Sequence record: NC_049816.1 | Origin: Escherichia phage tunus | Reading direction: 5' to 3' (one strand) | Length of the DNA stretch: 51,111 nt | Part shown: positions 1-51,111 of the stretch, piece after piece | How positions within the stretch are numbered: position 1 is the stretch's first letter | How the letters are laid out: each line of letters opens with the position of its first letter | Notes under the pieces: generated by a model | The model's database searches: none | What the model was told of the DNA's origin: nothing | The model's input: only the letters and a program-made list of their open reading frames with translations | Program-made: the position numbers and the translations under genes

Positions 1-395
<395 letters not shown>

Positions 396-467
396 TCATT
401 CTCCCGTTATCTGGTTGGTGAATTATATCACCAACCATTATAAAAGTTTAGCTATTTGTTTAGTTTG

Positions 468-1523
468 TCACAGATACTGCCTGAATTGAGCACGAACCCA
501 ATCAGGAGTATCAAGATCAATTTCTGGTTGTCCGTTTGCATACGAAGGCCATTCATCTAACTGCTGGCAAACGTTGAACTTGTTGATCACGCTCATGTAC
601 TGGATGCGCCCGATCTTCAATTGCTCAATATTCATGCGGAAAGCAAGCGGCAAGTAAGGCTCTTTCTTCTCCTGCGCAAGCAATCTTACAATTACTGGCC
701 TTTCCTCGTCTGGATACGCCTTTTTGAATAAGTCATGTTGCAAAGCCATTTTAAGATAATAGCCGTGATTGTAAGCCAGGCGCTGGAAGTCAACCGGATT
801 TGCGCTAACCGTTGTTTTGTAGTCAGTGATAATCACCGCTTCTGGATAGGTGACTTCTTCATAAATCGGCCTGCCTTTTTCGTCGTAACCGTTAATGATT
901 GTTGCCTTTACATCCTTGTTTACGTCAACGTGATCAAGACGCACTTTTACTTTTACGCCGTTGATGATCCCAAATATTGACATTTCACGCTGCGCGGTTG
1001 GGCTGTTCATGCAAGCGTTATGCTCCGGTATGGCCTCAAGTACGCGCCGCATCGCTACACAGGCATCATAATCTTTAGCGTCTATTAACTGCACTCCGTC
1101 CGCTGCGGCCTGGCATTCTGCCATCATTTCGATAAGCCACCACACATTGAGATCCTCGCCGCACTTGTACAGCATTTCCAGTAATTCAGGGTATTGTTTA
1201 CCCGTCGTACCTTTCAGGCCAAAAGATTTCAGCTTTGATGCTAACGCCGTTTGGCTAGTGATCAGATCTTTAAAATCATCCTGCGACGGTGCGCGGCGAT
1301 ATGTTTTTTCGAATAGCTCCTTGCTTTCAAAGTTGGTATGCGACTGCGTACCGAAAACAAGTGCTTTAGTTTCCTGGCGCGGCTTGTACTTCCAGTACGC
1401 CGGGCAAGTGCTGTAAATCTCCGCCAGGCTGGAACCGCTGACATATTCAGCCGTCCACGCGTTAGGATCATGATAAAGCTCGTTGCTCATTTCTTCGCTA
1501 GTGTAGGCGTTAAAATCACTCAT
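468..1523 (-). CDS. PD-(D/E)XK exonuclease (RecE/YqaJ-like recombination exonuclease)
   Basis: 351-aa ORF, RBS AAGGAG; IITDYKTT-type PD-(D/E)XK motif; sits directly upstream of erf and ssb in one leftward unit. Confidence 0.65.
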   Translation of the reverse strand: MSDFNAYTSEEMSNELYHDPNAWTAEYVSGSSLAEIYSTCPAYWKYKPRQETKALVFGTQSHTNFESKELFEKTYRRAPSQDDFKDLITSQTALASKLKSFGLKGTTGKQYPELLEMLYKCGEDLNVWWLIEMMAECQAAADGVQLIDAKDYDACVAMRRVLEAIPEHNACMNSPTAQREMSIFGIINGVKVKVRLDHVDVNKDVKATIINGYDEKGRPIYEEVTYPEAVIITDYKTTVSANPVDFQRLAYNHGYYLKMALQHDLFKKAYPDEERPVIVRLLAQEKKEPYLPLAFRMNIEQLKIGRIQYMSVINKFNVCQQLDEWPSYANGQPEIDLDTPDWVRAQFRQYL

Positions 1524-1553
1524 CTTTAATGCTCCTTGTTGCTTTATGCGTGC

Positions 1554-1581
1554 ATTGTAGCCATTTGGTTGATTTAGTCAA
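1554..1581 (-). promoter_or_regulatory. sigma70-type promoter TTGACT-N16-TACAAT for the exonuclease-erf-ssb unit
   Basis: Near-consensus -35 and -10 hexamers about 30 nt upstream of the exonuclease RBS. Confidence 0.45.
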
Positions 1582-1948
1582 TAGCTGTTTTGTTTTTTCT
1601 GTTTTCTAAACGTTCTCAGATGGCAAGAAAACAGATTTGACTCATAAGTTAATGATTAATATGTGTTATTTTTCTTGTTCCCCTGTTCTCTCAGATACGC
1701 CGGATTATATACATACACATGAATGATGGCACATACAGATACTCAGAAAGAAAAATCACCACAAACAACCAAAACCACAAGAAACGCAGACAACAAGAAA
1801 AAACAAATATACATACATAAATAAATAAACTATTGATTTTATATGTATATATCTATTTTATTGATTGTTTATTGATCTTATGTTGTATAAAATTTGCGCT
1901 AAATTTACGCCGCCTTAAATTCGATAACACCGGAAAACAAAAAATAAC

Positions 1949-1993
1949 AAATAGCACTTTTTGCTAAACGCGATGCCCAAGATCGTGTATAGT
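1949..1993 (+). promoter_or_regulatory. Phage promoter module (21-bp box, variant GCTAAAC, + 19-bp spacer + TATAGT)
   Basis: Match to AAATAGCACTTTTTGTTAAAA box, 19-bp spacer, -10 TATAGT; about 30 nt upstream of the 2025 start. Confidence 0.5.
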
Positions 1994-2024
1994 TGAAAAC
2001 AACAACAACTAAGGAGATATAAAG

Positions 2025-2294
2025 ATGAAAAAGTTAATCGCAGTTATCGCCACTGTAGCCGCTCTGACAGGATGCGCAGCGTCGCCTACTGGAAACTTCA
2101 AGGAGATCGATTGCACGGCAAAATTTAACGTTAAAACATTCCCTGTTAACGGATTCCATGAAGTCAAAATTAATGCAGTCCGCGAAAACAGATTCAGCCA
2201 AAAGCAATACAGGTTGAGCGTTGACAATAAAGAAGTTAAATTTATCAACCGTTGGCAAAATGAAAGTAAATTTATTGATTTGAGGTGTAATTAA
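2025..2294 (+). CDS. Small lipoprotein, candidate superinfection-exclusion (Cor/Llp-like) protein
   Basis: 89 aa, RBS AAGGAG; signal peptide MKKLIAVIATVAALTGC with lipobox LTGC. Confidence 0.55.
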   Translation: MKKLIAVIATVAALTGCAASPTGNFKEIDCTAKFNVKTFPVNGFHEVKINAVRENRFSQKQYRLSVDNKEVKFINRWQNESKFIDLRCN

Positions 2295-2572
2295 TGGCGC
2301 AATATGGTTATGCAATATATGACGATCGAGGAAGGGAAGTTACAGGACTTTTAACGCCTGTTTTCTTCCTTGATAAATTCACTCAGCCATCAGGTAGCAA
2401 GACTTACCAAAACAGGCCGCCAGGTAAATCATTGAAAGCAATATATGTTGGCATGAATTCCTGGCGTGGTGGCGACCCTGGCGCACCAAACTTAGGGGTG
2501 AGTGGCGACACCGTTACATGGAGTGGGCTTTCTGGATCTGATTCAAGATATATATATACTTTTTGGGGGTGA
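2294..2572 (+). CDS. Hypothetical protein
   Basis: 92-aa ORF; start overlaps upstream stop (TAATG); no recognisable motif. Confidence 0.4.
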   Translation: MAQYGYAIYDDRGREVTGLLTPVFFLDKFTQPSGSKTYQNRPPGKSLKAIYVGMNSWRGGDPGAPNLGVSGDTVTWSGLSGSDSRYIYTFWG

Positions 2573-2574
2573 TA

Positions 2575-3189
2575 ATGTACGGGATGAGTATAAAAAAATC
2601 AGACGGATCGTTATGGTTAAGTCCAGATTTCACTCCAGTTAATCTAATTGATCGGGCCGTAATATCTGCTAATACCGGAACCGTTTTTACTTCGTCAATT
2701 CCTGTTGATAGGGTATGTTTTTTCTTTGTTAGATTGACCGCTAAATCATACATATCATTCACGCAATTTAACAATGGTGGAAGGCACGCAATAAGACTTG
2801 ATAGATCTGATAATCAGGGTGAGGTTATTGTTTATGCTTTTAGTAATATGGTGACTCCCCCAGGTAGTCACGGCATAGCGTTTTATAATGCTCATGGTGA
2901 AATGGTTTATCATGGAAAAATGAGGCCGCTAGATGCAAAGCAAGTAGGAGTAAGCGGGATCGCATTTGATGTTAACATGGGCTATCCTTGCGCCATAATG
3001 CCATCACTGACAGCATTAAACTCTGTTCCTAATCCGGCTTTAGGTGGATTCATGATTTTTGAGTCTCAAGCTGCCGCGTATGGTAACGGGATCTACTCTT
3101 TTTCTAGGCAGGTTGCACAAACTCCTGGACCTGTTGGTATTTACACCGCTTCATCTGTTTTGGTTATAAATGCATCACACTATGATTAA
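2575..3189 (+). CDS. Hypothetical protein
   Basis: ATG at 2575 preceded by GGGGGT; converges on the J-like gene at a shared terminator. Confidence 0.45.
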   Translation: MYGMSIKKSDGSLWLSPDFTPVNLIDRAVISANTGTVFTSSIPVDRVCFFFVRLTAKSYISFTQFNNGGRHAIRLDRSDNQGEVIVYAFSNMVTPPGSHGIAFYNAHGEMVYHGKMRPLDAKQVGVSGIAFDVNMGYPCAIMPSLTALNSVPNPALGGFMIFESQAAAYGNGIYSFSRQVAQTPGPVGIYTASSVLVINASHYD

Positions 3190-3193
3190 AATT

Positions 3194-3218
3194 AAAGGGG
3201 GCTATGCCCCCTTTTTTT
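3194..3218. terminator. Bidirectional intrinsic terminator
   Basis: GC hairpin GGGGGctatgCCCCC flanked by A-run and T-run between convergent genes. Confidence 0.6.
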
Positions 3219-6200
3219 ACCAGCTTCCGGTAATCCTTCCGACTTCAACCCTCAATACTCCGTTTGCATCTTTTACCTTCAATCCCTCATTGGTGAATTT
3301 AGTAGCTCCTTCTCCTGGCGTTGATCCGTAATTCTCAAAGATTCCGTTTTTATCAAGCCTCCATCCTTGCTGGTTTTGAACAAAGTTGTTTGACTGAATC
3401 ACATTACCAATCATCGCATTAGTGATTGAACCGTTCTTAACCAAAAGACTATTAATGAAAACCTGATTATTCTCAACCACGAAAGGCAAAGTAAAAGTCC
3501 CTCCAGTAGAGCTAGTCATAATGGCGAACCTGTTAGCATCAAACAAAATTTGCGAGATAAGGCCGGATGAACCCTGCGAAAGCTGCATCACCATTCCTGC
3601 GCTGTATTGCTGGCCTTTGTAAGTAAGGCCAAGTTTCATAGCGTATTTAGCGCCAACTGAATCAACGCTCGCCCAAGAATCCAACTTTTCAACCAATGCA
3701 GATTCAACGTCGCCAAATCGTGCTGTTAATGCCTGGTCAGCCTGAACCCTTGCCTCTGTCTCATTGGCGATCGCCTGTTTCACTTCTGAGATGTTAGCCT
3801 CGACTTCTGTTTTGATAACTCCGTCAAGGTCGTTTATCTCTTTCGTGAACTTAGCGTCAAGCTGCTGAACGGCCTGAGCGCGCGCTTCTGACTCGTTAGT
3901 GATTGTCTGCCTTACATCGCTAATGCTTGCAGAAGTATCCTTGCGCACGCCGTCGATTTCTTTTGTGAATTTAGAATCAAGCTGCTGAATTTGAGTCGCT
4001 CGCGTCTCTGATTCAGTGGCAATTGCCTCCTGCACTGTCTTGATGCTTGATGTTATCTCGCCATCAATTGATGCCCTTAACTCTTCGATTTGAGTTACGC
4101 GCGCTTCTGTTTCATTGGCGATAAGCTCAAGAGCATGACCATATTCAGCCTTGCGCTTTCCGTTTTGCACTCGCGTCCACTTCACATCTGCATCATTTGC
4201 CAACGCGTTCTGTATGATTGATTGTGCCTGGTCTTTGATTTTATTGGCGCTGTCTATGGCGTTCTCTTTGATTTCTTGACCAGCTTCTGTATCAAAAATC
4301 TTGTCCAGAATGTCGCCCAAAACAGATTCAACATCATCTGACGCCATACCGCGAACAAAGTCAGTCCAACTGGAAACGTTGCCTATTCTGTCAACGCTGC
4401 GGATTCTATACCATACAACTTGCCCCGCTGGTAACGTGCTATGCCAATACTCATATTGAGGATATGGAATCAGCGTAAGCAGACTTGAGTTTTCAACCGT
4501 TCCGTCTGGCGATTGGTGAAGCTCAATGTAAGCCGTATCGCCTGATCCTTCCGGCATACCCCATTTGACACGAATGCCAAAAACTTCATTATCAGAAGCC
4601 GTAAGATTAATCGGCGCTCCTGGCTCGCCAACTTTACCTGTCAGAGTGGCGGTTGCAATCTTTGACCACGGGGAAGCGTTACCGCTTGCAGAAACGGATC
4701 TCACCCTTACTTGGTAGTTGCCTGAATAAATCCCTTCTACCTCTATCTCTTTGTTAGCGGTCTGCGGCGTATTCAGCCAGTTACCATCACCTTTTCGCCA
4801 CTGCATTTCATAAAGCGATGCGTAAGGAACCTTATCCCATGAAACAACCATAGTCTCAACGCTAACGCCCTGCACGACGCGAGAATAAGATGAGATCTTA
4901 ACGTTCTCAGGCGCTGCCATCACGTCAGGCTGAACAATTGAAGTCGGCCTGTCATCAATGTTTACGCCATAATCAATCTCGTCGTATTTGTTCGGATCGT
5001 ACTCCACAGCCGTGATTGAATAGGTAAACTCGTTTTCGTCATCACCCTTGCTGATAGTTGTCACAACGTATTGCTGCAACGCAAGATCAGTACGGTCAAT
5101 CGCAAAAACAGTATCAGGCTTAACATCAAAACCAAATCCAATATTTAACTCTATGGTTTTTCCGTCTGCGCTAACCTTTGAGATCGTGCGCTTAACTGGC
5201 TTGCCGTCCGGCTTGTTGATGATAATAAAATCACCAGGGCGAGCATCAACCTTAAACGGAACGAAAACCTGCAATCCTGAAACTTCCATTACTCGGCCCG
5301 ATAGGTTTAACGTTAGGTTGCTACTCTGAAAATTATCAGCGATAGCAATAACATCACCTATTGATGGAATCATCCCCTCTAGTCCGGTAGCAAAGTTTAC
5401 AGTAGTGCTTCTAAGGTTTGTTTTCAAAACCCACCGACCGCGACGATTCGCTTCGCTCCTGCGTGTGCACCCGATCGCTGTAATGCTTGTTGGATTGTAT
5501 CCAAATCGTAATGCCGCCTCAGTATCAAAAACACCCTCTACGTCCTGCTGATACATGTTTTGTTCGTCGTCAAACGTCACGTTACACTGCGTGTACATGC
5601 TTTTTTCGCTTGCGGTTGTGTACTGAAAATCACCGTTGATGACGTTTTCATTAGTAAACACGTATGATGGATCGCGTGGCTTATCAATCACGATTGATAA
5701 GCTCTCACCATTCCAAAAACTCATTCCGCGAAAGATTGAGCAAATGTCACGGATTAGCTGATAAGCCTCAACTTGATTCTGAATCACCACATCGCATAGG
5801 TAGCGAGGCTCAGTACCGCCCTTACCGTCTGGAACTTTCTGATCACAGTAAACGCCCGCCTCGTATAAGCTCCACTTGTCGATCTGTATTCCTAACTCTC
5901 GCTGATCAAGTCCATAACGCTGATTTGTCACCAGATCATAAAGAACCCAAGCGGGATTATTTGACCACGCTTTTTTAAAAGTCCCATCCCATGACCCGTG
6001 ATATTCTCTTGATATTGGATCATAGTTGCTTGGCACATTAATAATCTTCCATTTCTTTTTTATAGAAATGTTAGGGATTTGCGTAGGAAACAATTCACTG
6101 TCAAATTCTACGAATACAAGGCCAGTCAGAGGATAACGGAATTTTGCATCAACAACCTCAGCGTAACTTTGCAGCTTGATTTTATCAGTTACCTTTGAAG

Positions 6201-6795
6201 ATGTGCTGTCTGGAGTCAGTCGCTTTACTCGGATTAAAACGCGCTCATCAAACTTAGGAAGATCAATCCTTCTGCTGCGGTCGTATCCTGATCTTGTCTT
6301 GCCGTCAATTACATCTCTCATAACCTCGCTATAAGAACCGCCATCAATAGCCATATCTACGGCATACTCAACCCTTACGCCAACAAGATCGCCGTTATCC
6401 TCCTGTTTTATGCCTACTGGCATCAGGATCTTTATTCTTACCGCAGATAGATTTTTATTTGTAACAGAAATAACATAAGGATTGTCTCCGGTAATATCTC
6501 TTGCAACTGTCACCTCACTTGATGTGTCAGTAAAACCCTGGATGTAATCTTGCGTCTGCGTACCCGGTCGATATTCAGCCGTAACTCCCTCGTAGTTAAC
6601 AGTGCCATCGCTGGCAATAACCGGAACATCATCAAGATAAAGATCGCGCAACGTGAAATCTGGATCGCACTCGCCATCAGATACAGCCAGCAAAACTTTA
6701 ATCTTGTTTATCGAGATCAGGTTATCTTCCATCTCTTTTGGCACGTATGGCTTTTTGCTTCCGCCCTTACTGCCGCTTATCATATATTTAGCCAT
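3217..6795 (-). CDS. Central tail fibre / host specificity protein (lambda J-like)
   Basis: About 1190 aa; N-terminus ISGSKGGSKKPYVPKE resembles the lambda J start; fibronectin-like middle; last gene of tail module after I/K/L/M. Confidence 0.85.
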   Translation of the reverse strand: MAKYMISGSKGGSKKPYVPKEMEDNLISINKIKVLLAVSDGECDPDFTLRDLYLDDVPVIASDGTVNYEGVTAEYRPGTQTQDYIQGFTDTSSEVTVARDITGDNPYVISVTNKNLSAVRIKILMPVGIKQEDNGDLVGVRVEYAVDMAIDGGSYSEVMRDVIDGKTRSGYDRSRRIDLPKFDERVLIRVKRLTPDSTSSKVTDKIKLQSYAEVVDAKFRYPLTGLVFVEFDSELFPTQIPNISIKKKWKIINVPSNYDPISREYHGSWDGTFKKAWSNNPAWVLYDLVTNQRYGLDQRELGIQIDKWSLYEAGVYCDQKVPDGKGGTEPRYLCDVVIQNQVEAYQLIRDICSIFRGMSFWNGESLSIVIDKPRDPSYVFTNENVINGDFQYTTASEKSMYTQCNVTFDDEQNMYQQDVEGVFDTEAALRFGYNPTSITAIGCTRRSEANRRGRWVLKTNLRSTTVNFATGLEGMIPSIGDVIAIADNFQSSNLTLNLSGRVMEVSGLQVFVPFKVDARPGDFIIINKPDGKPVKRTISKVSADGKTIELNIGFGFDVKPDTVFAIDRTDLALQQYVVTTISKGDDENEFTYSITAVEYDPNKYDEIDYGVNIDDRPTSIVQPDVMAAPENVKISSYSRVVQGVSVETMVVSWDKVPYASLYEMQWRKGDGNWLNTPQTANKEIEVEGIYSGNYQVRVRSVSASGNASPWSKIATATLTGKVGEPGAPINLTASDNEVFGIRVKWGMPEGSGDTAYIELHQSPDGTVENSSLLTLIPYPQYEYWHSTLPAGQVVWYRIRSVDRIGNVSSWTDFVRGMASDDVESVLGDILDKIFDTEAGQEIKENAIDSANKIKDQAQSIIQNALANDADVKWTRVQNGKRKAEYGHALELIANETEARVTQIEELRASIDGEITSSIKTVQEAIATESETRATQIQQLDSKFTKEIDGVRKDTSASISDVRQTITNESEARAQAVQQLDAKFTKEINDLDGVIKTEVEANISEVKQAIANETEARVQADQALTARFGDVESALVEKLDSWASVDSVGAKYAMKLGLTYKGQQYSAGMVMQLSQGSSGLISQILFDANRFAIMTSSTGGTFTLPFVVENNQVFINSLLVKNGSITNAMIGNVIQSNNFVQNQQGWRLDKNGIFENYGSTPGEGATKFTNEGLKVKDANGVLRVEVGRITGSW

Positions 6796-6843
6796 GACTT
6801 TTAACCTTTTGTGCTGTTTCTTGGTTTGCACATTATAAATGCA

Positions 6844-6877
6844 CAAAAAAACCCGCGCAAGGCGGGTATTTTTTTAT
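6844..6877. terminator. Intrinsic terminator-like hairpin (bidirectional)
   Basis: ACCCGCcttgcGCGGGT hairpin with flanking A and T runs; TTTATAAT -10-like element follows on the minus strand. Confidence 0.5.
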
Positions 6878-7470
6878 GCTTTATCTTCTGCGTAGCTGCC
6901 AGCCGACCAGATTGCGCCGCCTACTGTCCTATATCCATATGGCAAAGGAACCGGATAACCTGCCGCCGTGGTATTTACAGCACCGCCGAAAGCGTAAGAA
7001 GGCTTATTTTCTGCTGATTGGCTTTGCAGTTTCATTCCTCCCTGCTGCGGCGAGATCATTTGCATGACACCGCCAAGCGCGATAGCACCACCCATCATAA
7101 ATGCGGAAGATGCAAAAGCGCCCATAGCAGCAAGACTTGCACCACCAGTAAAGAACGCAGTGGCCATAATTGCAGCGCCAAGAACAACATTAAACAGGCC
7201 GCCGGACTTAGAACCAGTTGGAACGGGAACTATTCGAACCTCTCGCGCGCACTTCCATGATTTTTCATCATGCTGACCAACGTTTTTACCGTCAACGAAT
7301 ACAGCGTACTTCATGCGCGATCCTACTTCGCTTTGCATGTAGTCTTTGAACCCTTCAACCTGGGAAGATAACGCACGTATTGCTTCGGGGTATGAGTCAA
7401 CCGCCATTTTGTGAAAGACGCCAAATCTACGCCCCAGGGAACCAGATAGCTTAATTACTTTCAATGTCAT
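6874..7470 (-). CDS. Tail assembly protein (lambda I-like)
   Basis: 198 aa; C-terminal Gly/Ala-rich hydrophobic segment typical of gpI; position between K and J. Confidence 0.7.
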   Translation of the reverse strand: MTLKVIKLSGSLGRRFGVFHKMAVDSYPEAIRALSSQVEGFKDYMQSEVGSRMKYAVFVDGKNVGQHDEKSWKCAREVRIVPVPTGSKSGGLFNVVLGAAIMATAFFTGGASLAAMGAFASSAFMMGGAIALGGVMQMISPQQGGMKLQSQSAENKPSYAFGGAVNTTAAGYPVPLPYGYRTVGGAIWSAGSYAEDKA

Positions 7471-8182
7471 ATTTCAGATCCTTATGTCGACAAATTTTTA
7501 CAGTGTGCTCCTGATACCATCCAGAATACAAGTCGATGCGAGATAGCTTTCCAAACGCATGATGTAATAGCTGGTTGTTACCCAAATAAATTCCCGCATG
7601 ATTCCAGACTGGTGATGATAGTTGCATAATCACCATATCACCAGGTTTTGGAGGCTCGTTAGTTTCAACAAATCCCTCTTTCAAATAATTATCCTGGTAA
7701 AGATTTTCACCATATTCTGACTTCCACCACTCGTAAGGCTTTCGGAAGTCATTCAATACTACTCCGTGCTGTTTATGCCATGCCATGATAAGACCCCAGC
7801 AATCGAACGACCCCAGCGACCACGGGCGACCGATAAGCGGCCTCTCCTGCGGCTCGACAATTCTCATATCACCTTCGGGCCATGACACTATAATCCACGA
7901 CACACCCATTTCATCGCACATACATGAGTCGTGCGCGCTCGGTATCGTACTAGCACCATCCCCGCAATGGGAATGCACCACCGCGATTAATTCGCCTTTG
8001 TCGAGCGATTCAGCGTATTCTACGGCGTCCATTTCAAAGTGATTTTCTGGATCGTCATGCACGTTGGTTATGCGGTGATATTTCTGTACCCGTGACTTTT
8101 GAGTTATGACGCCGCAAGCCTCTTTAGGGTATTCCTCTTTAACGTGCTGCATTATTTCAAGTTTAATTTTTGCACTAATCAT
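7451..8182 (-). CDS. Tail protein (lambda K-like) with MPN/JAMM and NlpC/P60 domains
   Basis: ATG at 8182 with RBS GGAGGA, overlapping the L stop; JAMM motif HSHCGDGASTIPSAHD; NlpC/P60-like Cys and His residues. Confidence 0.8.
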   Translation of the reverse strand: MISAKIKLEIMQHVKEEYPKEACGVITQKSRVQKYHRITNVHDDPENHFEMDAVEYAESLDKGELIAVVHSHCGDGASTIPSAHDSCMCDEMGVSWIIVSWPEGDMRIVEPQERPLIGRPWSLGSFDCWGLIMAWHKQHGVVLNDFRKPYEWWKSEYGENLYQDNYLKEGFVETNEPPKPGDMVIMQLSSPVWNHAGIYLGNNQLLHHAFGKLSRIDLYSGWYQEHTVKICRHKDLKYDIESN

Positions 8183-8943
8183 TATTGATTCCTCCGTAGC
8201 AGTGACGCCACCGCGCAACCGCCGAAATCCAACTCGTTTTGCTGACCGAATCTCAATTTGCAAGCCGTTACAGTTCCTGCGCAATAGTCTTGTGATGGAT
8301 CTGTTACTGGATTATTGTCTTTATCGAACATTGCCGATCCGTTATAAGAGCAACCCTTTCCGCTCCTGTACCACCCCCTTTGCGCCCAATAGCAAACGCT
8401 TTGAGTGATGCGCGGCGGGATCATTAATCCATCCATATCGTAAGGCGATGTCAGATCAAATTTCGCCACCTCTCTATTATACTGGCTTGGGCGCTCAATG
8501 TAATAAACCAATTTTCTGTAAGCGCCATCTTTGATTGCTCCGCCTTCTCCTATAAATTCCTTTGCCGTGATCCAGAAAGTCACCTTTGCTTGCATCATGC
8601 CATTGTAATTTCTGATCATGGCGCTAACCCTGCTGTCAAGGTTTGACACTATAAGCTGAGGCTTATCTGCCCTGCCGTTACTTGTGAAGTTAATCCCGCT
8701 CACACCGAAAGGCCGCGCTCCGTAAACATCACCCTGAAAAATAATATCTTTCGGCGGCAAGATTCCGGTTTGCTGCGCTTGCATTAATTCCTCGGCAGTA
8801 TAAGAGATGTTCTCATTGTGAAATCGGTAAATATTTGCTCCGAACTTCGTCCCGTCAATCTCTACAAGCGTTATAATTTCGCCTGGGTACAAACTTTGTA
8901 GGCAGTTCTCAAATTCAACTCTACCTGATTCTTTATTAGCCAT
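8182..8943 (-). CDS. Minor tail protein (lambda L-like)
   Basis: 253 aa, RBS AAGGAGG; C-terminal four-Cys cluster as in gpL. Confidence 0.75.
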   Translation of the reverse strand: MANKESGRVEFENCLQSLYPGEIITLVEIDGTKFGANIYRFHNENISYTAEELMQAQQTGILPPKDIIFQGDVYGARPFGVSGINFTSNGRADKPQLIVSNLDSRVSAMIRNYNGMMQAKVTFWITAKEFIGEGGAIKDGAYRKLVYYIERPSQYNREVAKFDLTSPYDMDGLMIPPRITQSVCYWAQRGWYRSGKGCSYNGSAMFDKDNNPVTDPSQDYCAGTVTACKLRFGQQNELDFGGCAVASLLRRNQ

Positions 8944-9005
8944 TTTCTACCTCCTTTTTGCTCATTGTAACATCAAGAAAAAAGCCGCACAAAGGCGGCT
9001 TTAAA

Positions 9006-9356
9006 TTACTGCATTGATGTAAATTGCTCCGTAAAAGTGGCTTTTACTTCCTGAACGGTTGGCGACAATGGAGTAAGGCCGACGCTACCGCTTTTCACTC
9101 TGAACAATCCAGGGCTTCCATCAGGCATGATCCACAAGAAAGGTTTTAGTCTGTGCTCATTTAGGAACTTGACAACATCTCTGTAATCAAGCCCAGCGTA
9201 AACAATGCTAAACTCTCGCCGGATTGTGTTAAAGCCTCCAGATGCTACCTGTGTGTATCCGTTACCGAATGCAATCTCTCGATCGTTATTTGATGACGTC
9301 ATGGACCCGCCACCGTTCTGAACCTGCGTGCACCACTTAAACTGATCCAGCTTCAT
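9006..9356 (-). CDS. Minor tail protein (lambda M-like)
   Basis: ATG at 9356 with RBS GAGG; FGNGYTQVA resembles gpM; directly downstream of tape measure. Confidence 0.65.
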   Translation of the reverse strand: MKLDQFKWCTQVQNGGGSMTSSNNDREIAFGNGYTQVASGGFNTIRREFSIVYAGLDYRDVVKFLNEHRLKPFLWIMPDGSPGLFRVKSGSVGLTPLSPTVQEVKATFTEQFTSMQ

Positions 9357-9358
9357 TA

Positions 9359-12040
9359 TCAACCTCGCTTGCTCATAACAAATTCGTAAACCTCGCCGCC
9401 CTGCATACAGGAACGTTTAATCATATCAGTAAAGATCATCTTAACACCAGTTTCGATGCCCTTCGGATCGTTTCCGTTAGTGATGCTAACATCAATCCCG
9501 CCGATGTTAAATTGAGGTGCTCCACCAGTTACAGCGCCACCGCCAGTATAGCCGGAACTACCAACAACGCCGCCGTTAGCATAGCCTCGCATCATGCGGT
9601 ACAAGTTTCCTACCCCGATACGCTGCGTCGCCTCCTTCGTCATGACAAATTCACCTTTATGGACAATTCCGGCTGGCTCATACTTCCCGCCGTCGCCAGT
9701 GTATCCACCGCCAGCAAATCCGCCAATATTCTTAAGCAAGCTCCCCATCGTCCAGGTTTGACCACCCATCAGGCCAGATAACGCATTAAAGACAACCATT
9801 TTCGTAATCATCTGAATAATCATTTTGATGATAGCCGTCGAGAAGTCTTTAAAGTTTGCCTTGCCAGTAGCGATAAAATTCGCTAATTGGTTTGTAAGGC
9901 CGTTTAACGCCTCGCTTGCGATCTGCTGAACATTGCCATAGGCATTGTTTGCATCTTGCGCGAACATCTCCCATGCGTTTTTTGCTCCTGCCAACCAGTT
10001 GCCTTGAACCTCATCCTGTGTCTGATAATACTGCTTAAGTTTCGCCTCCATTTGCTGAAAAACTTCATCGCTAACGCTTCCGCCTTGCGCCTCGTAGTCG
10101 GTGCGCAGCTTGCGTAACTCTAGCTCACGCTCGATCTGCTTTTCAGTGTAGCCAAGTTGCTTAAGGCCAAGCACATCAATAGCCGCCTGAGTTTCACGGA
10201 TAAACTTAATGCTATCTTGCTCCAGCTTGTTTTTGCGCTCCTGTAAAACAATCTGATCCCCTAGCTCCGCTTTTTGCCTTGCCATTTCAAGAACGGCTTT
10301 TTGCTCGTTTAGTAGCGCCTGTTCCGCTCCGGTCAATTTACGCTTGCTCTGCGCTTCCTCCAGGATCTCGATCTGCTTTTCGATACTCCATAATGATTTA
10401 CGCTGGCGAGAAATAACATCGTTAACAGTGCGATGCTCTTTAAGCATCTCCAGTTGCGCTTTTAAAACGTACAACTCTTTATCAAGCTGCTCAGTCGGGC
10501 CGCGAACTATTCCACCTTTAGCCTCTTTCTTTTTCTGCTCCTGCTTCTTGATTTCCTCAAGCTCTTTGCGCCTAAACTCCACGTTTTCAGCCGCGCGCTT
10601 TTTCAGTTCTTCATCAGCCGAACGCGCCACATTTTTCTGATCCTCAATAGCTTTGTTTAAAGCCTCCTGTGCTGCGCGCACTCTGTTTAAGGCCAGGTTT
10701 TCTTTGTCGATTCGCTCCGCTCGTTCCGCCATGTCCTTATTCGCATCTTTTACGACCTTTCCAATGTCTTCATAAGTGTTAAGTGCAAACTTAAGCATAG
10801 GGTTAACATAGCCAAGCTCCTTACCTAACAGGCCGCCGGACGGGGAAGCGTAATCACGCTTCGCTTTCAAAACCTCATACCACGAATCGCCCAACTCAAG
10901 GACTTTGTTTTTGTGGTTTGCAATTTCGTTATTCAAGCTGACAAAGCTAGACGCGCCCTTGTACTCGTTGACTTTCTTTTTTGCGTCATCATAAGTCATG
11001 CCAACGTCAACCAGTTTTTTAATCGCCTCGCTCGCGCCGTCTTTCGTAGTGATGTAAGCCTTTGCAAGATCTTCGGCGCTTTCGCCTGTCTTGTCGGAAA
11101 GCTCCTGTATTCCGGTAGCAATCTTTTCGGCAAAATCACCAGTCAAGCCAGTTGTTTCCTGAACGGTTTTTTTAATTGCCTCAAACTCTGTCTGTGTTTT
11201 GTAGGCATTATATGCAGCAATTGCCAGCGTACCGGAAAGCAAGCCAAACGCCACGTTTACCGGATTCAGGAAAGATAGCAACGCTTTTAAAGCATTGGAT
11301 GCGCCACCAAAAGAATCCTTAATCTGTCCGCCCTGCTGGATTGCGACCAACCAAACAGGCATTCCAGAAGCAAGTGAAGTCACCACGTCTGTGATCTGCA
11401 TTGGCAATTGCGCCATTGCTTGTTTGTATTGGCCCGTAGAAATTCCAAGTTTTTGGATCTGCTTTTCCTGCTCTTTCAGCCTTGCGATGTAAGGCGCTGC
11501 CTCCTGGCTAACACCAAGCTGTGCCGCTTTCATTTCCAGCAATTCAGACTTGCTTTTTCCGGCTGCTTCTTCCTGCTCACGCAAAGCCTGGACGAATTTT
11601 TTAGCCTCTTCCGCTGCACGCGCTTTGTTCTTTGATTCCTCAAGCGCCGCGCGGCCTTCCTCCGTCATCGCTTTTTTTGTTGCGATCAGCTTGTTTTGCT
11701 GCGTCTCAAGAATTGATCCAAGCTCAAAAAAAGTCTCATCAGGAACAATGCCCTTTTTCCATAGCGCATCAAGCTGTGTCGCTGCCTTTCGCAGCTTATC
11801 CATCTTTGACGCGGTGGGATCAATTGACTCCTGGATTTTCTTAAATTCTGCTTTCTGGCGCGCCAGTTCTTCGGCAAACTGTTTTGCTTGCTGTCGCGCC
11901 ACAACCTCAGAATCAACAAATTCATTAACGCTTTTTTTTGCGTCGTCGTTTGCCTTCTTGAATTGCTGCAATGATTTAACAGCATTGTTGACCTGCGACA
12001 CGTCAACGCCTAGCGTTAGGCCAGCGTATTTTTCAGCCAT
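9359..12040 (-). CDS. Tail tape measure protein
   Basis: 893 aa, long coiled-coil, Gly-rich C-terminus; RBS GGAGG; follows the G/G-T chaperone. Confidence 0.9.
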   Translation of the reverse strand: MAEKYAGLTLGVDVSQVNNAVKSLQQFKKANDDAKKSVNEFVDSEVVARQQAKQFAEELARQKAEFKKIQESIDPTASKMDKLRKAATQLDALWKKGIVPDETFFELGSILETQQNKLIATKKAMTEEGRAALEESKNKARAAEEAKKFVQALREQEEAAGKSKSELLEMKAAQLGVSQEAAPYIARLKEQEKQIQKLGISTGQYKQAMAQLPMQITDVVTSLASGMPVWLVAIQQGGQIKDSFGGASNALKALLSFLNPVNVAFGLLSGTLAIAAYNAYKTQTEFEAIKKTVQETTGLTGDFAEKIATGIQELSDKTGESAEDLAKAYITTKDGASEAIKKLVDVGMTYDDAKKKVNEYKGASSFVSLNNEIANHKNKVLELGDSWYEVLKAKRDYASPSGGLLGKELGYVNPMLKFALNTYEDIGKVVKDANKDMAERAERIDKENLALNRVRAAQEALNKAIEDQKNVARSADEELKKRAAENVEFRRKELEEIKKQEQKKKEAKGGIVRGPTEQLDKELYVLKAQLEMLKEHRTVNDVISRQRKSLWSIEKQIEILEEAQSKRKLTGAEQALLNEQKAVLEMARQKAELGDQIVLQERKNKLEQDSIKFIRETQAAIDVLGLKQLGYTEKQIERELELRKLRTDYEAQGGSVSDEVFQQMEAKLKQYYQTQDEVQGNWLAGAKNAWEMFAQDANNAYGNVQQIASEALNGLTNQLANFIATGKANFKDFSTAIIKMIIQMITKMVVFNALSGLMGGQTWTMGSLLKNIGGFAGGGYTGDGGKYEPAGIVHKGEFVMTKEATQRIGVGNLYRMMRGYANGGVVGSSGYTGGGAVTGGAPQFNIGGIDVSITNGNDPKGIETGVKMIFTDMIKRSCMQGGEVYEFVMSKRG

Positions 12041-12079
12041 TTTAAAACCTCCAGATATTAAAAAAGCGCCTCGCGGCGC

Positions 12080-12714
12080 TTATGTTTTGTTTGAATGAAT
12101 CATTTCTAGCGCCTTTTGTTCCATGATGCGCAAATCATTTAGCGCCATCTCCCGATCCTCAATCTTGTAAATGTCAAAAAGCATAGGCAAAACGTTATAG
12201 TCGAACCCATACACACTGCCGCTAGTCGATCTCCATTGCGTCTGCATAGCGCAAAACAGATCCCAAGATTGAAACATTGATTCATCAAAAATTACCTCCG
12301 GCGGCTCCTCCCCTTCGTAGTCTGAACGGGATAGGCCGACGGCCTCTAATTGTGCGTCAGTTGGCGGCTTGAGGTAAAACAGGTAAACCGCCCGCTTTAG
12401 TTTTTTACCCGCTGCCCCGCAAGTGCTTTCATATAATGACCAGTCAGCGATAATGACGCAGACGGGTAATAATCCAGCAATTTAGCAACGTTTTCCTCGT
12501 TAAATTCATCTTCCAGATCCCAACCGGAAGCAAGGAAGGTGATCATTTCTACGTCGCTCATCGGCTTTTCTGCCGTGTATCGTTCGTGAATTTCGCTTGC
12601 CTTCTTGTGGCGCACGGTAAAAACAATAACTTGCTCATCACCATTTGGAAGCACGAAAGAAACAGGCAGCTTAAAATCAGGCAGTGGGCCTAACGTTAGT
12701 TTCATCTTTGCCAT
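12080..12714 (-). CDS. Tail assembly chaperone frameshift product (G-T-like, -1 frameshift near 12400-12406)
   Basis: The -1 frame is open from the slippery site A_AAA_AAC to stop at 12080 and joins the track ORF 12080..12277. Confidence 0.6.
12397..12714 (-). CDS. Tail assembly chaperone (gpG-like)
   Basis: 105 aa, RBS AAGGAG; slippery heptamer sits at its 3' end. Confidence 0.7.
   Translation of the reverse strand: MAKMKLTLGPLPDFKLPVSFVLPNGDEQVIVFTVRHKKASEIHERYTAEKPMSDVEMITFLASGWDLEDEFNEENVAKLLDYYPSASLSLTGHYMKALAGQRVKN
12400..12406 (-). other. Programmed -1 ribosomal frameshift slippery heptamer A_AAA_AAC
   Basis: Zero-frame codons GTA AAA AAC TAA at the end of the G-like ORF; conserved position in siphovirus tail operons. 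Confidence 0.6.
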
Positions 12715-12785
12715 CTTAAGATCTCCTTATAGCACTTTTTGTTAAAAGTGGAATTAATTTATTTGATAGATTGATTTTACAGGAA

Positions 12786-12815
12786 TGAAAAAAGGGGCGC
12801 AACGCCCCTTGTTTT
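12786..12815. terminator. Intrinsic terminator (bidirectional hairpin)
   Basis: GGGGCGcaaCGCCCC flanked by A8 and T-rich runs, between major tail gene and G gene. Confidence 0.6.
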
Positions 12816-13476
12816 ACTTAACGTCGGAAGGTAAGAACGTGAATCGGCCTTTCAGAGATACAGAAAGGGAAACAGTTTCCATTTCGTTCATAGTGGTTTG
12901 CGGAATGTCATTAAAAGACAATACGCCAGCCCAGCAACGCATCTCTTTAGCTTTCGGCACGTACATACGCAAAGCGGTTACGTCGCCGGATTCCTCAGCC
13001 TCGCGCAAGATCGGATAAATCGGGTTATCATATTCATGAGCGAAAGTGTAGGTAAGAGAAACCGCGCTCTTGTAGGTCGGTAACTGCTGCTCCTGGTCAT
13101 CAGCCAAACACTGATAAGTGTAATACTGTTGCTCGCCGCCGTCCTGCGCAAGATCCTGTACGCAAGGAACCTCTACCCAAGATTTCACTTCTCGGAAAGT
13201 TGCTGTGTTCTGCCCTTCTGGAAATACGTTTGTATCTTTAGTGCTAACACCCTCAAGAGTAACACTTACATTATCTGATACTTCCTTAACTCGAAGCACT
13301 CGACTAACAAGTTTGCCCCAAGAAGATGTTTCAATAAGAACATAAGCGCCTTTTTTGATGCTTTGAGTGTTTTCGGTTGTAAAAACAGGATTATCAGCAT
13401 TGCTGATTTGAGTCGCGCTAATTGGCTCACCCATATTAACGCCGATGAAAATTTGAGAACCATTAGGCAAGTGCAT
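12814..13476 (-). CDS. Major tail protein (tube)
   Basis: 220 aa, strong RBS AAGGAGG; position immediately upstream of the G/G-T chaperone. Confidence 0.65.
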   Translation of the reverse strand: MHLPNGSQIFIGVNMGEPISATQISNADNPVFTTENTQSIKKGAYVLIETSSWGKLVSRVLRVKEVSDNVSVTLEGVSTKDTNVFPEGQNTATFREVKSWVEVPCVQDLAQDGGEQQYYTYQCLADDQEQQLPTYKSAVSLTYTFAHEYDNPIYPILREAEESGDVTALRMYVPKAKEMRCWAGVLSFNDIPQTTMNEMETVSLSVSLKGRFTFLPSDVK

Positions 13477-13478
13477 GA

Positions 13479-13880
13479 TTATTCCTCCTTTGTGTCAAGC
13501 CTAACACTGAAACGGATCGGTAAGAACCAACCTGTTTCACTTTTTAGTAATGCGTGGACGTTTGCCCCCTCGCTAATATAGCCAGTTTCAAACATTCTAC
13601 CATCATAGAAAAATCTCGCAATCTCTTTAGCCAGCAAACGCGCTTTATCAGTGCCGCCGCCAGGAGGCATAACAATTCCAACCTGAACCAATCCGATATA
13701 AGAAACGCATTTTCTATCAAGAGATATGCGATCTGTGTCGGCTTCCATGTAGTCAAATTTTAACCACATCGAACCATCACCAGGCGGAACAAAATCAACG
13801 TTTTCATAGGCGATCTTGAATCGTGATTCATATTCCGCCGACAGCGCCTTTCTTGCCGCTAACATTAAATCATAGTGCAT
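13479..13880 (-). CDS. Tail terminator / tail completion protein (putative)
   Basis: 133-aa ORF with RBS GAGGG; call is by position only. Confidence 0.4.
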   Translation of the reverse strand: MHYDLMLAARKALSAEYESRFKIAYENVDFVPPGDGSMWLKFDYMEADTDRISLDRKCVSYIGLVQVGIVMPPGGGTDKARLLAKEIARFFYDGRMFETGYISEGANVHALLKSETGWFLPIRFSVRLDTKEE

Positions 13881-14313
13881 TTTTTGCCCTCGAATCCTTT
13901 ATTGCCTTAGTCATATAGGATCGCAGCTTTACCGCCACGATTCCCAGCACGCCGGACGGCGCTTGTTTTGAATGCCCGTATTCAAGCGCATTGGCGTAAA
14001 TAAGCATGTTTGAAAAATAGATTGACCGCACCGCGCCACCGCCCCGCATGATTGCATATATTGCTCGCTTGCCTTCTGCAATGGTTTTACTACCATCGCG
14101 ATCGTATTGATTGAGAGCATATAGCGGCGGCTTGTTTGCTGTTACCTGCCAGTTAGCTTTATATCGGCCCGTATCAACTGGCGAACGCTTTACAAGATCC
14201 TCGTGGACGTTTGTCGCGAACATTTCAACGCAATCAACAAGGCCGCTGCTTACTGAATCAATCCACCTGCTTATATCACCGTGAAATTCCCTGATCTTAT
14301 AATTATCCGCCAT
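13870..14313 (-). CDS. Head-tail joining / neck protein (putative)
   Basis: ATG at 14313 with RBS AAGGAGG; call is by position in the neck module. Confidence 0.4.
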   Translation of the reverse strand: MADNYKIREFHGDISRWIDSVSSGLVDCVEMFATNVHEDLVKRSPVDTGRYKANWQVTANKPPLYALNQYDRDGSKTIAEGKRAIYAIMRGGGAVRSIYFSNMLIYANALEYGHSKQAPSGVLGIVAVKLRSYMTKAIKDSRAKNAL

Positions 14314-14677
14314 GCACAGCAATCCTCCTTAATATCGGACGATAAGCTGCCGTGATGTTAGTCTGTCTGACTGGTCTTGCTTCAACGACAACATAACGAT
14401 CGCCATCAATTTCAATCTGATAACCATTTTTGATCTCAGTTTCATTGGTGAATATCCCCAACTTGTCGGTTACTCGGATTGTTTCACCGTCAACCTCTCT
14501 AGTCCTCGGAGATCTAACAAGCCCATTTATCATCACTGAAATCTCAGGCTTGGTAACTTCCTCTCCGCCGATAATCTCAACCCCTCCCTGCTGCGTGATG
14601 CACTTAAACATACCGTTAGCGTCGCTGAAAAAGTTAATCCCAGCAGTAGCCATTCTTGCAATCTCATTGTAATTCAT
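14303..14677 (-). CDS. Head-tail adaptor protein (putative)
   Basis: ATG at 14677 with RBS GGAG and ATGA overlap with upstream stop. Confidence 0.4.
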
Positions 14678-15093
14678 CGGCAACATCTCCGGCGCAATCC
14701 AGTTACAAGTCCAAAGCCGCCACCGTGCTTACGGTTTAACACTTCGTACATTTTGCCCCACGGCGTTTGTCGGATCTGCTTTCCGCTTGTATCGGAAGAA
14801 ATTCGATCAAAAGTCTGACTAAACTCACCAGTCAGAGTGAACGAGGCAACGCGGCGGGAATAGCTTTCTACGCTTTCACCTTCCTGTTTCATTGCCCCGT
14901 CTAAGGTCATAAGGTGAAGAGTGTAAAGCGCAACCGCTTTCGGGTATGAGTTTTTAAACCGTTTTTTGCAAACAAATTCTTTAGCAATCTCAATCCATGC
15001 CACAATTAAATCGGGATCAACCTGCTGCATTGGTGGGGCCAACTTTACGATTTGCTGAACGATTTCAGCGTCTGTGTAAAATTCATCTACCAT
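14674..15093 (-). CDS. Head completion / connector protein (putative)
   Basis: ATG at 15093 with RBS GGAGAAAAAA; the longer track start lies in a terminator hairpin loop. Confidence 0.4.
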
Positions 15094-15137
15094 TTTTTTC
15101 TCCAGATATGACAAGGGGCGCATAAGCGCCCCAATTA

Positions 15138-15404
15138 TTAATATTCGCCGCCATCCTCTAGCTCTTTGCGGCTCTTGCCCTCGGTAGGATCTTTTTTGCG
15201 CTTCTTCTCCGCTTTCTCCTTGATTTGCTCGTTAATTTCGGAATTGTCTTTAACTTCCACATCGCCGCGAGCGATCAGGTATTCAATTGCGGAATCATTA
15301 ATGCGATCTGATTCAATTTCAATTTCATCACCAGGATGATAACGCTTACCGTCCATAATAATCATGCAAACGCCAGTTACTTTAAGTTTTAAAGTTTTGC
15401 TCAT
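15138..15404 (-). CDS. Hypothetical structural-module protein
   Basis: 88 aa, RBS GGAG, Lys/Glu-rich C-terminus; between major capsid and connector genes. Confidence 0.4.
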
Positions 15405-15421
15405 TTTGTGTACTCCATAAA

Positions 15422-15450
15422 TAAAAAAGGGGAACCCTTAAGGCTCCCCA
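15422..15450. terminator. Intrinsic terminator-like hairpin downstream of major capsid gene
   Basis: GGGGAaccCTTaagGGcTCCCC with flanking A/T runs. Confidence 0.5.
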
Positions 15451-15460
15451 TGTTATCTAA

Positions 15461-16432
15461 TTAAACTGACTTTTTCAAGCCAGTAATAAGCACCATCGTA
15501 AACGGACGGTAAATCGTAAGGCCAGTACACTTGGAAGTGCAAGGAACCTTGAAATGAAGGTCTTTTGGCTGCGCCGGAAGCATGTTAAACGCTTCTGGAA
15601 TCTCAATGCTCATATTCATTGGATCTTTTTCGTAAACCAAGCAACCTTTAGTACCTTTGCCGTCAATATCCTCAAGCTCTGCGATAGAGTCGATAGTGAT
15701 GCCGCCGTTTTGCTTCTGGAAGTATTCCAGATAACTTTCAGTGGTATTTTCCATTCGAACCGTCAGGACTTTGCGCATGGACGGCGGGATCAGGATGTTA
15801 GTCGCGCGGTGCTGGCCTTTTGTTACTTCCTCGATCGTTTCGATTGCGGCCTCCAGTTCATCGCTTGCCACATCAGGGAACTTGGTGTTTCCATCCTGGC
15901 TCATCCATCCTTTAGAAACAATTTTCGTAAGGTTAGGGTGATCGAAAACGGAAACGATCTTATGAGGCTTGGAACCTTTGAACACCAGGAAGTTAATCAA
16001 CTGATCATGCGCATTTTGCGCAGCGTTAGCCTTGCGAGTTGACAGGCTCTTGCCAGTTCGCTGACCTGCTTTAATCTCATCAATGGAGATCAGAAAAGCG
16101 TTACCCAGGCGGAACACTTTGCCAAACTCAGAAGTCATCAGCGCGTCCACAGTCGGCAGATCGTCGGTGTAGTCGGCGATAATTTTCGCGTAGCCAACCT
16201 TATCAAAAGTCTGATACTCAAAAGTCTTATCAGTATCAGAAAGCTCGTTTGTTACAGGGAATACGCGAAGTGCGGAACCTGCCGGATACTCTTTCTCGTA
16301 TGCCGTTGAACGGATCTTGTGTAGCTCCTGAGCGGTCCAAATACCCATATCAGAAGCATCACCCTTAACGCCCTGAACCTGTAAATGATTTGCTACAATG
16401 GTAGCATCTAATTCATCGTATTTTTTAGCCAT
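15461..16432 (-). CDS. Major capsid protein
   Basis: 323 aa, RBS GGAGG; flanked by terminator hairpins typical of a highly expressed gene. Confidence 0.85.
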   Translation of the reverse strand: MAKKYDELDATIVANHLQVQGVKGDASDMGIWTAQELHKIRSTAYEKEYPAGSALRVFPVTNELSDTDKTFEYQTFDKVGYAKIIADYTDDLPTVDALMTSEFGKVFRLGNAFLISIDEIKAGQRTGKSLSTRKANAAQNAHDQLINFLVFKGSKPHKIVSVFDHPNLTKIVSKGWMSQDGNTKFPDVASDELEAAIETIEEVTKGQHRATNILIPPSMRKVLTVRMENTTESYLEYFQKQNGGITIDSIAELEDIDGKGTKGCLVYEKDPMNMSIEIPEAFNMLPAQPKDLHFKVPCTSKCTGLTIYRPFTMVLITGLKKSV

Positions 16433-16445
16433 TTTGCTTCCTCCA

Positions 16446-16472
16446 TAAAAAAGGCCGTTAAATGTAACGGCC
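16446..16472. terminator. Intrinsic terminator-like hairpin upstream of major capsid gene
   Basis: GGCCGTTaaatgtAACGGCC followed by T7 on the minus strand. Confidence 0.55.
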
Positions 16473-16522
16473 TAGATGATAGCACTTTTTGTTAAACGTG
16501 CAATGTTTTTTTATGCTATTAG

Positions 16523-17305
16523 TTATTCGCCAGCGGTTTTCGTAAATACAATATCAAACTGGTCAGCAACTCCAGAACCATCATTAGCAGTCCAGTTGAC
16601 GTTAACTCTGCCTCCTACACCAGTAGGAACAACAAGACCTGTACGGCTAACGCTGGCAACCTTTGGATCTTGCTCGTTTGTAATTGTCCACTGACCCGTT
16701 TTGTCATCAGCCCAAGTAGGAACAACCGTTACCTTTAATTGAACGTTATTAATCGTCTCTGTTCCCTCTATGTAGCCATTTTCGGCCTCAATGATCGCAC
16801 CAGTAAGAAGGTATTTTCTATGATGAAGCGGCGTTATTCTGACTCCGACTATGTTCATTGTTTCATCAAACTTGTAGAAGTCACCAGTAAAAATCCAGCC
16901 ATCGACGATTTCATCGCCATCACTTTTTGCTACAAAACCATCATTGTTAACATAAACAAGATCGCCATGTTCAGGCGCAGACTCAATCGTTTGAGTTAAG
17001 CACCATACAACCCCTCTTGTTAAAATATTGATAGAATCTCCTTCCTTATAGTCAGAGTATCCGTCTTCCTCGTTAACCGTTGTCGTGATATTGCTCCTTA
17101 TAGCAACACCAGCAACCACAGCATCATACTCTTTATGATCAACAAATATGTTATAACCTTCCACTCTCTCTTTGAAGAAAACAACTTTGCCAGCAATGAT
17201 CGACTCAGATCCGCAAACGCCAGTTCCATCAATATTGTAGCGAGTAGAATCAACCAAACAACCAGGGCAAGAAAGACCCATAACAGATGAATAATCTTTA
17301 GCCAT
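16523..17305 (-). CDS. Capsid-associated protein with C-terminal Ig-like domain (candidate decoration protein)
   Basis: 260 aa; N-terminus paralogous to the next ORF (RYNIDGTGVC vs AYNIDGACVL); C-terminal bacterial-Ig-like segment. Confidence 0.5.
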   Translation of the reverse strand: MAKDYSSVMGLSCPGCLVDSTRYNIDGTGVCGSESIIAGKVVFFKERVEGYNIFVDHKEYDAVVAGVAIRSNITTTVNEEDGYSDYKEGDSINILTRGVVWCLTQTIESAPEHGDLVYVNNDGFVAKSDGDEIVDGWIFTGDFYKFDETMNIVGVRITPLHHRKYLLTGAIIEAENGYIEGTETINNVQLKVTVVPTWADDKTGQWTITNEQDPKVASVSRTGLVVPTGVGGRVNVNWTANDGSGVADQFDIVFTKTAGE

Positions 17306-17324
17306 TTCATTTCTCCTTACATAA

Positions 17325-17356
17325 TAAAAAAGGCGCTCAAGCGAGCGCCTTAATTT
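17325..17356. terminator. Intrinsic terminator-like hairpin
   Basis: AGGCGCTCaagcGAGCGCCT with flanking A/T runs. Confidence 0.5.
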
Positions 17357-17865
17357 TAGCTTGGGAAGACCTGAACTTCAAACAAAGTCAACACATCATC
17401 GCCAGTTCCAAATGTGGTTTTATCTCCCGTGTAAATCCAGTTGGTATTGATAGTGCCAGCACTTTTCACCTTGCCAGTGTTTTCATCAATTTTTACAGGC
17501 TCACGATACGATGGTTTTTTGCTCTTGTCGGTATCATCGCCAACCATCCAAACGCGGCCCTCTGTCATAACGTTGATTCCGCCGCCAGCCTCATAAACCA
17601 TTCGTCCATTATCAGCCGTAGTTTGAAAGTGCGAACGGATGCCAACGCCATAAGGAACATCACCACTACCAGAAATAGCGTCGATCAGCTTATTACCCAT
17701 TGAGTCAACGCCTTTTAGCTTAACAGCCACGCCAACCAGGATTGGGATGCCGTCTTCCTTGTCAAGAACACAAGCGCCGTCGATGTTATATGCCGAAGTA
17801 TCGGATACCTGACCAGGAAGCGCACGCGCCATAGTGTCAAAATAACTTGCTCCAATTTTAGCCAT
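17356..17865 (-). CDS. Capsid-associated protein, paralog of 16523..17305
   Basis: 169 aa, RBS AAGGAG; shared motifs with downstream paralog. Confidence 0.5.
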   Translation of the reverse strand: MAKIGASYFDTMARALPGQVSDTSAYNIDGACVLDKEDGIPILVGVAVKLKGVDSMGNKLIDAISGSGDVPYGVGIRSHFQTTADNGRMVYEAGGGINVMTEGRVWMVGDDTDKSKKPSYREPVKIDENTGKVKSAGTINTNWIYTGDKTTFGTGDDVLTLFEVQVFPS

Positions 17866-17877
17866 TTTAATTACTCC

Positions 17878-18993
17878 TTATTTCAGTTTCTCAAAACGAG
17901 CGTTAGGATTCAGCTTAGAACCTGCGTCATCCTGCTTTTCATTCGCGAAAGAGTCACCTTTAATGCTCTTACGCTGCGCCGCCATTTTATCAGAGTTTTT
18001 GGCGATGTCGAAAGCTGTTTCGATATAGGCATCAGTTTTATCAGAAACGTCATTGCCCATAACTTCCTTGATGTATGCAACCTTGATTGCTTTCGCATCC
18101 AGGCCGTCGCACTTGATGCCTAACTCTTTAGCGTCTGCCACTAATTGAGCATATTGCTCGGCATCTTCTTTGGCCTTCTTGACTGCGGCATCAATCTGAT
18201 CCTGAATGCCATCTACTTTGGTTTGCAGTGCGTCTCGCTCAGCTTCCAGGCTGTCAGCCTTTTCTTTCTGAGCTTTGGTATCAGCTTTCAGTGATTCAAT
18301 GTGATCCGCAACCGCTTTCGGCACGTCAAACTCTACAGCGCCATCCAGTTTAATTTTTACAGTCATGATTTGATCCTCTTTGTTGTTAATAACGTCGTCA
18401 CTATACGGAAAATCTTGCTGGCTATCAAGGTTTAATTTTGCAATGCCAGCTCGACCTCGGAAAACTAACGCGATGTGGTTTACCTTGATTTCAGTCTGGA
18501 TTGCATCAAACTTAACCCAATCAGGAGAATCAGGTTTCCAGTCTTCGCTAACGTCCTCATCGAAAACGTACTCACCAGTTTTATTATTGCCCCAGCCTGG
18601 TTTATCAATATCAACCGATGTATAACCAACTGAAATTTCAGCCGTGTCTCGCTTCTTTGCGCTTTCGATTGCTCGTTTTGAGTAAATGCTTAACGGAACC
18701 TCTACGCCGATCCCGTTAGGCACACCAGCGCCAGCACAAGAACCAACCACAACCTTTTCGGCATTTTCTGGCGTTACCGTGACGTGACCAACCGTGACCG
18801 GCTTCCCTGCAAAGGTGGCGAGCGAGTCGGCCTTGAATACTTCTGACGCAGGGCGAAATTCTCGGCGCTCACCGAAAGGAGTCTGATAGACTTGTAAACC
18901 AATTCGCGCCACGATAGGGCGATCAACTAAAAACCCGTTATCATCAAAGTGCGCCTTTACTTTGGCGCTATCAAATCTTTGTTTTGCCTTCAT
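17878..18993 (-). CDS. Prohead protease / scaffolding fusion protein (putative)
   Basis: 371 aa; globular N-terminal half, coiled-coil Ala/Lys/Glu/Asp-rich C-terminal half; between minor head and capsid genes. Confidence 0.55.
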   Translation of the reverse strand: MKAKQRFDSAKVKAHFDDNGFLVDRPIVARIGLQVYQTPFGERREFRPASEVFKADSLATFAGKPVTVGHVTVTPENAEKVVVGSCAGAGVPNGIGVEVPLSIYSKRAIESAKKRDTAEISVGYTSVDIDKPGWGNNKTGEYVFDEDVSEDWKPDSPDWVKFDAIQTEIKVNHIALVFRGRAGIAKLNLDSQQDFPYSDDVINNKEDQIMTVKIKLDGAVEFDVPKAVADHIESLKADTKAQKEKADSLEAERDALQTKVDGIQDQIDAAVKKAKEDAEQYAQLVADAKELGIKCDGLDAKAIKVAYIKEVMGNDVSDKTDAYIETAFDIAKNSDKMAAQRKSIKGDSFANEKQDDAGSKLNPNARFEKLK

Positions 18994-19003
18994 TTAATAC
19001 CTC

Positions 19004-19759
19004 TTAACTGTTCCAATCTGGTATGGCCCAACAACGACAACCGAAAGGCTCACCAGGAAAATCATGTTCAGAATCTAGCGCAATGCGCTTACCTTCCCAT
19101 TGTACATGCTGCAATCGCTCTCTGTCATCAAGCATACCATGCCAAAAATAATGAGTTACTTTTGAATCATAAAGACGCTGGCGCATGAGTCTACTATTCC
19201 AAGCGCCTATGATGTTTTCCGCCCTTGTCTTACCCCAAGAGCTATACACTGCGAACCTCTTACCAGCCAATTCATTAACCTGGCTATCTCTCATTCCGCG
19301 AAAGTTTGCCAATCTAATATTGGTTGACCAGTCAGACACGATGTTTCCAAATAGCTTTTGAAGAGATGCGATCGTCATGTCATGCCATTGACCGTATAGC
19401 GTCCTATACCAACTCTCATTCGCATTGGCCCCAATAGCCATAAGGATGATAACGGCTGAATTTGACTTGCCTCCCGTTGATTTGGCTACGTTAATAAATT
19501 GCTTCGAGTTGAATTTATAAACAGCAAGACCGATAGCCGGAAGTGATGCGGCGATGCCAGCTATTAGCTTTAACGCGAAGCTACTAATCTCATCCTCTGC
19601 GGCGTTGATTTCTTCGGTGTCCGCGTCAAATTTCATTTCCTTTGTTTTGCTGCGCATCAGCACAACAAGATCCCTTATCGCCTCCTGAATTGAGCGGCGC
19701 AATTGCCGCTCGCTTGCCTCAGGAAAGCGCCATTGTTTAACGACGCCTTTCACTATCAT
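19004..19759 (-). CDS. Minor head / head morphogenesis protein (Mu F / SPP1 gp7 family)
   Basis: 251 aa; C-terminal HGMLDDRERLQHVQWEG...FPGEPFGCRCW motif; start ATGA-coupled to portal stop. Confidence 0.75.
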   Translation of the reverse strand: MIVKGVVKQWRFPEASERQLRRSIQEAIRDLVVLMRSKTKEMKFDADTEEINAAEDEISSFALKLIAGIAASLPAIGLAVYKFNSKQFINVAKSTGGKSNSAVIILMAIGANANESWYRTLYGQWHDMTIASLQKLFGNIVSDWSTNIRLANFRGMRDSQVNELAGKRFAVYSSWGKTRAENIIGAWNSRLMRQRLYDSKVTHYFWHGMLDDRERLQHVQWEGKRIALDSEHDFPGEPFGCRCWAIPDWNS

Positions 19760-21048
19760 TGATCGTTACCCTCGGTTGTTCCTGGCTCCGGCTCTACGTC
19801 CTGCTCAGGTAATTTAATGTTATTGCCGTCTTTTAGTTTAACGTTAGGCGCAATGGCTCGCAATGTGTCGCGTGCCTCATCTGCATCCATGAATTGACCG
19901 TCAATAGCCTTGCTCAAAGAATCAATATTCTTGTTCAAGATCTCGGCCTGGTCCTTTTCGCTGGGAACGCTTAACGGCGCAAACTGAATACTCCATTCTT
20001 CCTCTTGAATCAGGAACGGGATCAGAAATTCAAGGATTGGTTTGTATTCTTCCTTTCGCTTTCGATCGATCAGCTTGTAGAAGGTTTCAAGCGCCGTGTT
20101 TTGGCTCGCGCTAACACCGCCAACGTTCTTGTTTTTGAGGATGATTTCATGGATGCCGGAAAGAGATACAATGCGATCCATCTTCTTTTCCAGGAATGAA
20201 TCGACGCCGGAAATATCAGAATTTAAAACATCATATTCCTCATCTTCCGCATCAATGCCGATCGCGCGGCCTACGCCACCCTCATCATCAACTTGAGCAA
20301 GGCGCAAACGTGCAGCGTTAACACCATCATCATCATCACAAAGATCAGCAAGACCTTTAGCTTTCCATACCGCCTGTTGCTTACGTCGCAACAATTGAGT
20401 TGCTAAGTTTTCGCAGTAGTTATAATCACAAATGGCCTCAACTAGTCGCTTATTCAGGATCGATTCACCCCACCCATCATTTGATTGACGTCGCTGATTT
20501 GGTAGCCGCTCACCGTCGATAATACAGACTCGCGAATAGTGAACCTGATATTCTGGCAAGTCCGCACCAGGTGAAATGGTGTAAATTAACGGCTCGCCAT
20601 ATCGCACCTTGCGTGGATTAGTTTCGCGCTTTTCTACGCGAACCTGAAAGCGATCGTAAACGCGAACATCTTCAAGGATTGCACCGGGCGCTACAGGTGA
20701 CTTTAACGCCCTGCCATCCTGGACGATTGCCACGATTGCAGCGCCACCAAAAAGACGCGACCAGCAAAGCGCATCAATGATTTTATCGTTTAGTCGCTTC
20801 TCATCCCACAAAGATCTAAAACTTTCCTCATCTTCCACGCCATCAATATTAAATCCAGGCGTCACCATTTCTTCTGGAACAACGTCGATGATTCGTTTTG
20901 CTAGGCCGTCACGAATGTAAAAATCAGCGTGCGTGGTGTATTCGAACCCCTGCATAAAGAAAGGCAACTCTACACGCCCATTGCCCTTACTACCCTTGAA
21001 AATCTCGTTGTATCCATCGGCCTTAACTAGCCTTGTTTTTTCGCTCAT
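19756..21048 (-). CDS. Portal protein
   Basis: About 430 aa, ATG at 21048 with RBS GGAG; position between large terminase and minor head protein. Confidence 0.8.
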   Translation of the reverse strand: MSEKTRLVKADGYNEIFKGSKGNGRVELPFFMQGFEYTTHADFYIRDGLAKRIIDVVPEEMVTPGFNIDGVEDEESFRSLWDEKRLNDKIIDALCWSRLFGGAAIVAIVQDGRALKSPVAPGAILEDVRVYDRFQVRVEKRETNPRKVRYGEPLIYTISPGADLPEYQVHYSRVCIIDGERLPNQRRQSNDGWGESILNKRLVEAICDYNYCENLATQLLRRKQQAVWKAKGLADLCDDDDGVNAARLRLAQVDDEGGVGRAIGIDAEDEEYDVLNSDISGVDSFLEKKMDRIVSLSGIHEIILKNKNVGGVSASQNTALETFYKLIDRKRKEEYKPILEFLIPFLIQEEEWSIQFAPLSVPSEKDQAEILNKNIDSLSKAIDGQFMDADEARDTLRAIAPNVKLKDGNNIKLPEQDVEPEPGTTEGNDQ

Positions 21049-21063
21049 CGTCAAATCTCCATA

Positions 21064-21090
21064 ATAAAAAAGGCTGGAAAAATCCAGCCT
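21064..21090. terminator. Intrinsic terminator-like hairpin between terminase and portal
   Basis: AGGCTGGAtttttCCAGCCT followed by T-run on the minus strand. Confidence 0.5.
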
Positions 21091-21118
21091 TGATTATATA
21101 ACTTTTTAGCAATTAGTG

Positions 21119-22687
21119 CTATTTATTGCGTAGACCAGCCAGCTTTTTCATCCTTGCTACCGGATCATCTGCCAAGTTCATTTCGACGTTAACAGCATCA
21201 ACTATATTATCGACAATATCATCATGGGGATGAGAATCGTCAAAAGTGAACGCTGCAACCTCTGCCAGTATCTCAGGTAACATGGGATGACTTTCTGGCA
21301 GTGCCACACGTCCGGCCCTCATTACTGGCGCGGCGTCCATTGCTCGCGTTACCTTGTCATTGCTTCGCTGAACGGGATTTATATCAATCGGGATCTTCTT
21401 TTTGGCCCCCTGAATCAAACCCGTGCCGCTGGCCTTATCCTCAATGTGGATACGTCGCAAGCTGCCACACTCCTTATTGCGCTTCCAGCACTGATTAACG
21501 AAGGCAATAAAATTTAATTCAAGATCCGGCGCTTCCCACTTTCCGCGAATGCCATCAATGAAGTAAACGCGATTCTTATACATCCCCCAATAACAAAAAA
21601 CTGAATAGTCGTTAAGCTCTCCGGCCTTCTGCGCGGTATCACCAGTAATAAATGTGTATTCAAAGCGATCCGGTTTAGGAAGTGCGCATTTTTCGCCGCT
21701 GCCGTAATACTGGAACCACTCTGTTTTAAACACGTTGCCGCCAAGCGCGATGGGTTGCTGTTGGTACTGACTGGCGAACGTATAAGGATCTGCATTGCGC
21801 AATGCAAGCAATTCCTCCGCGCTTTCCTTCGCAGGCCAAAATGAATAATGAGCAACGCCATCTATCATCACTGGCTTACTTGACAACACATCACGATCAA
21901 ATTCAGGCTTCAACCAATCAGGAAGCGTTTCGCGGTATTCTTTCGTAACCAGCGCCGGAATACTCACAACTTTAAACTCAATACCACCCATCCCGCCATT
22001 AAGCATAAACCAGGTGGAATCATTAACGTGTAGTCGCTGTTGCACCATAACAATCGGCGTAGTGTCTTTCATTCGACGCGATCGCACTGTGTTTTTTAAC
22101 CGCATGTGGATCGCCTCACGCTTGACCTTAGAAAGCATATCATCAGGCTTGTCTGGATCGTCCAGAACCAGCATACCAGTAAAACCATCATCCATATAGC
22201 CGCCACGCAAACCTGTTACCTGTCCGCCAATAGAACGTGAGTTAACTTGCAATTTAACCTTGCCGCCATCCGTAACTATGAGATCTTTTGCGCTCGCCTT
22301 TGCCAGTTTTCCTGGCCATAGCTCTTGCCACTCAGGAGAACCGATAATCTCCTTTATCCTGTTGCTGTTTTGCTGGACAAGTCCATCACTAAACGAAAGG
22401 TTAAGGTTTCTCACCTTCCGACTTTTCAATGACGCGTAGGGTGACATGTGGATCGAGAAAATCTCAGTCTTACCGCTACCTGGCGTAATGTTGAAAATCA
22501 CATTCTGCGACTCTCCATTGATGATCTTCTCTACCTCACTGCACAATAAGCTAAAATGCCAGTTGCTCTGGAATTTTTGCCCCTGCAATAACTGAAACCA
22601 GATTCTGATCATCTTTTCGAATGAATGCTCACTGATTTCTTTAATGGCTCGCTTTTGCGCCGCCGTCAAATCTTCCCATATGATCAT
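21119..22687 (-). CDS. Terminase large subunit
   Basis: 522 aa; Walker A NITPGSGKTE; start overlaps small subunit stop (TAATG). Confidence 0.9.
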   Translation of the reverse strand: MIIWEDLTAAQKRAIKEISEHSFEKMIRIWFQLLQGQKFQSNWHFSLLCSEVEKIINGESQNVIFNITPGSGKTEIFSIHMSPYASLKSRKVRNLNLSFSDGLVQQNSNRIKEIIGSPEWQELWPGKLAKASAKDLIVTDGGKVKLQVNSRSIGGQVTGLRGGYMDDGFTGMLVLDDPDKPDDMLSKVKREAIHMRLKNTVRSRRMKDTTPIVMVQQRLHVNDSTWFMLNGGMGGIEFKVVSIPALVTKEYRETLPDWLKPEFDRDVLSSKPVMIDGVAHYSFWPAKESAEELLALRNADPYTFASQYQQQPIALGGNVFKTEWFQYYGSGEKCALPKPDRFEYTFITGDTAQKAGELNDYSVFCYWGMYKNRVYFIDGIRGKWEAPDLELNFIAFVNQCWKRNKECGSLRRIHIEDKASGTGLIQGAKKKIPIDINPVQRSNDKVTRAMDAAPVMRAGRVALPESHPMLPEILAEVAAFTFDDSHPHDDIVDNIVDAVNVEMNLADDPVARMKKLAGLRNK

Positions 22688-23214
22688 TAAAGTTGCTCCA
22701 GAATATCAATAACAGCCTCTTTCACCTCATCGGCAGTTACTGCGTCAATGCTTGCATTAGTTGCCGCGCTCGCTTCAACGCTCACTGTTGCTGGCTTCTC
22801 TACTCCGATCTCTTTACCGATAAATCCAGCGTTAATCATGTTATTTGCCGCAAGCTGGAATTTTTGCTCGTAAATTACTTTATCAACAAACTCCATCACA
22901 TCGCAGAATCCAGGCTCTTTACGCCATTTGCTTACGGCAGCCTCAGTCACGCCGAGATACAAGCTGAATCCGTTAACCGTGAAAACGCGAGGCTTGTAAA
23001 CTCTGCTCTCGTACACGTCACCCTGAAAGGAAGCAGTTTCAGCCGCCTGAATGTGATTCTCTTCGGCCCAAGTGAAATAGCGGATCGCCATGTCAAAAAC
23101 CTGTTCCGGCGTGTACTTGTGGCGGTTGTTTAGCGTGACAATATCGCCATAAGTTTTATTGTATAACTCTTTGAAATTTAATGCCTTTACAGCAGGCTCA
23201 ACGTTTTTAGCCAT
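22687..23214 (-). CDS. Terminase small subunit (putative)
   Basis: ATG at 23214 (MAKNVEPAV) with RBS AAAGGAGG; immediately upstream of large terminase. Confidence 0.6.
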   Translation of the reverse strand: MAKNVEPAVKALNFKELYNKTYGDIVTLNNRHKYTPEQVFDMAIRYFTWAEENHIQAAETASFQGDVYESRVYKPRVFTVNGFSLYLGVTEAAVSKWRKEPGFCDVMEFVDKVIYEQKFQLAANNMINAGFIGKEIGVEKPATVSVEASAATNASIDAVTADEVKEAVIDILEQL

Positions 23215-23242
23215 TGTTAATCCTCCTTTGGTTAGATGCCTG

Positions 23243-23251
23243 ATTATACCA
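23243..23251 (-). promoter_or_regulatory. Extended -10 promoter element TGgTATAAT upstream of small terminase
   Basis: Perfect TATAAT with TG at -15/-14, just downstream of a terminator hairpin. Confidence 0.35.
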
Positions 23252-23263
23252 GACAACGGGCAA

Positions 23264-23294
23264 TAAAAAACCCGCCGTGCGGCGGGTAATTTTT
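23264..23294. terminator. Intrinsic terminator
   Basis: CCCGCCGtgCGGCGGG with A6 upstream and T-run downstream. Confidence 0.55.
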
Positions 23295-23517
23295 AAGCTG
23301 TATATTTTACTTTTCCATCTTTGGCTCGAATGGAATTTAGGATCTTGCTGCCGATCATCAGGTATTGACCACGCACAAGCCATTTCTTTTGTTTTTCGCT
23401 CCAGATTGCAGAAGCGTACCAGCCTTTATTAATAACGAACTTATAAGCAAAGCGCATGACAACGGAAAAGATAATGATAGCCATGATAAAACCAATGCAG
23501 AAAGATAATGCGATCAT
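23293..23517 (-). CDS. Small membrane protein (hypothetical)
   Basis: 74 aa, RBS GAGGG; hydrophobic N-terminal helix. Confidence 0.4.
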   Translation of the reverse strand: MIALSFCIGFIMAIIIFSVVMRFAYKFVINKGWYASAIWSEKQKKWLVRGQYLMIGSKILNSIRAKDGKVKYTA

Positions 23518-23655
23518 TGTAAAGCCCTCACAAGGTTAATTGAAAATTGATGTGTTTCAGGATTAGCGCCCGATTGCTCTTTTGCTTTTGCTACCGCTTC
23601 CAGTTCATCAAGAGCATCAACTACGCATTCATATTCCTGTTTGCATGATTGGCAA

Positions 23656-23889
23656 TTACGCCCCATTCGCCGGATCGTCATCTTCACTTTGTAATTCATC
23701 AGCGACAACCTCACGCTTAATGCTGGTAATGTTGTGAATCGGGTAAGCAACATTTCCAATAGAAATGCAAGTTTCGTCACCGTCCAACTGATCCTCTGTC
23801 GCTTCTACTGTAAAGCTGTTAACAAAGCTATTGTAGAAAGGGTGAATAACGGTATCACGGAAAGAAACGGTTAATTTGTATTTGATCAT
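23656..23889 (-). CDS. Hypothetical protein
   Basis: 77 aa, RBS GGAG; acidic C-terminus. Confidence 0.4.
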   Translation of the reverse strand: MIKYKLTVSFRDTVIHPFYNSFVNSFTVEATEDQLDGDETCISIGNVAYPIHNITSIKREVVADELQSEDDDPANGA

Positions 23890-23930
23890 TTTGAATCTCC
23901 ATTAAAAAAGGCGATACGTCTTACGGATTA

Positions 23931-23945
23931 TTTTGCATTGCAAAA
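23931..23945. promoter_or_regulatory. Perfect 15-bp palindrome TTTTGCATTGCAAAA (candidate operator)
   Basis: Exact inverted repeat in the leader between a putative promoter (24023-24051) and the 23889 start. Confidence 0.3.
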
Positions 23946-24022
23946 ACCTCCTGCATATCGCCGTTGTTGTGTGACTATCGCGTCACGCGTTCGGACCAAG
24001 CCGCTCTTATGTAAACGACGCC

Positions 24023-24051
24023 ATGCTAACCAATCAGGAAAGAGTTGTCAA
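24023..24051 (-). promoter_or_regulatory. sigma70-type promoter candidate TTGACA-N17-TAGCAT
   Basis: Consensus -35 with plausible -10; lies in one of the few junctions lacking the phage box. Confidence 0.3.
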
Positions 24052-24282
24052 TCATTCCCTGTCGAAAGCGTTCCCCCAGCGTCCGCGCAAGTAACCACAT
24101 AGCCAAATGAATTGAGTGATCGTCAACATTGGCGCGATTGGCTGGTAGTGTTCTGCAATGATGCCCTTCATTACTTCATCAACATACTTCCCGCGCTTTT
24201 CCACATCCGCTTTCATCGCCTCGCCGCACTTTTTAGCCTGGCGTTTAGCTGCGTTGAATTGCGCCTCATTCATGCCGAACAT
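24052..24282 (-). CDS. Hypothetical protein
   Basis: Internal ATG at 24282 preceded by AGGGGAGGGG. Confidence 0.4.
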   Translation of the reverse strand: MFGMNEAQFNAAKRQAKKCGEAMKADVEKRGKYVDEVMKGIIAEHYQPIAPMLTITQFIWLCGYLRGRWGNAFDRE

Positions 24283-24410
24283 CAGTATCCCCTCCCCTTC
24301 CATTCTTCCGCAAGTTTGAAATAGTTCATAGCTTCTTCTACATCTCCGCGCTCAAGTGCTTCCTCCTGCTTCTCTTTGCACCATTGCGAAGGTTGTTTGT
24401 ACTCATCCAT
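24282..24410 (-). CDS. Hypothetical acidic microprotein (42 aa)
   Basis: ATG at 24410 with RBS AAGGTG; stop overlaps next start; below the ORF-track size cut-off. Confidence 0.3.
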   Translation of the reverse strand: MDEYKQPSQWCKEKQEEALERGDVEEAMNYFKLAEEWKGRGY

Positions 24411-24480
24411 TAAATCACCTTACCAGAAAAATAGCTCGTTAGAATGCGATTTAGGCGCTCTAACGGCTATGCGTTTTTAA

Positions 24481-24795
24481 TTAAAAACCGTCGAGAATCT
24501 CTCGGAAGTTGTTTAGCGTCTTAACTTTGGCCTTATCCCACGTTACAGATCCTGCATCTTCCCACGGGGAACCAGGGCCGTGATTTGTCATATCATCAAT
24601 CAAGCAAGAGATCTCATCAATAACAACATCTTTTAAATGCTCGCGGTACTCAATATCTTCTACAGGCTCAAAAGCCTGAATGACACCTCCTAAAACCTGT
24701 TGCTGCGCCTTTGCCTTGTCCAAATCATCATGGATGAAACGATGCTCTTTCTTGTTCTCGTTAGTTCCGATTTGGTAGTAGTGAATGTAAATCAT
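24481..24795 (-). CDS. Hypothetical protein
   Basis: ATG at 24795 with RBS GGAGGA and ATGA overlap. Confidence 0.4.
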   Translation of the reverse strand: MIYIHYYQIGTNENKKEHRFIHDDLDKAKAQQQVLGGVIQAFEPVEDIEYREHLKDVVIDEISCLIDDMTNHGPGSPWEDAGSVTWDKAKVKTLNNFREILDGF

Positions 24796-25055
24796 AAACC
24801 TGATTCCTCCATAGTCTCGTTTATGCGCTTCCAGTTTTCGACTTGCTGATCTCTGTATCCATTCTCTCCGAACCATGCGGCAGCTTCCGCTTGCTCAGTC
24901 CCAGCAGGATCAAATGCGTGTTCTAGCTGGCTGAAAACTTCACGGGCCACTTGCTCAGGAATTTTAACCGTTGCCTGGATGCCGTCATCATCTCGCCAGC
25001 CAAAGGCCGCTAACATAATGCGCGCTTGCTGCTCTGACAGGTTAATCGTGATCAT
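24792..25055 (-). CDS. Hypothetical acidic protein
   Basis: ATG at 25055 overlapping upstream stop; Asp/Glu-rich. Confidence 0.4.
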   Translation of the reverse strand: MITINLSEQQARIMLAAFGWRDDDGIQATVKIPEQVAREVFSQLEHAFDPAGTEQAEAAAWFGENGYRDQQVENWKRINETMEESGL

Positions 25056-25264
25056 TCTTCTACTACCTCGCATTCGTCATGGTTAACACTAATATTGTCG
25101 CCAGCCTTGATAAACTCGCTGTTACGCGGCGCAATAACACAATAAGATCCGTCGCTGAAATGTCCGTCAACTTCCAGCACATCACCAACAACCAGGCCAC
25201 ATTGCTCAAGAGTGATTGATCCGTCGCCGTTGATAGTGTCGATTTTGGTGATTTTGATTTTCAT
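25052..25264 (-). CDS. Hypothetical protein
   Basis: 70 aa, RBS GAGGAAAG, downstream of promoter module 25297-25342. Confidence 0.45.
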   Translation of the reverse strand: MKIKITKIDTINGDGSITLEQCGLVVGDVLEVDGHFSDGSYCVIAPRNSEFIKAGDNISVNHDECEVVEE

Positions 25265-25296
25265 TGCGCTTTCCTCTGTTTCGCTTCAATAAGGGC

Positions 25297-25342
25297 ACTT
25301 TACCAAATGCCCTTGCGGAAGTTTTAACAAAAAGTGCTATTA
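25297..25342 (-). promoter_or_regulatory. Phage promoter module (box + 19-bp hairpin spacer + TAAAGT)
   Basis: Box AAATAGCACTTTTTGTTAAAA read on minus strand; spacer palindrome AAGGGCA...TGCCCTT. Confidence 0.5.
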
Positions 25343-25630
25343 GCTCAGATAGTAAAGCTCATCGCGCGCGAAGTCGTCAAAATCTCGCTGTGTCAGCGGT
25401 CGATCCTCTCGCGCCGCTTCCTCTATCATGTTGATCAAAAAATCGTTCATCAACCCTAGTCCGCCATCCGGCATATAGCAAGCTGCGAAAGCTCGCGCCC
25501 ATGAACGAGCATTTTTGAATCCTGCGCGCTTCATTGTGACTGGCGAGTGTTTAGAGTCGTTCCACTTGTTACACTGCGCGATGTTTTCAAAAGCGTTAAC
25601 CAGTAGTTTGCGGTAAGTTTTGTTTGCCAT
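25340..25630 (-). CDS. Hypothetical protein
   Basis: 96 aa, RBS AAGGGG. Confidence 0.45.
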   Translation of the reverse strand: MANKTYRKLLVNAFENIAQCNKWNDSKHSPVTMKRAGFKNARSWARAFAACYMPDGGLGLMNDFLINMIEEAAREDRPLTQRDFDDFARDELYYLS

Positions 25631-25641
25631 TTCAGATCCCC

Positions 25642-25824
25642 TTATTTTTGTTTAAGCCCCATCAGCATCTTGCGAACGCCATCCTTTTTCCCGTCAGAGT
25701 AGCCAGCAATCGAACCAGCGGCAAACATCATCAAGTTGCCCCAAAATGCCATAATGCCCTCGTAGTTAATGGTTAAATGACTGCCGAAAAGGATCAGGAA
25801 AAGAATAATAATACCAGTTTTCAT
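25642..25824 (-). CDS. Small membrane protein (hypothetical)
   Basis: ATG at 25824 with RBS GAGGT; hydrophobic helix. Confidence 0.4.
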   Translation of the reverse strand: MKTGIIILFLILFGSHLTINYEGIMAFWGNLMMFAAGSIAGYSDGKKDGVRKMLMGLKQK

Positions 25825-25831
25825 TTTAACC

Positions 25832-26080
25832 TCAGTAACAATCATTAACGTGAATCAGCACGGAAAAACGACACTTGCGTAAGCGGTGGCGCTTCTTGAC
25901 GTACATATAAGCATCGCTGTAATACTTAAATTCAGTGGCAATAATGCCGAAAAAGTCGTCTGTAACATAGTGCCAATTGCCGCCTAAGCTGCGTCGCTGC
26001 ACATGATAAGTAGAACAGTCTCGGCAAAATACGATCCGGTATTCCGGCTTAAACAGTCGTTTCAATGCGTTAAAAACCAT
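25832..26080 (-). CDS. Hypothetical Cys-containing protein
   Basis: 82 aa, RBS GAGGG; CRDC...C pattern. Confidence 0.4.
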   Translation of the reverse strand: MVFNALKRLFKPEYRIVFCRDCSTYHVQRRSLGGNWHYVTDDFFGIIATEFKYYSDAYMYVKKRHRLRKCRFSVLIHVNDCY

Positions 26081-26179
26081 AGTAGCGCCCTCATGCTATA
26101 AAGAAAAAGTAGCATTGATAATACCGCAATCATTGCGGAATGAAAATCAAAAGGTGGCTTAGGATTCGTTGCGTTATTG

Positions 26180-26560
26180 TTATTTCCCAGCATTGCGCGC
26201 GATCCTCTTGTAACCATAGTAGAAATCATCGCCTACGCCACGGAATTTTAACGCGTTACGCGCCAGGCGGCGGATTCGACGATTATCCAGTTTGCCGTAA
26301 TTGGTTGGCGCTTTAATCGTCTTGATTGGGCAGCCGCGATGGTTAGTGATTTGCTTGAGGGTAGCAACAATACCATCAAGCGAACGGATAGCGAAGCCGC
26401 CGAATCCAAGATCTTTATTGATTAGATAGCCATTGATGCCAGGGATTCCGAATCTTTTGCTATCAACCTTAACAATCTGGCCCTTCTTCATTCCGCTATC
26501 TGGAATTGCGTAAGTAACTAAGAATTTAGTGCCGACGCGAATTTTTCTGATGTTAACCAT
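26180..26560 (-). CDS. Hypothetical protein
   Basis: ATG at 26560 with RBS GAGAGGG; downstream of promoter module 26591-26636. Confidence 0.45.
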   Translation of the reverse strand: MVNIRKIRVGTKFLVTYAIPDSGMKKGQIVKVDSKRFGIPGINGYLINKDLGFGGFAIRSLDGIVATLKQITNHRGCPIKTIKAPTNYGKLDNRRIRRLARNALKFRGVGDDFYYGYKRIARNAGK

Positions 26561-26590
26561 TGTGATTCCCTCTCTTTGATTGGTGTTTGC

Positions 26591-26636
26591 ATTATAGCGA
26601 GGCATTGTGCCTCGCGTTTAGCAATTCGTGCTATTT
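26591..26636 (-). promoter_or_regulatory. Phage promoter module (variant box + 19-bp hairpin spacer + TATAAT)
   Basis: Box variant AAATAGCACGAATTGCTAAAC; spacer palindrome GCGAGGCacaatGCCTCGC; perfect -10. Confidence 0.5.
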
Positions 26637-27221
26637 AATCTTTGTGTGCTTCCATTTGACAGCATTGACGATCTCGTTTACAGCCAGTTCCGGCTTGCCG
26701 TCCTGCAAGTGGAAGTCATAGTGATGGATTCGATAGTGATAACCGCTCAGGTCAATGTAGCCTCTCGAATCGCCAGCAAACGTGAAGCCGTCGCGATGCA
26801 ATCGGCAAATATGCACCTCATGCCCTGCCTTAACAAGCGGCTTGACTTCTTCTGGGAATCCTCCATCGCTGATCACAACCGCTAAATCTCGGTACATCTC
26901 GTGAATCTCTTCAACCATTCGACGCCCGAAATAGTGATCTCCAAAAACTGGCTTCATTACATCCTCACTAATCCAGATCATGAATTGTCGAGGTGACTTG
27001 CCTCCTAAGATAACTTGAGGCTTTTCTTTTTGCTCTCGGTCGTTGTACAGGTCCATAAATTCATCGTATCGGTACACGCCCAGCATAGAAAAAGCAATAT
27101 CGAACATCGGCTGTTTGAATGACGCCTTGACAGCAGGGTAACGATGGCCCGTTAGGTAAGCTGCAATAGTGTCCTTCCCGCAGCCTGGCGGCCCATTAAG
27201 GATAATAATGTCTCGTTTCAT
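26631..27221 (-). CDS. P-loop nucleotide kinase (dNMP kinase / polynucleotide-kinase-like)
   Basis: 196 aa; Walker A NGPPGCGKDT at N-terminus and Walker-B-like VVISDGG; RBS AAGGGGAG. Confidence 0.65.
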   Translation of the reverse strand: MKRDIIILNGPPGCGKDTIAAYLTGHRYPAVKASFKQPMFDIAFSMLGVYRYDEFMDLYNDREQKEKPQVILGGKSPRQFMIWISEDVMKPVFGDHYFGRRMVEEIHEMYRDLAVVISDGGFPEEVKPLVKAGHEVHICRLHRDGFTFAGDSRGYIDLSGYHYRIHHYDFHLQDGKPELAVNEIVNAVKWKHTKIK

Positions 27222-27223
27222 GA

Positions 27224-27415
27224 TTATTCTCCCCTTGCTTTCAACACAGTAATTTCTGTTGTCTCGCTTAAAACCTTGAAATTTCTATTCTCGCTTTTAA
27301 TCGTCATATTGACAATCATAACCTGACCGCGCTCTATCATGTCGGCAAGCTCTCGAAGGTGACATGCAGTTTTGGCAATCTCTTCGCTTTTTTTGTCAAA
27401 TGGTGGCAATTGCAT
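27224..27415 (-). CDS. Hypothetical protein
   Basis: 63 aa, RBS GGAGGA. Confidence 0.4.
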   Translation of the reverse strand: MQLPPFDKKSEEIAKTACHLRELADMIERGQVMIVNMTIKSENRNFKVLSETTEITVLKARGE

Positions 27416-27568
27416 TTAGTTTCCTCCATAGCGAAAAATCGCATTAAATTTTTTCCCGCGCTTCTTGTCTTCGTTGCGCTTCTTGCGTTGCTTTTTCACA
27501 AGCTCCACATGCTCATCGTACCCGCGACGCTTCTTTTTGGTAATGATTTTTTCAAAGTTACGCATCAT
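27416..27568 (-). CDS. Highly basic microprotein (50 aa, Lys/Arg-rich)
   Basis: ATGATG at 27568 with RBS AGGGGG; stop overlaps next start (TAAATG); below track cut-off. Confidence 0.3.
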   Translation of the reverse strand: MMRNFEKIITKKKRRGYDEHVELVKKQRKKRNEDKKRGKKFNAIFRYGGN

Positions 27569-27624
27569 TTCCCCCTTTAGGTTTTCTCAACATGGCGCAC
27601 TGCATGAATGCGCCATAGCAAGAA

Positions 27625-27810
27625 TCACCACTCAAATTTCTGTTTGTCTCTGATAATCTCGTAAATTGCTAACCACACCCAAACAAACCAGAAAGCGAGA
27701 ACAATTTTATCGTCTTTGTCTGTCGCGTCAGAATATTTCACCAACGCACGGAACGTAAACAAGCCTGAAATGTAAAGAAAAACAACCAAAAAAGCAAGTA
27801 ACCAAATCAT
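27625..27810 (-). CDS. Small membrane protein (hypothetical)
   Basis: 61 aa, RBS GAGGGAG; two hydrophobic segments. Confidence 0.4.
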   Translation of the reverse strand: MIWLLAFLVVFLYISGLFTFRALVKYSDATDKDDKIVLAFWFVWVWLAIYEIIRDKQKFEW

Positions 27811-28070
27811 TTATTTTCTCCCTCTACTACCAGCGTGTAAAGCAATTCAGGATCAATCATGTTGCGGCGGCGTGGCTCTCGTGGCGAATCGGGCCATGCG
27901 CATTTTCCGTTTGACACAATATAGCCTACCAGGTCACTAAGTTTTGAGATTCCATCTCGACGGATAACGTCGTACCCAATATCCTTGCCGTCAATAGAAT
28001 GGATAGCAAAGAAGCTAGGCTCGCCGTCGATAACGTCCACCGCTTTAAAAAACTCAATCTTGTTAGCCAT
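27807..28070 (-). CDS. Hypothetical protein
   Basis: 87 aa, RBS GAGGA. Confidence 0.4.
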   Translation of the reverse strand: MANKIEFFKAVDVIDGEPSFFAIHSIDGKDIGYDVIRRDGISKLSDLVGYIVSNGKCAWPDSPREPRRRNMIDPELLYTLVVEGENK

Positions 28071-28101
28071 GATTTAATCCTCGTTTGTTGTTTATGGGCT
28101 T

Positions 28102-28147
28102 ACTATACCGCAAGCCCGATAATCTGTTTTTGCAAAAAGTGCTATTT
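28102..28147 (-). promoter_or_regulatory. Phage promoter module (box + 19-bp hairpin spacer + TATAGT)
   Basis: Box variant AAATAGCACTTTTTGCAAAAA; spacer palindrome around GGGCTTgcGGtatagtAAGCCC. Confidence 0.5.
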
Positions 28148-28303
28148 ACGAACGCATAACGCTGTTACATCCTTCCCACTATCTGACATGTGGAGAATAA
28201 CTTGCTTTCGCGCCTCCTGGCATCTTGATTCGCCGTGGAACTCCTGCGACTCAATAGCTGCGGAGTTGTAACTTGTGACAAAGATTAAAAGCAACCAAGT
28301 CAT
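28142..28303 (-). CDS. Hypothetical microprotein (53 aa) with hydrophobic N-terminus
   Basis: ATG at 28303 overlaps HAD gene stop (ATGA); 3' end overlaps the promoter box; below track cut-off. Confidence 0.25.
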   Translation of the reverse strand: MTWLLLIFVTSYNSAAIESQEFHGESRCQEARKQVILHMSDSGKDVTALCVRK

Positions 28304-28839
28304 TTTAAACACTCCACGCCGTGAGATTGCAGGTGAGCGTGTGGCTTGTCGTATTCCGTGACCTGATAGGTTGTGATCCCCAGGCTGCGGAAGTGCTTAA
28401 CCACGTTCGGCGAATCGTCAAAGGCGCAAACAATGCTGTCCAGGCCAATGGCGCGCAAGGCTTCTTCTTTAATAACCGTATCCTTTCGGTTGTCCTCCTG
28501 GCGGCGCATGATGATTTCGTCAAACTTCACACCGTTCTCATTCAACCATTTGCAGGTTTTATAGCGAACCTCGTCGCTACGTCCGGTCAAGATGACGATG
28601 GCAAATCCCGACACCCATAAACCGTTAATAACCGCGATAGTGCTTTTAATCGGTGAATCTCCGGCGGCGGCCCTGTTAAACTCGCGCCACGATTCCGTAA
28701 GGTGCAAGTTTTCAGTTGGCAGCAAATGCAAGCGATGCGATCCGTCCGATAATGTGCCGTCCAGGTCAACGATAACAATCGGCTTGCTGGTGATTAATTC
28801 GTACTTTTTGCCCCACAGTTCGAAAGTGTATTTTTTCAT
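28300..28839 (-). CDS. HAD-superfamily phosphatase (polynucleotide 3'-phosphatase / nucleotidase-like)
   Basis: 179 aa; HAD motif I IVDLDGTLSDG; ATGA-coupled to upstream gene. Confidence 0.7.
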   Translation of the reverse strand: MKKYTFELWGKKYELITSKPIVIVDLDGTLSDGSHRLHLLPTENLHLTESWREFNRAAAGDSPIKSTIAVINGLWVSGFAIVILTGRSDEVRYKTCKWLNENGVKFDEIIMRRQEDNRKDTVIKEEALRAIGLDSIVCAFDDSPNVVKHFRSLGITTYQVTEYDKPHAHLQSHGVECLK

Positions 28840-29045
28840 TGCATAGCCTCAATCTTTGCCGCCAGTTTATTTAACACGTTCGCCATGCGCCGTGCGCTCT
28901 CTGCCGAAAGTATTCCCCGAAAGTCTGGCATCCGCCCATATTCGAAAGTGCCATCTATGAAGATCTGATTTCCACGCTGATAAACGTCGATAGTGTCTCC
29001 GTAGTCGTCGGTGAATTTATATTTTGCTGTTTTGTTCTGTTCCAT
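28836..29045 (-). CDS. Hypothetical protein
   Basis: 69 aa, RBS GAGGAAG. Confidence 0.4.
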   Translation of the reverse strand: MEQNKTAKYKFTDDYGDTIDVYQRGNQIFIDGTFEYGRMPDFRGILSAESARRMANVLNKLAAKIEAMQ

Positions 29046-29047
29046 GA

Positions 29048-29275
29048 TTATTTCACTTCCTCAAAGGTTGCGATAAGGTCGGCGTAAGCGCAAATTTCGT
29101 TGCCACTTTGGCCGTTCAGGAACATGCGGAATCCCTGATTATTATTGACGTAAAACGATCCGGTTGATGTTCTCATCTTCTGCGCGGAGTAGATATTTCC
29201 CACCGTGAACATAAAGCCGCAACCTGGCGCTACACTGACGCACTTCATTTTCTTCTGGATGATTAAACTTTCCAT
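29048..29275 (-). CDS. Hypothetical protein
   Basis: ATG at 29275 with RBS GAGAGGGG. Confidence 0.4.
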   Translation of the reverse strand: MESLIIQKKMKCVSVAPGCGFMFTVGNIYSAQKMRTSTGSFYVNNNQGFRMFLNGQSGNEICAYADLIATFEEVK

Positions 29276-29305
29276 CGCGTTTCCCCTCTCGTTGAAAGTG
29301 AGGCC

Positions 29306-29350
29306 ATTATACCTGGCCCCACATTTGAGTTTTAACAATTCGTGCTATTT
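29306..29350 (-). promoter_or_regulatory. Phage promoter module (variant box + 18-bp spacer + TATAAT)
   Basis: Box variant AAATAGCACGAATTGTTAAAA; perfect -10. Confidence 0.5.
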
Positions 29351-30242
29351 ACACTTTGACCTTCCACTTAACCATCGTTCCGCGCTTGATGCTGATCTCA
29401 CCTGCAACGGTGCGGTTTTTTGCGCCGCCGTAGTGAAGCAGAAGAATAACAACGTCATCATGAATCTCGATCGTCTTTGGTGTAGCCGTTACTTCAAACC
29501 ACACACCATCATCAAGCCGGACTCCTTTTAGCGTGGCTGCAACTGGCATATCTTCAATTGCGCCCTGCGTTACGATTTCTTGATTTGCAAAGGCGCTCTT
29601 GTCAATACGCCAGCCTCCAGGCGCTTTCATTTCGGCAGCCGCTTTGTGGATCTCATCGCCAATGATTTTCTGAATTGACGTCTTACCGCCGCCGAATGGA
29701 GTTTCTCCAAATAAGTGTTTTGTAATGTCTTCCACGTAGTACACTTTATCTTTTTCGTTGTGCGGATTGAAATCGTTGTGAGCATTGACAAAGAAATCAA
29801 CTTTCAACCCTGATTTCTGACCATCGCTATAAACGCCATTGTCGCGTGATGTGAAGCGAATCGTTGAGTTACCAGTTGTGTGGAACGTGATCGGATACTT
29901 GATATTGTCCACACTTAAGCACCACAGCTTTTTGTAGTCGCAGGTTTTCATATTGACCATCGGAATCTCTGCGCGTTCCGGTGAGCGAACTGGTAACACC
30001 TGGCCCTTGTATGGCTTGTAGTGGAAGCTGGTATATCCTGGCATTGCGTAGCCATAGTCTTTAAGTGCGTTGTAGTGCTTGTTATGTGCATCAATGAAGT
30101 GTTCAATCTCCATGCTTGATGGCTCACGCTTGTAGCTATACAAATCAACCTTATGGCATGTTTTTTCATCGGTAAAAATGTAATGACCAATGCCGCGAGA
30201 TTCGAAGGTGATCGGGAATTTAATGTCAGCAAGTTTTAACAT
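29349..30242 (-). CDS. Hypothetical protein with internal N-terminal tandem duplication
   Basis: 297 aa, strong RBS AGGAGG; two homologous about 50-aa segments (IKFPITFESRG...IEHFIDAHN vs IKYPITFHTTG...VDFFVNAHN). Confidence 0.5.
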   Translation of the reverse strand: MLKLADIKFPITFESRGIGHYIFTDEKTCHKVDLYSYKREPSSMEIEHFIDAHNKHYNALKDYGYAMPGYTSFHYKPYKGQVLPVRSPERAEIPMVNMKTCDYKKLWCLSVDNIKYPITFHTTGNSTIRFTSRDNGVYSDGQKSGLKVDFFVNAHNDFNPHNEKDKVYYVEDITKHLFGETPFGGGKTSIQKIIGDEIHKAAAEMKAPGGWRIDKSAFANQEIVTQGAIEDMPVAATLKGVRLDDGVWFEVTATPKTIEIHDDVVILLLHYGGAKNRTVAGEISIKRGTMVKWKVKV

Positions 30243-30257
30243 TGTGTTTCCTCCTAA

Positions 30258-30440
30258 TTACTTAATTCTAACTTCAACGTCAATATCTGAGCTAGGGGCG
30301 AATAGCTGCGCCTTGCCATTTACACGAATGGTAAGAATGTTCTCTTTGCGGCAGTTATCCAGCACTAGGCGATATTTGCCAGCAAACTTAACCATCATTC
30401 CCGGCTTGACTTCGCTCATTTTGATGATCTTATCCATCAT
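30258..30440 (-). CDS. Hypothetical protein
   Basis: 60 aa, ATGATG start with RBS AAAGGGG; preceded by the 200-nt leader. Confidence 0.45.
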   Translation of the reverse strand: MMDKIIKMSEVKPGMMVKFAGKYRLVLDNCRKENILTIRVNGKAQLFAPSSDIDVEVRIK

Positions 30441-30636
30441 TAACCCCTTTCACATAAATAACCGTTTAATCTTTGGTGACGGGCTTCACTTCGTCGGTAG
30501 CCTCAGCTCAGTGACCTATCTAGCGTTCTGCCTGGTGGCGAGTGTGATAGTTCTGGCCTCACGGTTGGGAATCCTGACACTTCGATCAAGCCCCTGCGTT
30601 ACTCCTCTCCCGCAGCAATCCTTGCCGCCCGTCTAT
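30441..30636 (-). ncRNA. Candidate structured RNA / cis-regulatory leader (about 195 nt, GC-rich, no ORF)
   Basis: Lies between a promoter module and the 30440 start; no start-codon-initiated ORF on the transcribed strand; possible closing helix GACGGGC...GCCCGUC and internal hairpins. Confidence 0.3.
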
Positions 30637-30642
30637 GTGTGT

Positions 30643-30688
30643 ATTATGCCTGGTTATCGCTTTTGAGTTTTAACAAAAAGTGCTATTT
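30643..30688 (-). promoter_or_regulatory. Phage promoter module (box + 19-bp spacer + CATAAT)
   Basis: Exact box AAATAGCACTTTTTGTTAAAA on minus strand. Confidence 0.5.
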
Positions 30689-30872
30689 AGAATTTTACCT
30701 CTTCCACAAGCTCAACCATCTTGTAACCAAGACGATAAGAGTCACCGAACAACAAGATCCCCATAAATTCATCGTGGCTTATTGACTCTTTGCCAACCGT
30801 TCTAAGCTCGCCGTTGTGAATCACAGTATCGCCGATCTTGATTTCTGATTTATGGACTAATTTCGTTTTCAT
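30687..30872 (-). CDS. Hypothetical protein
   Basis: 61-aa ORF with weak Shine-Dalgarno GGGTGA. Confidence 0.4.
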   Translation of the reverse strand: MKTKLVHKSEIKIGDTVIHNGELRTVGKESISHDEFMGILLFGDSYRLGYKMVELVEEVKF

Positions 30873-30887
30873 TTATTCACCCGCTAA

Positions 30888-31073
30888 TTAAAAGAACGCT
30901 ACATAGTTTGCAATGCCTTTGGCGTCGTCGTTTGGCATTGCTTTTACAGCCAGGTCATAACCTGCCTCTACCTTCTGCTTTGCTGTTTCTTCGTTGTAGC
31001 CCCAGATAACCAGGATTTTAACTACGTTTTCTTTGTTCAGGACTTTAAGGTCTTTGGTGATGCGACGTGCCAT
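30888..31073 (-). CDS. Hypothetical protein
   Basis: 61 aa, RBS GAGGAAAC. Confidence 0.4.
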   Translation of the reverse strand: MARRITKDLKVLNKENVVKILVIWGYNEETAKQKVEAGYDLAVKAMPNDDAKGIANYVAFF

Positions 31074-31104
31074 TTTTGTTTCCTCAATCTCGTTTCGATG
31101 AGGC

Positions 31105-31150
31105 TATTATGCCAGGCTTCGCGCCTGGCGTTTTAACAAAAAGTGCTATT
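31105..31150 (-). promoter_or_regulatory. Phage promoter module (box + 19-bp hairpin spacer + CATAAT)
   Basis: Exact box; spacer palindrome CGCCAGGCgcgaaGCCTGGC; transcript would begin near CATCGAAACGAG. Confidence 0.5.
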
Positions 31151-31418
31151 TTGTCTCGACGGTCATATGTTCTGTCTTCGTGCCTTTGCCATTGCTTTTC
31201 GACACTTCCCAGCTAGTAGCGCCCTTGCAGTTGGTGAAGTAAACAGTGCGATCGTCATAGAATCGGTAAACGGTGCAACCGTCAGCGGTGAATAGCTCCC
31301 TTACGCTGTAGTCATCGCCAGGGTTAGCCATCTGCACATTGCCAACATGCGCGCCATCTTCTTTGCATCCGGTCAGGAATGCCATTGCCGCCAAAACGCT
31401 GATTAATGCCTTTTTCAT
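31146..31418 (-). CDS. Small lipoprotein, second candidate exclusion / surface lipoprotein
   Basis: 90 aa, RBS AAGAGGAAG; signal peptide MKKALISVLAAMAFLTGC with lipobox. Confidence 0.55.
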   Translation of the reverse strand: MKKALISVLAAMAFLTGCKEDGAHVGNVQMANPGDDYSVRELFTADGCTVYRFYDDRTVYFTNCKGATSWEVSKSNGKGTKTEHMTVETK

Positions 31419-31879
31419 TGCTCTTCCTCTTTGATGATTTCGCGGATCATATCCTGGTAGCGGCTTACGCCCTCACAAGCTCCAGCCAGTTTATCCCCTT
31501 CCAGGTCAACGATATTCGGGATTGCTGCCAGTATGCGATCGGCAAACTTTTTGATCGCCCTTGCCTTGATGGCTGGCAATTCTTCGGGTGTGATGATTTT
31601 CCTTTTCGATTCGCGGACCATGCGGAAAACGTAAAATTTATCATCTTCCGTTTCCTCTACCTTGATGCTTACCCGACCTGCGGCCCTTACTTCTGGAACG
31701 CGGTTGATAATGGTCCGGCTGTAGGATGAACTGCGCGTGATCTTGTAGCAGTCGTCACCGCTTAACATTCCGGCCAGGTCAATTAGTGACATTTTATACT
31801 CTTCAATATCGCCACTAGCCAGGCGGCGACCAAGCTCGCGAAGCCAATCGCAATAGTCCTTAGTGGTCTTCTGTTCCAT
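31415..31879 (-). CDS. Hypothetical early protein (first gene of leftward early unit)
   Basis: ATG at 31879 with RBS GGAGGAAAGG; the track's upstream ATG overlaps the promoter -10. Confidence 0.5.
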   Translation of the reverse strand: MEQKTTKDYCDWLRELGRRLASGDIEEYKMSLIDLAGMLSGDDCYKITRSSSYSRTIINRVPEVRAAGRVSIKVEETEDDKFYVFRMVRESKRKIITPEELPAIKARAIKKFADRILAAIPNIVDLEGDKLAGACEGVSRYQDMIREIIKEEEQ

Positions 31880-31910
31880 TTCCTTTCCTCCAGTTGTTGA
31901 CTGTTGGCGC

Positions 31911-31939
31911 ATTATAAAAGCTATTTGGTGCGTGTCAAT
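31911..31939 (-). promoter_or_regulatory. sigma70-type early promoter TTGACA-N17-TATAAT (leftward)
   Basis: Consensus hexamers; resembles the promoter at 1554-1581. Confidence 0.55.
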
Positions 31940-32374
31940 GTTTTTGTTGTATTCAAAACGTTACCAATATCGAAAAACTACAAAATCATGCGCAAGTTAT
32001 TGATTTCGCGGCTGTTATTTTTCTGTTCACTCTGTTAACGCAATCCGCCGGAAAAAGTATATATACATATGCAATCCGCCGCGCGCGCAACTATCCATAT
32101 ATACCCACACACAACCACACCATAACCAACAAAAAGCACTGTAACAGTGAGAACAAAAAGAAAACATTATAGATATATATAAATAAATAATCTTTATTTT
32201 CAATGTATTATAGAGGATTTTCTTTGTTTTTTCCGTTTTCGCTACACCGGAAAACCGCGCGGAAACACGCCGCCTGAAATCGGTAACAGGGGTGAACAAA
32301 AGACAACAACCACTGACAGCCAGGCGGAAAAGTGAGGCAAGAGGGGAAGGTTTCACTATCTCCCCTGCAACCAA

Positions 32375-32463
32375 TGATTAAACGTGATTACTTTTCTCAT
32401 CAAATTTGCAAAGGCAATCATCATTTTGACGTGATTTGATTACGAATGATTACTTTTGATTAT
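32375..32463. repeat. Phased GATTA(C) direct repeats (iteron-like)
   Basis: Five TGATTA/GATTAC copies at about 32376, 32386, 32438, 32448, 32458, the last three exactly 10 bp apart, just upstream of the rightward promoter module. Confidence 0.45.
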
Positions 32464-32491
32464 TTCGATCGCAATCCTGGCGATAACCGTC

Positions 32492-32537
32492 AAATAGCAC
32501 TTTTTGTTAAAACTCAGGCCACCTGATCGGGTACATT
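32492..32537 (+). promoter_or_regulatory. Phage promoter module (box + 19-bp spacer + TACATT)
   Basis: Exact box; transcript would start near the conserved CATCGAAACGAACC. Confidence 0.5.
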
Positions 32538-32577
32538 ACACACATCGAAACGAACCGCACTTACTGAGGACCAAACA

Positions 32578-32880
32578 ATGATTAACATGAACCTGTTCAC
32601 CGCTAAAGACCACGAGAATATGGCAGCACTGGCTGACCTGTTCGAAACAGCAGAAATGGCTGAACTGTTCATGACTGAGCATGAATTCCAGGACGGCATC
32701 AGCAATGCCATTGAAACAAATTTTGGCGACGCTCGCGTTACTGGTGCAATGTTTGCAAATATCGCGCGTAAATTCTTCCAGGCTTACCGCGACGCTCGCC
32801 ATGTAAAGGGCACGTTTGGATCTGCGAAAGACACCGCTGAAACTATCCGCGCTTACATTGAGCGCCACGCAAAACAATAA
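32578..32880 (+). CDS. Hypothetical acidic early protein (first gene of rightward early unit)
   Basis: 100-aa ORF with weak Shine-Dalgarno GAGGAC; Asp/Glu-rich N-terminal half. Confidence 0.5.
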   Translation: MINMNLFTAKDHENMAALADLFETAEMAELFMTEHEFQDGISNAIETNFGDARVTGAMFANIARKFFQAYRDARHVKGTFGSAKDTAETIRAYIERHAKQ

Positions 32881-32924
32881 ATAGCACTTTTTGTTAAAAG
32901 CTGATCGGGATAACCTGGTATAGT
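32879..32924 (+). promoter_or_regulatory. Phage promoter module (box + 19-bp hairpin spacer + TATAGT)
   Basis: Exact box; spacer palindrome GGGATAAC...GTTATCCC; followed by CATCGAAACGAACC. Confidence 0.5.
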
Positions 32925-32959
32925 TATCCCATCGAAACGAACCGCTCAGGAGATAGTAA

Positions 32960-33232
32960 ATGAACATCAGCAAAACCACTTTCAATTTCGCTAAGCGTCA
33001 CGGTCTTGATCTGACTGTTGAAGATTTTGGCGATGTTCTGCAACTCTGCATTTGGGAAGCAGATAACGATTGCGAGTGGCTTTGCTCTTATCGTATTAAC
33101 TACGATTGCTTGACCTGGCACGGCAATATCTATCTGCCGCAAGAAGTGAAAGAAGAATTGCCAGCGACTATCAACAACGAAGTTTTCTTGCGCCAGGTGC
33201 TGAAATTTATCAGTAAGGAGATCAAAAAGTAA
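32960..33232 (+). CDS. Hypothetical protein
   Basis: 90-aa ORF with weak Shine-Dalgarno AGGAGA close to ATG. Confidence 0.45.
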   Translation: MNISKTTFNFAKRHGLDLTVEDFGDVLQLCIWEADNDCEWLCSYRINYDCLTWHGNIYLPQEVKEELPATINNEVFLRQVLKFISKEIKK

Positions 33233-33498
33233 TGGCGGTGATTACCGAAAATGATTTGGATCTGGCGGAGGCGTTTTGCAGGGCCGCCAGGGCCAACCTG
33301 GATGTGGCTACTAAATTTCTTCCGGCGCGACCACTCTTTTCGTGTGCGCCCGTGAATAAACCGACTCGCGTAATGATCGTGATTGAAGGTGATGGCCTGT
33401 ACGCTGAAAAGACGTTCCACATCAGCAACATTAAGGGCCGTGCTGATTTTATCAATGATGTTTGCTTATTGCAGGAGAAGAAAAAATGTTGGATGTGA
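33232..33498 (+). CDS. Hypothetical protein
   Basis: 88 aa, RBS AAGGAG, TAATG overlap with upstream stop. Confidence 0.45.
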   Translation: MAVITENDLDLAEAFCRAARANLDVATKFLPARPLFSCAPVNKPTRVMIVIEGDGLYAEKTFHISNIKGRADFINDVCLLQEKKKCWM

Positions 33499-33695
33499 TC
33501 AAGAAAGCCCGTGAGATGGGTATGGATGTTTCAATCTGCGACGCTTCCGCGCGTCACCCGTCAGCACCTGAAAATATGGTTGTTGTCATCGTGCATAATC
33601 ACCGCTATGAGTGCCGTGCGATGTTTGAGAAGCAGGATAAAGAGTCTCAACGCTGCTTTATCAATGAAGTTTGCGATCTGTATGGTCGGATCTGA
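33486..33695 (+). CDS. Hypothetical protein
   Basis: ATG at 33486 with RBS AGGAGA. Confidence 0.4.
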   Translation: MLDVIKKAREMGMDVSICDASARHPSAPENMVVVIVHNHRYECRAMFEKQDKESQRCFINEVCDLYGRI

Positions 33696-33921
33696 AATGT
33701 TCAAGAAATTGTTATGGCTGTACCGCTCCAGGCGCAACAAGGGATATTGCAGGGGCACGGAAAGGAATCTTGACCGCGCTTATAAATACTGTCTGTTGTT
33801 GCTCGCCAGTCTGCCGGAAAACAGGAAGGAATATATTGCGCTGCGAGAAATAACAATGCGGATATATAGTTACAGAAATAAACTATACGTCTTTAAATCT
33901 TTACGATAAGGAGTAATAACC

Positions 33922-34185
33922 ATGAAAATTAATGCACCTATTCCAGTTAAGCGCAAAGCACGTTTGCTCAATAACGGATGTTACGCCCTGCGGCCTGCAT
34001 TTAAGGCTCGCACATTTCCGGTTATCGTTAACGTGTCTCACGTAAGCCGTAGCGGAAACCTGGTATTCGTTAAAGGTGAAGATCTGGCGGCGCTTGGATT
34101 CTATGGCGGTGCTCACGGAGAACCGCTCGGATTCTGGCTTGTAGATCCGTTAACTGGAGAGCGTGAAATCGAATTTCTGGACTAA
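33922..34185 (+). CDS. Hypothetical protein
   Basis: 87 aa, RBS AAGGAG; about 225 bp of low-coding-potential sequence upstream. Confidence 0.45.
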   Translation: MKINAPIPVKRKARLLNNGCYALRPAFKARTFPVIVNVSHVSRSGNLVFVKGEDLAALGFYGGAHGEPLGFWLVDPLTGEREIEFLD

Positions 34186-34229
34186 ATAGCACTTTTTGTT
34201 AAAAACGATGCGCTGCTGATTGGTATAGT
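34184..34229 (+). promoter_or_regulatory. Phage promoter module (box + 19-bp hairpin spacer + TATAGT)
   Basis: Exact box; spacer palindrome GATGCGCT...AGCGCATC. Confidence 0.5.
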
Positions 34230-34260
34230 AAGCGCATCGACAACAAACGAGGATTTAAAG

Positions 34261-34458
34261 ATGGAAAATCAGGTTGATGTTAAAGTTGTTAAGCGCGACA
34301 AGTCTCACGAAAAAGGTTTGTTTAAGAAAGGTGCTGAAATCACCATTGACCTTGATGATATGGAGGCGTATCACTCAGGGCTAACTTGGAACGTTCGCAA
34401 ATGTGAAAACGGCCTGTTCAAGTTAAATGGCTTTGAAACATACATGGAGATCATTTAA
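34261..34458 (+). CDS. Hypothetical protein
   Basis: 65 aa, RBS GAGGA. Confidence 0.45.
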   Translation: MENQVDVKVVKRDKSHEKGLFKKGAEITIDLDDMEAYHSGLTWNVRKCENGLFKLNGFETYMEII

Positions 34459-34670
34459 TGGCAAAGCAATTAAAACTTAAATGCGTAGAAACTTATAACT
34501 CAATTTGGAAATTCACGCGCGAAAAAGAATATCCACTAATGGGAAATCTCAAAGAAGATCCTCATGTAATTTCAGATAATGGTCTTCACCTTTATTTGAT
34601 GGAATACAACGATGGCTATATTGGTGCTGGTGTTCCTGGACATAAATTTAAGCTGAAAAATAAGAAATGA
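34458..34670 (+). CDS. Hypothetical protein
   Basis: 70 aa, TAATG overlap with upstream stop. Confidence 0.45.
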   Translation: MAKQLKLKCVETYNSIWKFTREKEYPLMGNLKEDPHVISDNGLHLYLMEYNDGYIGAGVPGHKFKLKNKK

Positions 34671-34778
34671 GGCTATTTATTTTCAAAAACGCTTGGATGG
34701 TTGCGGTTGCAAATGACCATTACGGCGGCGACGGAAAAAGAGCACGACGCCATTCATATTTCAATTGAGGATATTTAA

Positions 34779-35006
34779 ATGAAAGCAAAAGTTTTAAACA
34801 TTGTGTCAACTATTGACGCCCATCACCGCGTGGCTGTAAAACTTGATAAGTCTTGTGGAATTAGCCAAATCACTATCACCGAGGGTAAAGGCGGCTATCT
34901 TATTGGTATCCATCCAGGCGGTAAGGTGCGCAAATACAATAAAGATCAGTTAAAAGAATTACTGGAAGAAAACGCTTTCTATATTCAAAGTTGGCGTGCT
35001 CTTTAA
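34779..35006 (+). CDS. Hypothetical protein
   Basis: 75 aa, RBS GAGGA. Confidence 0.45.
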   Translation: MKAKVLNIVSTIDAHHRVAVKLDKSCGISQITITEGKGGYLIGIHPGGKVRKYNKDQLKELLEENAFYIQSWRAL

Positions 35007-35048
35007 TTAATATGGCGGCGTTTTGCCGCCTTTTAAATGAGGTGGAAA

Positions 35049-35165
35049 ATGATAGATAAGGCTATTGATTTCTTTTTTTATTCGATTATTGGCGCGGTTG
35101 GCTTTTTGGTTACTGCTGCTGGCCTGGCTATTATCTTGGCTGTTATTAAGGGGATTATGCGATGA
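35049..35165 (+). CDS. Small hydrophobic peptide (38 aa, single transmembrane helix)
   Basis: ATG at 35049 with RBS GAGGTGG; ATGA overlap with next gene; below track cut-off. Confidence 0.3.
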   Translation: MIDKAIDFFFYSIIGAVGFLVTAAGLAIILAVIKGIMR

Positions 35166-35386
35166 GTCAAGACGGATTTTTTGAGCGCCTTCAAATGGCA
35201 GAAGATGCCGGACTAAATAAAGAGGCGGCGCTTGAAGTGGCATATAAAATTAAGACTCTTGATGAGGCTTTAGGTGATATGGATATGGATCTTGAATCAA
35301 GCGCAATATTTGCAGATCCCACTATGATTGTTAATGATTGTGGATGCGATTTCGATCCTGGTTGTCCGCGCTGTTTTCCGTTTTGA
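35162..35386 (+). CDS. Acidic protein with C-terminal Cys4 zinc-ribbon-like motif
   Basis: 74 aa, Asp/Glu-rich; C-terminal CGCDFDPGCPRC. Confidence 0.45.
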   Translation: MSQDGFFERLQMAEDAGLNKEAALEVAYKIKTLDEALGDMDMDLESSAIFADPTMIVNDCGCDFDPGCPRCFPF

Positions 35387-35396
35387 GGTAATGACG

Positions 35397-36107
35397 ATGT
35401 ATAAAGGTTTAATATTCTCCCTATTTGATGGATCTGGTAAAGCCGTTAAAGATTGGGCTGATAATGGCTATAAGTGCATTTGCTTTAATGCTGACGGCGG
35501 CGATCACGGTGATTACCAGTCAGTGCGCATACAGCATGAGAATATCGAATACGTTAACGTCTGGATTGATGATGCTTTTTATGTTAAGGCAATCAATAAT
35601 GAGTGGGGCAATCCTGATTTTATTATGGCCTTCCCACCATGCACCGACCTTGCAAATAGCGGATCTCGCCATTGGGCTAAAAAGCGCCTTAAAAATCCAT
35701 CTTTCCAGGATGAGGCCGCCGACACTTGCAGAATCGCGGCTGATATAGCTGATTATTTCGGTGTTCCATACATGATCGAAAATCCGGTTGGCAAGTTGTC
35801 AACGTTATGGCGAAAGCCTGATTATACGTTCCATCCGTGCGATTACGCTAGCTATCTGCCGGAAGATGATAAACATCCCGACTTCCCTGATATTATTCCG
35901 GCGCGGGATCGCTATTTTAAGAAAACATGCCTCTGGACTGGCAACGGCTTTGTTATTCCTCCACGCGCTTTAATCCTGCCGAAAGAGAAAGACAAAGATA
36001 ATCCAGGCTGGGCCAAAACTGGCGGCAATTCATCGCGCACAAAGATGATCCGCTCCCTCACTCCGCGCGGCTTTGCTCGCGCCGTCTTTGAGTCAAACTC
36101 AAAATAG
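35397..36107 (+). CDS. DNA cytosine-C5 methyltransferase-like protein (short, core motifs only)
   Basis: ATG at 35397 with RBS GAGGT; motif I-like FSLFDGSG, motif IV-like FPPC, motif VI-like ENPVGKL in canonical order and spacing; no obvious target-recognition domain. Confidence 0.55.
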   Translation: MYKGLIFSLFDGSGKAVKDWADNGYKCICFNADGGDHGDYQSVRIQHENIEYVNVWIDDAFYVKAINNEWGNPDFIMAFPPCTDLANSGSRHWAKKRLKNPSFQDEAADTCRIAADIADYFGVPYMIENPVGKLSTLWRKPDYTFHPCDYASYLPEDDKHPDFPDIIPARDRYFKKTCLWTGNGFVIPPRALILPKEKDKDNPGWAKTGGNSSRTKMIRSLTPRGFARAVFESNSK

Positions 36108-36147
36108 CACTTTTTGTTAAAAGCCAGGTGTAAAAACCTGGCATAAT
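36102..36147 (+). promoter_or_regulatory. Phage promoter module (box + 19-bp hairpin spacer + CATAAT)
   Basis: Exact box; spacer palindrome CCAGGtgtaaaaaCCTGG. Confidence 0.5.
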
Positions 36148-36176
36148 CACATCAAACAAACAAAGGAGATCTGATC

Positions 36177-36563
36177 ATGAATGTTATCTGTAATGAAACC
36201 AACGTATTGATGAAAGGCCGATTTAAAACGGTTTATCAGAAGATTGCAGGAAGTAATGATGTGATCGAGGTGGAAGAATTCCAGGTTAAGACGCTTGTTA
36301 AGGGTAGCCGCTGGCTTCCAGCAAACCGAGATGATTACCGCGTCATTAACACAAAAACCGTTCTTTGCACGTTTGTAGATCATAACATGCCGTGCAAAAA
36401 GCACTTTAAGCAGGGAAAGCGATACCAGATCGAGAAAGGGCGACCGCTTGGAAGCGTTGCGGGTTATGTTTTTGATGAGTGCGGCGACCGCTGGAACCTG
36501 TACCGTGAAGAGGTCGGATTCTCTGCTGGCGGCTGTTATCTTTTTGAGGGTAAATATCTGTGA
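36177..36563 (+). CDS. Hypothetical protein
   Basis: 128 aa, RBS AAGGAG. Confidence 0.45.
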   Translation: MNVICNETNVLMKGRFKTVYQKIAGSNDVIEVEEFQVKTLVKGSRWLPANRDDYRVINTKTVLCTFVDHNMPCKKHFKQGKRYQIEKGRPLGSVAGYVFDECGDRWNLYREEVGFSAGGCYLFEGKYL

Positions 36564-36781
36564 TAAACAGTGAAAACCGTTACAAAGTAACGAATTCTAC
36601 CACAAAGACTTTCAAGCCTGGCGATATAGTCAGGCCCATCAAAAAAACGGCGGTAGGTTGGCTGATTGGTTTTTCATATCATAAGGCTCTTTACTTTACG
36701 TTTAAGGATGGGATCATGGGGGAATGCTATAGCGACCGCCATCCTGATCGACTTCTGGTTGCAATAGAGCGGATCAAATAG
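36560..36781 (+). CDS. Hypothetical protein
   Basis: 73 aa, start overlaps upstream stop. Confidence 0.4.
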   Translation: MINSENRYKVTNSTTKTFKPGDIVRPIKKTAVGWLIGFSYHKALYFTFKDGIMGECYSDRHPDRLLVAIERIK

Positions 36782-36821
36782 CACTTTTTGACAAAACGGG
36801 GTAGTATTGGGCCGTTAAAAT
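36776..36821 (+). promoter_or_regulatory. Phage promoter module (variant box TTGACAAAA + 19-bp spacer + TAAAAT)
   Basis: Box variant AAATAGCACTTTTTGACAAAA; hairpin GGGCCGttaaaatttaCGGCCC. Confidence 0.45.
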
Positions 36822-36849
36822 TTACGGCCCACAAAGGAGAAGCTAACGA

Positions 36850-38430
36850 ATGTTTTCATTAGAAACGAACAAATTAACTCCACAGCAAATAATCGCTATG
36901 GCTGAAAGCCAGAACCTTTCACCAGTTCGCGTATCAATTCAGGCTAACGGCTATCGCCAGTCGTCCAGCTTTTGGGGCGACGTAAAGGATGTGAATAGCG
37001 GTCACGATCGCTACCCCGTTATTTCTCTTGGTAATGATATTGATGTTGTCGGCAAGTTATCACGCAGCATTGCGCGATCCGTTCAATTCCCTGAATCATC
37101 GGCTTACATGCACTTTATCGGCTGCATTTCTGCCGCTATGCTTGGACGCTTTACGGTTGACTATCACGGAACCGATCAGCCGACTGCGCTTTACGTCGTT
37201 ACAAGCCAGCCGCCGTCAACTGGTAAATCTGCGATCAACAGCATGGCTATTGCTCCGATGATTGCGGAAGTTGAGAAGATCAACGAGAAACGCCGCAAGG
37301 AAAGAAAGAAAATACAGGCAAAGCTGGCAGGTCTTGCAAAGGAGATGAAAAGCGAAAGATCCGGCGCTGATATGGAATCTCTATACCAGGAAAAAGAGGA
37401 TCTGGAGGAAAAGCTGGAAAAAATGTGTGATATAACTTTTCCTGTTTCAGATACAACTCCAGAAGGCTTGGCGAAAATCAACAACAAGCAAGGTAACTTT
37501 GCCGTAATTTCTGATGAAGCAACAAGTATTAACAGTCTGTTAGGTTTGACCTATGCAAATAGCGAAAGGAAGACTAACAGTGAGTTAGTGCTTAAGGCGT
37601 GGGATAATGGTCACGTATCAATTGCCCGTGCTAATGCTGACAATAATATGAGTTTTCGCGCGCTTGGATGTATGAGCGTTATAGCCCAGGATGAAACGAT
37701 AAGCGGAATCATGGACGCTGGATCGCGAGGCATCGGTGTTAGTGAGCGTTTTTTGTTGGTCCGCGAGGAATCATTCTTAGGCCGTCGCTCATTCATTGAT
37801 GAAAATGGTGATTCTACCTATGAGGCGGTGGATTCTGAATTGAAAGCCCAATATTATCAATTGGTGCATAACATCATGAGCGAATCAAATATATCGCTGA
37901 AAATAAGCCGTTCAGCTATGCGAGTGCTCAACATTGCTCGCCAGGATATGGAGCCGCATCTTGCAGACGGAGGAAAGTATTCTCATACAATGTTACGCGG
38001 TGCGCTGGGTAAAATGGATAAACAGGTGATCAGGCTTGCTTCCGTCCTGCATGTTATCCGTAACTGGTTTAATCCTGCCGGATACCCGCAGAAGTCGAAA
38101 GAGATCGACGTGGAAACAATGCAAGAGGCGTTGATCATGTTTCAGGAATTGAGCAAAACATACATTAGCGCCGCCAATGCTTCTGGTTATGCTGGTGATG
38201 ATGCTGAAATGGGTAAATTGATTGAATTGATCACGAGGCACGGCAAGGCTAACAAAGGGATCCTGAATATTCGCGCCCTGTACGAATCAGCGAGAAAGGT
38301 AAAACCTTTCGTTGGTCAGGCTGGCGTAATGAAAAGGATAGAAGGGCACTTACTGCCAATGCTGGAAGAAAGAAATTATGTTTGTGTGATTAATGGTGTT
38401 ATTTTTGTCAATCCAATACTGCTGGGATGA
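36850..38430 (+). CDS. P-loop NTPase with SF3-helicase/AAA-like Walker motifs (function unknown)
   Basis: 526 aa, RBS AAAGGAGA; Walker A VTSQPPSTGKSA and Walker B FAVISDEATS about 110 aa apart; Lys/Glu-rich coiled segment between them. Confidence 0.6.
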   Translation: MFSLETNKLTPQQIIAMAESQNLSPVRVSIQANGYRQSSSFWGDVKDVNSGHDRYPVISLGNDIDVVGKLSRSIARSVQFPESSAYMHFIGCISAAMLGRFTVDYHGTDQPTALYVVTSQPPSTGKSAINSMAIAPMIAEVEKINEKRRKERKKIQAKLAGLAKEMKSERSGADMESLYQEKEDLEEKLEKMCDITFPVSDTTPEGLAKINNKQGNFAVISDEATSINSLLGLTYANSERKTNSELVLKAWDNGHVSIARANADNNMSFRALGCMSVIAQDETISGIMDAGSRGIGVSERFLLVREESFLGRRSFIDENGDSTYEAVDSELKAQYYQLVHNIMSESNISLKISRSAMRVLNIARQDMEPHLADGGKYSHTMLRGALGKMDKQVIRLASVLHVIRNWFNPAGYPQKSKEIDVETMQEALIMFQELSKTYISAANASGYAGDDAEMGKLIELITRHGKANKGILNIRALYESARKVKPFVGQAGVMKRIEGHLLPMLEERNYVCVINGVIFVNPILLG

Positions 38431-38822
38431 TTATGTTTTTGCTTGATCTGTATAAATGGTGTGAGTCATACGATTGGTTTAACAGGCAGCACATAGCCAA
38501 ATTTATCTATCAGCATAGAGAATGTGAGCGGCTCGCACGGGCCGCCGGACTTACGCCGCGAATGTTCGCCAGCCTTGCATCTAAGGAATTTTGCGCAAGA
38601 ATGATGACGGCTGGTTATATAGATGGAGTCTGCGGAAAATACTGGTCCAAAGGATCGTCAAAGCGGCCTTTCGGATTCGAATTGTATAGCCTGGATGGTA
38701 TGCGCAACGACTGGATCAGGGATATGGCTAGAATAGGGGAGATGGGCGATGATGAATTGTTCCAGGCAAAAGCTAATAGACAAGATCTTGAAGCACTGCG
38801 CCGTAAATTCAATATCACATGA
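38427..38822 (+). CDS. Hypothetical protein
   Basis: 131 aa, ATGA-coupled to the NTPase gene. Confidence 0.45.
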   Translation: MIMFLLDLYKWCESYDWFNRQHIAKFIYQHRECERLARAAGLTPRMFASLASKEFCARMMTAGYIDGVCGKYWSKGSSKRPFGFELYSLDGMRNDWIRDMARIGEMGDDELFQAKANRQDLEALRRKFNIT

Positions 38823-38833
38823 GGATTTTATTC

Positions 38834-38929
38834 ATGCGTTACTTACGCTGCTTTATTCAGATATGCGCGCTTTTGGCACCAATGAACACGTTTTATGCAA
38901 TGATGATGGTGTGTTATTGGTTACAGTAA
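38834..38929 (+). CDS. Small hydrophobic peptide (31 aa)
   Basis: ATG at 38834 with RBS GAGGA; alternative to the overlapping track ORF 38749..38943, which lacks an RBS. Confidence 0.25.
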   Translation: MRYLRCFIQICALLAPMNTFYAMMMVCYWLQ

Positions 38930-38937
38930 AGCGTATG

Positions 38938-38983
38938 GAATAGCATTTTTTGTTAAAACTCCCGACCTTGTGTCGGGTATATT
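38938..38983 (+). promoter_or_regulatory. Phage promoter module (box + 19-bp hairpin spacer + TATATT)
   Basis: Box variant gAATAGCATTTTTTGTTAAAA; spacer palindrome CCCGACcttgtgTCGGG; followed by CATCGAAACGAACC. Confidence 0.5.
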
Positions 38984-39020
38984 TGTTTCATCGAAACGAA
39001 CCAACCAAAAAGGAAAAATT

Positions 39021-39245
39021 ATGTCCAGCAAGTTTTTAGTAGTTCGCGTATACAATCATGCAAATGGATCTTCTTCTGAAATCCCGACAGTTTACGATAA
39101 GGATTCAGGCTGGAGTGAGCAATCGGCGGTTGAAAATGAGCGCAAGATTGCAGGACTATACGGCGACACTTGCAGCATTGAAGTAAGGCAGTACGACGAA
39201 TATAACAAACCAACAAACGAAAGCCATACGTGGCCCGACGCATAA
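39021..39245 (+). CDS. Hypothetical protein
   Basis: ATG at 39021 (MSSKFLVV) with purine-rich RBS. Confidence 0.4.
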   Translation: MSSKFLVVRVYNHANGSSSEIPTVYDKDSGWSEQSAVENERKIAGLYGDTCSIEVRQYDEYNKPTNESHTWPDA

Positions 39246-39280
39246 AAATAAAGGAGGCATTAAGCCTCCTTTTTCTTTTC
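39244..39280. terminator. Bidirectional intrinsic terminator between convergent units
   Basis: AGGAGGCattaaGCCTCCT with A-run upstream and T-run downstream; overlaps the spanin 3' end. Confidence 0.6.
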
Positions 39281-39655
39281 TATCCAGTAAAGACAAATCA
39301 GCACAAGAAACACAACCACGCATATGATTACTGGATCGTACCATCTGCCGTTATTACCCTGCACGACCTGAATTTTGTCTGCCTTGATGGTATTGGCCTG
39401 AATGGTTGATGTTGTGAAATCCTTCTTGCTGGACGTGTCCACCTTGTCAACCGCAGATTCCTTTATTGTGGTTTCCTGTTTTGTGCTGGCGTCCTGCTTT
39501 GCTGTAATGCCAACTGTCTGCTTCACGTTCTCCGCTCCAGCCTGTGCTGTGATTTCCGGCTTACTGCCGATTAATCCGGTCAGTGGCGTAACGCTTGAAC
39601 ATCCAGACAAGATCACCGCCATTGCGATTGGTGTAAGTAAAAAATTCTTCATCAT
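39260..39655 (-). CDS. Unimolecular spanin (lipoprotein with C-terminal transmembrane anchor)
   Basis: Signal peptide with lipobox LSGC, periplasmic Lys/Thr-rich region, C-terminal TMD; last gene of lysis cassette. Confidence 0.7.
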
Positions 39656-40143
39656 TTCAGATCCATTGTGCAATATTTGTATTCGACCTTGCGCCTGTTA
39701 AGTAAGCCTTTAGACTTCTCGCGCTTTCCTGTTTTTGGGTTATGGTAATAAGTCCAACGATAAAGCTGATCGCAAGCCTCGTTTAATTTCCCCTGGTTTA
39801 TGAGTTTCAGCATTGTTGAATTTCTGAAAGCTCCCACACCTGCATTGTAAGTGAATGAGTACATTGCTGCACGCATACTATCAGGAATGTAAACCTTAAC
39901 TTGCTTGTCAACTTCCTTTTTAGCAACCTGGATATGCTTAGCCAACAAAGCATCACACTCTTTTTTAGTGTACGTTTTCCCCAGGATAACATCTGGTCCG
40001 GTGATTCCTGCGCAAACCGTCCATACTCCCGCAATATCTTTGTATGGCTTGTATCTTACCCCTTCGATCTCTTCAAGAAGTGGAGAAGTCAAGGCAACCG
40101 CAACGCCAAAGGCCGCAGCCGCTACCCTGTTCTTTATGCTCAT
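39652..40143 (-). CDS. SAR endolysin (GH24 / T4-lysozyme-type muramidase with signal-arrest-release N-terminus)
   Basis: 163 aa; weakly hydrophobic Ala/Gly-rich N-terminus followed by catalytic E-x8-D/C-x5-T-like lysozyme motif. Confidence 0.75.
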
Positions 40144-40358
40144 TACTTGCCCCTGATTTCAATAGCTTTTTGAATATCACCTTTTTCGATCGCTTCGTGG
40201 AATTTTTTACTATCACGCCAGCGAAGGTAAGCGCCCCATGCACCGAATGCAGCCATTAAAACAAAGCTGGCAATAGCAATGGTTAACTGCCCTGTAGCGG
40301 CGCTTGCGATAGATGAACCGCCAGATCCAGCGGTAGCTGCGTTAATAAAATCTTTCAT
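40143..40358 (-). CDS. Pinholin-type holin
   Basis: 71 aa with two TMDs, the first Gly/Ala/Ser-rich; basic C-terminus; immediately upstream of SAR endolysin. Confidence 0.65.
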
Positions 40359-40381
40359 TTTTATTCTCCATATTAATTAAA

Positions 40382-40395
40382 GTCAATATATTGAC
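40382..40395. promoter_or_regulatory. 14-bp perfect palindrome GTCAATATATTGAC upstream of holin (candidate operator)
   Basis: Exact inverted repeat about 25 nt upstream of the holin start. Confidence 0.3.
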
Positions 40396-40504
40396 CGCAT
40401 GATAAACGTACATGGTAAAAAAATTAAACAAAAAAAAGAGGCGACAAACGCCGCCCCCTTGCAAGTTTTTGATTTAATTTGTCATTGATTTAAATAAAAA
40501 TTCA

Positions 40505-41620
40505 TCAATTCATCATTTCTGGATAGTGAACAAATCGCCCAACCTCTCCATGCTCTTTGTCGTAAATGATAACCGCCGCGCGGCGTCGAGATCGCCAGCC
40601 ACCGCGCGCTGCGTATGCGTCTTTTGCCGCCAGGGTGCTATGTACTTCCACGATGCCAAGCGACGTTTCCGTTACGGTCTGGTGATGCCAATGCCCTACG
40701 TGCGCATACATCGTTTTTGAGTTTCCGAAGTCCTCCCGCCAATCGGACGCGCACATCATTAGCAACGTTTCAGGCTTTCGCACTGTGTGCCCGTGATGGT
40801 ACGCAAGGAAAGTTTTTCCGTATTGCGTGTGGTGCACAACGCGAGGGGAAACATCAACGTAAACGCGCGGCTCGTTTTCATATGCTGCCGCCATTGCTGC
40901 GCGTAGCCAAATCATTCCTGATTGGTCATGATTGCCCTCTACGATCTGGACTTCAACATGTTTATGCTTTAACAACATTTTATTGATTGCGCGTCGCATT
41001 GCACGGATGGCAACGTAAACCAATTTTGCATATCGACTATCTTGATCCAGTACGTGACCGCTTGCAGGTGTAACCGCCTCCAGGCCGTCGCTATGCAGCA
41101 TATCGCCACCAATCAGGATGACAGCCTTTTCGCTATCCGGTGCGCACATTAAAGCATAGTCGATAAAGTTATTCATAACGCGCTCTGCCGTGGCAGTATC
41201 CCAATTTTCGCCGCATTCGTGCTTATGGGCCATAGCGCCTAAGTGCATGTCAAAGATCGGATACAAGGAAAGCGTTTCGTTATAGTCGCGCTCCTGTAAT
41301 GGGACCGGATCTAATCGCGGAACTTCCTCGCTAAATGCCTCCATTGCTGCGCGCATTAATGCTTCTAATTGCTCTTTATCCTTGCTGGTTTTAGTCCACT
41401 TTAGGATTATGTTGCCTTCTTTGTCAGTCATTACTGACTCACCATGAACGCCAAAACCAGGCGCTCCAATGGTGGATACCTGGCCTTGCTTTGCAAGACG
41501 CGCCGCGCGACGCTCGACGCTTCTCACATTCATTCCGTACTCTTGAGCGATCTGTTTATATGTCTTACCAGCCGCCCGTTCGATCTTGAATTGCTCATCT
41601 GTAATTTTTACATTTTTCAT
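40505..41620 (-). CDS. HTH domain - calcineurin-like metallophosphoesterase fusion protein
   Basis: ATG at 41620; N-terminal HTH (TYKQIAQEYGMNVRSVERRAARL); metallophosphatase motifs DMH, GDMLH, GNHD, GHWH. Confidence 0.6.
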   Translation of the reverse strand: MKNVKITDEQFKIERAAGKTYKQIAQEYGMNVRSVERRAARLAKQGQVSTIGAPGFGVHGESVMTDKEGNIILKWTKTSKDKEQLEALMRAAMEAFSEEVPRLDPVPLQERDYNETLSLYPIFDMHLGAMAHKHECGENWDTATAERVMNNFIDYALMCAPDSEKAVILIGGDMLHSDGLEAVTPASGHVLDQDSRYAKLVYVAIRAMRRAINKMLLKHKHVEVQIVEGNHDQSGMIWLRAAMAAAYENEPRVYVDVSPRVVHHTQYGKTFLAYHHGHTVRKPETLLMMCASDWREDFGNSKTMYAHVGHWHHQTVTETSLGIVEVHSTLAAKDAYAARGGWRSRRRAAVIIYDKEHGEVGRFVHYPEMMN

Positions 41621-41714
41621 TCTGCTACCTATCTCATCACTATATGGTACATAACTGTAACAGCGATGATAACGGGTAACGGTAGAACAAACAAGCGCCA
41701 CATGATAACTATCC

Positions 41715-41957
41715 TCATTTATAATATTTGCGAGGCTCTCGGATTTTAGCCATTGCCTCTTTGAAATCAATTTTTGTTGGAACTGCTGGAACTCTTACCA
41801 TTTTTCGCGGCCTTTCCTTGAGGAAAGTCATCTTGTCGCCGCTAATTATGCTCACATCTGCAATATCAAAGTATTGCGCGATCTTCTTTATGTCGTCGGC
41901 AATACCGCATTCTTTAGCGTGATTCCATACCGCATCTCTTCCTTGCTCAACCTTCAT
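41715..41957 (-). CDS. Hypothetical protein
   Basis: ATG at 41957 overlapping stop of upstream microprotein. Confidence 0.4.
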   Translation of the reverse strand: MKVEQGRDAVWNHAKECGIADDIKKIAQYFDIADVSIISGDKMTFLKERPRKMVRVPAVPTKIDFKEAMAKIREPRKYYK

Positions 41958-42126
41958 GCTTATAATATGCCTCCGCTTGTTCAATTGGTGCGTGACCGTA
42001 TGCAACTTTCAGTAAAAACATTGCGATCTCCCAATCAAACTGGAATCCTTCCTTTGAACCGCCATCCACTGAACCTTTTGCCACCTCTTGAGCAAGATTA
42101 AAAGCGCGTTTATCGAATACTACCAT
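41947..42126 (-). CDS. Hypothetical microprotein (59 aa)
   Basis: ATG at 42126 with RBS GAGGAAAT; below track cut-off. Confidence 0.35.
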   Translation of the reverse strand: MVVFDKRAFNLAQEVAKGSVDGGSKEGFQFDWEIAMFLLKVAYGHAPIEQAEAYYKHEG

Positions 42127-42158
42127 TTTTATTTCCTCATGTTTGTTTCGTTGAAATA

Positions 42159-42204
42159 ATTATGCCCGACACTAGGCCGGGCGTTTTAACAAAAAGTGCT
42201 ATTT
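42159..42204 (-). promoter_or_regulatory. Phage promoter module (box + 19-bp hairpin spacer + CATAAT)
   Basis: Exact box; spacer palindrome CCCGGCctagtgtCGGG. Confidence 0.5.
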
Positions 42205-42438
42205 GATCGCTGAATCGTAAAATTCTTGCAGGTCTTTAGCAATTATTTCATGCCATTTTTCAAGAGGATGTTTTCTAGTTTCCTCAAAACTCATATCCAG
42301 GCAGCCGGAAAACTCCCACAAATCGCAATCAATATATGGCTTAACGAACGAATTTTTTTCCATACAGTCGCACACCATAGCGCGATATAAAAGAAATTCG
42401 CCATCCTCATTAAGTAAAACGCTTCTCTCTTTTTCCAT
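42199..42438 (-). CDS. Hypothetical Cys-rich protein
   Basis: ATG at 42438 with RBS GGAG; multiple Cys. Confidence 0.4.
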   Translation of the reverse strand: MEKERSVLLNEDGEFLLYRAMVCDCMEKNSFVKPYIDCDLWEFSGCLDMSFEETRKHPLEKWHEIIAKDLQEFYDSAIK

Positions 42439-42442
42439 CGTA

Positions 42443-43168
42443 TTAACTCCGTTTGCGTGCTCGGCGTTCGGTAACAGAAGGACAAATATCGCTGATCTTA
42501 ACGTATCGCGTTTTCTGCTCTTCGCCTTCTTTAAGTTTACGCATGACAAAAATCACGCTCCCCTTATTGTTGCCCTGTACAGGCTCGCCAGTCAATCCAG
42601 ACACAAAGGCGATTCTTCCGGTGCGGGAATATTCCACTCCCCCCTCTTCGTAAACCTCGCCAGTGATCCAGATGATTTCAGCCGCGTTTTTCTGCGCCTC
42701 ATAAAACCATGCTGTAGAGTTGTCGGATGGCAACAAAACATCAATTTGGTTGTTGTGCTCCATTTGCTCAATTGCTTTCTTGATAAATGGAGTTGGGTTG
42801 CTGTACGGCGGGTTAAGCCATACGTGCTTGTTGCTACCCCACCAACGCTTTAAGCAGTTTGTTTCCTTGCTATAGAACTTCTCGCAAACTGCGTTTTCCT
42901 GGCTTGCTGCCGCGTCGAGATCGTATTCGCCAAATTCTGATTCCATCCACTCCACGATCTCTTGAGGTGTGCTCCACATATCGCGCACAACGTCCGGCGT
43001 AGTGCTTCCAGCGTATCGGTTGCCGCTTACCTTATAATATTGATTTGGCTTTACTGCCTGGTAATGGCCTCCAGTTGCAAGGGCATTCCCTATAAATGTT
43101 TCTCTCTCCAACTGCTCAAAGCTAACGAATGCGTCATGGGTGTCTTTATCTAAAATATCTTTAGCCAT
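42443..43168 (-). CDS. dam: DNA N6-adenine methyltransferase (phage Dam-like)
   Basis: 241 aa, RBS GGAGAAA; motifs DLDAAAS and NPPYS. Confidence 0.75.
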   Translation of the reverse strand: MAKDILDKDTHDAFVSFEQLERETFIGNALATGGHYQAVKPNQYYKVSGNRYAGSTTPDVVRDMWSTPQEIVEWMESEFGEYDLDAAASQENAVCEKFYSKETNCLKRWWGSNKHVWLNPPYSNPTPFIKKAIEQMEHNNQIDVLLPSDNSTAWFYEAQKNAAEIIWITGEVYEEGGVEYSRTGRIAFVSGLTGEPVQGNNKGSVIFVMRKLKEGEEQKTRYVKISDICPSVTERRARKRS

Positions 43169-43207
43169 TTCATTTCTCCGCTATTAAAAGCTATCTTGTG
43201 TTATTGA

Positions 43208-43253
43208 ATTATGGCGCAATCCATCGCGCCAGTTTTAACAAAAAGTGCTATTT
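43208..43253 (-). promoter_or_regulatory. Phage promoter module (box + 19-bp hairpin spacer + CATAAT)
   Basis: Exact box; spacer palindrome GGCGCGATggattGCGCC. Confidence 0.5.
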
Positions 43254-43667
43254 AAGCATGTATTCAATAGCCAACTTAAACTGATTAAATCCGTAGGCGA
43301 CCGCAGCGAATCCTCCTAAGCTGCGAACTCGACGCAAAAAAGCCTTTTGTTCATCGCTGACTGGTGATGCTTTACCCTTGCCTGATTTATTCACTCGTTT
43401 GATCTCAATCGCTGCAAATGGGTATTTTCCGTTTAAACCAATCAGGATGATGAAATCGCTTACACCCTTAACCAAGCCGGACTGCTGATCAATCATCGCC
43501 GTTGCTTTAGACTTCTCATTCTCGTTTACCGTATGCCACGCCAGCAAGTAAGGATGAGTATAAGTCAACCACTGAAAGCTATCTATCTGGTGATTAACTT
43601 CCTTTCTAGTGTCGGTTGGATCTCTTTCGTAAAACTCAAGATAATCTCCTTTATCAGTTATAGCCAT
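43248..43667 (-). CDS. VRR-NUC-type PD-(D/E)XK nuclease (putative)
   Basis: 139 aa; DFIIL...AIEIK-type motif; translationally coupled to the helicase. Confidence 0.55.
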   Translation of the reverse strand: MAITDKGDYLEFYERDPTDTRKEVNHQIDSFQWLTYTHPYLLAWHTVNENEKSKATAMIDQQSGLVKGVSDFIILIGLNGKYPFAAIEIKRVNKSGKGKASPVSDEQKAFLRRVRSLGGFAAVAYGFNQFKLAIEYMLK

Positions 43668-45664
43668 TAAACAAACTCCCGTTTTGCAATGTTATCCTCA
43701 CCTTTGCCGTTTTTGCGATGCGTTACGCGTACAGGCGGCATGATGTGATGAGCGTATGACATTATTTTACGCGCATTTCTATAGCTCGCCACCATACCAG
43801 CAATCTTGCGATCCGGTATGTGCTGCAATGCTATTTTTCTCCATATCGTCCTGCAAATGTTGCTTTCTGACTCAGGGAAAAATCTTTCGTATGCCTTGAA
43901 CGTGTCGCCGTTGGCCTCAAGCTCATAGCAAAAAATAATTCCTTTCTGGTTTTTCGTCATATCAACGCGGAAAGATTTAACGTTGCACCAATCGTTTTTG
44001 GTGTAGTGCTTACCGCTTAACTTCTCGTTAGGATCGACAAGAGAAATATCGCAACAACGGCATACTCTCGCCACTACGTCGTTTTTTGTTCCGCAACCGC
44101 GCTTGATTATCTTTTTCGTTCTCGGATCTACCTGGTCCTCGCAAATTCTGTAAGTCCAAAAATGCTCGCATCTCTTCCCGTTATCGTCTACGTGCATACA
44201 TCGGCGAGCGTAAAAGCTGTTTAGCGTTCCACATATCGGACAAGTCTTAGGCTCTTTCCCGTTTGTAAATCTCTTTTGGAATTGCGCTTGCTCAAGGATT
44301 GGATCGAAATACAAATCCCCTAACTCATCCATAGTACCTGCAAAATCCAATACAAGATGATCTTTTTTCTTGAATCCCTGATCAATGTGCCATTGCTTAA
44401 GCAGTCGCATGCCGCGCCCCAAAAGCTGGATAAGCAATGTTAGAGATCCTATCTTTCTCAGTATTACCGAAGTATCCCAAAACGGAACGTTAACGCCAGT
44501 GGTAAGCGCCTGTACCTGGAAGATGTATTTTACTTTTCCCTCGTATGCCTCCCTCAGCCACTCTTTACGCTGATTATCTCCAGTCTTGCCAGTTATGATC
44601 CTGTATTCAACGCCTGGCGGCAGTGCGGCGGCGGCCTCCTTGCAGTGCCTTTCCCCTGCGCATGTAACTAAAACTCCGTTCCTGTCTTTGCATATCTCAT
44701 GGACTTTAGCCATGATTTTCTGTGTCATTGTTGCGTCTTGATGGATCTTTTCTTCCATCTTGCGCAATGTTTTAGCGTCAAAGTCTGAAACGCCATCCTC
44801 GCTACTGGCTTCGAACTCTGAAAGGTCATAACCCAGGTCGCCTACGTCGCCGAAGTTTGTTGGCACTACCGAACCGAATTTGATTAAGTAGTTTGTGTCT
44901 ATGTTAGTCACCTGCTCACGCCAGAATCCCTTTTTGTTCTTATCTTCAACCAGTATTGGAACCACGCCGCGAAATTCAGATCCAGTCATACCGAATATTC
45001 GCAATTCGTGCCCGTATGCCTCGCGACACCTGCGCATCATTTCCATGATTATTACGGTGTACTGTGTGCGTCCTGTTCCGAACATTGGATCGCCATTGGA
45101 ATCAAATTGCTGTTCTTCTCCAATCAGTACTGGCAAATCCTTCTTAGTGGTCATCTGCTGGTAAGATTCATTATTTTCTATCGCGTCCGCGAGATCCTCC
45201 CAATCCACCTGGTGACATTCATCAATACCGATAACGTGCGGAACATAATCACCTAACGACTTAAACAATCCGTTTACTACAGTGCCCTCAGAACCGACCA
45301 CGATCGGAAAGTATGCGCTTTTTGTTTTCAGTCCGGCGCAATAGATTGAGTTTGGCACTCCAAGATTGCTGATCTCTTCCGAATCCTGATCAACAATTTC
45401 AGCCTGGCGAGCAAGGACCATCATTTTCAATCCCATTTTTCGGCATTGCGCCGCAACCATCGCAAACATCAATGTTTTGCCAGCCGACACAGAAGCCTTA
45501 ACAAAGAAAGGATGCTCATAGTTTTTCATGCGCTTTGCGATCTCGGCATACGCAACGCACTGATAAGGATAAGGCACTATATTGCCAACCGTGAATCGCT
45601 CTTGGATGCTTTTTATTACTGCCTCGCCTAACGCTGATATTTGTTTTTCGATATTTGGAATCAT
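43667..45664 (-). CDS. SF2 DNA helicase with C-terminal zinc-finger region
   Basis: 665 aa; motif I VSAGKTL, motif II IDECH; several CxxC pairs in C-terminal third. Confidence 0.8.
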   Translation of the reverse strand: MIPNIEKQISALGEAVIKSIQERFTVGNIVPYPYQCVAYAEIAKRMKNYEHPFFVKASVSAGKTLMFAMVAAQCRKMGLKMMVLARQAEIVDQDSEEISNLGVPNSIYCAGLKTKSAYFPIVVGSEGTVVNGLFKSLGDYVPHVIGIDECHQVDWEDLADAIENNESYQQMTTKKDLPVLIGEEQQFDSNGDPMFGTGRTQYTVIIMEMMRRCREAYGHELRIFGMTGSEFRGVVPILVEDKNKKGFWREQVTNIDTNYLIKFGSVVPTNFGDVGDLGYDLSEFEASSEDGVSDFDAKTLRKMEEKIHQDATMTQKIMAKVHEICKDRNGVLVTCAGERHCKEAAAALPPGVEYRIITGKTGDNQRKEWLREAYEGKVKYIFQVQALTTGVNVPFWDTSVILRKIGSLTLLIQLLGRGMRLLKQWHIDQGFKKKDHLVLDFAGTMDELGDLYFDPILEQAQFQKRFTNGKEPKTCPICGTLNSFYARRCMHVDDNGKRCEHFWTYRICEDQVDPRTKKIIKRGCGTKNDVVARVCRCCDISLVDPNEKLSGKHYTKNDWCNVKSFRVDMTKNQKGIIFCYELEANGDTFKAYERFFPESESNICRTIWRKIALQHIPDRKIAGMVASYRNARKIMSYAHHIMPPVRVTHRKNGKGEDNIAKREFV

Positions 45665-45696
45665 CTTAAACCTTTAAAAAATGCCATTTGGAGTAT

Positions 45697-45742
45697 ATAA
45701 TAGACTCATTACAATAAACTGTTTTAACAAAAAATGCTATGA
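45697..45742 (-). promoter_or_regulatory. Phage promoter module for helicase unit (box + 19-bp spacer + TATTAT)
   Basis: Box variant on minus strand in the divergent region between helicase and HTH gene. Confidence 0.45.
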
Positions 45743-45751
45743 GGTGACTAG

Positions 45752-46228
45752 ATGAAAGATGCACGAATTGCGGTGTCTACGGGTGAGATCGACAAGCGCA
45801 CTATTAACGGTAACAACGGAACGCGACGAGGTAAAGACAAAAAGCCACGAAAACACCGAACCGGATTTCTTATCCTGCGAGATGAGGTAAAAGCAAGCCT
45901 GAAATCTCGCTTGGATATTCTGATCGAGTATTATGGCGGTGTTCCTGCTATGGCTCGACGTCTACGCGTATCTCAGCAAGTCGTTAACCAATGGCGAAAG
46001 CGTGGTATGATTTCAGCCGCTGGAGCACAAAAGGTGCATAACGACTACAAATATAATGGATGCAAAGGATACCGCGCATCATTTTGTCGTCCAGATCTGC
46101 GGTTTGATTCTAACGGTAAGCCTCTTACTACCCGTTGCGACAAATACGAGATGTTGCGCGTAGTCAAAAATTCAGACTACGAACCAGGCGGACGATTCTA
46201 CAAAGGTGATAACAGCACAAATAGCTAA
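45752..46228 (+). CDS. HTH DNA-binding protein (Cro/CI-like helix-turn-helix)
   Basis: 158 aa, RBS GAGGTG; HTH segment MARRLRVSQQVVNQWRKRGMIS; basic N-terminus. Confidence 0.55.
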   Translation: MKDARIAVSTGEIDKRTINGNNGTRRGKDKKPRKHRTGFLILRDEVKASLKSRLDILIEYYGGVPAMARRLRVSQQVVNQWRKRGMISAAGAQKVHNDYKYNGCKGYRASFCRPDLRFDSNGKPLTTRCDKYEMLRVVKNSDYEPGGRFYKGDNSTNS

Positions 46229-46283
46229 TGATAAGGCTCAGCGAAATGATAATATTTGCTGGGCTTTTTTATTGAGGTTTGCC

Positions 46284-47213
46284 ATGAATACTGAAAACTT
46301 TATGACCTATCAGAAAGAAGATGTTTTGCCATATATGAAGGGGTTATGGCGTGAAGCACTACAAAGCATTTGCGGACTGCATAGCGATGTTTTCAACAAA
46401 AAGCATCAACCTTGCCCACACTGCGGCGGTAAGGATCGTTTTAGATGGACTGATAAGCTAAATGAAGAGGGCGACGGCGGCGCGATCTGCAACGTATGCG
46501 GCAACGACACGGGGATCGGTTGGTTAATGAAATTAACTGGCGAACCTTACAGCGAGGCCATCAACATTTTGGGCCGCTTCCTCGGAAAAGTGCCACAAGA
46601 TTACAGGATCAGAGCAAACAAACGCGCTTCGCGTTCTTCTGGTTACTCGTTCGGGAAACAGGCAAGTCATGAATGTTGCGAAAAAGTGATGGCAAAAACA
46701 TTAAAATTCGATCGCACACCTTTAAGCGTTTATGAGGGGATATATCCGCCGGAAGATTGTCATTATGATTGCGGCGTCAAGGATGGTCGATACATTCACG
46801 CGCTACCTTGTCACCTGGTGCATGATGACGGGCTGGATGATGAAATGTGTAACGTGCTTTTCATTGATGAGGATGGAAAGGATTGGTTTTTAGCTCGCGA
46901 CTACACGCGCGGATCTGTTGTTAAAACAGGTAGCACAGATAAGACGATCTATTTGTGCCTTGATTGGGTTGATTCTCAGCATGTTCATTTATCAACTGGT
47001 CAAGAGGTGTGGGCCTGTTTTACTCCTTCAAATCTTGAAATGGTTGCGCATAGATATAAAGGAGAAAGAAGAATGCGCGTAGTCTGCCGGAAAGATGATC
47101 GTGATGTGATAATCGCGGCAGAGGAAAGAGGGCTTGACATAATTATGCCTGTTAACGATAATTTTAAACAGGGCGTAGAAAGAAAACTCTACAAGCCTGA
47201 ATCACTGCTATAA
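46284..47213 (+). CDS. DNA primase (zinc-ribbon + TOPRIM-like)
   Basis: ATG at 46284 with RBS GAGG; N-terminal CPHCGG...CNVCG zinc ribbon; hairpin with T-run between HTH gene and this start. Confidence 0.65.
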   Translation: MNTENFMTYQKEDVLPYMKGLWREALQSICGLHSDVFNKKHQPCPHCGGKDRFRWTDKLNEEGDGGAICNVCGNDTGIGWLMKLTGEPYSEAINILGRFLGKVPQDYRIRANKRASRSSGYSFGKQASHECCEKVMAKTLKFDRTPLSVYEGIYPPEDCHYDCGVKDGRYIHALPCHLVHDDGLDDEMCNVLFIDEDGKDWFLARDYTRGSVVKTGSTDKTIYLCLDWVDSQHVHLSTGQEVWACFTPSNLEMVAHRYKGERRMRVVCRKDDRDVIIAAEERGLDIIMPVNDNFKQGVERKLYKPESLL

Positions 47214-47227
47214 AACTCCGCTAGTAT

Positions 47228-47255
47228 TGCCCCGCTTATGCGGGGTTTTTTTTTG
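47228..47255 (+). terminator. Intrinsic terminator after primase
   Basis: CCCCGCttatGCGGGG followed by T9. Confidence 0.65.
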
Positions 47256-47319
47256 CACTTGAAAATGCTATTATCTGCATTGTCATTAGCAAAAAGTGCT
47301 ATTTAGGAGGATTTTACAA

Positions 47320-49293
47320 ATGGCGATTTACAGACAAGGCCAAGCGTCTATGGACGCGCAAGGTTATGTAACTGGTTACGGTACAAAATGGCGTGAGCAA
47401 TTAACCTTGATTCGCCCAGGTGCAACTATTTTCTTTCTTGCTCAACCTTTGCAAGCTGCTGTGATTACAGAAGTGATTAGCGATACAAGCATTCGCGCAA
47501 TTACTACTGGCGGCGCGGTAGTACAGAAGACAAATTACCTGATCTTGCTTCATGACTCGTTAACGGTTGACGGTCTTGCGCAAGACGTAGCGGAAACGTT
47601 GCGTTATTACCAGGGGAAGGAATCGGAGTTTGCTGGATTTATTGAGATCATCAAGGATTTTGATTGGGATAAGCTACAGAAGATCCAGGAAGACGTAAAG
47701 ACAAATGCTGACGCAGCCGCAGCAAGCCAGAAGGCAGCTAAAACTAGCGAGAATAACGCAAAGACAAGCGCAACAAATGCAGAGAATAGCAAGAAAGGTG
47801 CTGACACTGCAAAGGCTGCCGCTGAATCCGCGCGCGACGCTGCAAACACTGCAAAGACTGGCGCTGAAGCAGCAAAGTCTGGCGCTGAATCCGCGCGTGA
47901 CGCTGCGAACACTGCAAAGGCAGGAGCTGAAAGTGCGCGAGATCAAGCGGAGGAATACGCAAAGCAGGCCGCAGAACCTTACAAGGACTTATTGCAACCG
48001 TTGCCGGACGTGTGGATACCATTTAATGATTCCCTGGATATGATTACCGGATTCTCGCCGTCATACAAAAAGATTGTCATAGGTGACGATGAGATCACGA
48101 TGCCAGGCGACAAGATTGTCAAATTTAAACGTGCATCAACCGCTACTTACATTAATAAGTCTGGAATGTTTACCGTTGCTGATATTGATGAACCACGTTT
48201 TGAACGTGATGGCCTGCTTATTGAGGGGCAAAGAACGAACTACATGCTCAATTCGGAAAGCCCTGCCAGTTGGGGGCGATCGTCAAATATGGATGTTCCC
48301 GAAACCGGGAAGGATAGTTTTGGTTTTACCTATGGAAAGTTTGTCTGTAACGATTCTCTGATTGGGCAAACCTCAGCCATTAATATGGCATCAATTGCTG
48401 CAACAAAGTCAGTTGATGTCTCAGGCGATAATAAATACGTGACAACCTCATGTCGTTTTAAAACAGAACTGCAGGTAAGGTTGCGTATCCGATTTGATAA
48501 ATATGACGGTAGCGCAACAACTTTTCTTGGTGATGCGTATATTGATACACAAACGCTTGAAATTAATATTACAGGCGGTGCTGCATCAAGGATTACCGCA
48601 AGAGCTAAAAGAGATGATGTTACTGGCTGGGTTTTTGCGGAAGCTACAATACAGGCTGTTGATGGTGAGATAAAAATAGGATCTCAAATACAATATGCAC
48701 CACAGGAAGGTGGTGCAACTGTATCTGGTGATCACATATATCTTGCAACTCCACAGGTAGAGAATGGGTCTTGTGTTTCTTCATTTATTATTTCTGGGGT
48801 GAATGCAACTACAAGGGCAAGCGATATGGTTACAGTGCCAATAAAAAACAACCTTTACAATTTGCCGTTTACAGTTCTTGTGGAGGCTCACAAAAACTGG
48901 AGTAGGACTCCAAATGCTGCGCCTCGTGTTTTTGATACTGGAGGTCATCAATATGGTGCGGCAATTATTCTTGCTTTCGGATCTGCCGAGGGCGATAATG
49001 ATGGATTCCCTTATTGCGATATAGGTGGATCAAACAGAAGGGTTTACGAGAATGCAAAACTAAAAAAGATGATCATGGGAATGAGAGTAAAGAGTGATTA
49101 CAATAATTGCTGTGTAAGTAATGCCAGAATATCAAGCGAAACAAAAACGGAATGGAGATATATAGTATCAACGGCTAATATAAGGATTGGCGGACAAACA
49201 AGTACAGGCGAACGCCATCTTTTCGGGCACGTTAGAAACTTCCGTATATGGCACAAGGCACTAACAGATCATCAATTGGGGGAAATTGTATAA
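47320..49293 (+). CDS. Tail fibre protein (side / L-shaped fibre candidate)
   Basis: About 657 aa, RBS AGGAGG; Ala-rich repeats then beta-rich C-terminal domain. Confidence 0.7.
   Translation: MAIYRQGQASMDAQGYVTGYGTKWREQLTLIRPGATIFFLAQPLQAAVITEVISDTSIRAITTGGAVVQKTNYLILLHDSLTVDGLAQDVAETLRYYQGKESEFAGFIEIIKDFDWDKLQKIQEDVKTNADAAAASQKAAKTSENNAKTSATNAENSKKGADTAKAAAESARDAANTAKTGAEAAKSGAESARDAANTAKAGAESARDQAEEYAKQAAEPYKDLLQPLPDVWIPFNDSLDMITGFSPSYKKIVIGDDEITMPGDKIVKFKRASTATYINKSGMFTVADIDEPRFERDGLLIEGQRTNYMLNSESPASWGRSSNMDVPETGKDSFGFTYGKFVCNDSLIGQTSAINMASIAATKSVDVSGDNKYVTTSCRFKTELQVRLRIRFDKYDGSATTFLGDAYIDTQTLEINITGGAASRITARAKRDDVTGWVFAEATIQAVDGEIKIGSQIQYAPQEGGATVSGDHIYLATPQVENGSCVSSFIISGVNATTRASDMVTVPIKNNLYNLPFTVLVEAHKNWSRTPNAAPRVFDTGGHQYGAAIILAFGSAEGDNDGFPYCDIGGSNRRVYENAKLKKMIMGMRVKSDYNNCCVSNARISSETKTEWRYIVSTANIRIGGQTSTGERHLFGHVRNFRIWHKALTDHQLGEIV
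47815..47945 (+). repeat. In-frame 63-bp tandem repeat inside tail fibre gene
   Basis: Two near-identical 36-bp cores GCTGAATCCGCGCG(C/T)GACGCTGC(A/G)AACACTGCAAAG at 47821 and 47884. Confidence 0.5.
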
Positions 49294-49571
49294 TGCGTGA
49301 TTTAACACTGAAATTTGTAGACAAGGCGGAGTTTTCCGCCTTTCTGGAAGAAATTGAATGGAACGAAAACGAATCCATTCAGGATGCAATCCTGCTCGAT
49401 GTAATCGGCAATACTTACACAGTAATTGCACGATCTGACGATGGCGATGAGATTGCGCGAAAGAACGACGGCTATTTCGTCAATGTGCGAATCATTGATG
49501 ATAAGTTTGATGCCGTAATTTTTAATGGATACGTGGTTGAGTTAGATCAGCCTATTAGAGAATGGGCTTAA
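49293..49571 (+). CDS. Hypothetical protein (possible tail fibre accessory)
   Basis: ATG at 49293 overlapping tail fibre stop (TAATG). Confidence 0.4.
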   Translation: MRDLTLKFVDKAEFSAFLEEIEWNENESIQDAILLDVIGNTYTVIARSDDGDEIARKNDGYFVNVRIIDDKFDAVIFNGYVVELDQPIREWA

Positions 49572-49583
49572 GGAGTTAGGAAA

Positions 49584-50321
49584 ATGGCTACAGTCACTGT
49601 TATACCTAGTGATATAACGAAGCTGAAAAATGACGTTTCAACACTAAAACAGGATGTTGCTACTATTCCTGGTGATATAACGAAGCTGAAAAGTGATGTT
49701 TCGACACTAAAACAGGATGTTGCAGGAAAAGCATCAACTGCTGATGTTGACAATAAGTTGAAACCGTATCTAAAACAAACTGATCTATCATCCGAGTTGG
49801 GTAGCGGAAGGTATAGTGGGAGTTTTTACCCCCTAACTGGTAACGATGCATTTTATTTATTTAATATTAACACAACCGCTCAATCAGCAAACTTATGGCT
49901 TGATCCAAATGCTGGAGTGTCGCAAGTTTTACGCTCAACTTCCTCTTCTCGTTATAAGCGCAGCGTAGAATCGGTTATTGATGAATATGCGGATCTGATG
50001 CTTGAAATGCGTCCTGTGTGGTATCGGTCAACTTGTGAAAGCGACCGTAAAGATTGGGGATGGTACGGACTGATTGCAGAGGAAGTTGGAGAGGTTGCGC
50101 CGGAGTACGTTCACTGGCGACCTCTGCAAGAAGGAGAAGATCCTGCCATTGCTTCAAGTAATGGCATGGTGGCGGAAGGCGTTATGTATGACCGCCTCAC
50201 TGTTCCACTGATTCACCACGTTAAGAAACTGAAAGCGGAAAACGATGAGATGAGAAAAGAAATTGACGAGCTAAAAGCGGTTGTAGAGGCACTGGTAAAC
50301 AAACCAACCACGTTAGACTAA
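49584..50321 (+). CDS. Tail fibre/spike protein with C-terminal intramolecular chaperone-like domain
   Basis: 245 aa, RBS AAGGAG; N-terminal 21-aa tandem repeat; C-terminus (DWGWYGLIAEEVGEVAPEYV...) resembles self-cleaving chaperone domains of fibre proteins. Confidence 0.6.
   Translation: MATVTVIPSDITKLKNDVSTLKQDVATIPGDITKLKSDVSTLKQDVAGKASTADVDNKLKPYLKQTDLSSELGSGRYSGSFYPLTGNDAFYLFNINTTAQSANLWLDPNAGVSQVLRSTSSSRYKRSVESVIDEYADLMLEMRPVWYRSTCESDRKDWGWYGLIAEEVGEVAPEYVHWRPLQEGEDPAIASSNGMVAEGVMYDRLTVPLIHHVKKLKAENDEMRKEIDELKAVVEALVNKPTTLD
49605..49730 (+). repeat. In-frame 63-bp tandem repeat (2 copies) inside fibre gene
   Basis: Direct repeat about 90 percent identical, period 63 bp, encoding IPxDITKLKxDVSTLKQDVA twice. 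Confidence 0.6.
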
Positions 50322-50350
50322 AAAATGCCCCGCATATGCGGGGCTTTTTG
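50322..50350. terminator. Bidirectional intrinsic terminator between fibre gene and ssb
   Basis: GCCCCGCAtaTGCGGGGC with A5 upstream and T5 downstream. Confidence 0.65.
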
Positions 50351-50353
50351 TTA

Positions 50354-50806
50354 TCAGAATGGTATATCGTCGTCAAAGTCAATCGGCGGCTGATTGCTTT
50401 GCTGCGGCTGCTGTTGAGTATTTTGTTGCTGTTGCTGTTGTGGTTGCCCCCATCCTCCTTGCGTTCGCTGCTGATATTGTTGCTGGCTTTCACCTCTCTG
50501 GCTAAATAGCAAGTTTGCAAATCCGCCAGGTTGCACGGTGCTGTAAATCTTTCCGTTGTATTCTCGCGTTTCAACCCGCAAGGTATCGCAGGAAACAGAA
50601 ATAACCTTGCCTACCTGGAATGCCTCAGCATACCAACCATTCAGGCCGTCTGTTTTCGCGTTAAAGAAAAACACATAGTTTGTATACTGCCAATTTCCTT
50701 CACGATCTTTATATCGTTCGGAAAGCTCAACAACATATAGCGTACTGCCGTTAGGCATTTGCTTTACTTTTGGCTCTTTTCGGATCTCACCGGTAATAAC
50801 GTGCAT
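50354..50806 (-). CDS. ssb: Single-stranded DNA-binding protein
   Basis: ATG at 50806 with RBS AGGAGAAAA; Gln/Gly-rich linker and acidic tail ending DDDIPF. Confidence 0.85.
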   Translation of the reverse strand: MHVITGEIRKEPKVKQMPNGSTLYVVELSERYKDREGNWQYTNYVFFFNAKTDGLNGWYAEAFQVGKVISVSCDTLRVETREYNGKIYSTVQPGGFANLLFSQRGESQQQYQQRTQGGWGQPQQQQQQNTQQQPQQSNQPPIDFDDDIPF

Positions 50807-50828
50807 TTTGTTTTCTCCTATGACAAAA

Positions 50829-50849
50829 GGGGCGCAAGCGCCCCGTTTA
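50829..50849 (-). terminator. Terminator/attenuator-like hairpin between erf and ssb
   Basis: GGGGCGCttGCGCCCC followed by U-rich stretch on minus strand. Confidence 0.4.

Positions 50850-51111
<262 letters not shown>

Follow-up and report, generated by a model that had tools for sequence, protein, structure and literature searches.

Marbox-type repeats of a T1-like coliphage may act as operators at late promoters as well as activator sites at early ones

Why does a repeat that belongs to the promoter modules of a T1-like phage also lie in front of late genes? We addressed this question in a window of 51,111 nucleotides, the whole genome of a T1-like coliphage (Warwickvirus). The box is the known 21-nt repeat of phages T1 and TLS, for which the TLS consensus is aaATAGCACnnnTTGnTAAAA and the function is listed as an open question (PMC11447400). 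The TLS repeats DR1-DR18 were described as intergenic direct repeats, oriented with transcription and about 76 nt 5' of start codons, and their authors suggested an analogy to the stoperators of mycobacteriophage L5; the minus-strand DR7 is not discussed in the repeat paper itself (PMC11447400). The window copies belong to the same sequence family, with 0-2 mismatches to the family consensus, and the copies at the capsid gene and at a J-like tail gene are the counterparts of DR7 and DR8. In contrast to the co-oriented TLS repeats, three of the four copies that a preliminary description had singled out in late regions are inverted relative to their genes, and instead of keeping the distance described for TLS the copies abut or overlap late promoter elements.

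All four of these copies were found where they had been placed, and the box is far more frequent than expected by chance. Searching the window with the family consensus ATAGCACNNNTTGNTAAAA (up to two mismatches) gave 20 matches, and the 15-mer core (up to three mismatches) gave 23 against 3.0 expected. Further copies lie at 6798-6817 (late), 26615-26634 (within a normal module) and 46212-46229 (degenerate). The sequence of the box hardly varies among phages whose capsid proteins fall to 54% identity and whose hosts belong to different enteric genera, which suits a conserved host factor. A point against such a factor is that the same boxes are present in Vibrio phage Vc1.

MarA, SoxS and Rob, together with RamA in Klebsiella, are monomeric AraC-type stress regulators of the host that recognize an asymmetric 20-bp marbox. 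The published marbox consensus gcannwwntgnnaaa (PMC12052159) has 19 perfect matches in the window (1.5 expected), each of which is a box copy. A second marbox consensus, AYNGCACNNWNNRYYAAA, matches 25 times where 2.6 are expected. The resemblance extends to the geometry of the E. coli micF promoter, which reads ACAGCACTGAATGTCAAAAC, 18 nt, TAGAAT. There, -47G and -45A are contact points for the Rob complex, and sigma region 4 is displaced from the -35 position by Rob (PMC9178005). The normal modules show this class II geometry, with a 20-bp box, 18 bp and a -10 hexamer (often with TGn) and without a -35 hexamer. The 18-nt distance recurs in 17 window modules besides that at the G-chaperone gene and in 15 modules of T1, while two modules have 17 nt. 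The phage GCAC stands in the micF register relative to the -10 hexamer, at -47 to -44 by the TSS convention used here. As in micF-type class II promoters, an asymmetric, consensus-matching box lies in forward orientation over the -35 position. The micF-type sites belong to a host stress regulon, whereas the phage sites number about 20 per 51 kb in the genome of a virulent phage. We looked for a MarA/SoxS-like gene in the window and found none.

T4 middle promoters likewise form a phage class in which a sigma-70 -10 element (extended in T4) is paired with an activator box that substitutes for the -35 hexamer; the MotA box is centred at -30, and MotA and AsiA are phage-encoded. The box described here is centred at about -41, and no MotA or AsiA genes were found in this phage. 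With the L5 stoperators the repeat shares many copies of an asymmetric site across intergenic regions and leaders, and the potential to block transcription. However, the L5 sites serve a prophage repressor and keep one orientation relative to transcription, whereas here the phage is virulent, the late copies face both ways and most copies lie at an activating distance from a -10.

The late copies lie inside or just 3' of sigma-70-type late promoters fused to the preceding terminators, in register with conserved promoter elements (Table 1). Other than the G-chaperone copy they are not at the class I or class II positions of micF-type sites, and the late positions have no defined activating class. 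A strict two-hexamer scanner called none of the five late promoters in the window; the late -35 hexamers (TTGCGC, TTGCAC, TAGCAC) match at no more than three of six positions.

Table 1. Late box copies, associated promoter elements and a reference site in the window; all start sites are predicted.
Feature	Position	Strand	Description
J copy (fifth late copy)	6798..6817	-	ACAGCACAAAAGGTTAAAAG; over the Shine-Dalgarno of the J-like tail (tail-tip) gene, ATG 6795-6793; sense orientation
P_J	6832..6860	-	-35 TTGCGC 6860-6855, 17 bp, -10 TATAAT 6837-6832; start ~6825
G-chaperone copy	12729..12748	+	ATAGCACTTTTTGTTAAAAG; 20 bp, marbox-like; 0 mismatches to family and marbox consensuses
Extended -10 of backward-facing box promoter	12764..12772	+	TG-A-TAGATT; 18 nt after box, as in normal modules and micF
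P_G	12774..12802	-	-35 TTGCGC 12802-12797, 17 bp, -10 TAAAAT 12779-12774; start ~12767
Predicted short non-coding transcript	12779..12818	+	Start ~A12779, placed from the -10; end at bidirectional terminator
P_MCP (capsid)	16476..16512	-	A-tract 16512-16506, -35 TTGCAC 16503-16498, 16-bp spacer = box, TG-C-TATCAT 16484-16476
Capsid copy	16479..16498	+	ATAGCACTTTTTGTTAAACG; 20 bp; perfect core 16479-16497; reversed relative to late genes
P_portal	21070..21098	-	-10 TATAAT 21098-21093, 4 nt after box, then terminator hairpin 21091-21070
Portal copy	21103..21122	-	ATAGCACTAATTGCTAAAAA; 20 bp; sense orientation; adjoins terminase stop codon
Reference site	45690..45740	.	Leftward box promoter over rightward promoter of the Cro-like regulator; same geometry as G copy
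P_fibre	47266..47274	+	Extended -10 TG-C-TATTAT; start ~47281; 3' of primase terminator 47229-47254
Fibre copy	47283..47302	-	ATAGCACTTTTTGCTAATGA; reverse orientation, directly 5' of fibre Shine-Dalgarno

The copy at the G-chaperone gene has a perfect core (12729-12747) reading against the minus-strand late genes and, as described before, abuts the G ribosome-binding site (Shine-Dalgarno ctcctt, 12723-12728). It is centred in reverse orientation at about +28 of the predicted P_G start and occurs at the same position in 21 of 75 related loci, T1 among them. The terminator of the tail-tube gene supplies the P_G -35 through its loop and 3' arm. The P_G -10 (TAAAAT, TACAAT or TAGAAT) is kept in all box-bearing relatives, and box-less relatives carry TTGCGC-16-TAATAT at the same place. 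All four copies had been regarded as orphans without a usable -10, which suits only some of them and not the G copy, whose TG-A-TAGATT has canonical spacing. TG-n-TA-nnn-T is kept at this spacing, with variable inner bases, in all 18 distinct relatives, T1 included, and in the window the hairpin at 12792-12810 receives a terminator score on either strand. This comparison strongly backs the earlier proposal of a TAGATT promoter with a nearby terminator. Every class II feature of micF is present at this copy, including a short non-coding RNA as the predicted product. The antisense RNA of 30-40 nt that had been envisaged agrees in length with the RNA predicted here, about 40 nt (predicted fold -15.6 kcal/mol, z = -3.5), but with a predicted start near 12779 this RNA would leave the G ribosome-binding site uncovered, which makes classic antisense action by masking that site impossible.

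At the G copy, the two -10 hexamers adjoin each other on opposite strands and the predicted starts lie 12 bp apart, which would restrict RNA polymerase to one direction at a time. At the reference site, the leftward box (45740-45721) and its TATTAT (45702-45697) lie over the rightward TTTAAA-17-TATAAT with its -10 at 45696-45701, and the predicted opposing starts are 18 bp apart. Overlapping divergent or bidirectional promoters are familiar from the symmetry of host -10 elements, from pIN/pOUT of IS10 and from interference between pR and pL of phage 186. Both sites described here likewise have one shared melted region, with -10s adjacent or overlapping on opposite strands, which implies competition for RNA polymerase. 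Unlike in those systems, the activator site of one partner lies in the leader of the other, and the activator could choose the direction.

The capsid copy occupies the spacer and -10 of a sigma-70-type capsid promoter, in reverse orientation and centred at about -19. An antisense-oriented box is found at this position in 79 of 80 loci (47 with up to two mismatches, 32 with 3-5), even where capsid identity has fallen to 54%. P_MCP is present in all 58 distinct relatives with its hexamers always 16 bp apart (-35 TTGCAC, TTGACG, TTGAAC or TTGACC; -10 TATCAT, TATTCT, TATATT or TATTAT), and the two-hexamer scanner calls it in T1 and L050. Its predicted start, at about 16469, falls within the 5' arm of the hairpin 16473-16452. 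The antisense orientation of this copy had been described correctly; its supposed contact with the capsid ribosome-binding site had not, as this terminator hairpin lies between the two. In a Klebsiella-type clade the capsid copy is degenerate (4-5 mismatches) and the normal boxes are still perfect. The portal copy had itself been called degenerate, but it fits the family consensus and both marbox consensuses with 0 mismatches and points the same way as the late genes. It is centred at about -26 of a predicted start near 21086 (minus strand), with TAGCAC 17 bp 5' of the -10. The copy is present in 16 of 47 distinct terminase-portal junctions; the P_portal -10 and hairpin are also kept in box-less relatives (T1, TLS-like).

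Host marboxes can overlap core promoters. One in a promoter spacer represses pbpG via MarA, SoxS and Rob (PMC12052159), and at the sigma-28 promoter flgBP2 a marbox at -16 to -30 allows MarA to activate through base-pair distortion (PMC12781870). The capsid copy (spacer, about -29 to -10) and the portal copy (about -36 to -17) overlap their core promoters in the same way, in a register a few bp off. With pbpG repressed and flgBP2 activated, the sign of the effect is not readable from position alone, and activation at flgBP2 makes the sign uncertain at the capsid and portal promoters.

The last two copies lie in predicted leaders. The fibre copy does stand directly before the fibre ribosome-binding site, as had been noted, yet its 3' half is TAATG instead of TAAAA. 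It covers about +3 to +22 of the predicted P_fibre start (centre about +11), and the variant GTCATTAACAAAACGTGCTAT-TTAGGAG is found in 15 of 16 distinct relatives, with the T1 copy at 34902. The -10 of P_fibre is kept at its position in relatives as TGC followed by TAGAAT, TAAAAT, TATAAT or TATTAT. The J copy faces forward, with its centre at about +17 and the Shine-Dalgarno within it; it fits the second marbox consensus with 0 mismatches and is kept in 26 of 26 distinct relatives. The P_J -35 lies within the terminator 6867-6851, and TATAAT or TACAAT is kept as its -10 in all relatives.

A phage protein could bind the box in place of a host factor. The Cro-like regulator (45752-46228), for example, might bind as a dimer on TAGCA-N5-TG(C/T)TA, at a site centred near -42 like that of lambda cI at PRM; the likeness to marboxes would then be coincidence or mimicry, and the late copies would keep their role as operators. 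This regulator is conserved across the family (99 homologues, 823 phage records), has a helix-turn-helix domain, is modelled as an all-alpha Cro-like fold (pLDDT 85.8), has a promoter of its own that overlaps a box promoter, and is retained together with the boxes in Vibrio phage Vc1. The GAA/C-type box contains the perfect inverted repeat TAGCA-N5-TGCTA, a 5-N5-5 palindrome. However, in the commonest type of box the palindrome is imperfect (TAGCA / TGTTA), the flanks, which are strongly conserved (5' A, 3' AAAA-C), lack symmetry, and the module boxes keep one orientation and a fixed 18 nt to the -10, which suits a monomeric asymmetric binder. Binding by the Cro-like regulator would also require a chance match to two independent marbox consensuses and to the micF spacing, and we consider it unlikely. 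As an AraC-type marbox binder the same protein was rejected, since its modelled fold is all-alpha Cro and not AraC. Promoter-stem-loop cassettes have been proposed for T4-type phages, and by that model the late copies would have no regulatory role, being remnants of mobile promoter cassettes or recombination linkers between late modules. The boxes do lie at module boundaries (the variable gene 5' of the capsid gene ends at the promoter), the G and portal copies occur in some lineages only, and the capsid copy decays in one clade. Such an origin nevertheless appears very unlikely: position, orientation and register to the -10 and -35 are fixed across subfamilies, the G copy keeps TG-n-TA-nnn-T amid drifting bases, which is a signature of selection, and all five late copies lie at -27 to +29 of a predicted late start.

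Two further explanations place the function in RNA. The backward promoter at the G copy is complete and conserved, its terminator scores on both strands in the window, the predicted RNA has a stable hairpin and micF offers a precedent for small RNAs driven by a marbox; the promoter might exist for its product, a small RNA of about 40 nt that acts in trans or in cis, as the class II marbox of E. coli drives micF. We regard this as improbable, because the RNA misses the G ribosome-binding site and is complementary only to the 3' end of the tail-tube mRNA and its terminator, the sense-strand terminator and the P_G -35 and -10 already explain each conserved base, and the backward-strand U-tract is weak or lost in most relatives, T1 included. 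Alternatively, the late copies could act in 5' leaders as the RNA UUUUAACAAAAAGUGCUAU, serving as a translational enhancer, processing site or protein-binding RNA near the ribosome-binding site. The predicted leaders of the G, fibre, J and regulator genes carry the box immediately before the Shine-Dalgarno or overlapping it, and A/U-rich, unstructured sequence can favour ribosome loading. Yet the late orientations are mixed (J and portal forward; G, capsid and fibre reverse) and hence give different RNAs, mRNA initiated at the capsid promoter would lack the capsid copy, which precedes the predicted start, and the same sequence at about 17 other sites stands at a fixed distance 5' of -10 hexamers, which is a DNA-level constraint. 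The predicted box-carrying leaders fold no better than shuffles (z = 0.04, 0.06, 0.56, 2.05), and an Rfam search gave no match for these leaders or for the predicted small RNA. Given these results and the two orientations, the RNA-level action put forward in the preliminary description has hardly any credibility.

The evidence favours its other suggestion, a factor-binding site, and the copies themselves are real and non-random. We propose, with a probability of roughly 0.55, that the T1-family repeats are MarA/SoxS/Rob-type sites that would work as activator sites at early promoters and as operators, with a probably repressive effect, at late ones. We infer the identity of the factor and the sign of its effect and, from the -10 hexamers, all start sites. 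At normal modules, the factor would stand in for the -35 contact and turn on early and middle genes. The same factor would occupy the late promoters as operators and may restrain them, through occlusion, a roadblock or a switch of direction, for as long as it is neither titrated nor inactivated; the G copy, with its own -10, would make up a complete, backward-facing class II promoter. Whole lineages lack the G and portal copies; together with the decay of the capsid copy in one clade, this indicates that the late copies are dispensable. Where present, the late boxes probably bring early and late genes under the control of a single factor.

The 51,111-base window is a complete T1-like siphovirus genome and is 99.6% identical, over the 5 kb tested, to Escherichia phage tunus (Drexlerviridae, Tempevirinae, Warwickvirus). 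T1-like phages are very common among coliphages and Klebsiella phages, are kept in therapy collections and are feared as laboratory contaminants. For comparison, we fetched viral-contig loci around the capsid gene (79) and the primase gene (27), together with the T1 genome, most of the tunus record (50,000 bases out of 50,979) and the genome of Vibrio phage Vc1. About 20 records labelled "Campylobacter phage" also belong to the T1-like family.

The box under study corresponds to a published 21-nt repeat of phage TLS, aaATAGCACnnnTTGnTAAAA, which has 21 copies there, 18 of them intergenic, and which also occurs in T1, Rtp and Rogue1 (PMC11447400). The TLS authors described the repeats as lying "in the direction of transcription" about 76 nt 5' of start codons, suggested that they act as stoperators, enhancers or UP elements, and placed their function among four open questions for T1-like phages (PMC11447400). 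We found 23 matches in the window to the 15-base core AACAAAAAGTGCTAT at up to three mismatches, against 3.0 expected, and 20 to the 19-base family consensus ATAGCACNNNTTGNTAAAA at up to two. The preliminary description had named four late copies, at the G chaperone (12727), capsid (16477), portal (21104) and fibre (47284) genes. All four are present where it placed them, with 0, 1, 0 and 2 mismatches to aaATAGCACnnnTTGnTAAAA for the matches at 12729, 16479, 21103 and 47283, while its account of them proved partly wrong.

Most copies belong to a regular module, in which the stop codon of the upstream gene is followed by the 20-mer ATAGCACTTTTTGTTAAAAC, 18 nt, a -10 hexamer, a leader, a Shine-Dalgarno sequence and ATG. 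The -10 hexamers are TATAGT, CATAAT, TAAAGT, TACATT, TATATT, TAAAAT and TATTAT, often preceded by TGn, and no -35 hexamer was found in these modules, all read in the ATAGCAC direction. The gap from box to -10 is 18 nt, often with a hairpin, and 17 nt in two modules; T1 has 15 modules of the same layout with an 18-nt gap. The gap is usually a GC-rich inverted repeat, which varies in sequence between modules and whose 3' arm extends into the -10; read in reverse it resembles a hairpin followed by TTTT and AACAAAAAG, as in a weak terminator of antisense transcription. In many early genes, the leader from the predicted start to the Shine-Dalgarno sequence contains a conserved C/A-rich motif, CATCGAAACGAACC or CAACAAACGAGG. 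Two further copies escaped the 15-mer search (see the table); at the site of the degenerate one, T1 and TLS carry an intergenic copy and then a hairpin. A late intergenic segment at 8950-9005 (-) has a terminator, then TGT-TACAAT and GAGCAAAAAGGAGG, without a full box, and its leader shares AGCAAAAAG with the box.

Positions of features in the window and in Vibrio phage Vc1
Feature	Position	Strand	Remark
Structural genes	~3,200-23,300	minus	
Tail fibre gene	47,321	plus	Apart from the other structural genes
GAA-type normal module	26615-26634	-	TATAAT at 18 nt; missed by 15-mer search
Degenerate sense copy, regulator/primase gene overlap	46212-46229	+	Missed by 15-mer search
Gap inverted repeats, examples	31095-31130, 34205-34235, 36123-36145, 38959-38980, 42150-42183		
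C/A-rich leader motif	Modules at 32494, 32881, 38940, 31135, 42188, 34186, 28131, 36104		Downstream of -10
J-like tail gene copy, ACAGCACAAAAGGTTAAAAG	6817-6798	minus, sense	In 26/26 distinct relatives; absent from preliminary description
Terminators fused to late promoters	12792-12810, 6851-6867, 16452-16473, 21070-21091		
Vc1 boxes, examples	5730 (-), 20486 (-), 46433 (+), 47318 (+)		NC_054898.2

We compared the box to the binding site of the E. coli MarA, SoxS and Rob proteins. A 2025 study gives this marbox as gcannwwntgnnaaa, with class II sites in forward orientation, centred at -36 to -55 and lying over the -35 (PMC12052159). The window holds 19 perfect matches where 1.5 are expected, every one of them a box copy. 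The older, longer consensus AYNGCACNNWNNRYYAAA (AYnGCACnnWnnRYYAAA) gives 25 matches at up to one mismatch, against 2.6 expected. The fibre copy differs from the longer consensus at one position and fails the shorter one, having AAT for AAA. Another sequence, ACTGCACAATAAGCTAAA at 22538-22555 (+), antisense within the large terminase gene, matches the longer consensus perfectly, probably by chance given the 2.6 expected at up to one mismatch.

The fetched E. coli micF promoter consists of ACAGCACTGAATGTCAAAAC, 18 nt, TAGAAT, 7 nt and +1. The phage module 20-mer shares 15 of its 20 positions with micF and the 18-nt gap is identical, and thus GCAC lies in the micF register relative to the -10; micF lacks the gap hairpin that the phage modules usually have. 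In the complex of Rob and RNA polymerase on micF, where the 20-bp box offers GCAC and CAAA sites, Rob contacts -47G and -45A, with displacement of sigma region 4 from the -35 (PMC9178005). The class II arrangement, including the micF distance, is seen in the normal modules and at the 12727 copy, and is absent from the 16477, 21104 and 47284 copies and from a fifth late copy at 6798, before a J-like tail gene. Moreover, the box hardly varies between phages with as little as 54% capsid protein identity, which fits a conserved host factor. By its sequence and its micF geometry, the box is probably a marbox. This favours the earlier suggestion of a factor-binding site, here a predicted one, and the normal modules would be class II promoters of the MarA/SoxS/Rob type. 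Among the papers searched, none linked T1-like phages to the marbox or to Rob, MarA or SoxS, and none gave a transcriptome or start-site map of a T1-like phage.

The late copies depart from the published placement. Those at 12729, 16479 and 47283 run opposite to the genes beside them, and the 21103 copy is sense but separated from the portal start by a terminator. The TLS repeats themselves include an exception, since in Supplementary Table S1 DR7 has a minus-strand position among late genes of the plus strand, adjoining terminator T35 (PMC11447400). DR7 is the counterpart of the capsid copy in the window, and DR8 that of the J copy (6798-6817). Other family members have the copies at the same positions: capsid in 79/80 loci, J in 26/26 distinct sequences, fibre in 15/16, G in 21/75 and portal in 16/47.

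At the capsid gene, the inverted box has up to two mismatches in 47 loci and three to five in 32. The sense strand of all 58 distinct sequences carries an A-tract, a -35 (TTGCAC, TTGACG, TTGAAC or TTGACC), 16 bp, TG-n and a -10 (TATCAT, TATTCT, TATATT or TATTAT). An independent scanner detects this promoter in T1 (TTGACG-16-TATTAT, with TG and 10 of 12 positions matching) and in L050, a locus of the Klebsiella type; it makes no call in the window, whose -35 is TTGCAC. The capsid box forms the spacer and half of the -10 of this predicted promoter. The start would fall at about 16469, within the 5' arm of the terminator hairpin 16473-16452, and RNA initiated there would therefore escape the terminator that blocks read-through from upstream. 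A candidate antisense -10 at this copy was discarded, being unconserved (TATTAG in the window, with G at -7; TTATGC, TTAGCA or TTATAC in relatives).

The inverted box at the G locus, found in T1 among others, is absent from TLS-like and Klebsiella-type phages. Eighteen nucleotides past it, all 18 distinct sequences have a hexamer TAnnnT (TAGATT, TATATT, TATCAT, TAGCAT, TATCTT, TAGAGT, TACAGT, TAGGCT, TAGGAT, TACGAT or TAAGAT), usually preceded by TGn, while the sequence of the 18-nt spacer varies freely. Such a pattern marks a selected extended -10, and thus the 12727 copy appears to be a complete, backward-pointing module rather than an orphan without a usable -10, as had been claimed. One base past the hexamer, the opposite strand has a conserved TAAAAT, TACAAT or TAGAAT, the -10 of P_G, the predicted sense late promoter of the G gene. 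Its TTGCGC, 17 bp upstream, is supplied by the tail-tube gene terminator, from the loop and 3' arm. Boxless relatives keep TTGCGC-16-TAATAT at the same place, which argues that P_G exists. The leftward start, for G, is predicted at 12767 and the rightward one at 12779; both open complexes would occupy one stretch of DNA.

Rightward transcription would meet the hairpin 12792-12810, a terminator by score on either strand in the window, and hence an RNA of about 40 nt is predicted. For the antisense RNA of 30-40 nt proposed earlier, the promoter is conserved and the terminator is competent on the + strand in the window; in most relatives the U-tract on the rightward strand is poor. The predicted RNA (12779-12818) has no complementarity to the G Shine-Dalgarno sequence and ATG (12728-12712), which lie upstream of its promoter. 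The segment 45690-45740 has the same geometry, with a leftward box promoter over the rightward TTTAAA-17-TATAAT of the Cro-like regulator gene. Here a bidirectional promoter is predicted within 45690-45708, in which the regulator gene's rightward TATAAT (45696-45701) shares 5 bp with the helicase operon's leftward TATTAT (45702-45697), and the predicted starts are 18 bp apart.

The remaining late copies lie at or downstream of predicted promoters. At the fibre locus, 15 of 16 distinct relatives have the primase terminator, TGC and a -10 (TAGAAT, TAAAAT, TATAAT or TATTAT), 6-8 nt, GTCATTAACAAAACGTGCTAT, TTAGGAG and ATG; the window has TG-C-TATTAT at 47266-47274. The box directly precedes the ribosome-binding site, as the preliminary description had it. 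The layout puts this inverted box, which always has TAATG where TAAAA is expected, at roughly +3 to +22 of a predicted promoter with a conserved extended -10. The portal copy had been called degenerate; it has a TAA centre, points with the genes and is a perfect match to every consensus. Of 47 distinct terminase-portal junctions, 16 have this box, with the terminase stop codon within or against it, and 4-6 nt 3' of the box is TATAAT or TACAAT with a terminator hairpin immediately after. TAGCAC lies exactly 17 bp 5' of this -10, and boxless relatives (T1, TLS-like) retain the -10 and hairpin. The J copy lies between a TTGCGC-17-TATAAT promoter (6832-6860, with a terminator at 6851-6867) and the ATG, and covers the Shine-Dalgarno sequence.

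Two forms of terminator fusion can be distinguished. The G and J genes take their -35, TTGCGC, from a terminator loop and 3' arm, and the portal and capsid genes have a -10 3-6 nt before the hairpin, with the predicted start in its 5' arm. RNA started at such promoters would bypass the terminator that halts read-through. A strict two-hexamer scan did not detect the late promoters in the window, where they have weak -35 hexamers; they rest on conservation of the -10, on the extended -10 and on the relatives. Relative to the predicted starts, and by our own reading of the coordinates, the box centres lie at about -26.5 forward (portal), -19.5 reverse (capsid), +11.5 reverse (fibre), +17.5 forward (J) and +28.5 reverse (G). 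None matches the position of an activating class I or II site, and from each the core promoter or the early elongation complex could be reached. Some lineages dispense with late copies, which are missing or decayed there. Even without the marbox reading, conservation among relatives indicates that they are parts of late promoters, and the published claim that all repeats point with transcription is corrected.

Action at the RNA level, which the preliminary description had also raised, finds no support. Box-bearing leaders show no structure beyond that of shuffled sequences (z 0.04 to 2.05), an Rfam search of the whole window gave no match, and the late copies occur in both orientations, so that they are not all transcribed from the same strand as a leader RNA element would be. 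The two parts of the earlier interpretation that stand are the factor site and the backward promoter at 12727. The same mixture of orientations differs from the stoperators of L5, which have one orientation to transcription and are bound by a phage repressor; we identified no repressor or lysogeny module, and the only helix-turn-helix regulator is Cro-like. Other promoter readings of the box were rejected. As a sigma-54 promoter, TAGCACGAATTGCT resembles TGGCAC-N5-TTGC, but GCAC and TTGC are 3 nt apart, not 5, wrong by 2 bp; the box also has AG for GG, and a sigma-70 -10 lies 18 nt downstream. Its TTGTTA is 22 bp from the -10, too far for a -35, and its T- and A-tracts are about 7 bp off the UP-subsite register. 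TGCTAT as an extended -10 for the G and fibre genes would put the start in or after the Shine-Dalgarno sequence, with hexamers ending in G or A instead of T; the reading holds at the capsid copy, which has a real -35 16 bp upstream.

The box is also a partial palindrome, TAGCA-N5-TG(C/T)TA, which a dimeric phage protein could bind. The same boxes, the inverted capsid copy among them, occur in Vibrio phage Vc1 (NC_054898.2), whose recorded host is Vibrio cholerae; either the factor is phage-encoded, or that host has a marbox-binding protein, or the host assignment is doubtful. Within the window, tblastn with MarA and SoxS queries gave only noise (best E = 0.8). The sole annotated regulator is all-alpha and Cro-type by predicted fold, with a Cro-like Pfam match below cut-off, and is not AraC-like.

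On the simplest reading, the factor that serves the early promoters would occupy the late promoters as an operator and, at the G gene, would also draw polymerase into transcribing the unproductive way. Repression of pbpG by MarA, SoxS and Rob is mediated by a marbox in its promoter spacer (PMC12052159). This layout recurs at the capsid copy, where the -35 and -10 flank the box, 16 bp apart, in the 58 distinct relatives. MarA bound at -16 to -30 activates a sigma-28 promoter through base-pairing distortion (PMC12781870). The effect of a core-promoter marbox could thus be of either sign; by analogy to pbpG, we favour repression at the late copies.

We further consider, as a tentative and rather unlikely extension, that T1-family phages wire their entire transcription programme to the host MarA/SoxS/Rob stress regulators as a replication-coupled timer. 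Early and middle genes would depend on some 15-20 class II marbox promoters in each genome, and marboxes in or just 3' of the terminator-fused late promoters would keep the structural genes silent as long as free factor is present. Replication would multiply the sites into thousands and titrate the abundant, constitutive Rob, so that the late promoters open and the bidirectional promoter at the G gene simultaneously flips direction. Such a timer would be made wholly of a host factor, and the phage would respond to bile salts, antibiotics and oxidative stress.

The marbox reading would be the first concrete, testable answer to the role of the T1-family repeat, open directly to experiment with existing strains and proteins. 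If it is true, a virulent phage family runs its early genes on a borrowed host activator of the antibiotic and stress response, and the same site in the late promoters would make a switch. Phage growth would then be tied to bile, salicylate, redox drugs and mar-type antibiotic-resistance mutations.

What the first reader, a model, noticed from the sequence alone, without database searches (positions are those of the whole stretch)
23890..24051. Regulated promoter candidate at the early-late boundary, with perfect palindromes
This junction lacks the 21-bp box. It carries a consensus -35 TTGACA with a plausible -10 (TAGCAT), a perfect 15-bp palindrome TTTTGCATTGCAAAA and a second inverted repeat GTGACtatcgcGTCAC in the leader. 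It lies just upstream of the small genes that precede small terminase, so it may be an operator-controlled start of late transcription.
Basis: partly seen in the sequence, partly recalled or inferred. Interest (0 to 1): 0.45.

Follow-up and report, generated by a model that had tools for sequence, protein, structure and literature searches.

The report
Conserved promoter plus structured leader RNA
The junction holds a real, strongly conserved host-type promoter, but the "palindromes" behind it are helices of a previously undescribed structured leader RNA. All T1-like phages sampled carry this RNA at the entrance to their DNA-packaging and late genes.

Summary
The window is a T1-like phage (Drexlerviridae, Warwickvirus, 99% identical to phage tunus), and the genes here lie on the minus strand.

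**Promoter.** It is real. In 75 of 80 related loci the layout TTGACn, 17 bp, TAnnnT is kept, followed 5-6 nt later by a conserved CGU. The inner positions of the -10 vary freely.

**Palindromes.** They are not operators.
- GTGAC..GTCAC is helix P2 of a transcribed RNA. Together with helix P1 it covaries across the family: 97.8% of cells are paired, against 19-60% when the partners are slid, and 8 of 9 pairs show compensatory changes.
- The 15-bp palindrome is only the tip of a long third hairpin, P3. It is deleted or replaced by unrelated hairpins in close relatives.
- In this lineage P3 is followed by U6, which makes it terminator-like.

**Distribution.** The RNA is single-copy. It has no Rfam match and is absent from E. 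coli genomes and from the GTDB species-representative genomes scanned with a lineage-specific pattern. It is not homologous to HK022 put. It always sits at the 5' end of the transcript that enters variable small genes or tRNAs, then a terminator, then terminase.

**Function.** This part is inferred. The most likely role is cis control of transcription elongation or termination into the late genes. A stand-alone small RNA is the main rival.

The parts
24046..24051 (-). -35 hexamer TTGACA; it directly follows the TGA stop codon of the upstream 83-aa gene
   Evidence: TTGACn is kept in 47 of 48 unique promoter variants from 75 of 80 related loci.
24030..24037 (-). Conserved spacer motif CTGATTGG (family consensus CTGAyyGG) inside the 17-bp spacer; a possible protein contact or extended -10-like feature
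   Evidence: Present in 43 of 48 unique variants. Also seen before the -10 of the box-type promoter at about 34186. Its function was not tested.
24023..24028 (-). -10 hexamer TAGCAT
   Evidence: Relatives carry 13 different hexamers, all TAnnnT, with a 17-bp spacer in 47 of 48.
24004..24017 (-). Predicted transcription start (about 24016-24017) and conserved single-stranded 5' segment CGUUUACAUAAGAG (family consensus CGUrrACrnAAGAG)
   Evidence: CGU always lies 5-6 nt after the -10. The columns are invariant in alignments A3 and A8. The start site is inferred, not mapped.
23992..24003 (-). Helix P1: CGG(C)/(U)CCG with loop UUGG
   Evidence: All 4 pairs show compensatory changes across the family: CGGC/GCCG, GCUC/GAGC, GUGU/ACAC, GCGC/GCGC, GCCC/GGGU.
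23987..23991 (-). Conserved junction AACGC between P1 and P2
   Evidence: Nearly invariant AACG in A8.
23971..23986 (-). Helix P2: GUGAC-GCGAUA-GUCAC.
   Evidence: 100% of cells are paired and 4 of 5 pairs show compensatory changes. At least 10 stem versions are seen.
23963..23970 (-). CA-rich linker ACAACAAC
   Evidence: Conserved within the Warwick/Hanriver group only.
23910..23962 (-). Long hairpin P3. The basal stem is GGCGAUAUG/CGUAUCGCC. A conserved 3'-side internal loop carries GUAAGA.
   Evidence: -21.1 kcal/mol, z = -4.1 against shuffles. 6 of 10 basal pairs show compensatory changes.
23931..23945 (-). Tip of P3: UUUUGCAAUGCAAAA.
   Evidence: Deleted in 5 of 8 relatives and replaced by unrelated hairpins in others.
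23904..23909 (-). U6 tract directly after P3, making P3 an intrinsic-terminator-like attenuator
   Evidence: A U-tract is present in 17 of 18 loci of this hairpin type. It is absent in the T1, Tlsvirus and Rogunavirinae versions.
23887..23900 (-). Ribosome-binding site GGAG (23900-23897) and ATG (23889-23887) of the 77-aa ORF
   Evidence: The downstream ORF differs between lineages.
23270..23287 (-). Strong intrinsic terminator immediately upstream of small terminase (23256..22687); the next barrier for transcripts from this promoter
   Evidence: T1 has the equivalent at 8322-8344 before its small terminase. TLS terminator T28 (8723-8744) matches in sequence and lies at the position where relatives have their pre-terminase terminator.

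Best explanation
**Shown.**
- The junction is the start of a transcription unit.
- A canonical host sigma-70 promoter sits at -35 24051-24046 and -10 24028-24023.
- It is followed by a conserved structured region on the gene-sense strand, in this order: a 14-nt conserved single-stranded 5' segment, helix P1, AACGC, helix P2, a linker, and a long hairpin P3 followed by U6. The ribosome-binding site and the first small gene come next.
- Both palindromes are helices of this RNA.
- The core (promoter, 5' segment, P1 and P2) is conserved by covariation across Drexlerviridae. It was seen in Tempevirinae, Tunavirinae including T1, Rogunavirinae, Webervirus and, by eye only, Braunvirinae.
- It occurs once per genome, always at the head of the block of variable small genes or tRNAs, a terminator, terminase and the structural genes.

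**Inferred mechanism.**
- Host RNA polymerase starts at about 24016 without a phage factor.
- The nascent 5' domain folds and acts in cis on transcription elongation. It may act on its own or by recruiting a factor.
- This determines how much transcription passes P3-U6, the terminator at 23287-23270, and the further intrinsic terminators of the late operon.
- Transcripts that stop at U6 leave a short RNA of about 113 nt as a by-product.
For: **Promoter.**
- Match of 10 of 12.
- 75 of 80 anchor loci keep TTGACn, 17 bp, TAnnnT, 5-6 nt, CGU. The -10 appears as 13 different hexamers.

**RNA structure.**
- Over the whole element, 97.9% of cells are paired against 24-53% when slid, and 9 pairs show double changes.
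- Over the family-wide core, 97.8% are paired against 19-60%. 8 of 9 pairs are compensatory, and the covariation score is 0.82 against 0.25 for shuffles.
- G-U pairs occur only in the sense orientation.
- The RNA core is as conserved as the neighbouring gene, or more so.

**Copy number and position.**
- One copy in the window.
- It occupies the same slot in T1 (31.5 bits), Tlsvirus, Sd1 and Webervirus, and in 67 of 80 loci from viral metagenomes.

**Arguments for a cis, transcription-level role.**
- The distance from the promoter is fixed.
- The downstream cargo varies: different ORFs in some lineages, tRNAs in others. Gene-specific translational control is therefore unlikely.
- Webervirus keeps only P1-P2 in a 5' UTR of about 65 nt, with no 3' hairpin. 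This argues against an obligatory stand-alone small RNA.
- The late strand carries 10 strong intrinsic terminators, including one directly before small terminase, but only one sense 21-nt box. T1 is annotated with 11 terminators on the plus strand between 8322 and 29628.
- P3 is stable (-21.1 kcal/mol, z = -4.1) and is followed by U6.
Against: - No start site, RNA 3' end or read-through has been measured. The library holds no T1-family transcriptome.
- Leaky terminators that set the ratios of late proteins would need no antitermination.
- The helices are short (4-5 bp). The element has no similarity to HK022 put or to any Rfam family.
- No Q-like or N-like protein was found in the few tests run. 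These covered only a few ORFs plus a crude arginine-rich scan of all ORFs.
- The U-tract is lineage-specific. T1, Tlsvirus and Rogunavirinae lack it.
- P3 has a large branched loop that the terminator scan did not call.
- Polymerases arriving from upstream early promoters would transcribe the same RNA, so the element cannot by itself tell early from late transcription.
Confidence: 0.4

Rival explanations
1. The promoter drives a stand-alone stable small RNA gene. The RNA of about 113 nt is ended by P3-U6 here. In other lineages it would be released by RNase P cleavage at the following tRNA. It would act in trans, by binding a host or phage protein or by base-pairing. Read-through into the small genes would be incidental.
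For: - The architecture here is promoter, structured RNA, then hairpin plus U6.
- In eight sampled loci, including Rogunavirinae and Braunvirinae representatives, tRNA genes begin 8-15 nt after the conserved ..CCGUAA.. hairpin. Processing would therefore free a discrete RNA.
- Conserved loop and junction nucleotides (GCGAUA, CCGUAA, AACG) suggest protein binding or tertiary folding.
- There is a precedent: the short lambdoid PR' transcript acts as a small RNA (PMC7547250, abstract listed).
Against: - Webervirus (about half of the sampled loci) has only P1-P2 directly in front of a ribosome-binding site, with no 3' hairpin or terminator.
- T1 and Tlsvirus have no U-tract.
- The linker that could serve as a seed is not conserved outside one group.
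- No complementary target exists in the phage, and there is no similarity to E. coli sequences.
Confidence: 0.22
2. The promoter is switched by a phage DNA-binding protein that recognises the two palindromes as operators in the leader.
For: - The palindromes exist at the stated positions.
- A putative transcriptional regulator is encoded elsewhere in the genome (bas04_0032; the window equivalent is 45752-46228).
- The conserved CTGAyyGG in the promoter spacer leaves room for some DNA-level regulation.
Against: - The 15-bp palindrome is missing or replaced in most relatives.
- P2 covaries instead of conserving half-site sequence, and it uses G-U pairs.
- Palindromes of this size occur at the chance rate in the window.
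- Both palindromes lie 30-85 nt downstream of the predicted start, which is unusual for operators.
Confidence: 0.04
3. The structured leader is an mRNA-level element. It would be a processing or stability determinant, or a platform for ribosome or protein binding, that sets the half-life or translation of the downstream transcript rather than transcription itself.
For: - It is always at the 5' end of the transcript.
- In Webervirus, P2 abuts the ribosome-binding site.
- The 5' segment is purine-rich.
Against: - 14 unpaired 5' nucleotides make a poor 5'-end protector (general knowledge of 5'-end-dependent RNase E decay).
- The downstream gene differs between lineages, and in some lineages processed tRNAs separate it from the leader.
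- The ribosome-binding site is not sequestered in the predicted folds.
Confidence: 0.15
4. The element acts at the DNA level. It would be a packaging (pac) site, or a replication origin in which transcription from the promoter primes or activates replication.
For: - It lies near the terminase genes.
- The origin of T1-like phages is unknown (PMC11447400).
- Promoter-plus-hairpin origins exist in other replicons (own knowledge: ColE1, T7, T4).
Against: - In T1 the terminal repeat, and therefore pac, starts 7.6 kb upstream of the homologous element.
- In TLS, pac was mapped by restriction fragments and assigned to a short P22-pac-like sequence (AGATTT) that does not resemble this element.
- Covariation with sense-strand G-U pairs, at a fixed distance from a promoter, points to RNA.
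Confidence: 0.04

Closest known systems
HK022 put RNAs (putL/putR), cis-acting RNA antiterminators
   Same: - Both are nascent RNAs with two stem-loops encoded just downstream of a sigma-70 promoter. putL starts at about +3 of the PL transcript.
- Both lie upstream of terminators in a long operon, and neither has an obvious dedicated protein (PMC9378689).
   Different: - There is no sequence or structure homology: the covariance model R1 finds nothing in the HK022 early region.
- put has two long stems, about 70 nt in all, with a triplex. Here the helices are 4-5 bp, preceded by a 14-nt conserved single strand.
- put occurs twice per genome; this element occurs once.
- Activity on RNA polymerase is untested here.
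Lambda PR' - 6S RNA - tR' with the Q antiterminator
   Same: A constitutive sigma-70 promoter is followed within about 110-200 nt by a terminator, ahead of the late genes. A short terminated RNA is the default product.
   Different: - No Q-family protein was detected among the flanking ORFs.
- No conserved -10-like pause element was found in the initial transcribed region (reading).
- The terminator is missing in most other lineages of the family, whereas the 5' RNA domain is what is conserved.
The 21-nt-box promoters of T1-like phages (TLS direct repeats, PMC11447400)
   Same: They belong to the same genome and the same transcription system, and both have a G-rich stretch directly before the -10.
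   Different: This junction has a canonical -35 and no box. The box sites have ATAGCACnnnTTGnTAAAA, a GC-rich inverted repeat and an extended -10.
T4 stable RNAs (species 1 and 2, rnaC/rnaD) next to the T4 tRNA cluster (own knowledge)
   Same: Both are phage-encoded structured small RNAs of unknown function that are co-located and co-transcribed with tRNA genes.
   Different: There is no homology. In most Drexlerviridae, including this window, no tRNA follows, and the RNA is a 5' leader of an mRNA.

Membership tests
Sigma-70 (housekeeping) promoter | -35 TTGACA-like and -10 TATAAT-like hexamers, 17 +/- 1 bp apart | tested here: met
   TTGACA, 17 bp, TAGCAT: 10 of 12 matches.
Sigma-70 (housekeeping) promoter | Selective constraint on the critical positions and spacing in relatives | tested here: met
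   48 unique variants were found. 47 have TTGACn, 47 have a 17-bp spacer, and all have TAnnnT with free inner positions.
Sigma-70 (housekeeping) promoter | Mapped transcription start | not testable with these tools
   No transcriptome of a T1-like phage was found in the library.
Operator (palindromic repressor or activator site) | Half-site sequence conserved in relatives | tested here: not met
   The 15-bp palindrome is absent from 5 of 8 relatives or replaced by unrelated hairpins. P2 covaries.
Operator (palindromic repressor or activator site) | Palindrome more frequent than chance | tested here: not met
   23 palindromes with 7-bp arms in the window, against 17 +/- 5 simulated.
Structured RNA (transcribed helices) | Compensatory base changes that keep the pairing, and pairing lost when partners are shifted | tested here: met
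   97.8-97.9% of cells paired against 19-60% when slid. In the core, 8 of 9 pairs are compensatory.
Structured RNA (transcribed helices) | Strand-specific G-U pairs | tested here: met
   G-U or U-G pairs occur in P1, P2 and P3 on the gene-sense strand; for example U-G at columns 73/111 in 16 of 18 sequences.
Intrinsic (rho-independent) terminator | Stable GC-containing hairpin directly followed by a U-tract | tested here: inconclusive
   P3 folds at -21.1 kcal/mol and is followed by U6. However, the enclosed region is 35 nt and branched, and the consensus scan did not call it. Termination efficiency is unknown.
Intrinsic (rho-independent) terminator | Terminator conserved wherever the element occurs | tested here: not met
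   The U-tract occurs only in the Warwick/Hanriver/Henuseptimavirus type. T1, Tlsvirus, Sd1 and 12469III lack it.
HK022 put antiterminator RNA | Homology to putL/putR | tested here: not met
   The covariance model R1 run over the HK022 early and late control regions gave a best hit of 12 bits, and none of the hits lie where put would be expected.
HK022 put antiterminator RNA | Promoter-proximal two-hairpin RNA upstream of terminators | tested here: met
   P1 and P2 begin about 14 nt after the predicted start. Terminators follow at 23904, at 23270 and at nine further sites downstream.
HK022 put antiterminator RNA | Read-through in cis without phage protein; blocked by mutations in the RNA polymerase beta' zinc-binding domain | not testable with these tools
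   This needs reporter or in vitro transcription assays.
Lambda-type Q/PR' late control | Q-family antiterminator gene next to the promoter | tested here: not met
   Nine flanking ORFs have no Pfam or PHROG antiterminator match. The rest of the genome was not scanned.
N/nut antitermination | boxA (CGCTCTTTA-like) plus a boxB hairpin in the leader, and an arginine-rich N protein | tested here: not met
   There is no GCTCTT in the transcribed leader (sequence). No ORF has an N-terminal arginine-rich motif.
Any Rfam family | Covariance-model match | tested here: not met
   There was no match at gathering thresholds. With E up to 10 the region gave only noise hits, SNORD26 and bxd_1. In other lineages only tRNAs were found.
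pac site | Coincides with the start of the terminal redundancy | tested here: not met
   The T1 repeat region is at 1-2800, while its homologous element is at 7618-7707.

The most novel reading that the evidence does not exclude
The P1-P2 domain is a self-sufficient (put-like) or factor-loading RNA. It would make host RNA polymerase resistant to termination. This would explain how T1-like phages, which encode no RNA polymerase, sigma factor or known antiterminator, transcribe a late region of about 23 kb that is interrupted by some ten intrinsic terminators. It would be the second, unrelated class of cis-acting antiterminator RNA in coliphages, and it is present in the classical phage T1.
Probability: 0.25. 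Interest if true: 0.8.

Novelty: new variant of a known kind. Interest (0 to 1): 0.6.

Why it matters
T1 is one of the classical coliphages, and Drexlerviridae are among the commonest E. coli and Klebsiella phages used in therapy collections. How they time and drive late transcription is nevertheless unknown. A 2024 re-annotation of TLS found only three sigma-70 promoters and listed the transcription signals among the open questions (PMC11447400).

This analysis gives three things:
- a promoter that is clearly under selection;
- a family-wide structured RNA, absent from Rfam, at the entrance to the packaging and late genes;
- a set of natural compensatory variants that make mutational tests straightforward.

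If the RNA controls elongation, it explains late gene expression in this family. If it is a stable small RNA, it is a new conserved phage RNA co-located with the phage tRNA genes.

Tried and rejected
- **Rfam.** Searches at gathering and at permissive thresholds, on the window and on seven divergent loci, found nothing except tRNAs.
- **HK022 put.** The covariance model found no homology.
- **pac site.** Rejected from the T1 terminal repeat coordinates.
- **Host mimicry or a bacterial origin.** There was no match in 5,426 E. coli genomes. Of 10 pattern matches in the GTDB species-representative genomes, none is real.
- **Second copy in the genome (nutL/nutR-like).** None was found.
- **Trans targets inside the phage.** Complementarity to the 5' segment and to the CA-rich linker is at chance level.
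- **Coding explanation.** The antisense 54-aa ORF at 23938-24102 and a possible UUG-initiated leader peptide are rejected. Loop and tip indels are not multiples of three, and the ORFs are not kept in relatives.
- **Kissing interaction between the P2 loop and the P3 loop.** Rejected, because CCGUAAG changes to CCAUAAG or CUAUAAG with no change in the P2 loop.
- **Antiterminator alternative fold and a four-way junction (5' AAGAG with the U-tract).** These appear in some minimum-energy folds but are not conserved.
- **Flanking proteins.** All are of unknown function: phrog_303, phrog_1312, DUF7299 and DUF7180. None has a PDB, NCBIfam or antiterminator match.
- **N-like arginine-rich proteins.** None is convincing.
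- **First pattern scan.** The first loose scan of viral contigs returned mostly chance matches and had to be tightened.

Full report
**Identity and layout.**
The window is a Drexlerviridae (Tempevirinae, Warwickvirus) genome, 99% identical to Escherichia phage tunus over the region. Genes around the finding lie on the minus strand. The interval 23890-24051 is exactly the gap between an 83-aa ORF (24303..24052, phrog_303) and a 77-aa ORF (23889..23656). Downstream come two more small ORFs and a strong terminator at 23287-23270. Small terminase (23256..22687), large terminase and the structural genes follow.

**Checking the observation.**
Everything described is there:
- the -35 TTGACA at 24051-24046, a 17-nt spacer, and the -10 TAGCAT at 24028-24023;
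- TTTTGCATTGCAAAA at 23931-23945;
- GTGAC/GTCAC at 23971-23986.

No 21-nt box lies within 1 kb on either side. By themselves these features are not above chance:
- Promoter-like matches number 14, against 13.3 expected in 8 kb.
- Palindromes with 7-bp arms number 23, against 17 +/- 5 in the window.

**The promoter is real.**
I aligned the junction from eight phages of four genera. I then used the upstream protein as an anchor to fetch 80 Drexlerviridae-like loci.
- 75 of the 80 keep TTGACn, 17 bp, TAnnnT, followed 5-6 nt later by CGU.
- Among 48 distinct variants the -10 appears as 13 different hexamers that all keep T1, A2 and T6. The spacer is 17 bp in 47.
- Where the conserved spacer motif CTGAyyGG shifts by one base, the -35 shifts with it, so 17 bp is preserved.
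- Only about five intergenic sites in the whole window have a comparable canonical -35/-10 pair.
- The other transcription units carry the 21-nt box instead.

**The palindromes are RNA helices.**
The same alignments show three helices downstream of the predicted start.

On 18 sequences of the window's group:
- 97.9% of cells pair, against 24-53% when the 3' partners are slid by 1-3 columns.
- 9 pairs show changes on both sides.

The core (5' segment, P1, P2) aligns cleanly across 20 sequences that include T1 and Tlsvirus:
- 97.8% are paired, against 19-60% when slid.
- 8 of 9 pairs are compensatory.
- The covariation score is 0.82, against 0.25 +/- 0.03 for shuffles.

The G-U pairs are standard pairs only on the gene-sense strand.

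The 15-bp palindrome is the tip of hairpin P3.
- It is deleted in G29-2, slyngel, JakobBernoulli, Jahat and IsaakIselin.
- It is replaced by CAGUuucACUG in Pocis76, UUGCgauGCAA in JLBYU09 and UCCGCaagGCGGA in one metagenomic phage.

This is incompatible with operator half-sites and typical of a variable hairpin extension.

**Anatomy in the window (minus strand).**
- Predicted start at about 24016.
- CGUUUACAUAAGAG at 24017-24004.
- P1 at 24003-23992.
- AACGC at 23991-23987.
- P2 at 23986-23971.
- ACAACAAC at 23970-23963.
- P3 at 23962-23910. It folds at -21.1 kcal/mol with z = -4.1, and has a conserved 3'-side GUAAGA internal loop.
- U6 at 23909-23904.
- GGAG at 23900-23897.
- ATG at 23889.

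**Distribution.**
- A covariance model (R1) finds one copy in the window: 104.8 bits, with the next best hit at 11 bits.
- It finds one copy in T1 at 7618-7707, in the equivalent gap upstream of the terminator and small terminase.
- It also finds the element in Tlsvirus, Rogunavirinae (Sd1) and Webervirus, and in 67 of 80 anchor loci at a fixed offset.
- Braunvirinae has it by eye.
- The 3' part varies between lineages:
  - The window's group has P3 plus a U-tract.
  - T1, Tlsvirus, Sd1 and 12469III have a 5-bp hairpin with an ..CCGUAA loop and no U-tract.
  - Webervirus has only P1-P2 and then a ribosome-binding site.
- In eight sampled loci tRNA genes, up to six of them, follow the element directly.
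- The first ORF downstream differs between lineages.
- The RNA core is as conserved as the neighbouring gene or more so: 72-80% against 61-67% with distant relatives.
- No Rfam family matches in any lineage.
- Nothing similar occurs in E. coli genomes.
- A pattern specific to the window's lineage gave no real match in the GTDB species-representative genomes.
- There is no homology to HK022 put.
- No paper in the library describes the element.

**Mechanism (inferred).**
The universally conserved unit is a sigma-70 promoter with a two-helix RNA domain fixed at the 5' end of its transcript. It sits in front of variable cargo and of the packaging and late genes.

Gene-specific translational control is unlikely, because the cargo varies and in some lineages consists of processed tRNAs. 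An obligatory stand-alone small RNA is hard to reconcile with the Webervirus version.

The late strand carries ten strong intrinsic terminators, one directly before terminase, but only one sense 21-nt box. T1 is annotated in the same way.

I therefore favour a cis role in transcription elongation or termination. This could be put-like or factor-loading, with P3-U6 as an attenuator that yields an RNA of about 113 nt as a by-product. My confidence in this is about 0.4.

The main objections:
- Leaky terminators may need no antitermination.
- The helices are short.
- No antiterminator protein was found.
- The U-tract is lineage-specific.
- Upstream transcription would also produce the RNA.

Rivals, with my confidence in each:
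- a stand-alone stable RNA (0.22);
- an mRNA-level stability, processing or translation element (0.15);
- the operator model (0.04);
- a pac site or replication origin (0.04).

**Verdict.**
What is really there is a conserved promoter plus a new structured leader RNA shared across Drexlerviridae. Its function is open and directly testable.

Noticed in passing
window, 20 sites: 1951(+), 12729(+), 16479(+), 21122(-), 25340(-), 26634(-), 28145(-), 29348(-), 30686(-), 31149(-), 32494(+), 32881(+), 34186(+), 36104(+), 36778(+), 38940(+), 42202(-), 43251(-), 45740(-), 47302(-): The 21-nt box ATAGCACnnnTTGnTAAAA occurs 20 times, against 0.4 expected. The TLS paper lists its function as an open question. 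Most intergenic copies are followed by a GC-rich inverted repeat of about 19 nt. The 3' arm of that repeat ends in (T)GG directly before CATAAT, TATAAT or TATAGT, which makes an extended -10. The box therefore looks like the upstream half of a phage-specific promoter class (PMC11447400).
   Followed up: partly
window 12729-12747(+), 16479-16497(+), 1951-1969(+): Three boxes inside or beside the late region point opposite to the late genes. Two of them run straight into bidirectional terminators (12792-12810 and 16452-16473), so they would give only very short antisense transcripts. This is unexplained.
   Followed up: no
window 23270-23287 (both strands): A strong bidirectional terminator (ACCCGCCGCACGGCGGGT plus T-tracts) sits 14 nt upstream of the small terminase start, with no promoter in between. 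T1 has one at the same position (8322-8344), and TLS terminator T28 (8723-8744) is similar in sequence. Terminase expression therefore appears to depend on terminator read-through.
   Followed up: partly
window minus strand: 21091-21070, 17351-17330, 16473-16452, 15449-15429, 12810-12792, 12081-12064, 9002-8981, 6867-6851, 3214-3194: Nine further strong intrinsic terminators punctuate the late operon of about 23 kb. One of them lies right after the major capsid gene.
   Followed up: partly
L132 1914-2068, L133 2080-2157, L192 1607-2254, L205 1802-1889, L212, L214, L217, L219: In eight sampled loci, including Sd1 (Rogunavirinae), 12469III (Braunvirinae) and a T1-like metagenomic contig (L205), one to six tRNA genes sit in the same intergenic slot. 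They begin 8-15 nt after the conserved ..CCGUAA.. hairpin, so the promoter also drives the phage tRNAs there.
   Followed up: yes
window 31938-31911(-), 50905(-), 47134(+), 1581(-): The few other canonical sigma-70 promoters in the window include a perfect consensus, TTGACA-16-TATAAT, at 31938(-).
   Followed up: no
L182, L179, L173, L175 (Webervirus-like loci), about 1535-1560: In some Weberviruses helix P2 (GCCCCgcuuuGGGGC) is directly followed by UUUUAUU. There P2 itself looks terminator-like.
   Followed up: no
records MN781674.1 (vB_EcoS_XY3) and MN432485.1 (SFP17), genes under the junction match: One of the small genes flanking the junction is annotated 'ipe: inducer of pleiotropic effects' in two relatives. 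I did not trace the basis of that name.
   Followed up: no
window 24055-24303(-): The upstream protein (phrog_303; consensus MFGLNEAqFNAvKR...FvWLaGYLxGRxG) is conserved next to the element in all subfamilies sampled. In T1 one extra gene lies between them. It has no Pfam, NCBIfam or PDB match, so it is a candidate partner, but I tested it no further.
   Followed up: partly

What the first reader, a model, noticed from the sequence alone, without database searches (positions are those of the whole stretch)
26631..30242. Nucleotide / nucleic-acid end-processing module: P-loop kinase, HAD phosphatase and a 297-aa internally duplicated protein
Within 3.6 kb lie a 196-aa P-loop kinase (GPPGCGKDT), a 179-aa HAD phosphatase (IVDLDGTL) and a 297-aa protein with a clear internal tandem duplication. 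Kinase plus 3'-phosphatase as separate genes recalls a split polynucleotide kinase/phosphatase or a dNMP-salvage pair. I could not assign the 297-aa protein; I found no ligase KxDG or 2H motif.
Basis: partly seen in the sequence, partly recalled or inferred. Interest (0 to 1): 0.55.

Follow-up and report, generated by a model that had tools for sequence, protein, structure and literature searches.

The report
Phage nucleotide kinase–phosphatase pair plus orphan
Three early genes of a T1-like E. coli phage: a known kind of deoxynucleotide kinase, a stand-alone phosphatase related to the T4 end-healing enzyme, and an unrelated repeat-containing protein of unknown function. This is mostly ordinary and is not a split nucleic-acid repair enzyme.

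Summary
The three ORFs, their motifs and the internal duplication are real. The window is almost a whole Warwickvirus genome (Drexlerviridae), 98.7% identical to phage ExeQuayColi.

- **196-aa P-loop protein.** It is a T4-gp1-type dNMP kinase, not a polynucleotide kinase. Its best fold match is 1DEK, and a profile comparison with gp1 gives 95.9% probability. It is 82% identical to the KarlJaspers DNK and 45% identical to Rao1 R1DNK. Zeng et al. showed that these enzymes phosphorylate all four dNMPs and trigger the Kongming defence.
- **179-aa protein.** It is a stand-alone T4-Pnkp-type HAD phosphatase (PF25109). All six residues that I recall as essential in T4 are conserved.
- **Linkage of the two genes.** They form a conserved HAD→kinase cassette: 70 of 80 related loci carry both, and the stop and start codons often overlap. 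Here about 1.1 kb of small ORFs separates them. The genome has no ligase and no tRNA genes.
- **297-aa protein.** It is a Drexlerviridae-only orphan with two copies of a ~55-aa domain (one to three copies in relatives) and an SH3-like barrel. Nothing links it to the enzymes.

The most likely role of the pair is deoxynucleotide salvage from degraded host DNA. The phosphatase substrate is untested. Low interest.

The parts
26631..27221 (-). dNMP kinase (DNK), T4 gp1 family, 196 aa; P-loop G10-T18 with catalytic Lys16
   Evidence: phrog_139 E 9e-51. AF2 pLDDT 92, top PDB fold hit 1DEK, TMq 0.69. hhalign against the gp1 family gives 95.9% probability over 135 columns. 82% identical to the KarlJaspers DNK and 45% to R1DNK.
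28300..28839 (-). Stand-alone HAD phosphatase of the T4 Pnkp phosphatase-domain family, 179 aa; nucleophile motif D25-L-D27-G-T; no kinase domain
   Evidence: PF25109 HAD_PNKP 74.9 bits against a cut-off of 27.6. PDB sequence hits are Pnkp1 4xrp and T4 Pnkp 1ltq/5uj0, phosphatase part only. D25, D27, R36, R87, D120 and D142 align with T4 D165, D167, R176, R213, D254 and D278.
29349..30242 (-). 297-aa Drexlerviridae-specific orphan protein (phrog_7116, unknown function)
   Evidence: No Pfam, NCBIfam, PADLOC or PDB match. Only 44 representatives among 1.84 billion proteins. Found in 223 phage records, essentially all T1-like.
30072..30242 (-). Repeat copy 1 of the 297-aa protein (aa 1-57), beta4-alpha
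29733..29921 (-). Repeat copy 2 of the 297-aa protein (aa 108-170), beta4-alpha; this is the copy that single-repeat relatives such as T1 retain
29352..29579 (-). C-terminal small beta-barrel of the 297-aa protein (aa 222-297), SH3-like; holds the family's invariant E230 and the nearly invariant M232, P233, A236 and E259
27224..28312 (-). 4-5 small early ORFs (50-87 aa) between the kinase and the phosphatase; no known function; not part of the enzyme pair
   Evidence: In many relatives this interval is absent and the two genes overlap.
28836..29338 (-). Two small early ORFs (69 and up to 96 aa) between the phosphatase and the 297-aa gene; unknown function
31911..31938 (-). Perfect sigma-70 consensus promoter (TTGACA-16-TATAAT), probably driving the leftward early gene cluster that contains all three genes
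   Evidence: No minus-strand terminator-like site was found between it and about 24.5 kb.

Best explanation
The region is part of the leftward early operon of a Warwickvirus (a T1-like phage).

**Kinase.** Gene 26631-27221 encodes a broad-specificity deoxynucleoside-monophosphate kinase of the T4 gp1 type. It uses ATP to convert dNMPs released from degraded host DNA into dNDPs, which host Ndk turns into dNTPs for phage replication. This same activity makes such phages visible to the Kongming (KomABC) defence.

**Phosphatase.** Gene 28300-28839 encodes a stand-alone HAD phosphatase of the T4 Pnkp phosphatase-domain family with an intact active site. It most likely removes 3'-phosphates from DNA-breakdown products (3'-phosphorylated ends, 3'-dNMPs or deoxynucleoside 3',5'-bisphosphates), so that they can enter the 5'-dNMP to dNDP route.

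**The pair.** The two genes are an ancestral HAD-then-kinase cassette. In this genus, small ORFs have pulled them apart.

**The 297-aa protein.** It is an unrelated, non-enzymatic accessory early protein made of two copies of a ~55-aa domain and an SH3-like barrel.

**Shown:** family membership of both enzymes, the gene-order linkage, and the domain architecture of the orphan. **From the literature:** dNMP kinase activity of the homologues. **Inferred:** the phosphatase substrate and the salvage role.
For: **Kinase.**
- phrog_139 matches at E 9e-51.
- The AF2 model has pLDDT 92. Its best PDB fold match is the T4 dNMP kinase 1DEK (E 1e-6, TMq 0.69), followed by adenylate kinases. T4 Pnk is not in the top 50.
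- hhalign against a gp1 family alignment gives 95.9% probability, E 6e-9, over 135 columns.
- It is 82% identical to the KarlJaspers DNK and 45% identical (E 6e-58) to R1DNK.
- R1DNK phosphorylates dAMP, dGMP, dCMP and dTMP in vitro. Its K15A mutant is inactive as a Kongming trigger, and the KarlJaspers DNK triggers Kongming (bioRxiv 10.1101/2024.12.20.629578).
- K15 and the escape-mutation sites R61, M45 and L136 of R1DNK correspond to K16, R62, M46 and L141 here, which are invariant or nearly invariant in the family.

**Phosphatase.**
- PF25109 scores 74.9 bits. PDB sequence hits cover only the phosphatase parts of Pnkp1 and T4 Pnkp.
- All six catalytic positions of T4 are conserved.

**Linkage.**
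- In 70 of 80 viral loci that carry the kinase, the HAD gene lies upstream on the same strand.
- About 20 loci show a 4-bp stop/start overlap. None is a fusion.
- The same order occurs in Klebsiella Webervirus, Rao1 and the Autographiviridae phage ECBP5, usually just after a metallophosphoesterase nuclease.

**Phosphatase is not a 5'-dNMPase.** Rao1 carries a 57%-identical HAD gene immediately upstream of its DNK, yet is fully sensitive to Kongming, and T5 Dmp supplied in trans rescues it.
Against: - No activity has been measured for this HAD subfamily, so the 3'-phosphate substrate is extrapolated from T4 Pnkp.
- The HAD carries a ~16-aa insertion after motif I that T4 Pnkp lacks. T5-type Dmp 5'-nucleotidases have an insertion at the same position, so specificity may differ from T4.
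- The kinase also occurs without the HAD gene (10 of 80 loci; L043), so the pairing is not obligatory.
- Deleting dnk in Rao1 caused no measurable fitness cost, so the importance of salvage is unproven.
- Polynucleotide kinase activity of these DNKs has never been tested.
Confidence: 0.72

Rival explanations
1. Split polynucleotide kinase/phosphatase. The HAD protein removes 3'-phosphates and the P-loop protein phosphorylates 5'-OH ends of broken DNA or RNA, healing damage inflicted by host nucleases. This would be a two-gene version of T4 Pnkp.
For: - The HAD is of the Pnkp type.
- The two genes are tightly linked and often translationally coupled.
- In Autographiviridae relatives the pair, or the kinase alone, sits between a metallophosphoesterase and an ATP-dependent DNA ligase. 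This recalls the kinase-phosphoesterase-ligase triad of bacterial Pnkp.
Against: - The kinase is homologous to gp1 and NMP kinases throughout, and resembles T4 Pnk only in the P-loop.
- A 45%-identical homologue is a demonstrated dNMP kinase.
- No Asp is invariant in family residues 19-118, where Pnk-type kinases place their general base.
- This genome has no ligase and no tRNA genes.
- E. coli's own RNA ligase RtcB needs 3'-P/5'-OH ends (my own knowledge), so healing would work against it.
Confidence: 0.08
2. The HAD is a 5'-deoxynucleotidase like T5 Dmp. It would balance the kinase or drain dAMP, acting as a counter-measure to the DNK-triggered Kongming defence.
For: - Dmp phosphatases often co-occur with DNKs in phage genomes and block Kongming.
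- The window HAD shares with Dmp the motif-I extension DLDGTxxDxxHR and an insertion before motif II (VPG01 Dmp, 23% identity, pairwise E 1e-4).
Against: - Dmp proteins do not match PF25109, whereas this protein does so strongly.
- The Arg residues that I recall as essential for the T4 3'-phosphatase are conserved.
- Rao1 has a 57%-identical HAD gene directly upstream of its DNK and is still restricted by Kongming unless T5 Dmp is added.
- Translationally coupling a 5'-dNMPase to a dNMP kinase would create a futile cycle.
Confidence: 0.15
3. The 297-aa protein is a functional third component of the module, for example an adaptor, a sealing enzyme or a substrate-binding subunit.
For: It lies 0.5 kb upstream of the HAD gene in the same operon, and this synteny holds in T1, TLS and Warwickvirus relatives.
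Against: - It is absent from most loci that carry the HAD-kinase pair (Webervirus, Rao1-like, ECBP5).
- It has no nucleotidyltransferase, 2H or other catalytic signature, only an SH3-like barrel.
- Its domain copy number varies from one to three, and the gene is split or truncated in some close relatives.
Confidence: 0.03

Closest known systems
Phage dNMP kinases that trigger Kongming: Rao1 R1DNK (XGX96911.1) and KarlJaspers/Bas06 DNK (QXV82329.1); bioRxiv 10.1101/2024.12.20.629578
   Same: Same family and length. The window kinase is 82% identical to the KarlJaspers DNK and 45% to R1DNK. The catalytic Lys and the escape-mutation sites are conserved. A Pnkp-type HAD gene lies upstream in Rao1 too.
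   Different: This particular protein has not been assayed. Here the HAD gene lies 1.1 kb away rather than 49 bp.
T4 gp1 deoxynucleotide kinase (PDB 1DEK)
   Same: Best structural match (TMq 0.69). Profile homology extends over the P-loop core and the NMP-binding helices. Both have the GKDT P-loop.
   Different: Only about 14-23% identity. The window protein is 45 residues shorter and lacks gp1's inserted segment. gp1 R177 is Gly121 here. From my own knowledge, gp1 prefers hm-dCMP, dGMP and dTMP, whereas R1DNK takes all four dNMPs.
Phosphatase domain of T4 polynucleotide kinase/phosphatase (PseT; PDB 1LTQ, 5UJ0) and Capnocytophaga Pnkp1 (4XRP)
   Same: Same Pfam family, PF25109. The DxDGT nucleophile motif and the GR, KD and DD motifs are conserved.
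   Different: There is no fused kinase domain. A ~16-aa insertion follows motif I. The genome encodes no RNA ligase partner. The database label 'polynucleotide kinase' is therefore a misnomer.
T5 Dmp 5'-deoxynucleotidase (anti-Kongming HAD phosphatase)
   Same: A HAD enzyme that co-occurs with a phage DNK. It shares the motif-I extension and the position of the cap insertion.
   Different: Similarity is only marginal. Dmp does not match PF25109. The Rao1 orthologue of the window HAD does not protect against Kongming.
Yeast Tpp1 and plant ZDP stand-alone DNA 3'-phosphatases (my own knowledge, not tested here)
   Same: The concept of a Pnkp-type phosphatase that works without a kinase domain.
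   Different: They belong to a different HAD subfamily (PNK3P), are eukaryotic, and act in DNA repair.

Membership tests
T4 gp1-type dNMP kinase (phage DNK) | P-loop NTPase with GxxxxGK(D/S)T and a catalytic Lys | tested here: met
   G10-PPGCGKDT-18. K16 is invariant in 22 homologues.
T4 gp1-type dNMP kinase (phage DNK) | Homology to gp1 beyond the P-loop (core plus NMP-binding helices) | tested here: met
   hhalign A2 against A3: 95.9% probability, E 6e-9, 135 columns. Foldseek top hit 1DEK, TMq 0.69. phrog_139 E 9e-51.
T4 gp1-type dNMP kinase (phage DNK) | ATP-dependent phosphorylation of dNMP to dNDP | not testable with these tools
   Shown in vitro for the 45%-identical R1DNK. The 82%-identical KarlJaspers DNK triggers Kongming, and for R1DNK triggering was shown to require kinase activity (K15A).
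T4 Pnk-type 5'-OH polynucleotide kinase | Homology to the Pnk kinase domain beyond the Walker A motif | tested here: not met
   hhalign aligns only 25 columns, the P-loop. T4 Pnk is absent from the top 50 fold hits. No AAA_33 or Pnk Pfam hit.
T4 Pnk-type 5'-OH polynucleotide kinase | Conserved Asp general base after strand beta2 (T4 Asp35, recalled from the literature) | tested here: not met
   No invariant Asp lies between residues 19 and 118 of the family alignment. The invariant residues there are S34, F35, K36, F40, A43, F55, Y59, R62, K65, E66, R78, F80, I82, I84, S85, E86, K90, G94 and G99.
T4 Pnkp-type HAD 3'-phosphatase domain (PF25109) | Pfam score above the gathering threshold | tested here: met
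   74.9 bits against a cut-off of 27.6, covering profile positions 3-140 of 143.
T4 Pnkp-type HAD 3'-phosphatase domain (PF25109) | Essential T4 residues D165, D167, R176, R213, D254, D278 (list recalled from Wang, Lima and Shuman 2002) | tested here: met
   They align with D25, D27, R36, R87, D120 and D142, all invariant across five sequences.
T4 Pnkp-type HAD 3'-phosphatase domain (PF25109) | 3'-phosphomonoesterase activity on nucleic-acid ends or 3'-nucleotides | not testable with these tools
   I found no biochemical data for this stand-alone subfamily.
Bifunctional Pnkp (kinase fused to phosphatase) | Both domains in one polypeptide | tested here: not met
   The protein is 179 aa and consists of the HAD domain only. 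None of 72 HAD-kinase pairs is fused.
End-healing plus sealing pathway (T4 Pnkp + Rnl1, bacterial Pnkp-Hen1) | A ligase encoded with the healing enzymes | tested here: not met
   No ligase appears in the annotation of the 98.7%-identical genome or in Pfam scans of the unannotated large ORFs. No tRNA genes were found.
T5 Dmp-type 5'-deoxynucleotidase (anti-Kongming) | Sequence membership | tested here: inconclusive
   23% identity and pairwise E 1e-4 to VPG01 Dmp. Only motif I aligns with Bas26 Dmp. Dmps do not match PF25109.
T5 Dmp-type 5'-deoxynucleotidase (anti-Kongming) | Protects a DNK-carrying phage from Kongming | not testable with these tools
   Indirect evidence against: Rao1 carries a 57%-identical HAD gene next to its DNK and is still restricted.

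The most novel reading that the evidence does not exclude
The conserved, translationally coupled HAD-kinase cassette could be a DNA-end repair device. In some podophages it is flanked by a metallophosphoesterase and an ATP-dependent DNA ligase. In this reading the gp1-like kinase moonlights as a 5'-OH DNA kinase and the Pnkp-type phosphatase clears 3'-phosphates, countering host defence nucleases that leave 'dirty' ends. Separately, the 297-aa protein, with its variable number of repeats, could be a decoy or inhibitor of a host defence protein.
Probability: 0.08. Interest if true: 0.6.

Novelty: new member of a known kind. Interest (0 to 1): 0.25.

Why it matters
- **Annotation.** The 179-aa protein is labelled 'polynucleotide kinase' or '3'-phosphatase, 5'-polynucleotide kinase' in the phage records examined here, yet it has no kinase domain.
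- **Phage therapy and host range.** By homology, the 196-aa kinase is the trigger of the Kongming dITP-signalling defence. Phages with this gene are predicted to be restricted by KomABC hosts.
- **Open point.** The conserved coupling of a Pnkp-type phosphatase to a dNMP kinase, across at least two phage families, is described but unexplained. Defining the phosphatase substrate would show whether phages process 3'-phosphorylated DNA-breakdown products for salvage.
- **The orphan.** The 297-aa protein is one more uncharacterised early gene, of modest interest.

Tried and rejected
- **Kinase against PDB sequences.** Sequence and profile searches of the PDB with the kinase found only P-loop matches. 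The fold search and a self-built gp1 profile were needed.
- **Rosetta-stone fusion.** The Pbunavirus protein annotated '3'-phosphatase, 5'-polynucleotide kinase' has a HAD N-terminus but no P-loop in its C-terminus. None of 72 HAD-kinase pairs is fused.
- **Defence-system models.** PADLOC models gave nothing.
- **Spurious hits.** Three long repeat-rich hits of the exhaustive search (P0153, P0156, P0163) look like low-complexity or unrelated repeat proteins, and I disregarded them.
- **RNA features.** There are no tRNA genes and no Rfam matches in the window. The 246-nt gap at 30441-30686 is not unusually structured (z = +0.91).

Full report
**What the window is.** Region 26000-31000 is 98.7% identical to Escherichia phage ExeQuayColi (Drexlerviridae, Tempevirinae, Warwickvirus). 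About 300 T1-like phage records match it. At 51,111 bases, the window is essentially a whole genome of this type. The flagged genes lie on the minus strand among about 25 mostly tiny genes. A perfect sigma-70 consensus promoter sits on the minus strand at 31938-31911, and no minus-strand terminator-like site occurs until about 24.5 kb. All three genes are therefore probably part of one leftward early transcription unit.

**Observation check.** The three ORFs have exactly the stated coordinates and lengths, and both quoted motifs are present. The duplication inside the 297-aa protein is real:
- Residues 2-54 align with residues 106-155 at 32% identity (E 3e-6).
- The local alignment score is 68 against 24.7 +/- 4.7 in 5000 shuffles, none of which reached it.
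- The AF2 model gives both copies the same four-strand-plus-helix topology.
- The copy number varies among relatives. T1 and many other Drexlerviridae have one copy followed by the C-terminal domain (about 165 aa). A metagenomic relative in the same gene context has three copies (P0001, 374 aa), the extra one being 55% identical to copy 2.

**The kinase.**
- Pfam gives nothing above threshold, but PHROG 139 ('deoxynucleoside monophosphate kinase') matches at E 9e-51.
- Sequence searches of the PDB find only P-loop matches.
- An AF2 model with pLDDT 92 has the T4 gp1 dNMP kinase (1DEK) as its best structural match (E 1e-6, TMq 0.69). Adenylate kinases and phosphomevalonate kinase follow. T4 polynucleotide kinase is not among the top 50.
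- I rebuilt the T4 gp1 sequence from memory and confirmed it as 100% identical to GenBank X03016 gene 1. I then aligned it with six distant relatives. The profile-profile comparison with the kinase family gives 95.9% probability over 135 columns, covering the core and the NMP-binding helices.
- The same profile aligns with T4 Pnkp over only the 25 P-loop columns.

**Literature on the kinase.** Zeng et al. (bioRxiv 10.1101/2024.12.20.629578) showed that phage dNMP kinases (DNKs) trigger the Kongming KomABC defence by feeding dITP synthesis.
- Their supplementary table gives the tested sequences. The DNK of Escherichia phage KarlJaspers (Bas06), which triggers Kongming toxicity, is 82% identical to the window protein.
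- R1DNK of phage Rao1 is 45% identical (E 6e-58). In vitro it phosphorylates dAMP, dGMP, dCMP and dTMP.
- R1DNK K15 and the escape-mutation sites R61, M45 and L136 correspond to K16, R62, M46 and L141 here. These are invariant or nearly invariant in the family.
- This gene is therefore a dNMP kinase of an experimentally characterised kind.

**The phosphatase.**
- The 179-aa protein matches PF25109 (HAD_PNKP) at 74.9 bits against a cut-off of 27.6.
- By sequence it matches only the phosphatase parts of Capnocytophaga Pnkp1 and T4 Pnkp.
- In an alignment with T4 residues 150-301, the six residues I recall as essential for the T4 3'-phosphatase (D165, D167, R176, R213, D254, D278) align with D25, D27, R36, R87, D120 and D142.
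- The protein has no kinase domain, so the widespread label 'polynucleotide kinase' is wrong.
- It carries a ~16-residue insertion after motif I that T4 lacks. T5-type Dmp 5'-nucleotidases have an insertion at the same position, but overall similarity to Dmp is marginal, and Dmps do not match PF25109.

**Are the genes linked?** For the two enzymes, yes.
- Among 80 viral contigs retrieved with the kinase profile, 70 carry the HAD gene, always upstream and on the same strand.
- About 20 loci show a 4-bp stop/start overlap typical of translational coupling. None of the 72 pairs examined is fused.
- The order phosphatase-then-kinase, usually just after a metallophosphoesterase 'DNA repair exonuclease', is seen in Klebsiella Webervirus, in Rao1 (gp56-gp57-gp58) and in the Autographiviridae phage ECBP5, where an ATP-dependent DNA ligase follows.
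- A related podophage contig has metallophosphoesterase-kinase-ligase without the HAD gene, so the pairing is frequent but not obligatory.
- A 2026 paper on phage KanT1 notes the same pair after the exonuclease and suggests that it extends the replication module by 'enhancing nucleotide supply' (PMC13164509).
- In the window, the pair sits in the early cluster instead, separated by 1078 bp of small ORFs.

**Split Pnkp or salvage pair?**
- Against end healing: the kinase is a gp1/NMP-kinase homologue with demonstrated dNMP kinase activity in its relatives. Its family has no invariant Asp where Pnk-type kinases place their general base. The genome has no DNA or RNA ligase and no tRNA genes.
- Against a Dmp-like 5'-nucleotidase role for the HAD: Rao1 has a 57%-identical HAD gene (E 1e-66) 49 bp upstream of its DNK. 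It is nevertheless strongly restricted by Kongming, and T5 Dmp supplied in trans rescues it. A 5'-dNMPase translationally coupled to a dNMP kinase would also be a futile cycle.
- The reading that fits best is a 3'-phosphate-specific phosphatase that acts on DNA-breakdown products and feeds, or clears the way for, the 5'-dNMP to dNDP step. This is inferred from the T4 enzyme's known substrates, not shown.

**The 297-aa protein.**
- An exhaustive search of 1.84 billion representatives found only 44 relatives. A tblastn search found 223 phage records, essentially all T1-like.
- No member matches Pfam. A family profile finds nothing in the PDB.
- The AF2 model (mean pLDDT 73) has three confident domains joined by disordered linkers.
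- The barrel holds the family's conserved residues (E230 invariant; M232, P233, A236 and E259 nearly invariant).
- The protein is absent from most loci that carry the enzyme pair. It is split or truncated in some close relatives.
- I see no evidence that it belongs with the enzymes. It looks like a modular, non-enzymatic accessory early protein, and its function remains open.

**Verdict.** The kinase is already characterised in close homologues. The phosphatase is a new, uncharacterised stand-alone member of a known family. Interest is low, with a small residual chance that the cassette has an end-repair or counter-defence role.

Noticed in passing
window 31911-31938 (minus strand): A perfect sigma-70 consensus promoter (TTGACA, 16 nt, TATAAT) lies just upstream of a DUF7174 gene (31415-31912). 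It is probably the early leftward promoter of the whole small-gene cluster.
   Followed up: partly
window 30441-30686: A 246-nt stretch has no minus-strand ORF inside an otherwise tightly packed minus-strand operon. ExeQuayColi annotates an 80-aa plus-strand CDS there. The minus-strand RNA is not unusually structured (z = +0.91), and there is no Rfam match.
   Followed up: partly
GenBank MG0656xx records: More than 20 records named 'Campylobacter phage', with host given as C. jejuni, are 80-83% identical at protein level to these E. coli T1-like genes. They are probably mis-assigned hosts or contaminating coliphages.
   Followed up: no
L003 2253-5519 (phage ECBP5) and L043 4719-7523: In Autographiviridae relatives the dNMP kinase sits in a row: metallophosphoesterase, (HAD phosphatase), kinase, ATP-dependent DNA ligase. 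This resembles the kinase-phosphoesterase-ligase triad of bacterial Pnkp. The HAD gene is present in ECBP5 and absent in L043.
   Followed up: partly
L084 1477-2508 (Pseudomonas phage PA8P1): The Pbunavirus protein annotated '3'-phosphatase, 5'-polynucleotide kinase' has a HAD_PNKP N-terminus, an acidic low-complexity linker and a C-terminal domain with no P-loop. The kinase annotation is unsupported.
   Followed up: partly
window 28300-28839, residues 37-52 of the HAD protein: A ~16-residue insertion directly after HAD motif I is absent from T4 Pnkp, but T5-type Dmp 5'-nucleotidases have an insertion at the same position. It could be a minimal cap that favours small-molecule substrates.
   Followed up: no
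L094 1981-3105; L086 (phage tonijn); BFVD hits from tonnikala and damhaus: The 297-aa family varies even among close relatives: one, two or three N-terminal repeats, and split or truncated genes. In phage tonijn the HAD gene is longer (236 aa), and a gene annotated as an endonuclease lies immediately upstream of it.
   Followed up: partly
window 25052-25264, 30258-30440, 30687-30872: Several 60-70-aa early ORFs have sequences that look like small beta-barrel (SH3-like) proteins, like the C-terminal domain of the 297-aa protein. I did not test whether they are related to it or to the stand-alone SH3 lysis-module protein described for Drexlerviridae (PMC13164509).
   Followed up: no

What the first reader, a model, noticed from the sequence alone, without database searches (positions are those of the whole stretch)
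27416..38929. Several unannotated microproteins with good RBS, including a 50-aa Lys/Arg-rich protein and small membrane peptides
Below the 60-aa ORF-track cut-off I find coupled small ORFs at 27416..27568 (50 aa, about 40 percent Lys/Arg), 24282..24410, 28142..28303, 41947..42126, 35049..35165 and 38834..38929 (the last two single-TMD peptides). Each has a Shine-Dalgarno sequence or overlaps a neighbouring stop.
Basis: seen in the sequence. Interest (0 to 1): 0.35.

Follow-up and report, generated by a model that had tools for sequence, protein, structure and literature searches.

The report
Small phage genes, one false ORF
Five of the six short ORFs are genuine, conserved small-protein genes of a T1-like coliphage, already listed as hypothetical proteins in related genomes (one belongs to the T7 gp1.1 family), and the sixth is a chance ORF lying out of frame inside a real 64-aa gene, so the finding is mostly correct but ordinary.

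Summary
The window is a T1-like coliphage (Drexlerviridae, Warwickvirus; about 98% identical to phage tunus). All six ORFs exist exactly as described.

Five are real genes: O1 27416..27568(-), O2 24282..24410(-), O3 28142..28303(-), O4 41947..42126(-) and O5 35049..35165(+). Each is intact in diverged relatives, keeps its Shine-Dalgarno (SD) site, and has the lowest pN/pS of all six frames (0.35-0.58). Each is translationally coupled to a neighbouring gene.

They are not "unannotated". Relatives list them as hypothetical proteins, and four match PHROG families.

- O1, the Lys/Arg-rich one, belongs to the T7 gp1.1 family (PF08200). Its MRNFEK N-terminus is shared with T7-like and K1E-like phages. 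Its function is unknown.
- O3 is not a membrane protein. It is predicted as a soluble beta-beta-alpha-beta mini-domain (pLDDT 89).
- O4 is predicted as a three-helix bundle.
- O5 is a true single-TMD peptide.

O6 (38834..38929) is rejected. It lies out of frame inside a 64-aa gene (38749..38943) that is conserved in 43 loci, and its own frame carries stop codons in diverged alleles.

Verdict: ordinary accessory phage genes, low novelty.

The parts
27416..27568 (-). O1: 50-aa (49 aa if the second ATG at 27565 is used) Lys/Arg-rich protein, pI 10.7. T7 gp1.1-family member with an MRNFEKI N-terminus. Its last codons (YGGN) double as the SD of the next gene.
   Evidence: Found in 21 loci as 16 alleles of 43-53 aa. 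pN/pS is 0.56, the lowest of six frames. PF08200 scores 18.9 bits for the window allele and 23.6-24.9 bits for three relatives, against a gathering threshold (GA) of 21. All 13 family members hit only PF08200. SD duplex -10.1 kcal/mol. Present in 68 phage records, mostly annotated as hypothetical protein.
27584..27624 (-). GC-rich intergenic hairpin directly upstream of the O1 SD
   Evidence: RNA fold of the 59-nt intergenic stretch gives -22 kcal/mol.
24282..24410 (-). O2: 42-aa acidic (pI 4.6) helical microprotein. Motif PSQWC...EALERGD...YF...W..RG. Its stop overlaps the next start (TGATG).
   Evidence: 24 loci, 22 alleles; 20 of the 22 are exactly 42 aa (L073 truncated by an internal stop, L065 41 aa from a GTG start). 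pN/pS 0.35, the lowest frame. phrog_1312 E=1.5e-17. Annotated in tunus.
24431..24470 (-). Intergenic hairpin upstream of O2
   Evidence: RNA fold gives -17.4 kcal/mol.
28142..28303 (-). O3: 53-aa protein coupled to the polynucleotide kinase gene (ATGA overlap). Predicted soluble beta-beta-alpha-beta mini-domain with two conserved Cys. Not a membrane peptide.
   Evidence: 9 loci, 5 alleles. pN/pS 0.58, the lowest frame. phrog_5579 E=3.5e-9. AlphaFold2 pLDDT 89 with E2-10, E15-23, H25-40, E45-52. Found in 56 phage records as hypothetical protein. Weak T1 ST69 match, E=0.03.
41947..42126 (-). O4: 59-aa protein with a conserved core DWxxAMxxLKVAYGH. Predicted three-helix bundle. Overlaps the next gene by 11 nt.
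   Evidence: 23 loci, 21 alleles. pN/pS 0.55, the lowest frame. phrog_2180 E=4e-15. T1 ST18 homologue, E=3e-10. AF2 pLDDT 73. In the exhaustive HMMER search, 21 representative clusters, 20 of them stand-alone 46-76 aa proteins and one a 434-aa outlier matched only over query positions 2-28.
42164..42182 (-). GC-rich hairpin plus T-rich tail upstream of O4
   Evidence: Terminator-like site in the scan; fold.
35049..35165 (+). O5: 38-aa single-pass membrane peptide (TMD about residues 8-33, C-terminal K/R). Its stop overlaps the next start (ATGA).
   Evidence: 8 loci, 9 alleles of 36-38 aa in two clades at 51-54% identity, with the TMD retained. pN/pS 0.58, lowest but only just (0.66 for one antisense frame). 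Kyte-Doolittle 2.51. SD -7.9 kcal/mol. Found in 81 phage records, mostly as hypothetical protein. No PHROG or Pfam hit.
35014..35030 (+). GC hairpin plus T-run (terminator-like) directly upstream of the O5 SD
38834..38929 (+). O6: NOT a gene. A shadow ORF in the +1 frame of the 64-aa gene.
   Evidence: Seen only in 4 near-identical loci. 5 of 8 variable columns fall at its codon position 2. The frame is open in 5 of 36 alleles.
38749..38943 (+). Genuine 64-aa gene that contains O6. It overlaps the 3' end of the upstream 131-aa gene by 74 nt.
   Evidence: Conserved in 43 loci down to 37% identity. pN/pS 0.47, the lowest frame. phrog_9539 E=2.9e-26.

Best explanation
The window is the genome of a virulent T1-like coliphage (Drexlerviridae, Warwickvirus). 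Its early and DNA-metabolism arms are dense arrays of small accessory genes.

O1, O2, O3, O4 and O5 are five such genes. Each is an independently translated cistron inside a polycistronic mRNA, and each encodes a microprotein kept by purifying selection.

Shown:
- O1, O2, O4 and O5 each sit just downstream of a stable intergenic hairpin.
- Each has its own Shine-Dalgarno site.
- Each ends within 0 to -11 nt of the next start codon (translational coupling).
- O3 is coupled by an ATGA overlap to the polynucleotide-kinase gene upstream.

Inferred: like other phage microproteins, they act by binding host or phage macromolecules rather than by catalysis.
- O1 is a gp1.1-family polybasic peptide. 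Its invariant N-terminal MRNFE(K) motif is the specific docking determinant. Its variable Lys/Arg tail binds a polyanionic target (RNA, ribosome or DNA), contributing to early host takeover.
- O2 (acidic helical hairpin), O3 (beta-beta-alpha-beta mini-domain) and O4 (three-helix bundle) are soluble protein binders.
- O5 is an inner-membrane single-pass peptide with its C-terminus in the cytoplasm.

O6 is not a gene. It is a chance ORF in an alternative frame of a real 64-aa gene.
For: Identity of the phage.

ORFs and junctions.

Conservation as intact ORFs in diverged lineages, with SD retained:
- O1: 16 alleles
- O2: 22 alleles
- O3: 5 alleles
- O4: 21 alleles
- O5: 9 alleles

The candidate frame has the lowest pN/pS of six frames in all five cases (0.56, 0.35, 0.58, 0.55, 0.58), with an excess of third-position changes.

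Family matches: phrog_1312, phrog_5579 and phrog_2180. PF08200 is passed by three O1-family alleles and hit by all 13 aligned members.

The MRNFEK codons vary synonymously across T7-like, K1E-like and T1-like groups.

Structure: the O3 model is confident and the O4 model is moderate.

O5 has a genuine TMD.

Public annotation of the same CDSs.

O6 rejection.

No Rfam family lies in the window.

Hint for gp1.1: co-expression of Ocr with gp1.1 shuts down host protein synthesis; gp1.1 is otherwise 'unknown function' (PMC7064336).
Against: - There is no direct expression evidence (Ribo-seq, proteomics) for any of them.
- O5 rests on only two clades, and its pN/pS (0.58) barely beats one antisense frame (0.66).
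- The window's own O1 allele scores 18.9 bits, below the PF08200 threshold of 21.
- O1's C-terminal third is hypervariable even among genomes more than 95% identical.
- The genes are dispensable in some lineages. T1 lacks O1, O2 and O5. O2 has a premature stop in L073. O4 is truncated in L031.
- Orthologues were extracted as ORFs in the candidate frame, so 'open in all alleles' is partly by construction.
- All functional statements are inference. Fold and profile searches found no characterised relative.
Confidence: 0.85

Rival explanations
1. The small ORFs are translated, but only the act of translation matters. They would be leader or coupling cistrons that open downstream mRNA structure after the intergenic hairpins and deliver ribosomes to the next gene. 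The peptides themselves would have no function.
For: O1, O2, O4 and O5 all lie directly after a hairpin and end 0 to -11 nt from the next start. O1's last codons form the SD of the next gene, and its C-terminal third is hypervariable.
Against: Amino-acid sequences are under purifying selection (pN/pS 0.35-0.58). Specific motifs are kept over large distances: MRNFEK across three phage groups with synonymous codon changes, PSQWC/EALERGD, and DWxxAMxxLKVAYGH. O3 and O4 are predicted to fold. Lengths are conserved.
Confidence: 0.08
2. Some or all of O1-O5 are chance ORFs in non-coding intergenic spacers. Their conservation would reflect nucleotide-level elements (terminators, promoters, RNA structure).
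For: 'sORF + SD' is frequent by chance: 23-63 such ORFs in the window. Hairpins abut the ORFs. O5's frame discrimination is weak.
Against: There is a third-position excess of substitutions, and the candidate frame has the lowest pN/pS in all five. Alternative frames are broken by stops in most alleles. PHROG and Pfam families match. No Rfam match. Indels are in frame.
Confidence: 0.05
3. O6 is a genuine overlapping (dual-coding) membrane peptide gene embedded in the 64-aa gene, newly evolved in the Warwickvirus lineage.
For: It has an ATG with a GAGGA motif 9 nt upstream (SD duplex -6.1 kcal/mol). It is open in the four closest genomes. It is hydrophobic.
Against: Among those close genomes it accumulates 4-6 replacements in 31 residues, while the 64-aa frame changes 1-2 residues in 64. 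Substitutions sit at its codon position 2. Its frame is interrupted by stops in essentially all diverged alleles, being open in 5 of 36. pN/pS of that frame is about 0.9.
Confidence: 0.03

Closest known systems
Bacteriophage T7 gene 1.1 protein (gp1.1; Pfam PF08200 Phage_1_1; phrog_2490)
   Same: O1 shares the N-terminal MRNFEK motif, the 42-53 aa size, the very basic Lys/Arg-rich composition, and a position in an early/DNA-metabolism gene array tightly coupled to the next gene. Three O1-family alleles pass the Pfam gathering score, and all hit only this family.
   Different: The window's allele scores 18.9 against 21 bits. Position 7 is Ile rather than Met. The middle and C-terminal sequence is unrelated in detail. 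The host genome is a siphovirus with no phage RNAP, and the neighbour is a 63-aa ORF plus dNMP kinase, not gp1.2 (no similarity). PHROGs places it nearer phrog_8176 than phrog_2490. The function of gp1.1 itself is unknown (PMC7064336).
Phage T1 ST18 (YP_003927, 69 aa) and ST69 (YP_003875, 49 aa) hypothetical proteins
   Same: ST18 is a clear homologue of O4 (E=3e-10). ST69 is a probable homologue of O3, with a hydrophobic N-terminal strand, two Cys and a C-terminal CV[KR][KR]. Both are annotated small genes in the family's type phage.
   Different: The sequences are highly diverged (43% and 29% identity). The ST69 match is not significant on its own (E=0.03). Neither has a known function.
PHROG families phrog_1312 (O2), phrog_5579/phrog_3766 (O3), phrog_2180 (O4)
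   Same: Full-length, significant profile matches.
   Different: All are 'unknown function', so membership adds no mechanism.
Characterised small phage host-interaction proteins (e.g. T7 Gp2, T4 Dmd, phi29 p56; review PMC11323111)
   Same: Similar size class (40-60 aa), compact folds and early-gene location. Gp2, Dmd and p56 appear among the low-ranking, non-significant fold hits of O3.
   Different: No significant sequence or structure similarity (E>1). This is an analogy only.

Membership tests
Pfam PF08200 (Bacteriophage T7 1.1 protein) | HMM score at or above the gathering threshold (21 bits) | tested here: inconclusive
   The window allele scores 18.9 bits, below threshold. Orthologous alleles from L047 (a near-identical genome), L023 and the L059 type score 24.9, 23.6 and 23.7 bits, above threshold. 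All 13 aligned members hit only PF08200.
Pfam PF08200 (Bacteriophage T7 1.1 protein) | N-terminal MRNFEK motif at the very start of a 40-55 aa, strongly basic protein | tested here: met
   O1 reads M-MRNFEKI..., with K+R 38% and pI 10.7. M1, R2, N3, F4 and E5 are invariant in the alignment with T7-like and K1E-like proteins. The motif codons vary synonymously (note that this scan required the motif).
Pfam PF08200 (Bacteriophage T7 1.1 protein) | Genomic position just downstream of the phage RNA polymerase gene, as in T7 and K1E-like phages | tested here: not met
   T1-like phages have no phage RNAP. O1 lies between a 61-aa two-TMD gene and a 63-aa gene plus dNMP kinase. T7 and K1E contexts. 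This is context, not a formal family criterion.
Pfam PF08200 (Bacteriophage T7 1.1 protein) | Shared biochemical function | not testable with these tools
   The function of gp1.1 is unknown (PMC7064336).
PHROG phrog_1312 / phrog_5579 / phrog_2180 | Significant full-length profile match | tested here: met
   O2 E=1.5e-17, O3 E=3.5e-9, O4 E=4.4e-15.
TPR / Sel1-like repeat (considered for O2) | Significant match to a TPR or Sel1 profile or structure | tested here: not met
   No Pfam hit for any of 10 family members, even at E<=10. The PDB profile search gives only sub-significant hits to consensus TPR proteins (E 0.3-0.5).
Sec signal peptide / membrane anchor (considered for O3) | N-terminal hydrophobic helix of at least 15-18 residues, positively charged n-region | tested here: not met
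   The uncharged run is only 12 residues, with Kyte-Doolittle 1.05. The N-terminus is predicted with high confidence as beta-strand 1 of a beta-beta-alpha-beta fold.
Single-pass membrane microprotein (O5) | Uncharged hydrophobic stretch of at least 19 residues, conserved in orthologues | tested here: met
   The uncharged run is 26 residues, with a best 19-mer Kyte-Doolittle score of 2.51. The TMD is retained in the 51-54% identical clade.

The most novel reading that the evidence does not exclude
The O1/gp1.1 family is a dedicated host-takeover microprotein. It has an invariant N-terminal MRNFE(K) motif followed by a free-evolving polybasic tail. It is shared by three otherwise unrelated lineages of virulent coliphages: T7-like and K1E-like podoviruses and T1-like siphoviruses. 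Under this reading it docks onto one conserved host machine (for example the ribosome/rRNA or the nucleoid). That would give a comparative handle on T7 gene 1.1, which was still described as of unknown function in 2020 (PMC7064336), and it would show horizontal spread of this factor between phage families.
Probability: 0.3. Interest if true: 0.5.

Novelty: already known. Interest (0 to 1): 0.18.

Why it matters
The practical value is annotation quality.

- Five sub-60-aa genes (plus three more found here) are real and should be kept in any gene track of this phage.
- One attractive-looking 'membrane peptide' is an artefact.
- 'ORF + SD' alone has a high false-positive rate, so conservation tests are needed.

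Biologically, the only item of wider interest is that the Lys/Arg-rich protein ties T1-like phages to the T7 gp1.1 family. That family is a conserved microprotein with no assigned function in a model phage. T1-like homologues, several of them in the BASEL collection phages, widen the set of systems in which it could be studied.

Tried and rejected
1. gp1.2 next to O1: the 63-aa gene downstream of O1 has no similarity to T7 gp1.2.
2. O2 as a single TPR/Sel1 hairpin: no Pfam support and only sub-significant PDB hits. Kept as a resemblance only.
3. O3 as a secreted or membrane peptide with a disulfide: rejected by hydropathy and the confident beta-beta-alpha-beta model.
4. O1 as a mimic of a small basic ribosomal protein: the profile search of the PDB gave only E>2 compositional hits to eL38 and eS30. 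Not supported.
5. Counting tblastn hits per ORF as a conservation screen: confounded by shadow frames of conserved genes. Replaced by six-frame pN/pS.
6. The search for homologous proteins for O1, O3 and O4 returned only near-identical sequences. Structure predictions therefore used very shallow alignments.
7. Fold searches for O3 and O4 found no characterised relative.
8. Rfam and NCBIfam: nothing.
9. Literature: no functional study of gp1.1 beyond a remark on host shut-off with Ocr. McAllister & Barrett 1977, listed among that paper's references and my guess at the source of the remark (no citation is attached to the sentence), is not held in the library.
10. O6 as an overlapping gene: rejected.

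Full report
**What the window is.** A megablast of 24000-42500 against deposited phages finds 422 records. The best are about 98% identical over 97% of the query (Escherichia phages tunus, ExeQuayColi, MartyMcPhage). Phage tunus is classified Drexlerviridae; Tempevirinae; Warwickvirus. The window is therefore a virulent T1-like coliphage genome. The finding's ORFs lie in its two arms of densely packed small genes: the minus-strand arm at about 23-32 kb and 39-43 kb, and the plus-strand arm at about 33-39 kb.

**Observation.** All six ORFs exist as stated, with ATG starts, stops and SD-like motifs.
- O1 27416..27568(-): 50 aa, 19 K+R (38%), pI 10.7.
- O2 24282..24410(-): 42 aa, pI 4.6.
- O3 28142..28303(-): 53 aa.
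- O4 41947..42126(-): 59 aa.
- O5 35049..35165(+): 38 aa, with a 26-residue uncharged stretch.
- O6 38834..38929(+): 31 aa.

The coupling claims are correct:
- O1's stop is followed immediately by the next ATG.
- O2 overlaps the next start (TGATG).
- O3 overlaps the pnk stop (ATGA).
- O4 overlaps the next gene by 11 nt.
- O5 overlaps the next start (ATGA).

The criterion 'short ORF plus SD' is weak, however. The window has 363 ATG-initiated ORFs of 25-59 aa, and 23 (SD duplex <= -6 kcal/mol) to 63 (<= -4) of them have an SD-like site. Comparative evidence is needed.

**Comparative test.** I fetched 72 related IMG/VR loci anchored on the helicase (63-100% identity) and the large terminase. I extracted the orthologous ORFs.
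- O1: 21 loci, 16 distinct alleles, 43-53 aa.
- O2: 24 loci, 22 alleles; 20 of the 22 are 42 aa.
- O3: 9 loci, 5 alleles.
- O4: 23 loci, 21 alleles.
- O5: 8 loci, 9 alleles in two clades at only 51-54% identity, with the TMD retained.

SD motifs are retained in the diverged alleles. Nei-Gojobori pN/pS computed in all six frames is lowest in the candidate frame every time (O1 0.56, O2 0.35, O3 0.58, O4 0.55, O5 0.58). Variable sites are enriched at codon position 3, and the alternative frames are mostly broken by stops. O5 is the weakest case (0.58 against 0.66 for one antisense frame).

**O6 behaves oppositely.** It is found only in four near-identical loci. Five of its eight variable columns fall at its codon position 2, which is position 3 of the overlapping ORF 38749..38943. 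That 64-aa ORF is conserved in 43 loci down to 37-45% identity. It has the lowest pN/pS of its six frames (0.47) and matches phrog_9539 at E=2.9e-26. The O6 frame is open in only 5 of 36 distinct alleles of that gene. O6 is a shadow ORF, not a gene.

**Are they unannotated?** No.
- Phage tunus carries CDS features at the equivalents of O1-O5.
- tblastn finds O1 in 68, O5 in 81 and O3 in 56 deposited phage records, nearly always under a 'hypothetical protein' feature.
- PHROGs matches O2 (phrog_1312, 1.5e-17), O3 (phrog_5579, 3.5e-9) and O4 (phrog_2180, 4.4e-15), and weakly O1 (phrog_8176, 9e-4). O5 has no family.
- Phage T1 itself has an O4 homologue (ST18, E=3e-10) and a probable O3 homologue (ST69), but no O1, O2 or O5.

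**O1 is a gp1.1-family protein.** Pfam gives a sub-threshold hit to PF08200, 'Bacteriophage 1.1 protein' (18.9 bits against GA 21). T7 gp1.1 is MRNFEKMTKRSNRNARDFEATKGRKLNKTKRDRSHKRSWEGQ. O1 starts M-MRNFEKI and is similarly basic.

Three orthologous O1 alleles, including one from a near-identical genome, pass the gathering score (23.6-24.9 bits). All 13 members of a combined alignment hit only PF08200, and M1, R2, N3, F4 and E5 are invariant.

An exact scan of IMG/VR for the back-translated MRNFEK[I/M] motif found small basic ORFs of this type in three groups:
- T7-like contigs (38-40 kb);
- K1E/ACG-C91-like contigs (about 44 kb, again just after the RNAP gene);
- T1-like contigs.

A weak 29-aa candidate also appeared in phage Av-05. 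The motif's codons vary synonymously (with the caveat that the scan required the motif). Rare variants are MRNFEP and MRTNFEK.

Among genomes more than 95% identical, O1's C-terminal third is replaced by unrelated in-frame cassettes. The final codons (YG[GDE]N) form the SD of the next gene.

The downstream 63-aa gene is unrelated to T7 gp1.2. No solved structure or other family resembles the profile.

[quoted passage not shown] Its co-expression with Ocr shut down host protein synthesis (PMC7064336).

**The other four.**
- **O3.** AlphaFold2 predicts O3 with high confidence (pLDDT 89) as a beta-beta-alpha-beta mini-domain. Its hydrophobic N-terminus is therefore a core strand, not a signal peptide or TMD. 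Foldseek finds nothing significant in the PDB (best is half of designed Top7, E=0.1).
- **O4.** O4 is a moderate-confidence three-helix bundle (pLDDT 73). It matches only its own uncharacterised family in BFVD. An exhaustive HMMER search of 1.84 billion representatives finds just 21 clusters, 20 of them stand-alone 46-76 aa proteins plus one 434-aa outlier.
- **O2.** O2 has a TPR-consensus-like GDxExAxxYF segment, but there is no Pfam hit and only sub-significant PDB hits.
- **O5.** O5 is a bona fide single-pass peptide.

NCBIfam and Rfam add nothing.

**Architecture and likely mode of expression.** O1, O2, O4 and O5 each follow a stable GC-rich intergenic hairpin (-12.8 to -22 kcal/mol). Two of these were flagged as terminator-like, in the manner of the many intergenic terminators annotated in T1. 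Each then has its own SD and is coupled to the downstream gene.

This is consistent with independently initiated cistrons in read-through polycistronic transcripts. A pure 'leader ORF' role is unlikely given the protein-level selection.

**Mechanism (inferred).** These are accessory early proteins that act by binding. O1 would bind through a specific N-terminal motif plus a polybasic tail aimed at a polyanionic target. O2, O3 and O4 would act as small soluble binders. O5 would sit in the inner membrane. None of this is shown.

**Also noticed.** The other side observations are a probable wrong-strand annotation in tunus at 39019..39243, a conserved 74-nt gene overlap, and a perfect consensus sigma-70 promoter at 31938-31911.

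**Verdict.** The features are ordinary, already-catalogued small phage genes of unknown function. One of the six is an artefact. The gp1.1 link is the only point of modest wider interest.

Noticed in passing
It has an N-terminal PPFDFH motif followed by a C-terminal TMD. There are 13 alleles, and pN/pS is 0.43, the lowest of six frames. It is annotated in tunus and has no PHROG.
   Followed up: partly
window 34667..34768 (+): A conserved 33-aa microprotein with a nearly invariant core AVANDHYGGDGKRAxRH. There are 17 alleles. pN/pS is 0.23, the strongest constraint of all the small ORFs examined. phrog_32259 E=3e-20.
   Followed up: partly
window 41629..41718 (-): A conserved 29-aa hydrophobic peptide (MRIxIMWRLxxLPLPVIIA...) located between the DNA-repair exonuclease gene and the 80-aa gene. 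There are 14 alleles. pN/pS is 0.41, against 0.46 for one antisense frame. It is annotated in tunus.
   Followed up: partly
window 39021..39245 (+) versus 39019..39243 (-): The plus-strand 74-aa ORF (MSSKFLVV...) has diverged homologues and matches phrog_27210 (E=6e-34). The minus-strand ORF annotated in phage tunus is seen only in near-identical genomes, and its antisense frame has the lowest pN/pS (0.31). The public annotation is probably on the wrong strand.
   Followed up: partly
window 38749..38822: A 74-nt overlap between the 131-aa gene (38427..38822) and the 64-aa gene (38749..38943). It appears conserved in both frames across many loci. The T1 homologue of the 64-aa gene (T1 44002..44169, minus strand) is not annotated in NC_005833.
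   Followed up: partly
window 31911..31938 (-): A perfect 12/12 consensus sigma-70 promoter (TTGACA-16 nt-TATAAT) just upstream of the 165-aa gene 31415..31912. It lies at the edge of the divergent intergenic region around 32 kb and is probably a strong early promoter.
   Followed up: no
window 39250..39272 (both strands); 38961..38977 (+): A bidirectional terminator-like hairpin lies where the plus-strand arm meets the convergent lysis cassette. A second hairpin lies between the 64-aa gene and the 74-aa gene.
   Followed up: no
window 27416..27480 (-), compared with L047, L049, L048: The C-terminal third of O1 is swapped for unrelated in-frame cassettes among genomes that are otherwise more than 95% identical. 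The N-terminal 31 residues stay fixed. This may be a local mosaic or diversification hotspot.
   Followed up: partly
window 27625..27810 (-): Immediately upstream of O1 lies a 61-aa protein with two predicted TMDs (phrog_9755, E=1e-22). The arm is rich in tiny membrane proteins.
   Followed up: no
L073 8247..8369; L031 7516..7668: O2 carries an internal stop at codon 15 in one relative (a 53-kb contig). O4 is truncated by stops in another. These microgenes are dispensable or decaying in some lineages, or the stops are sequencing errors.
   Followed up: no
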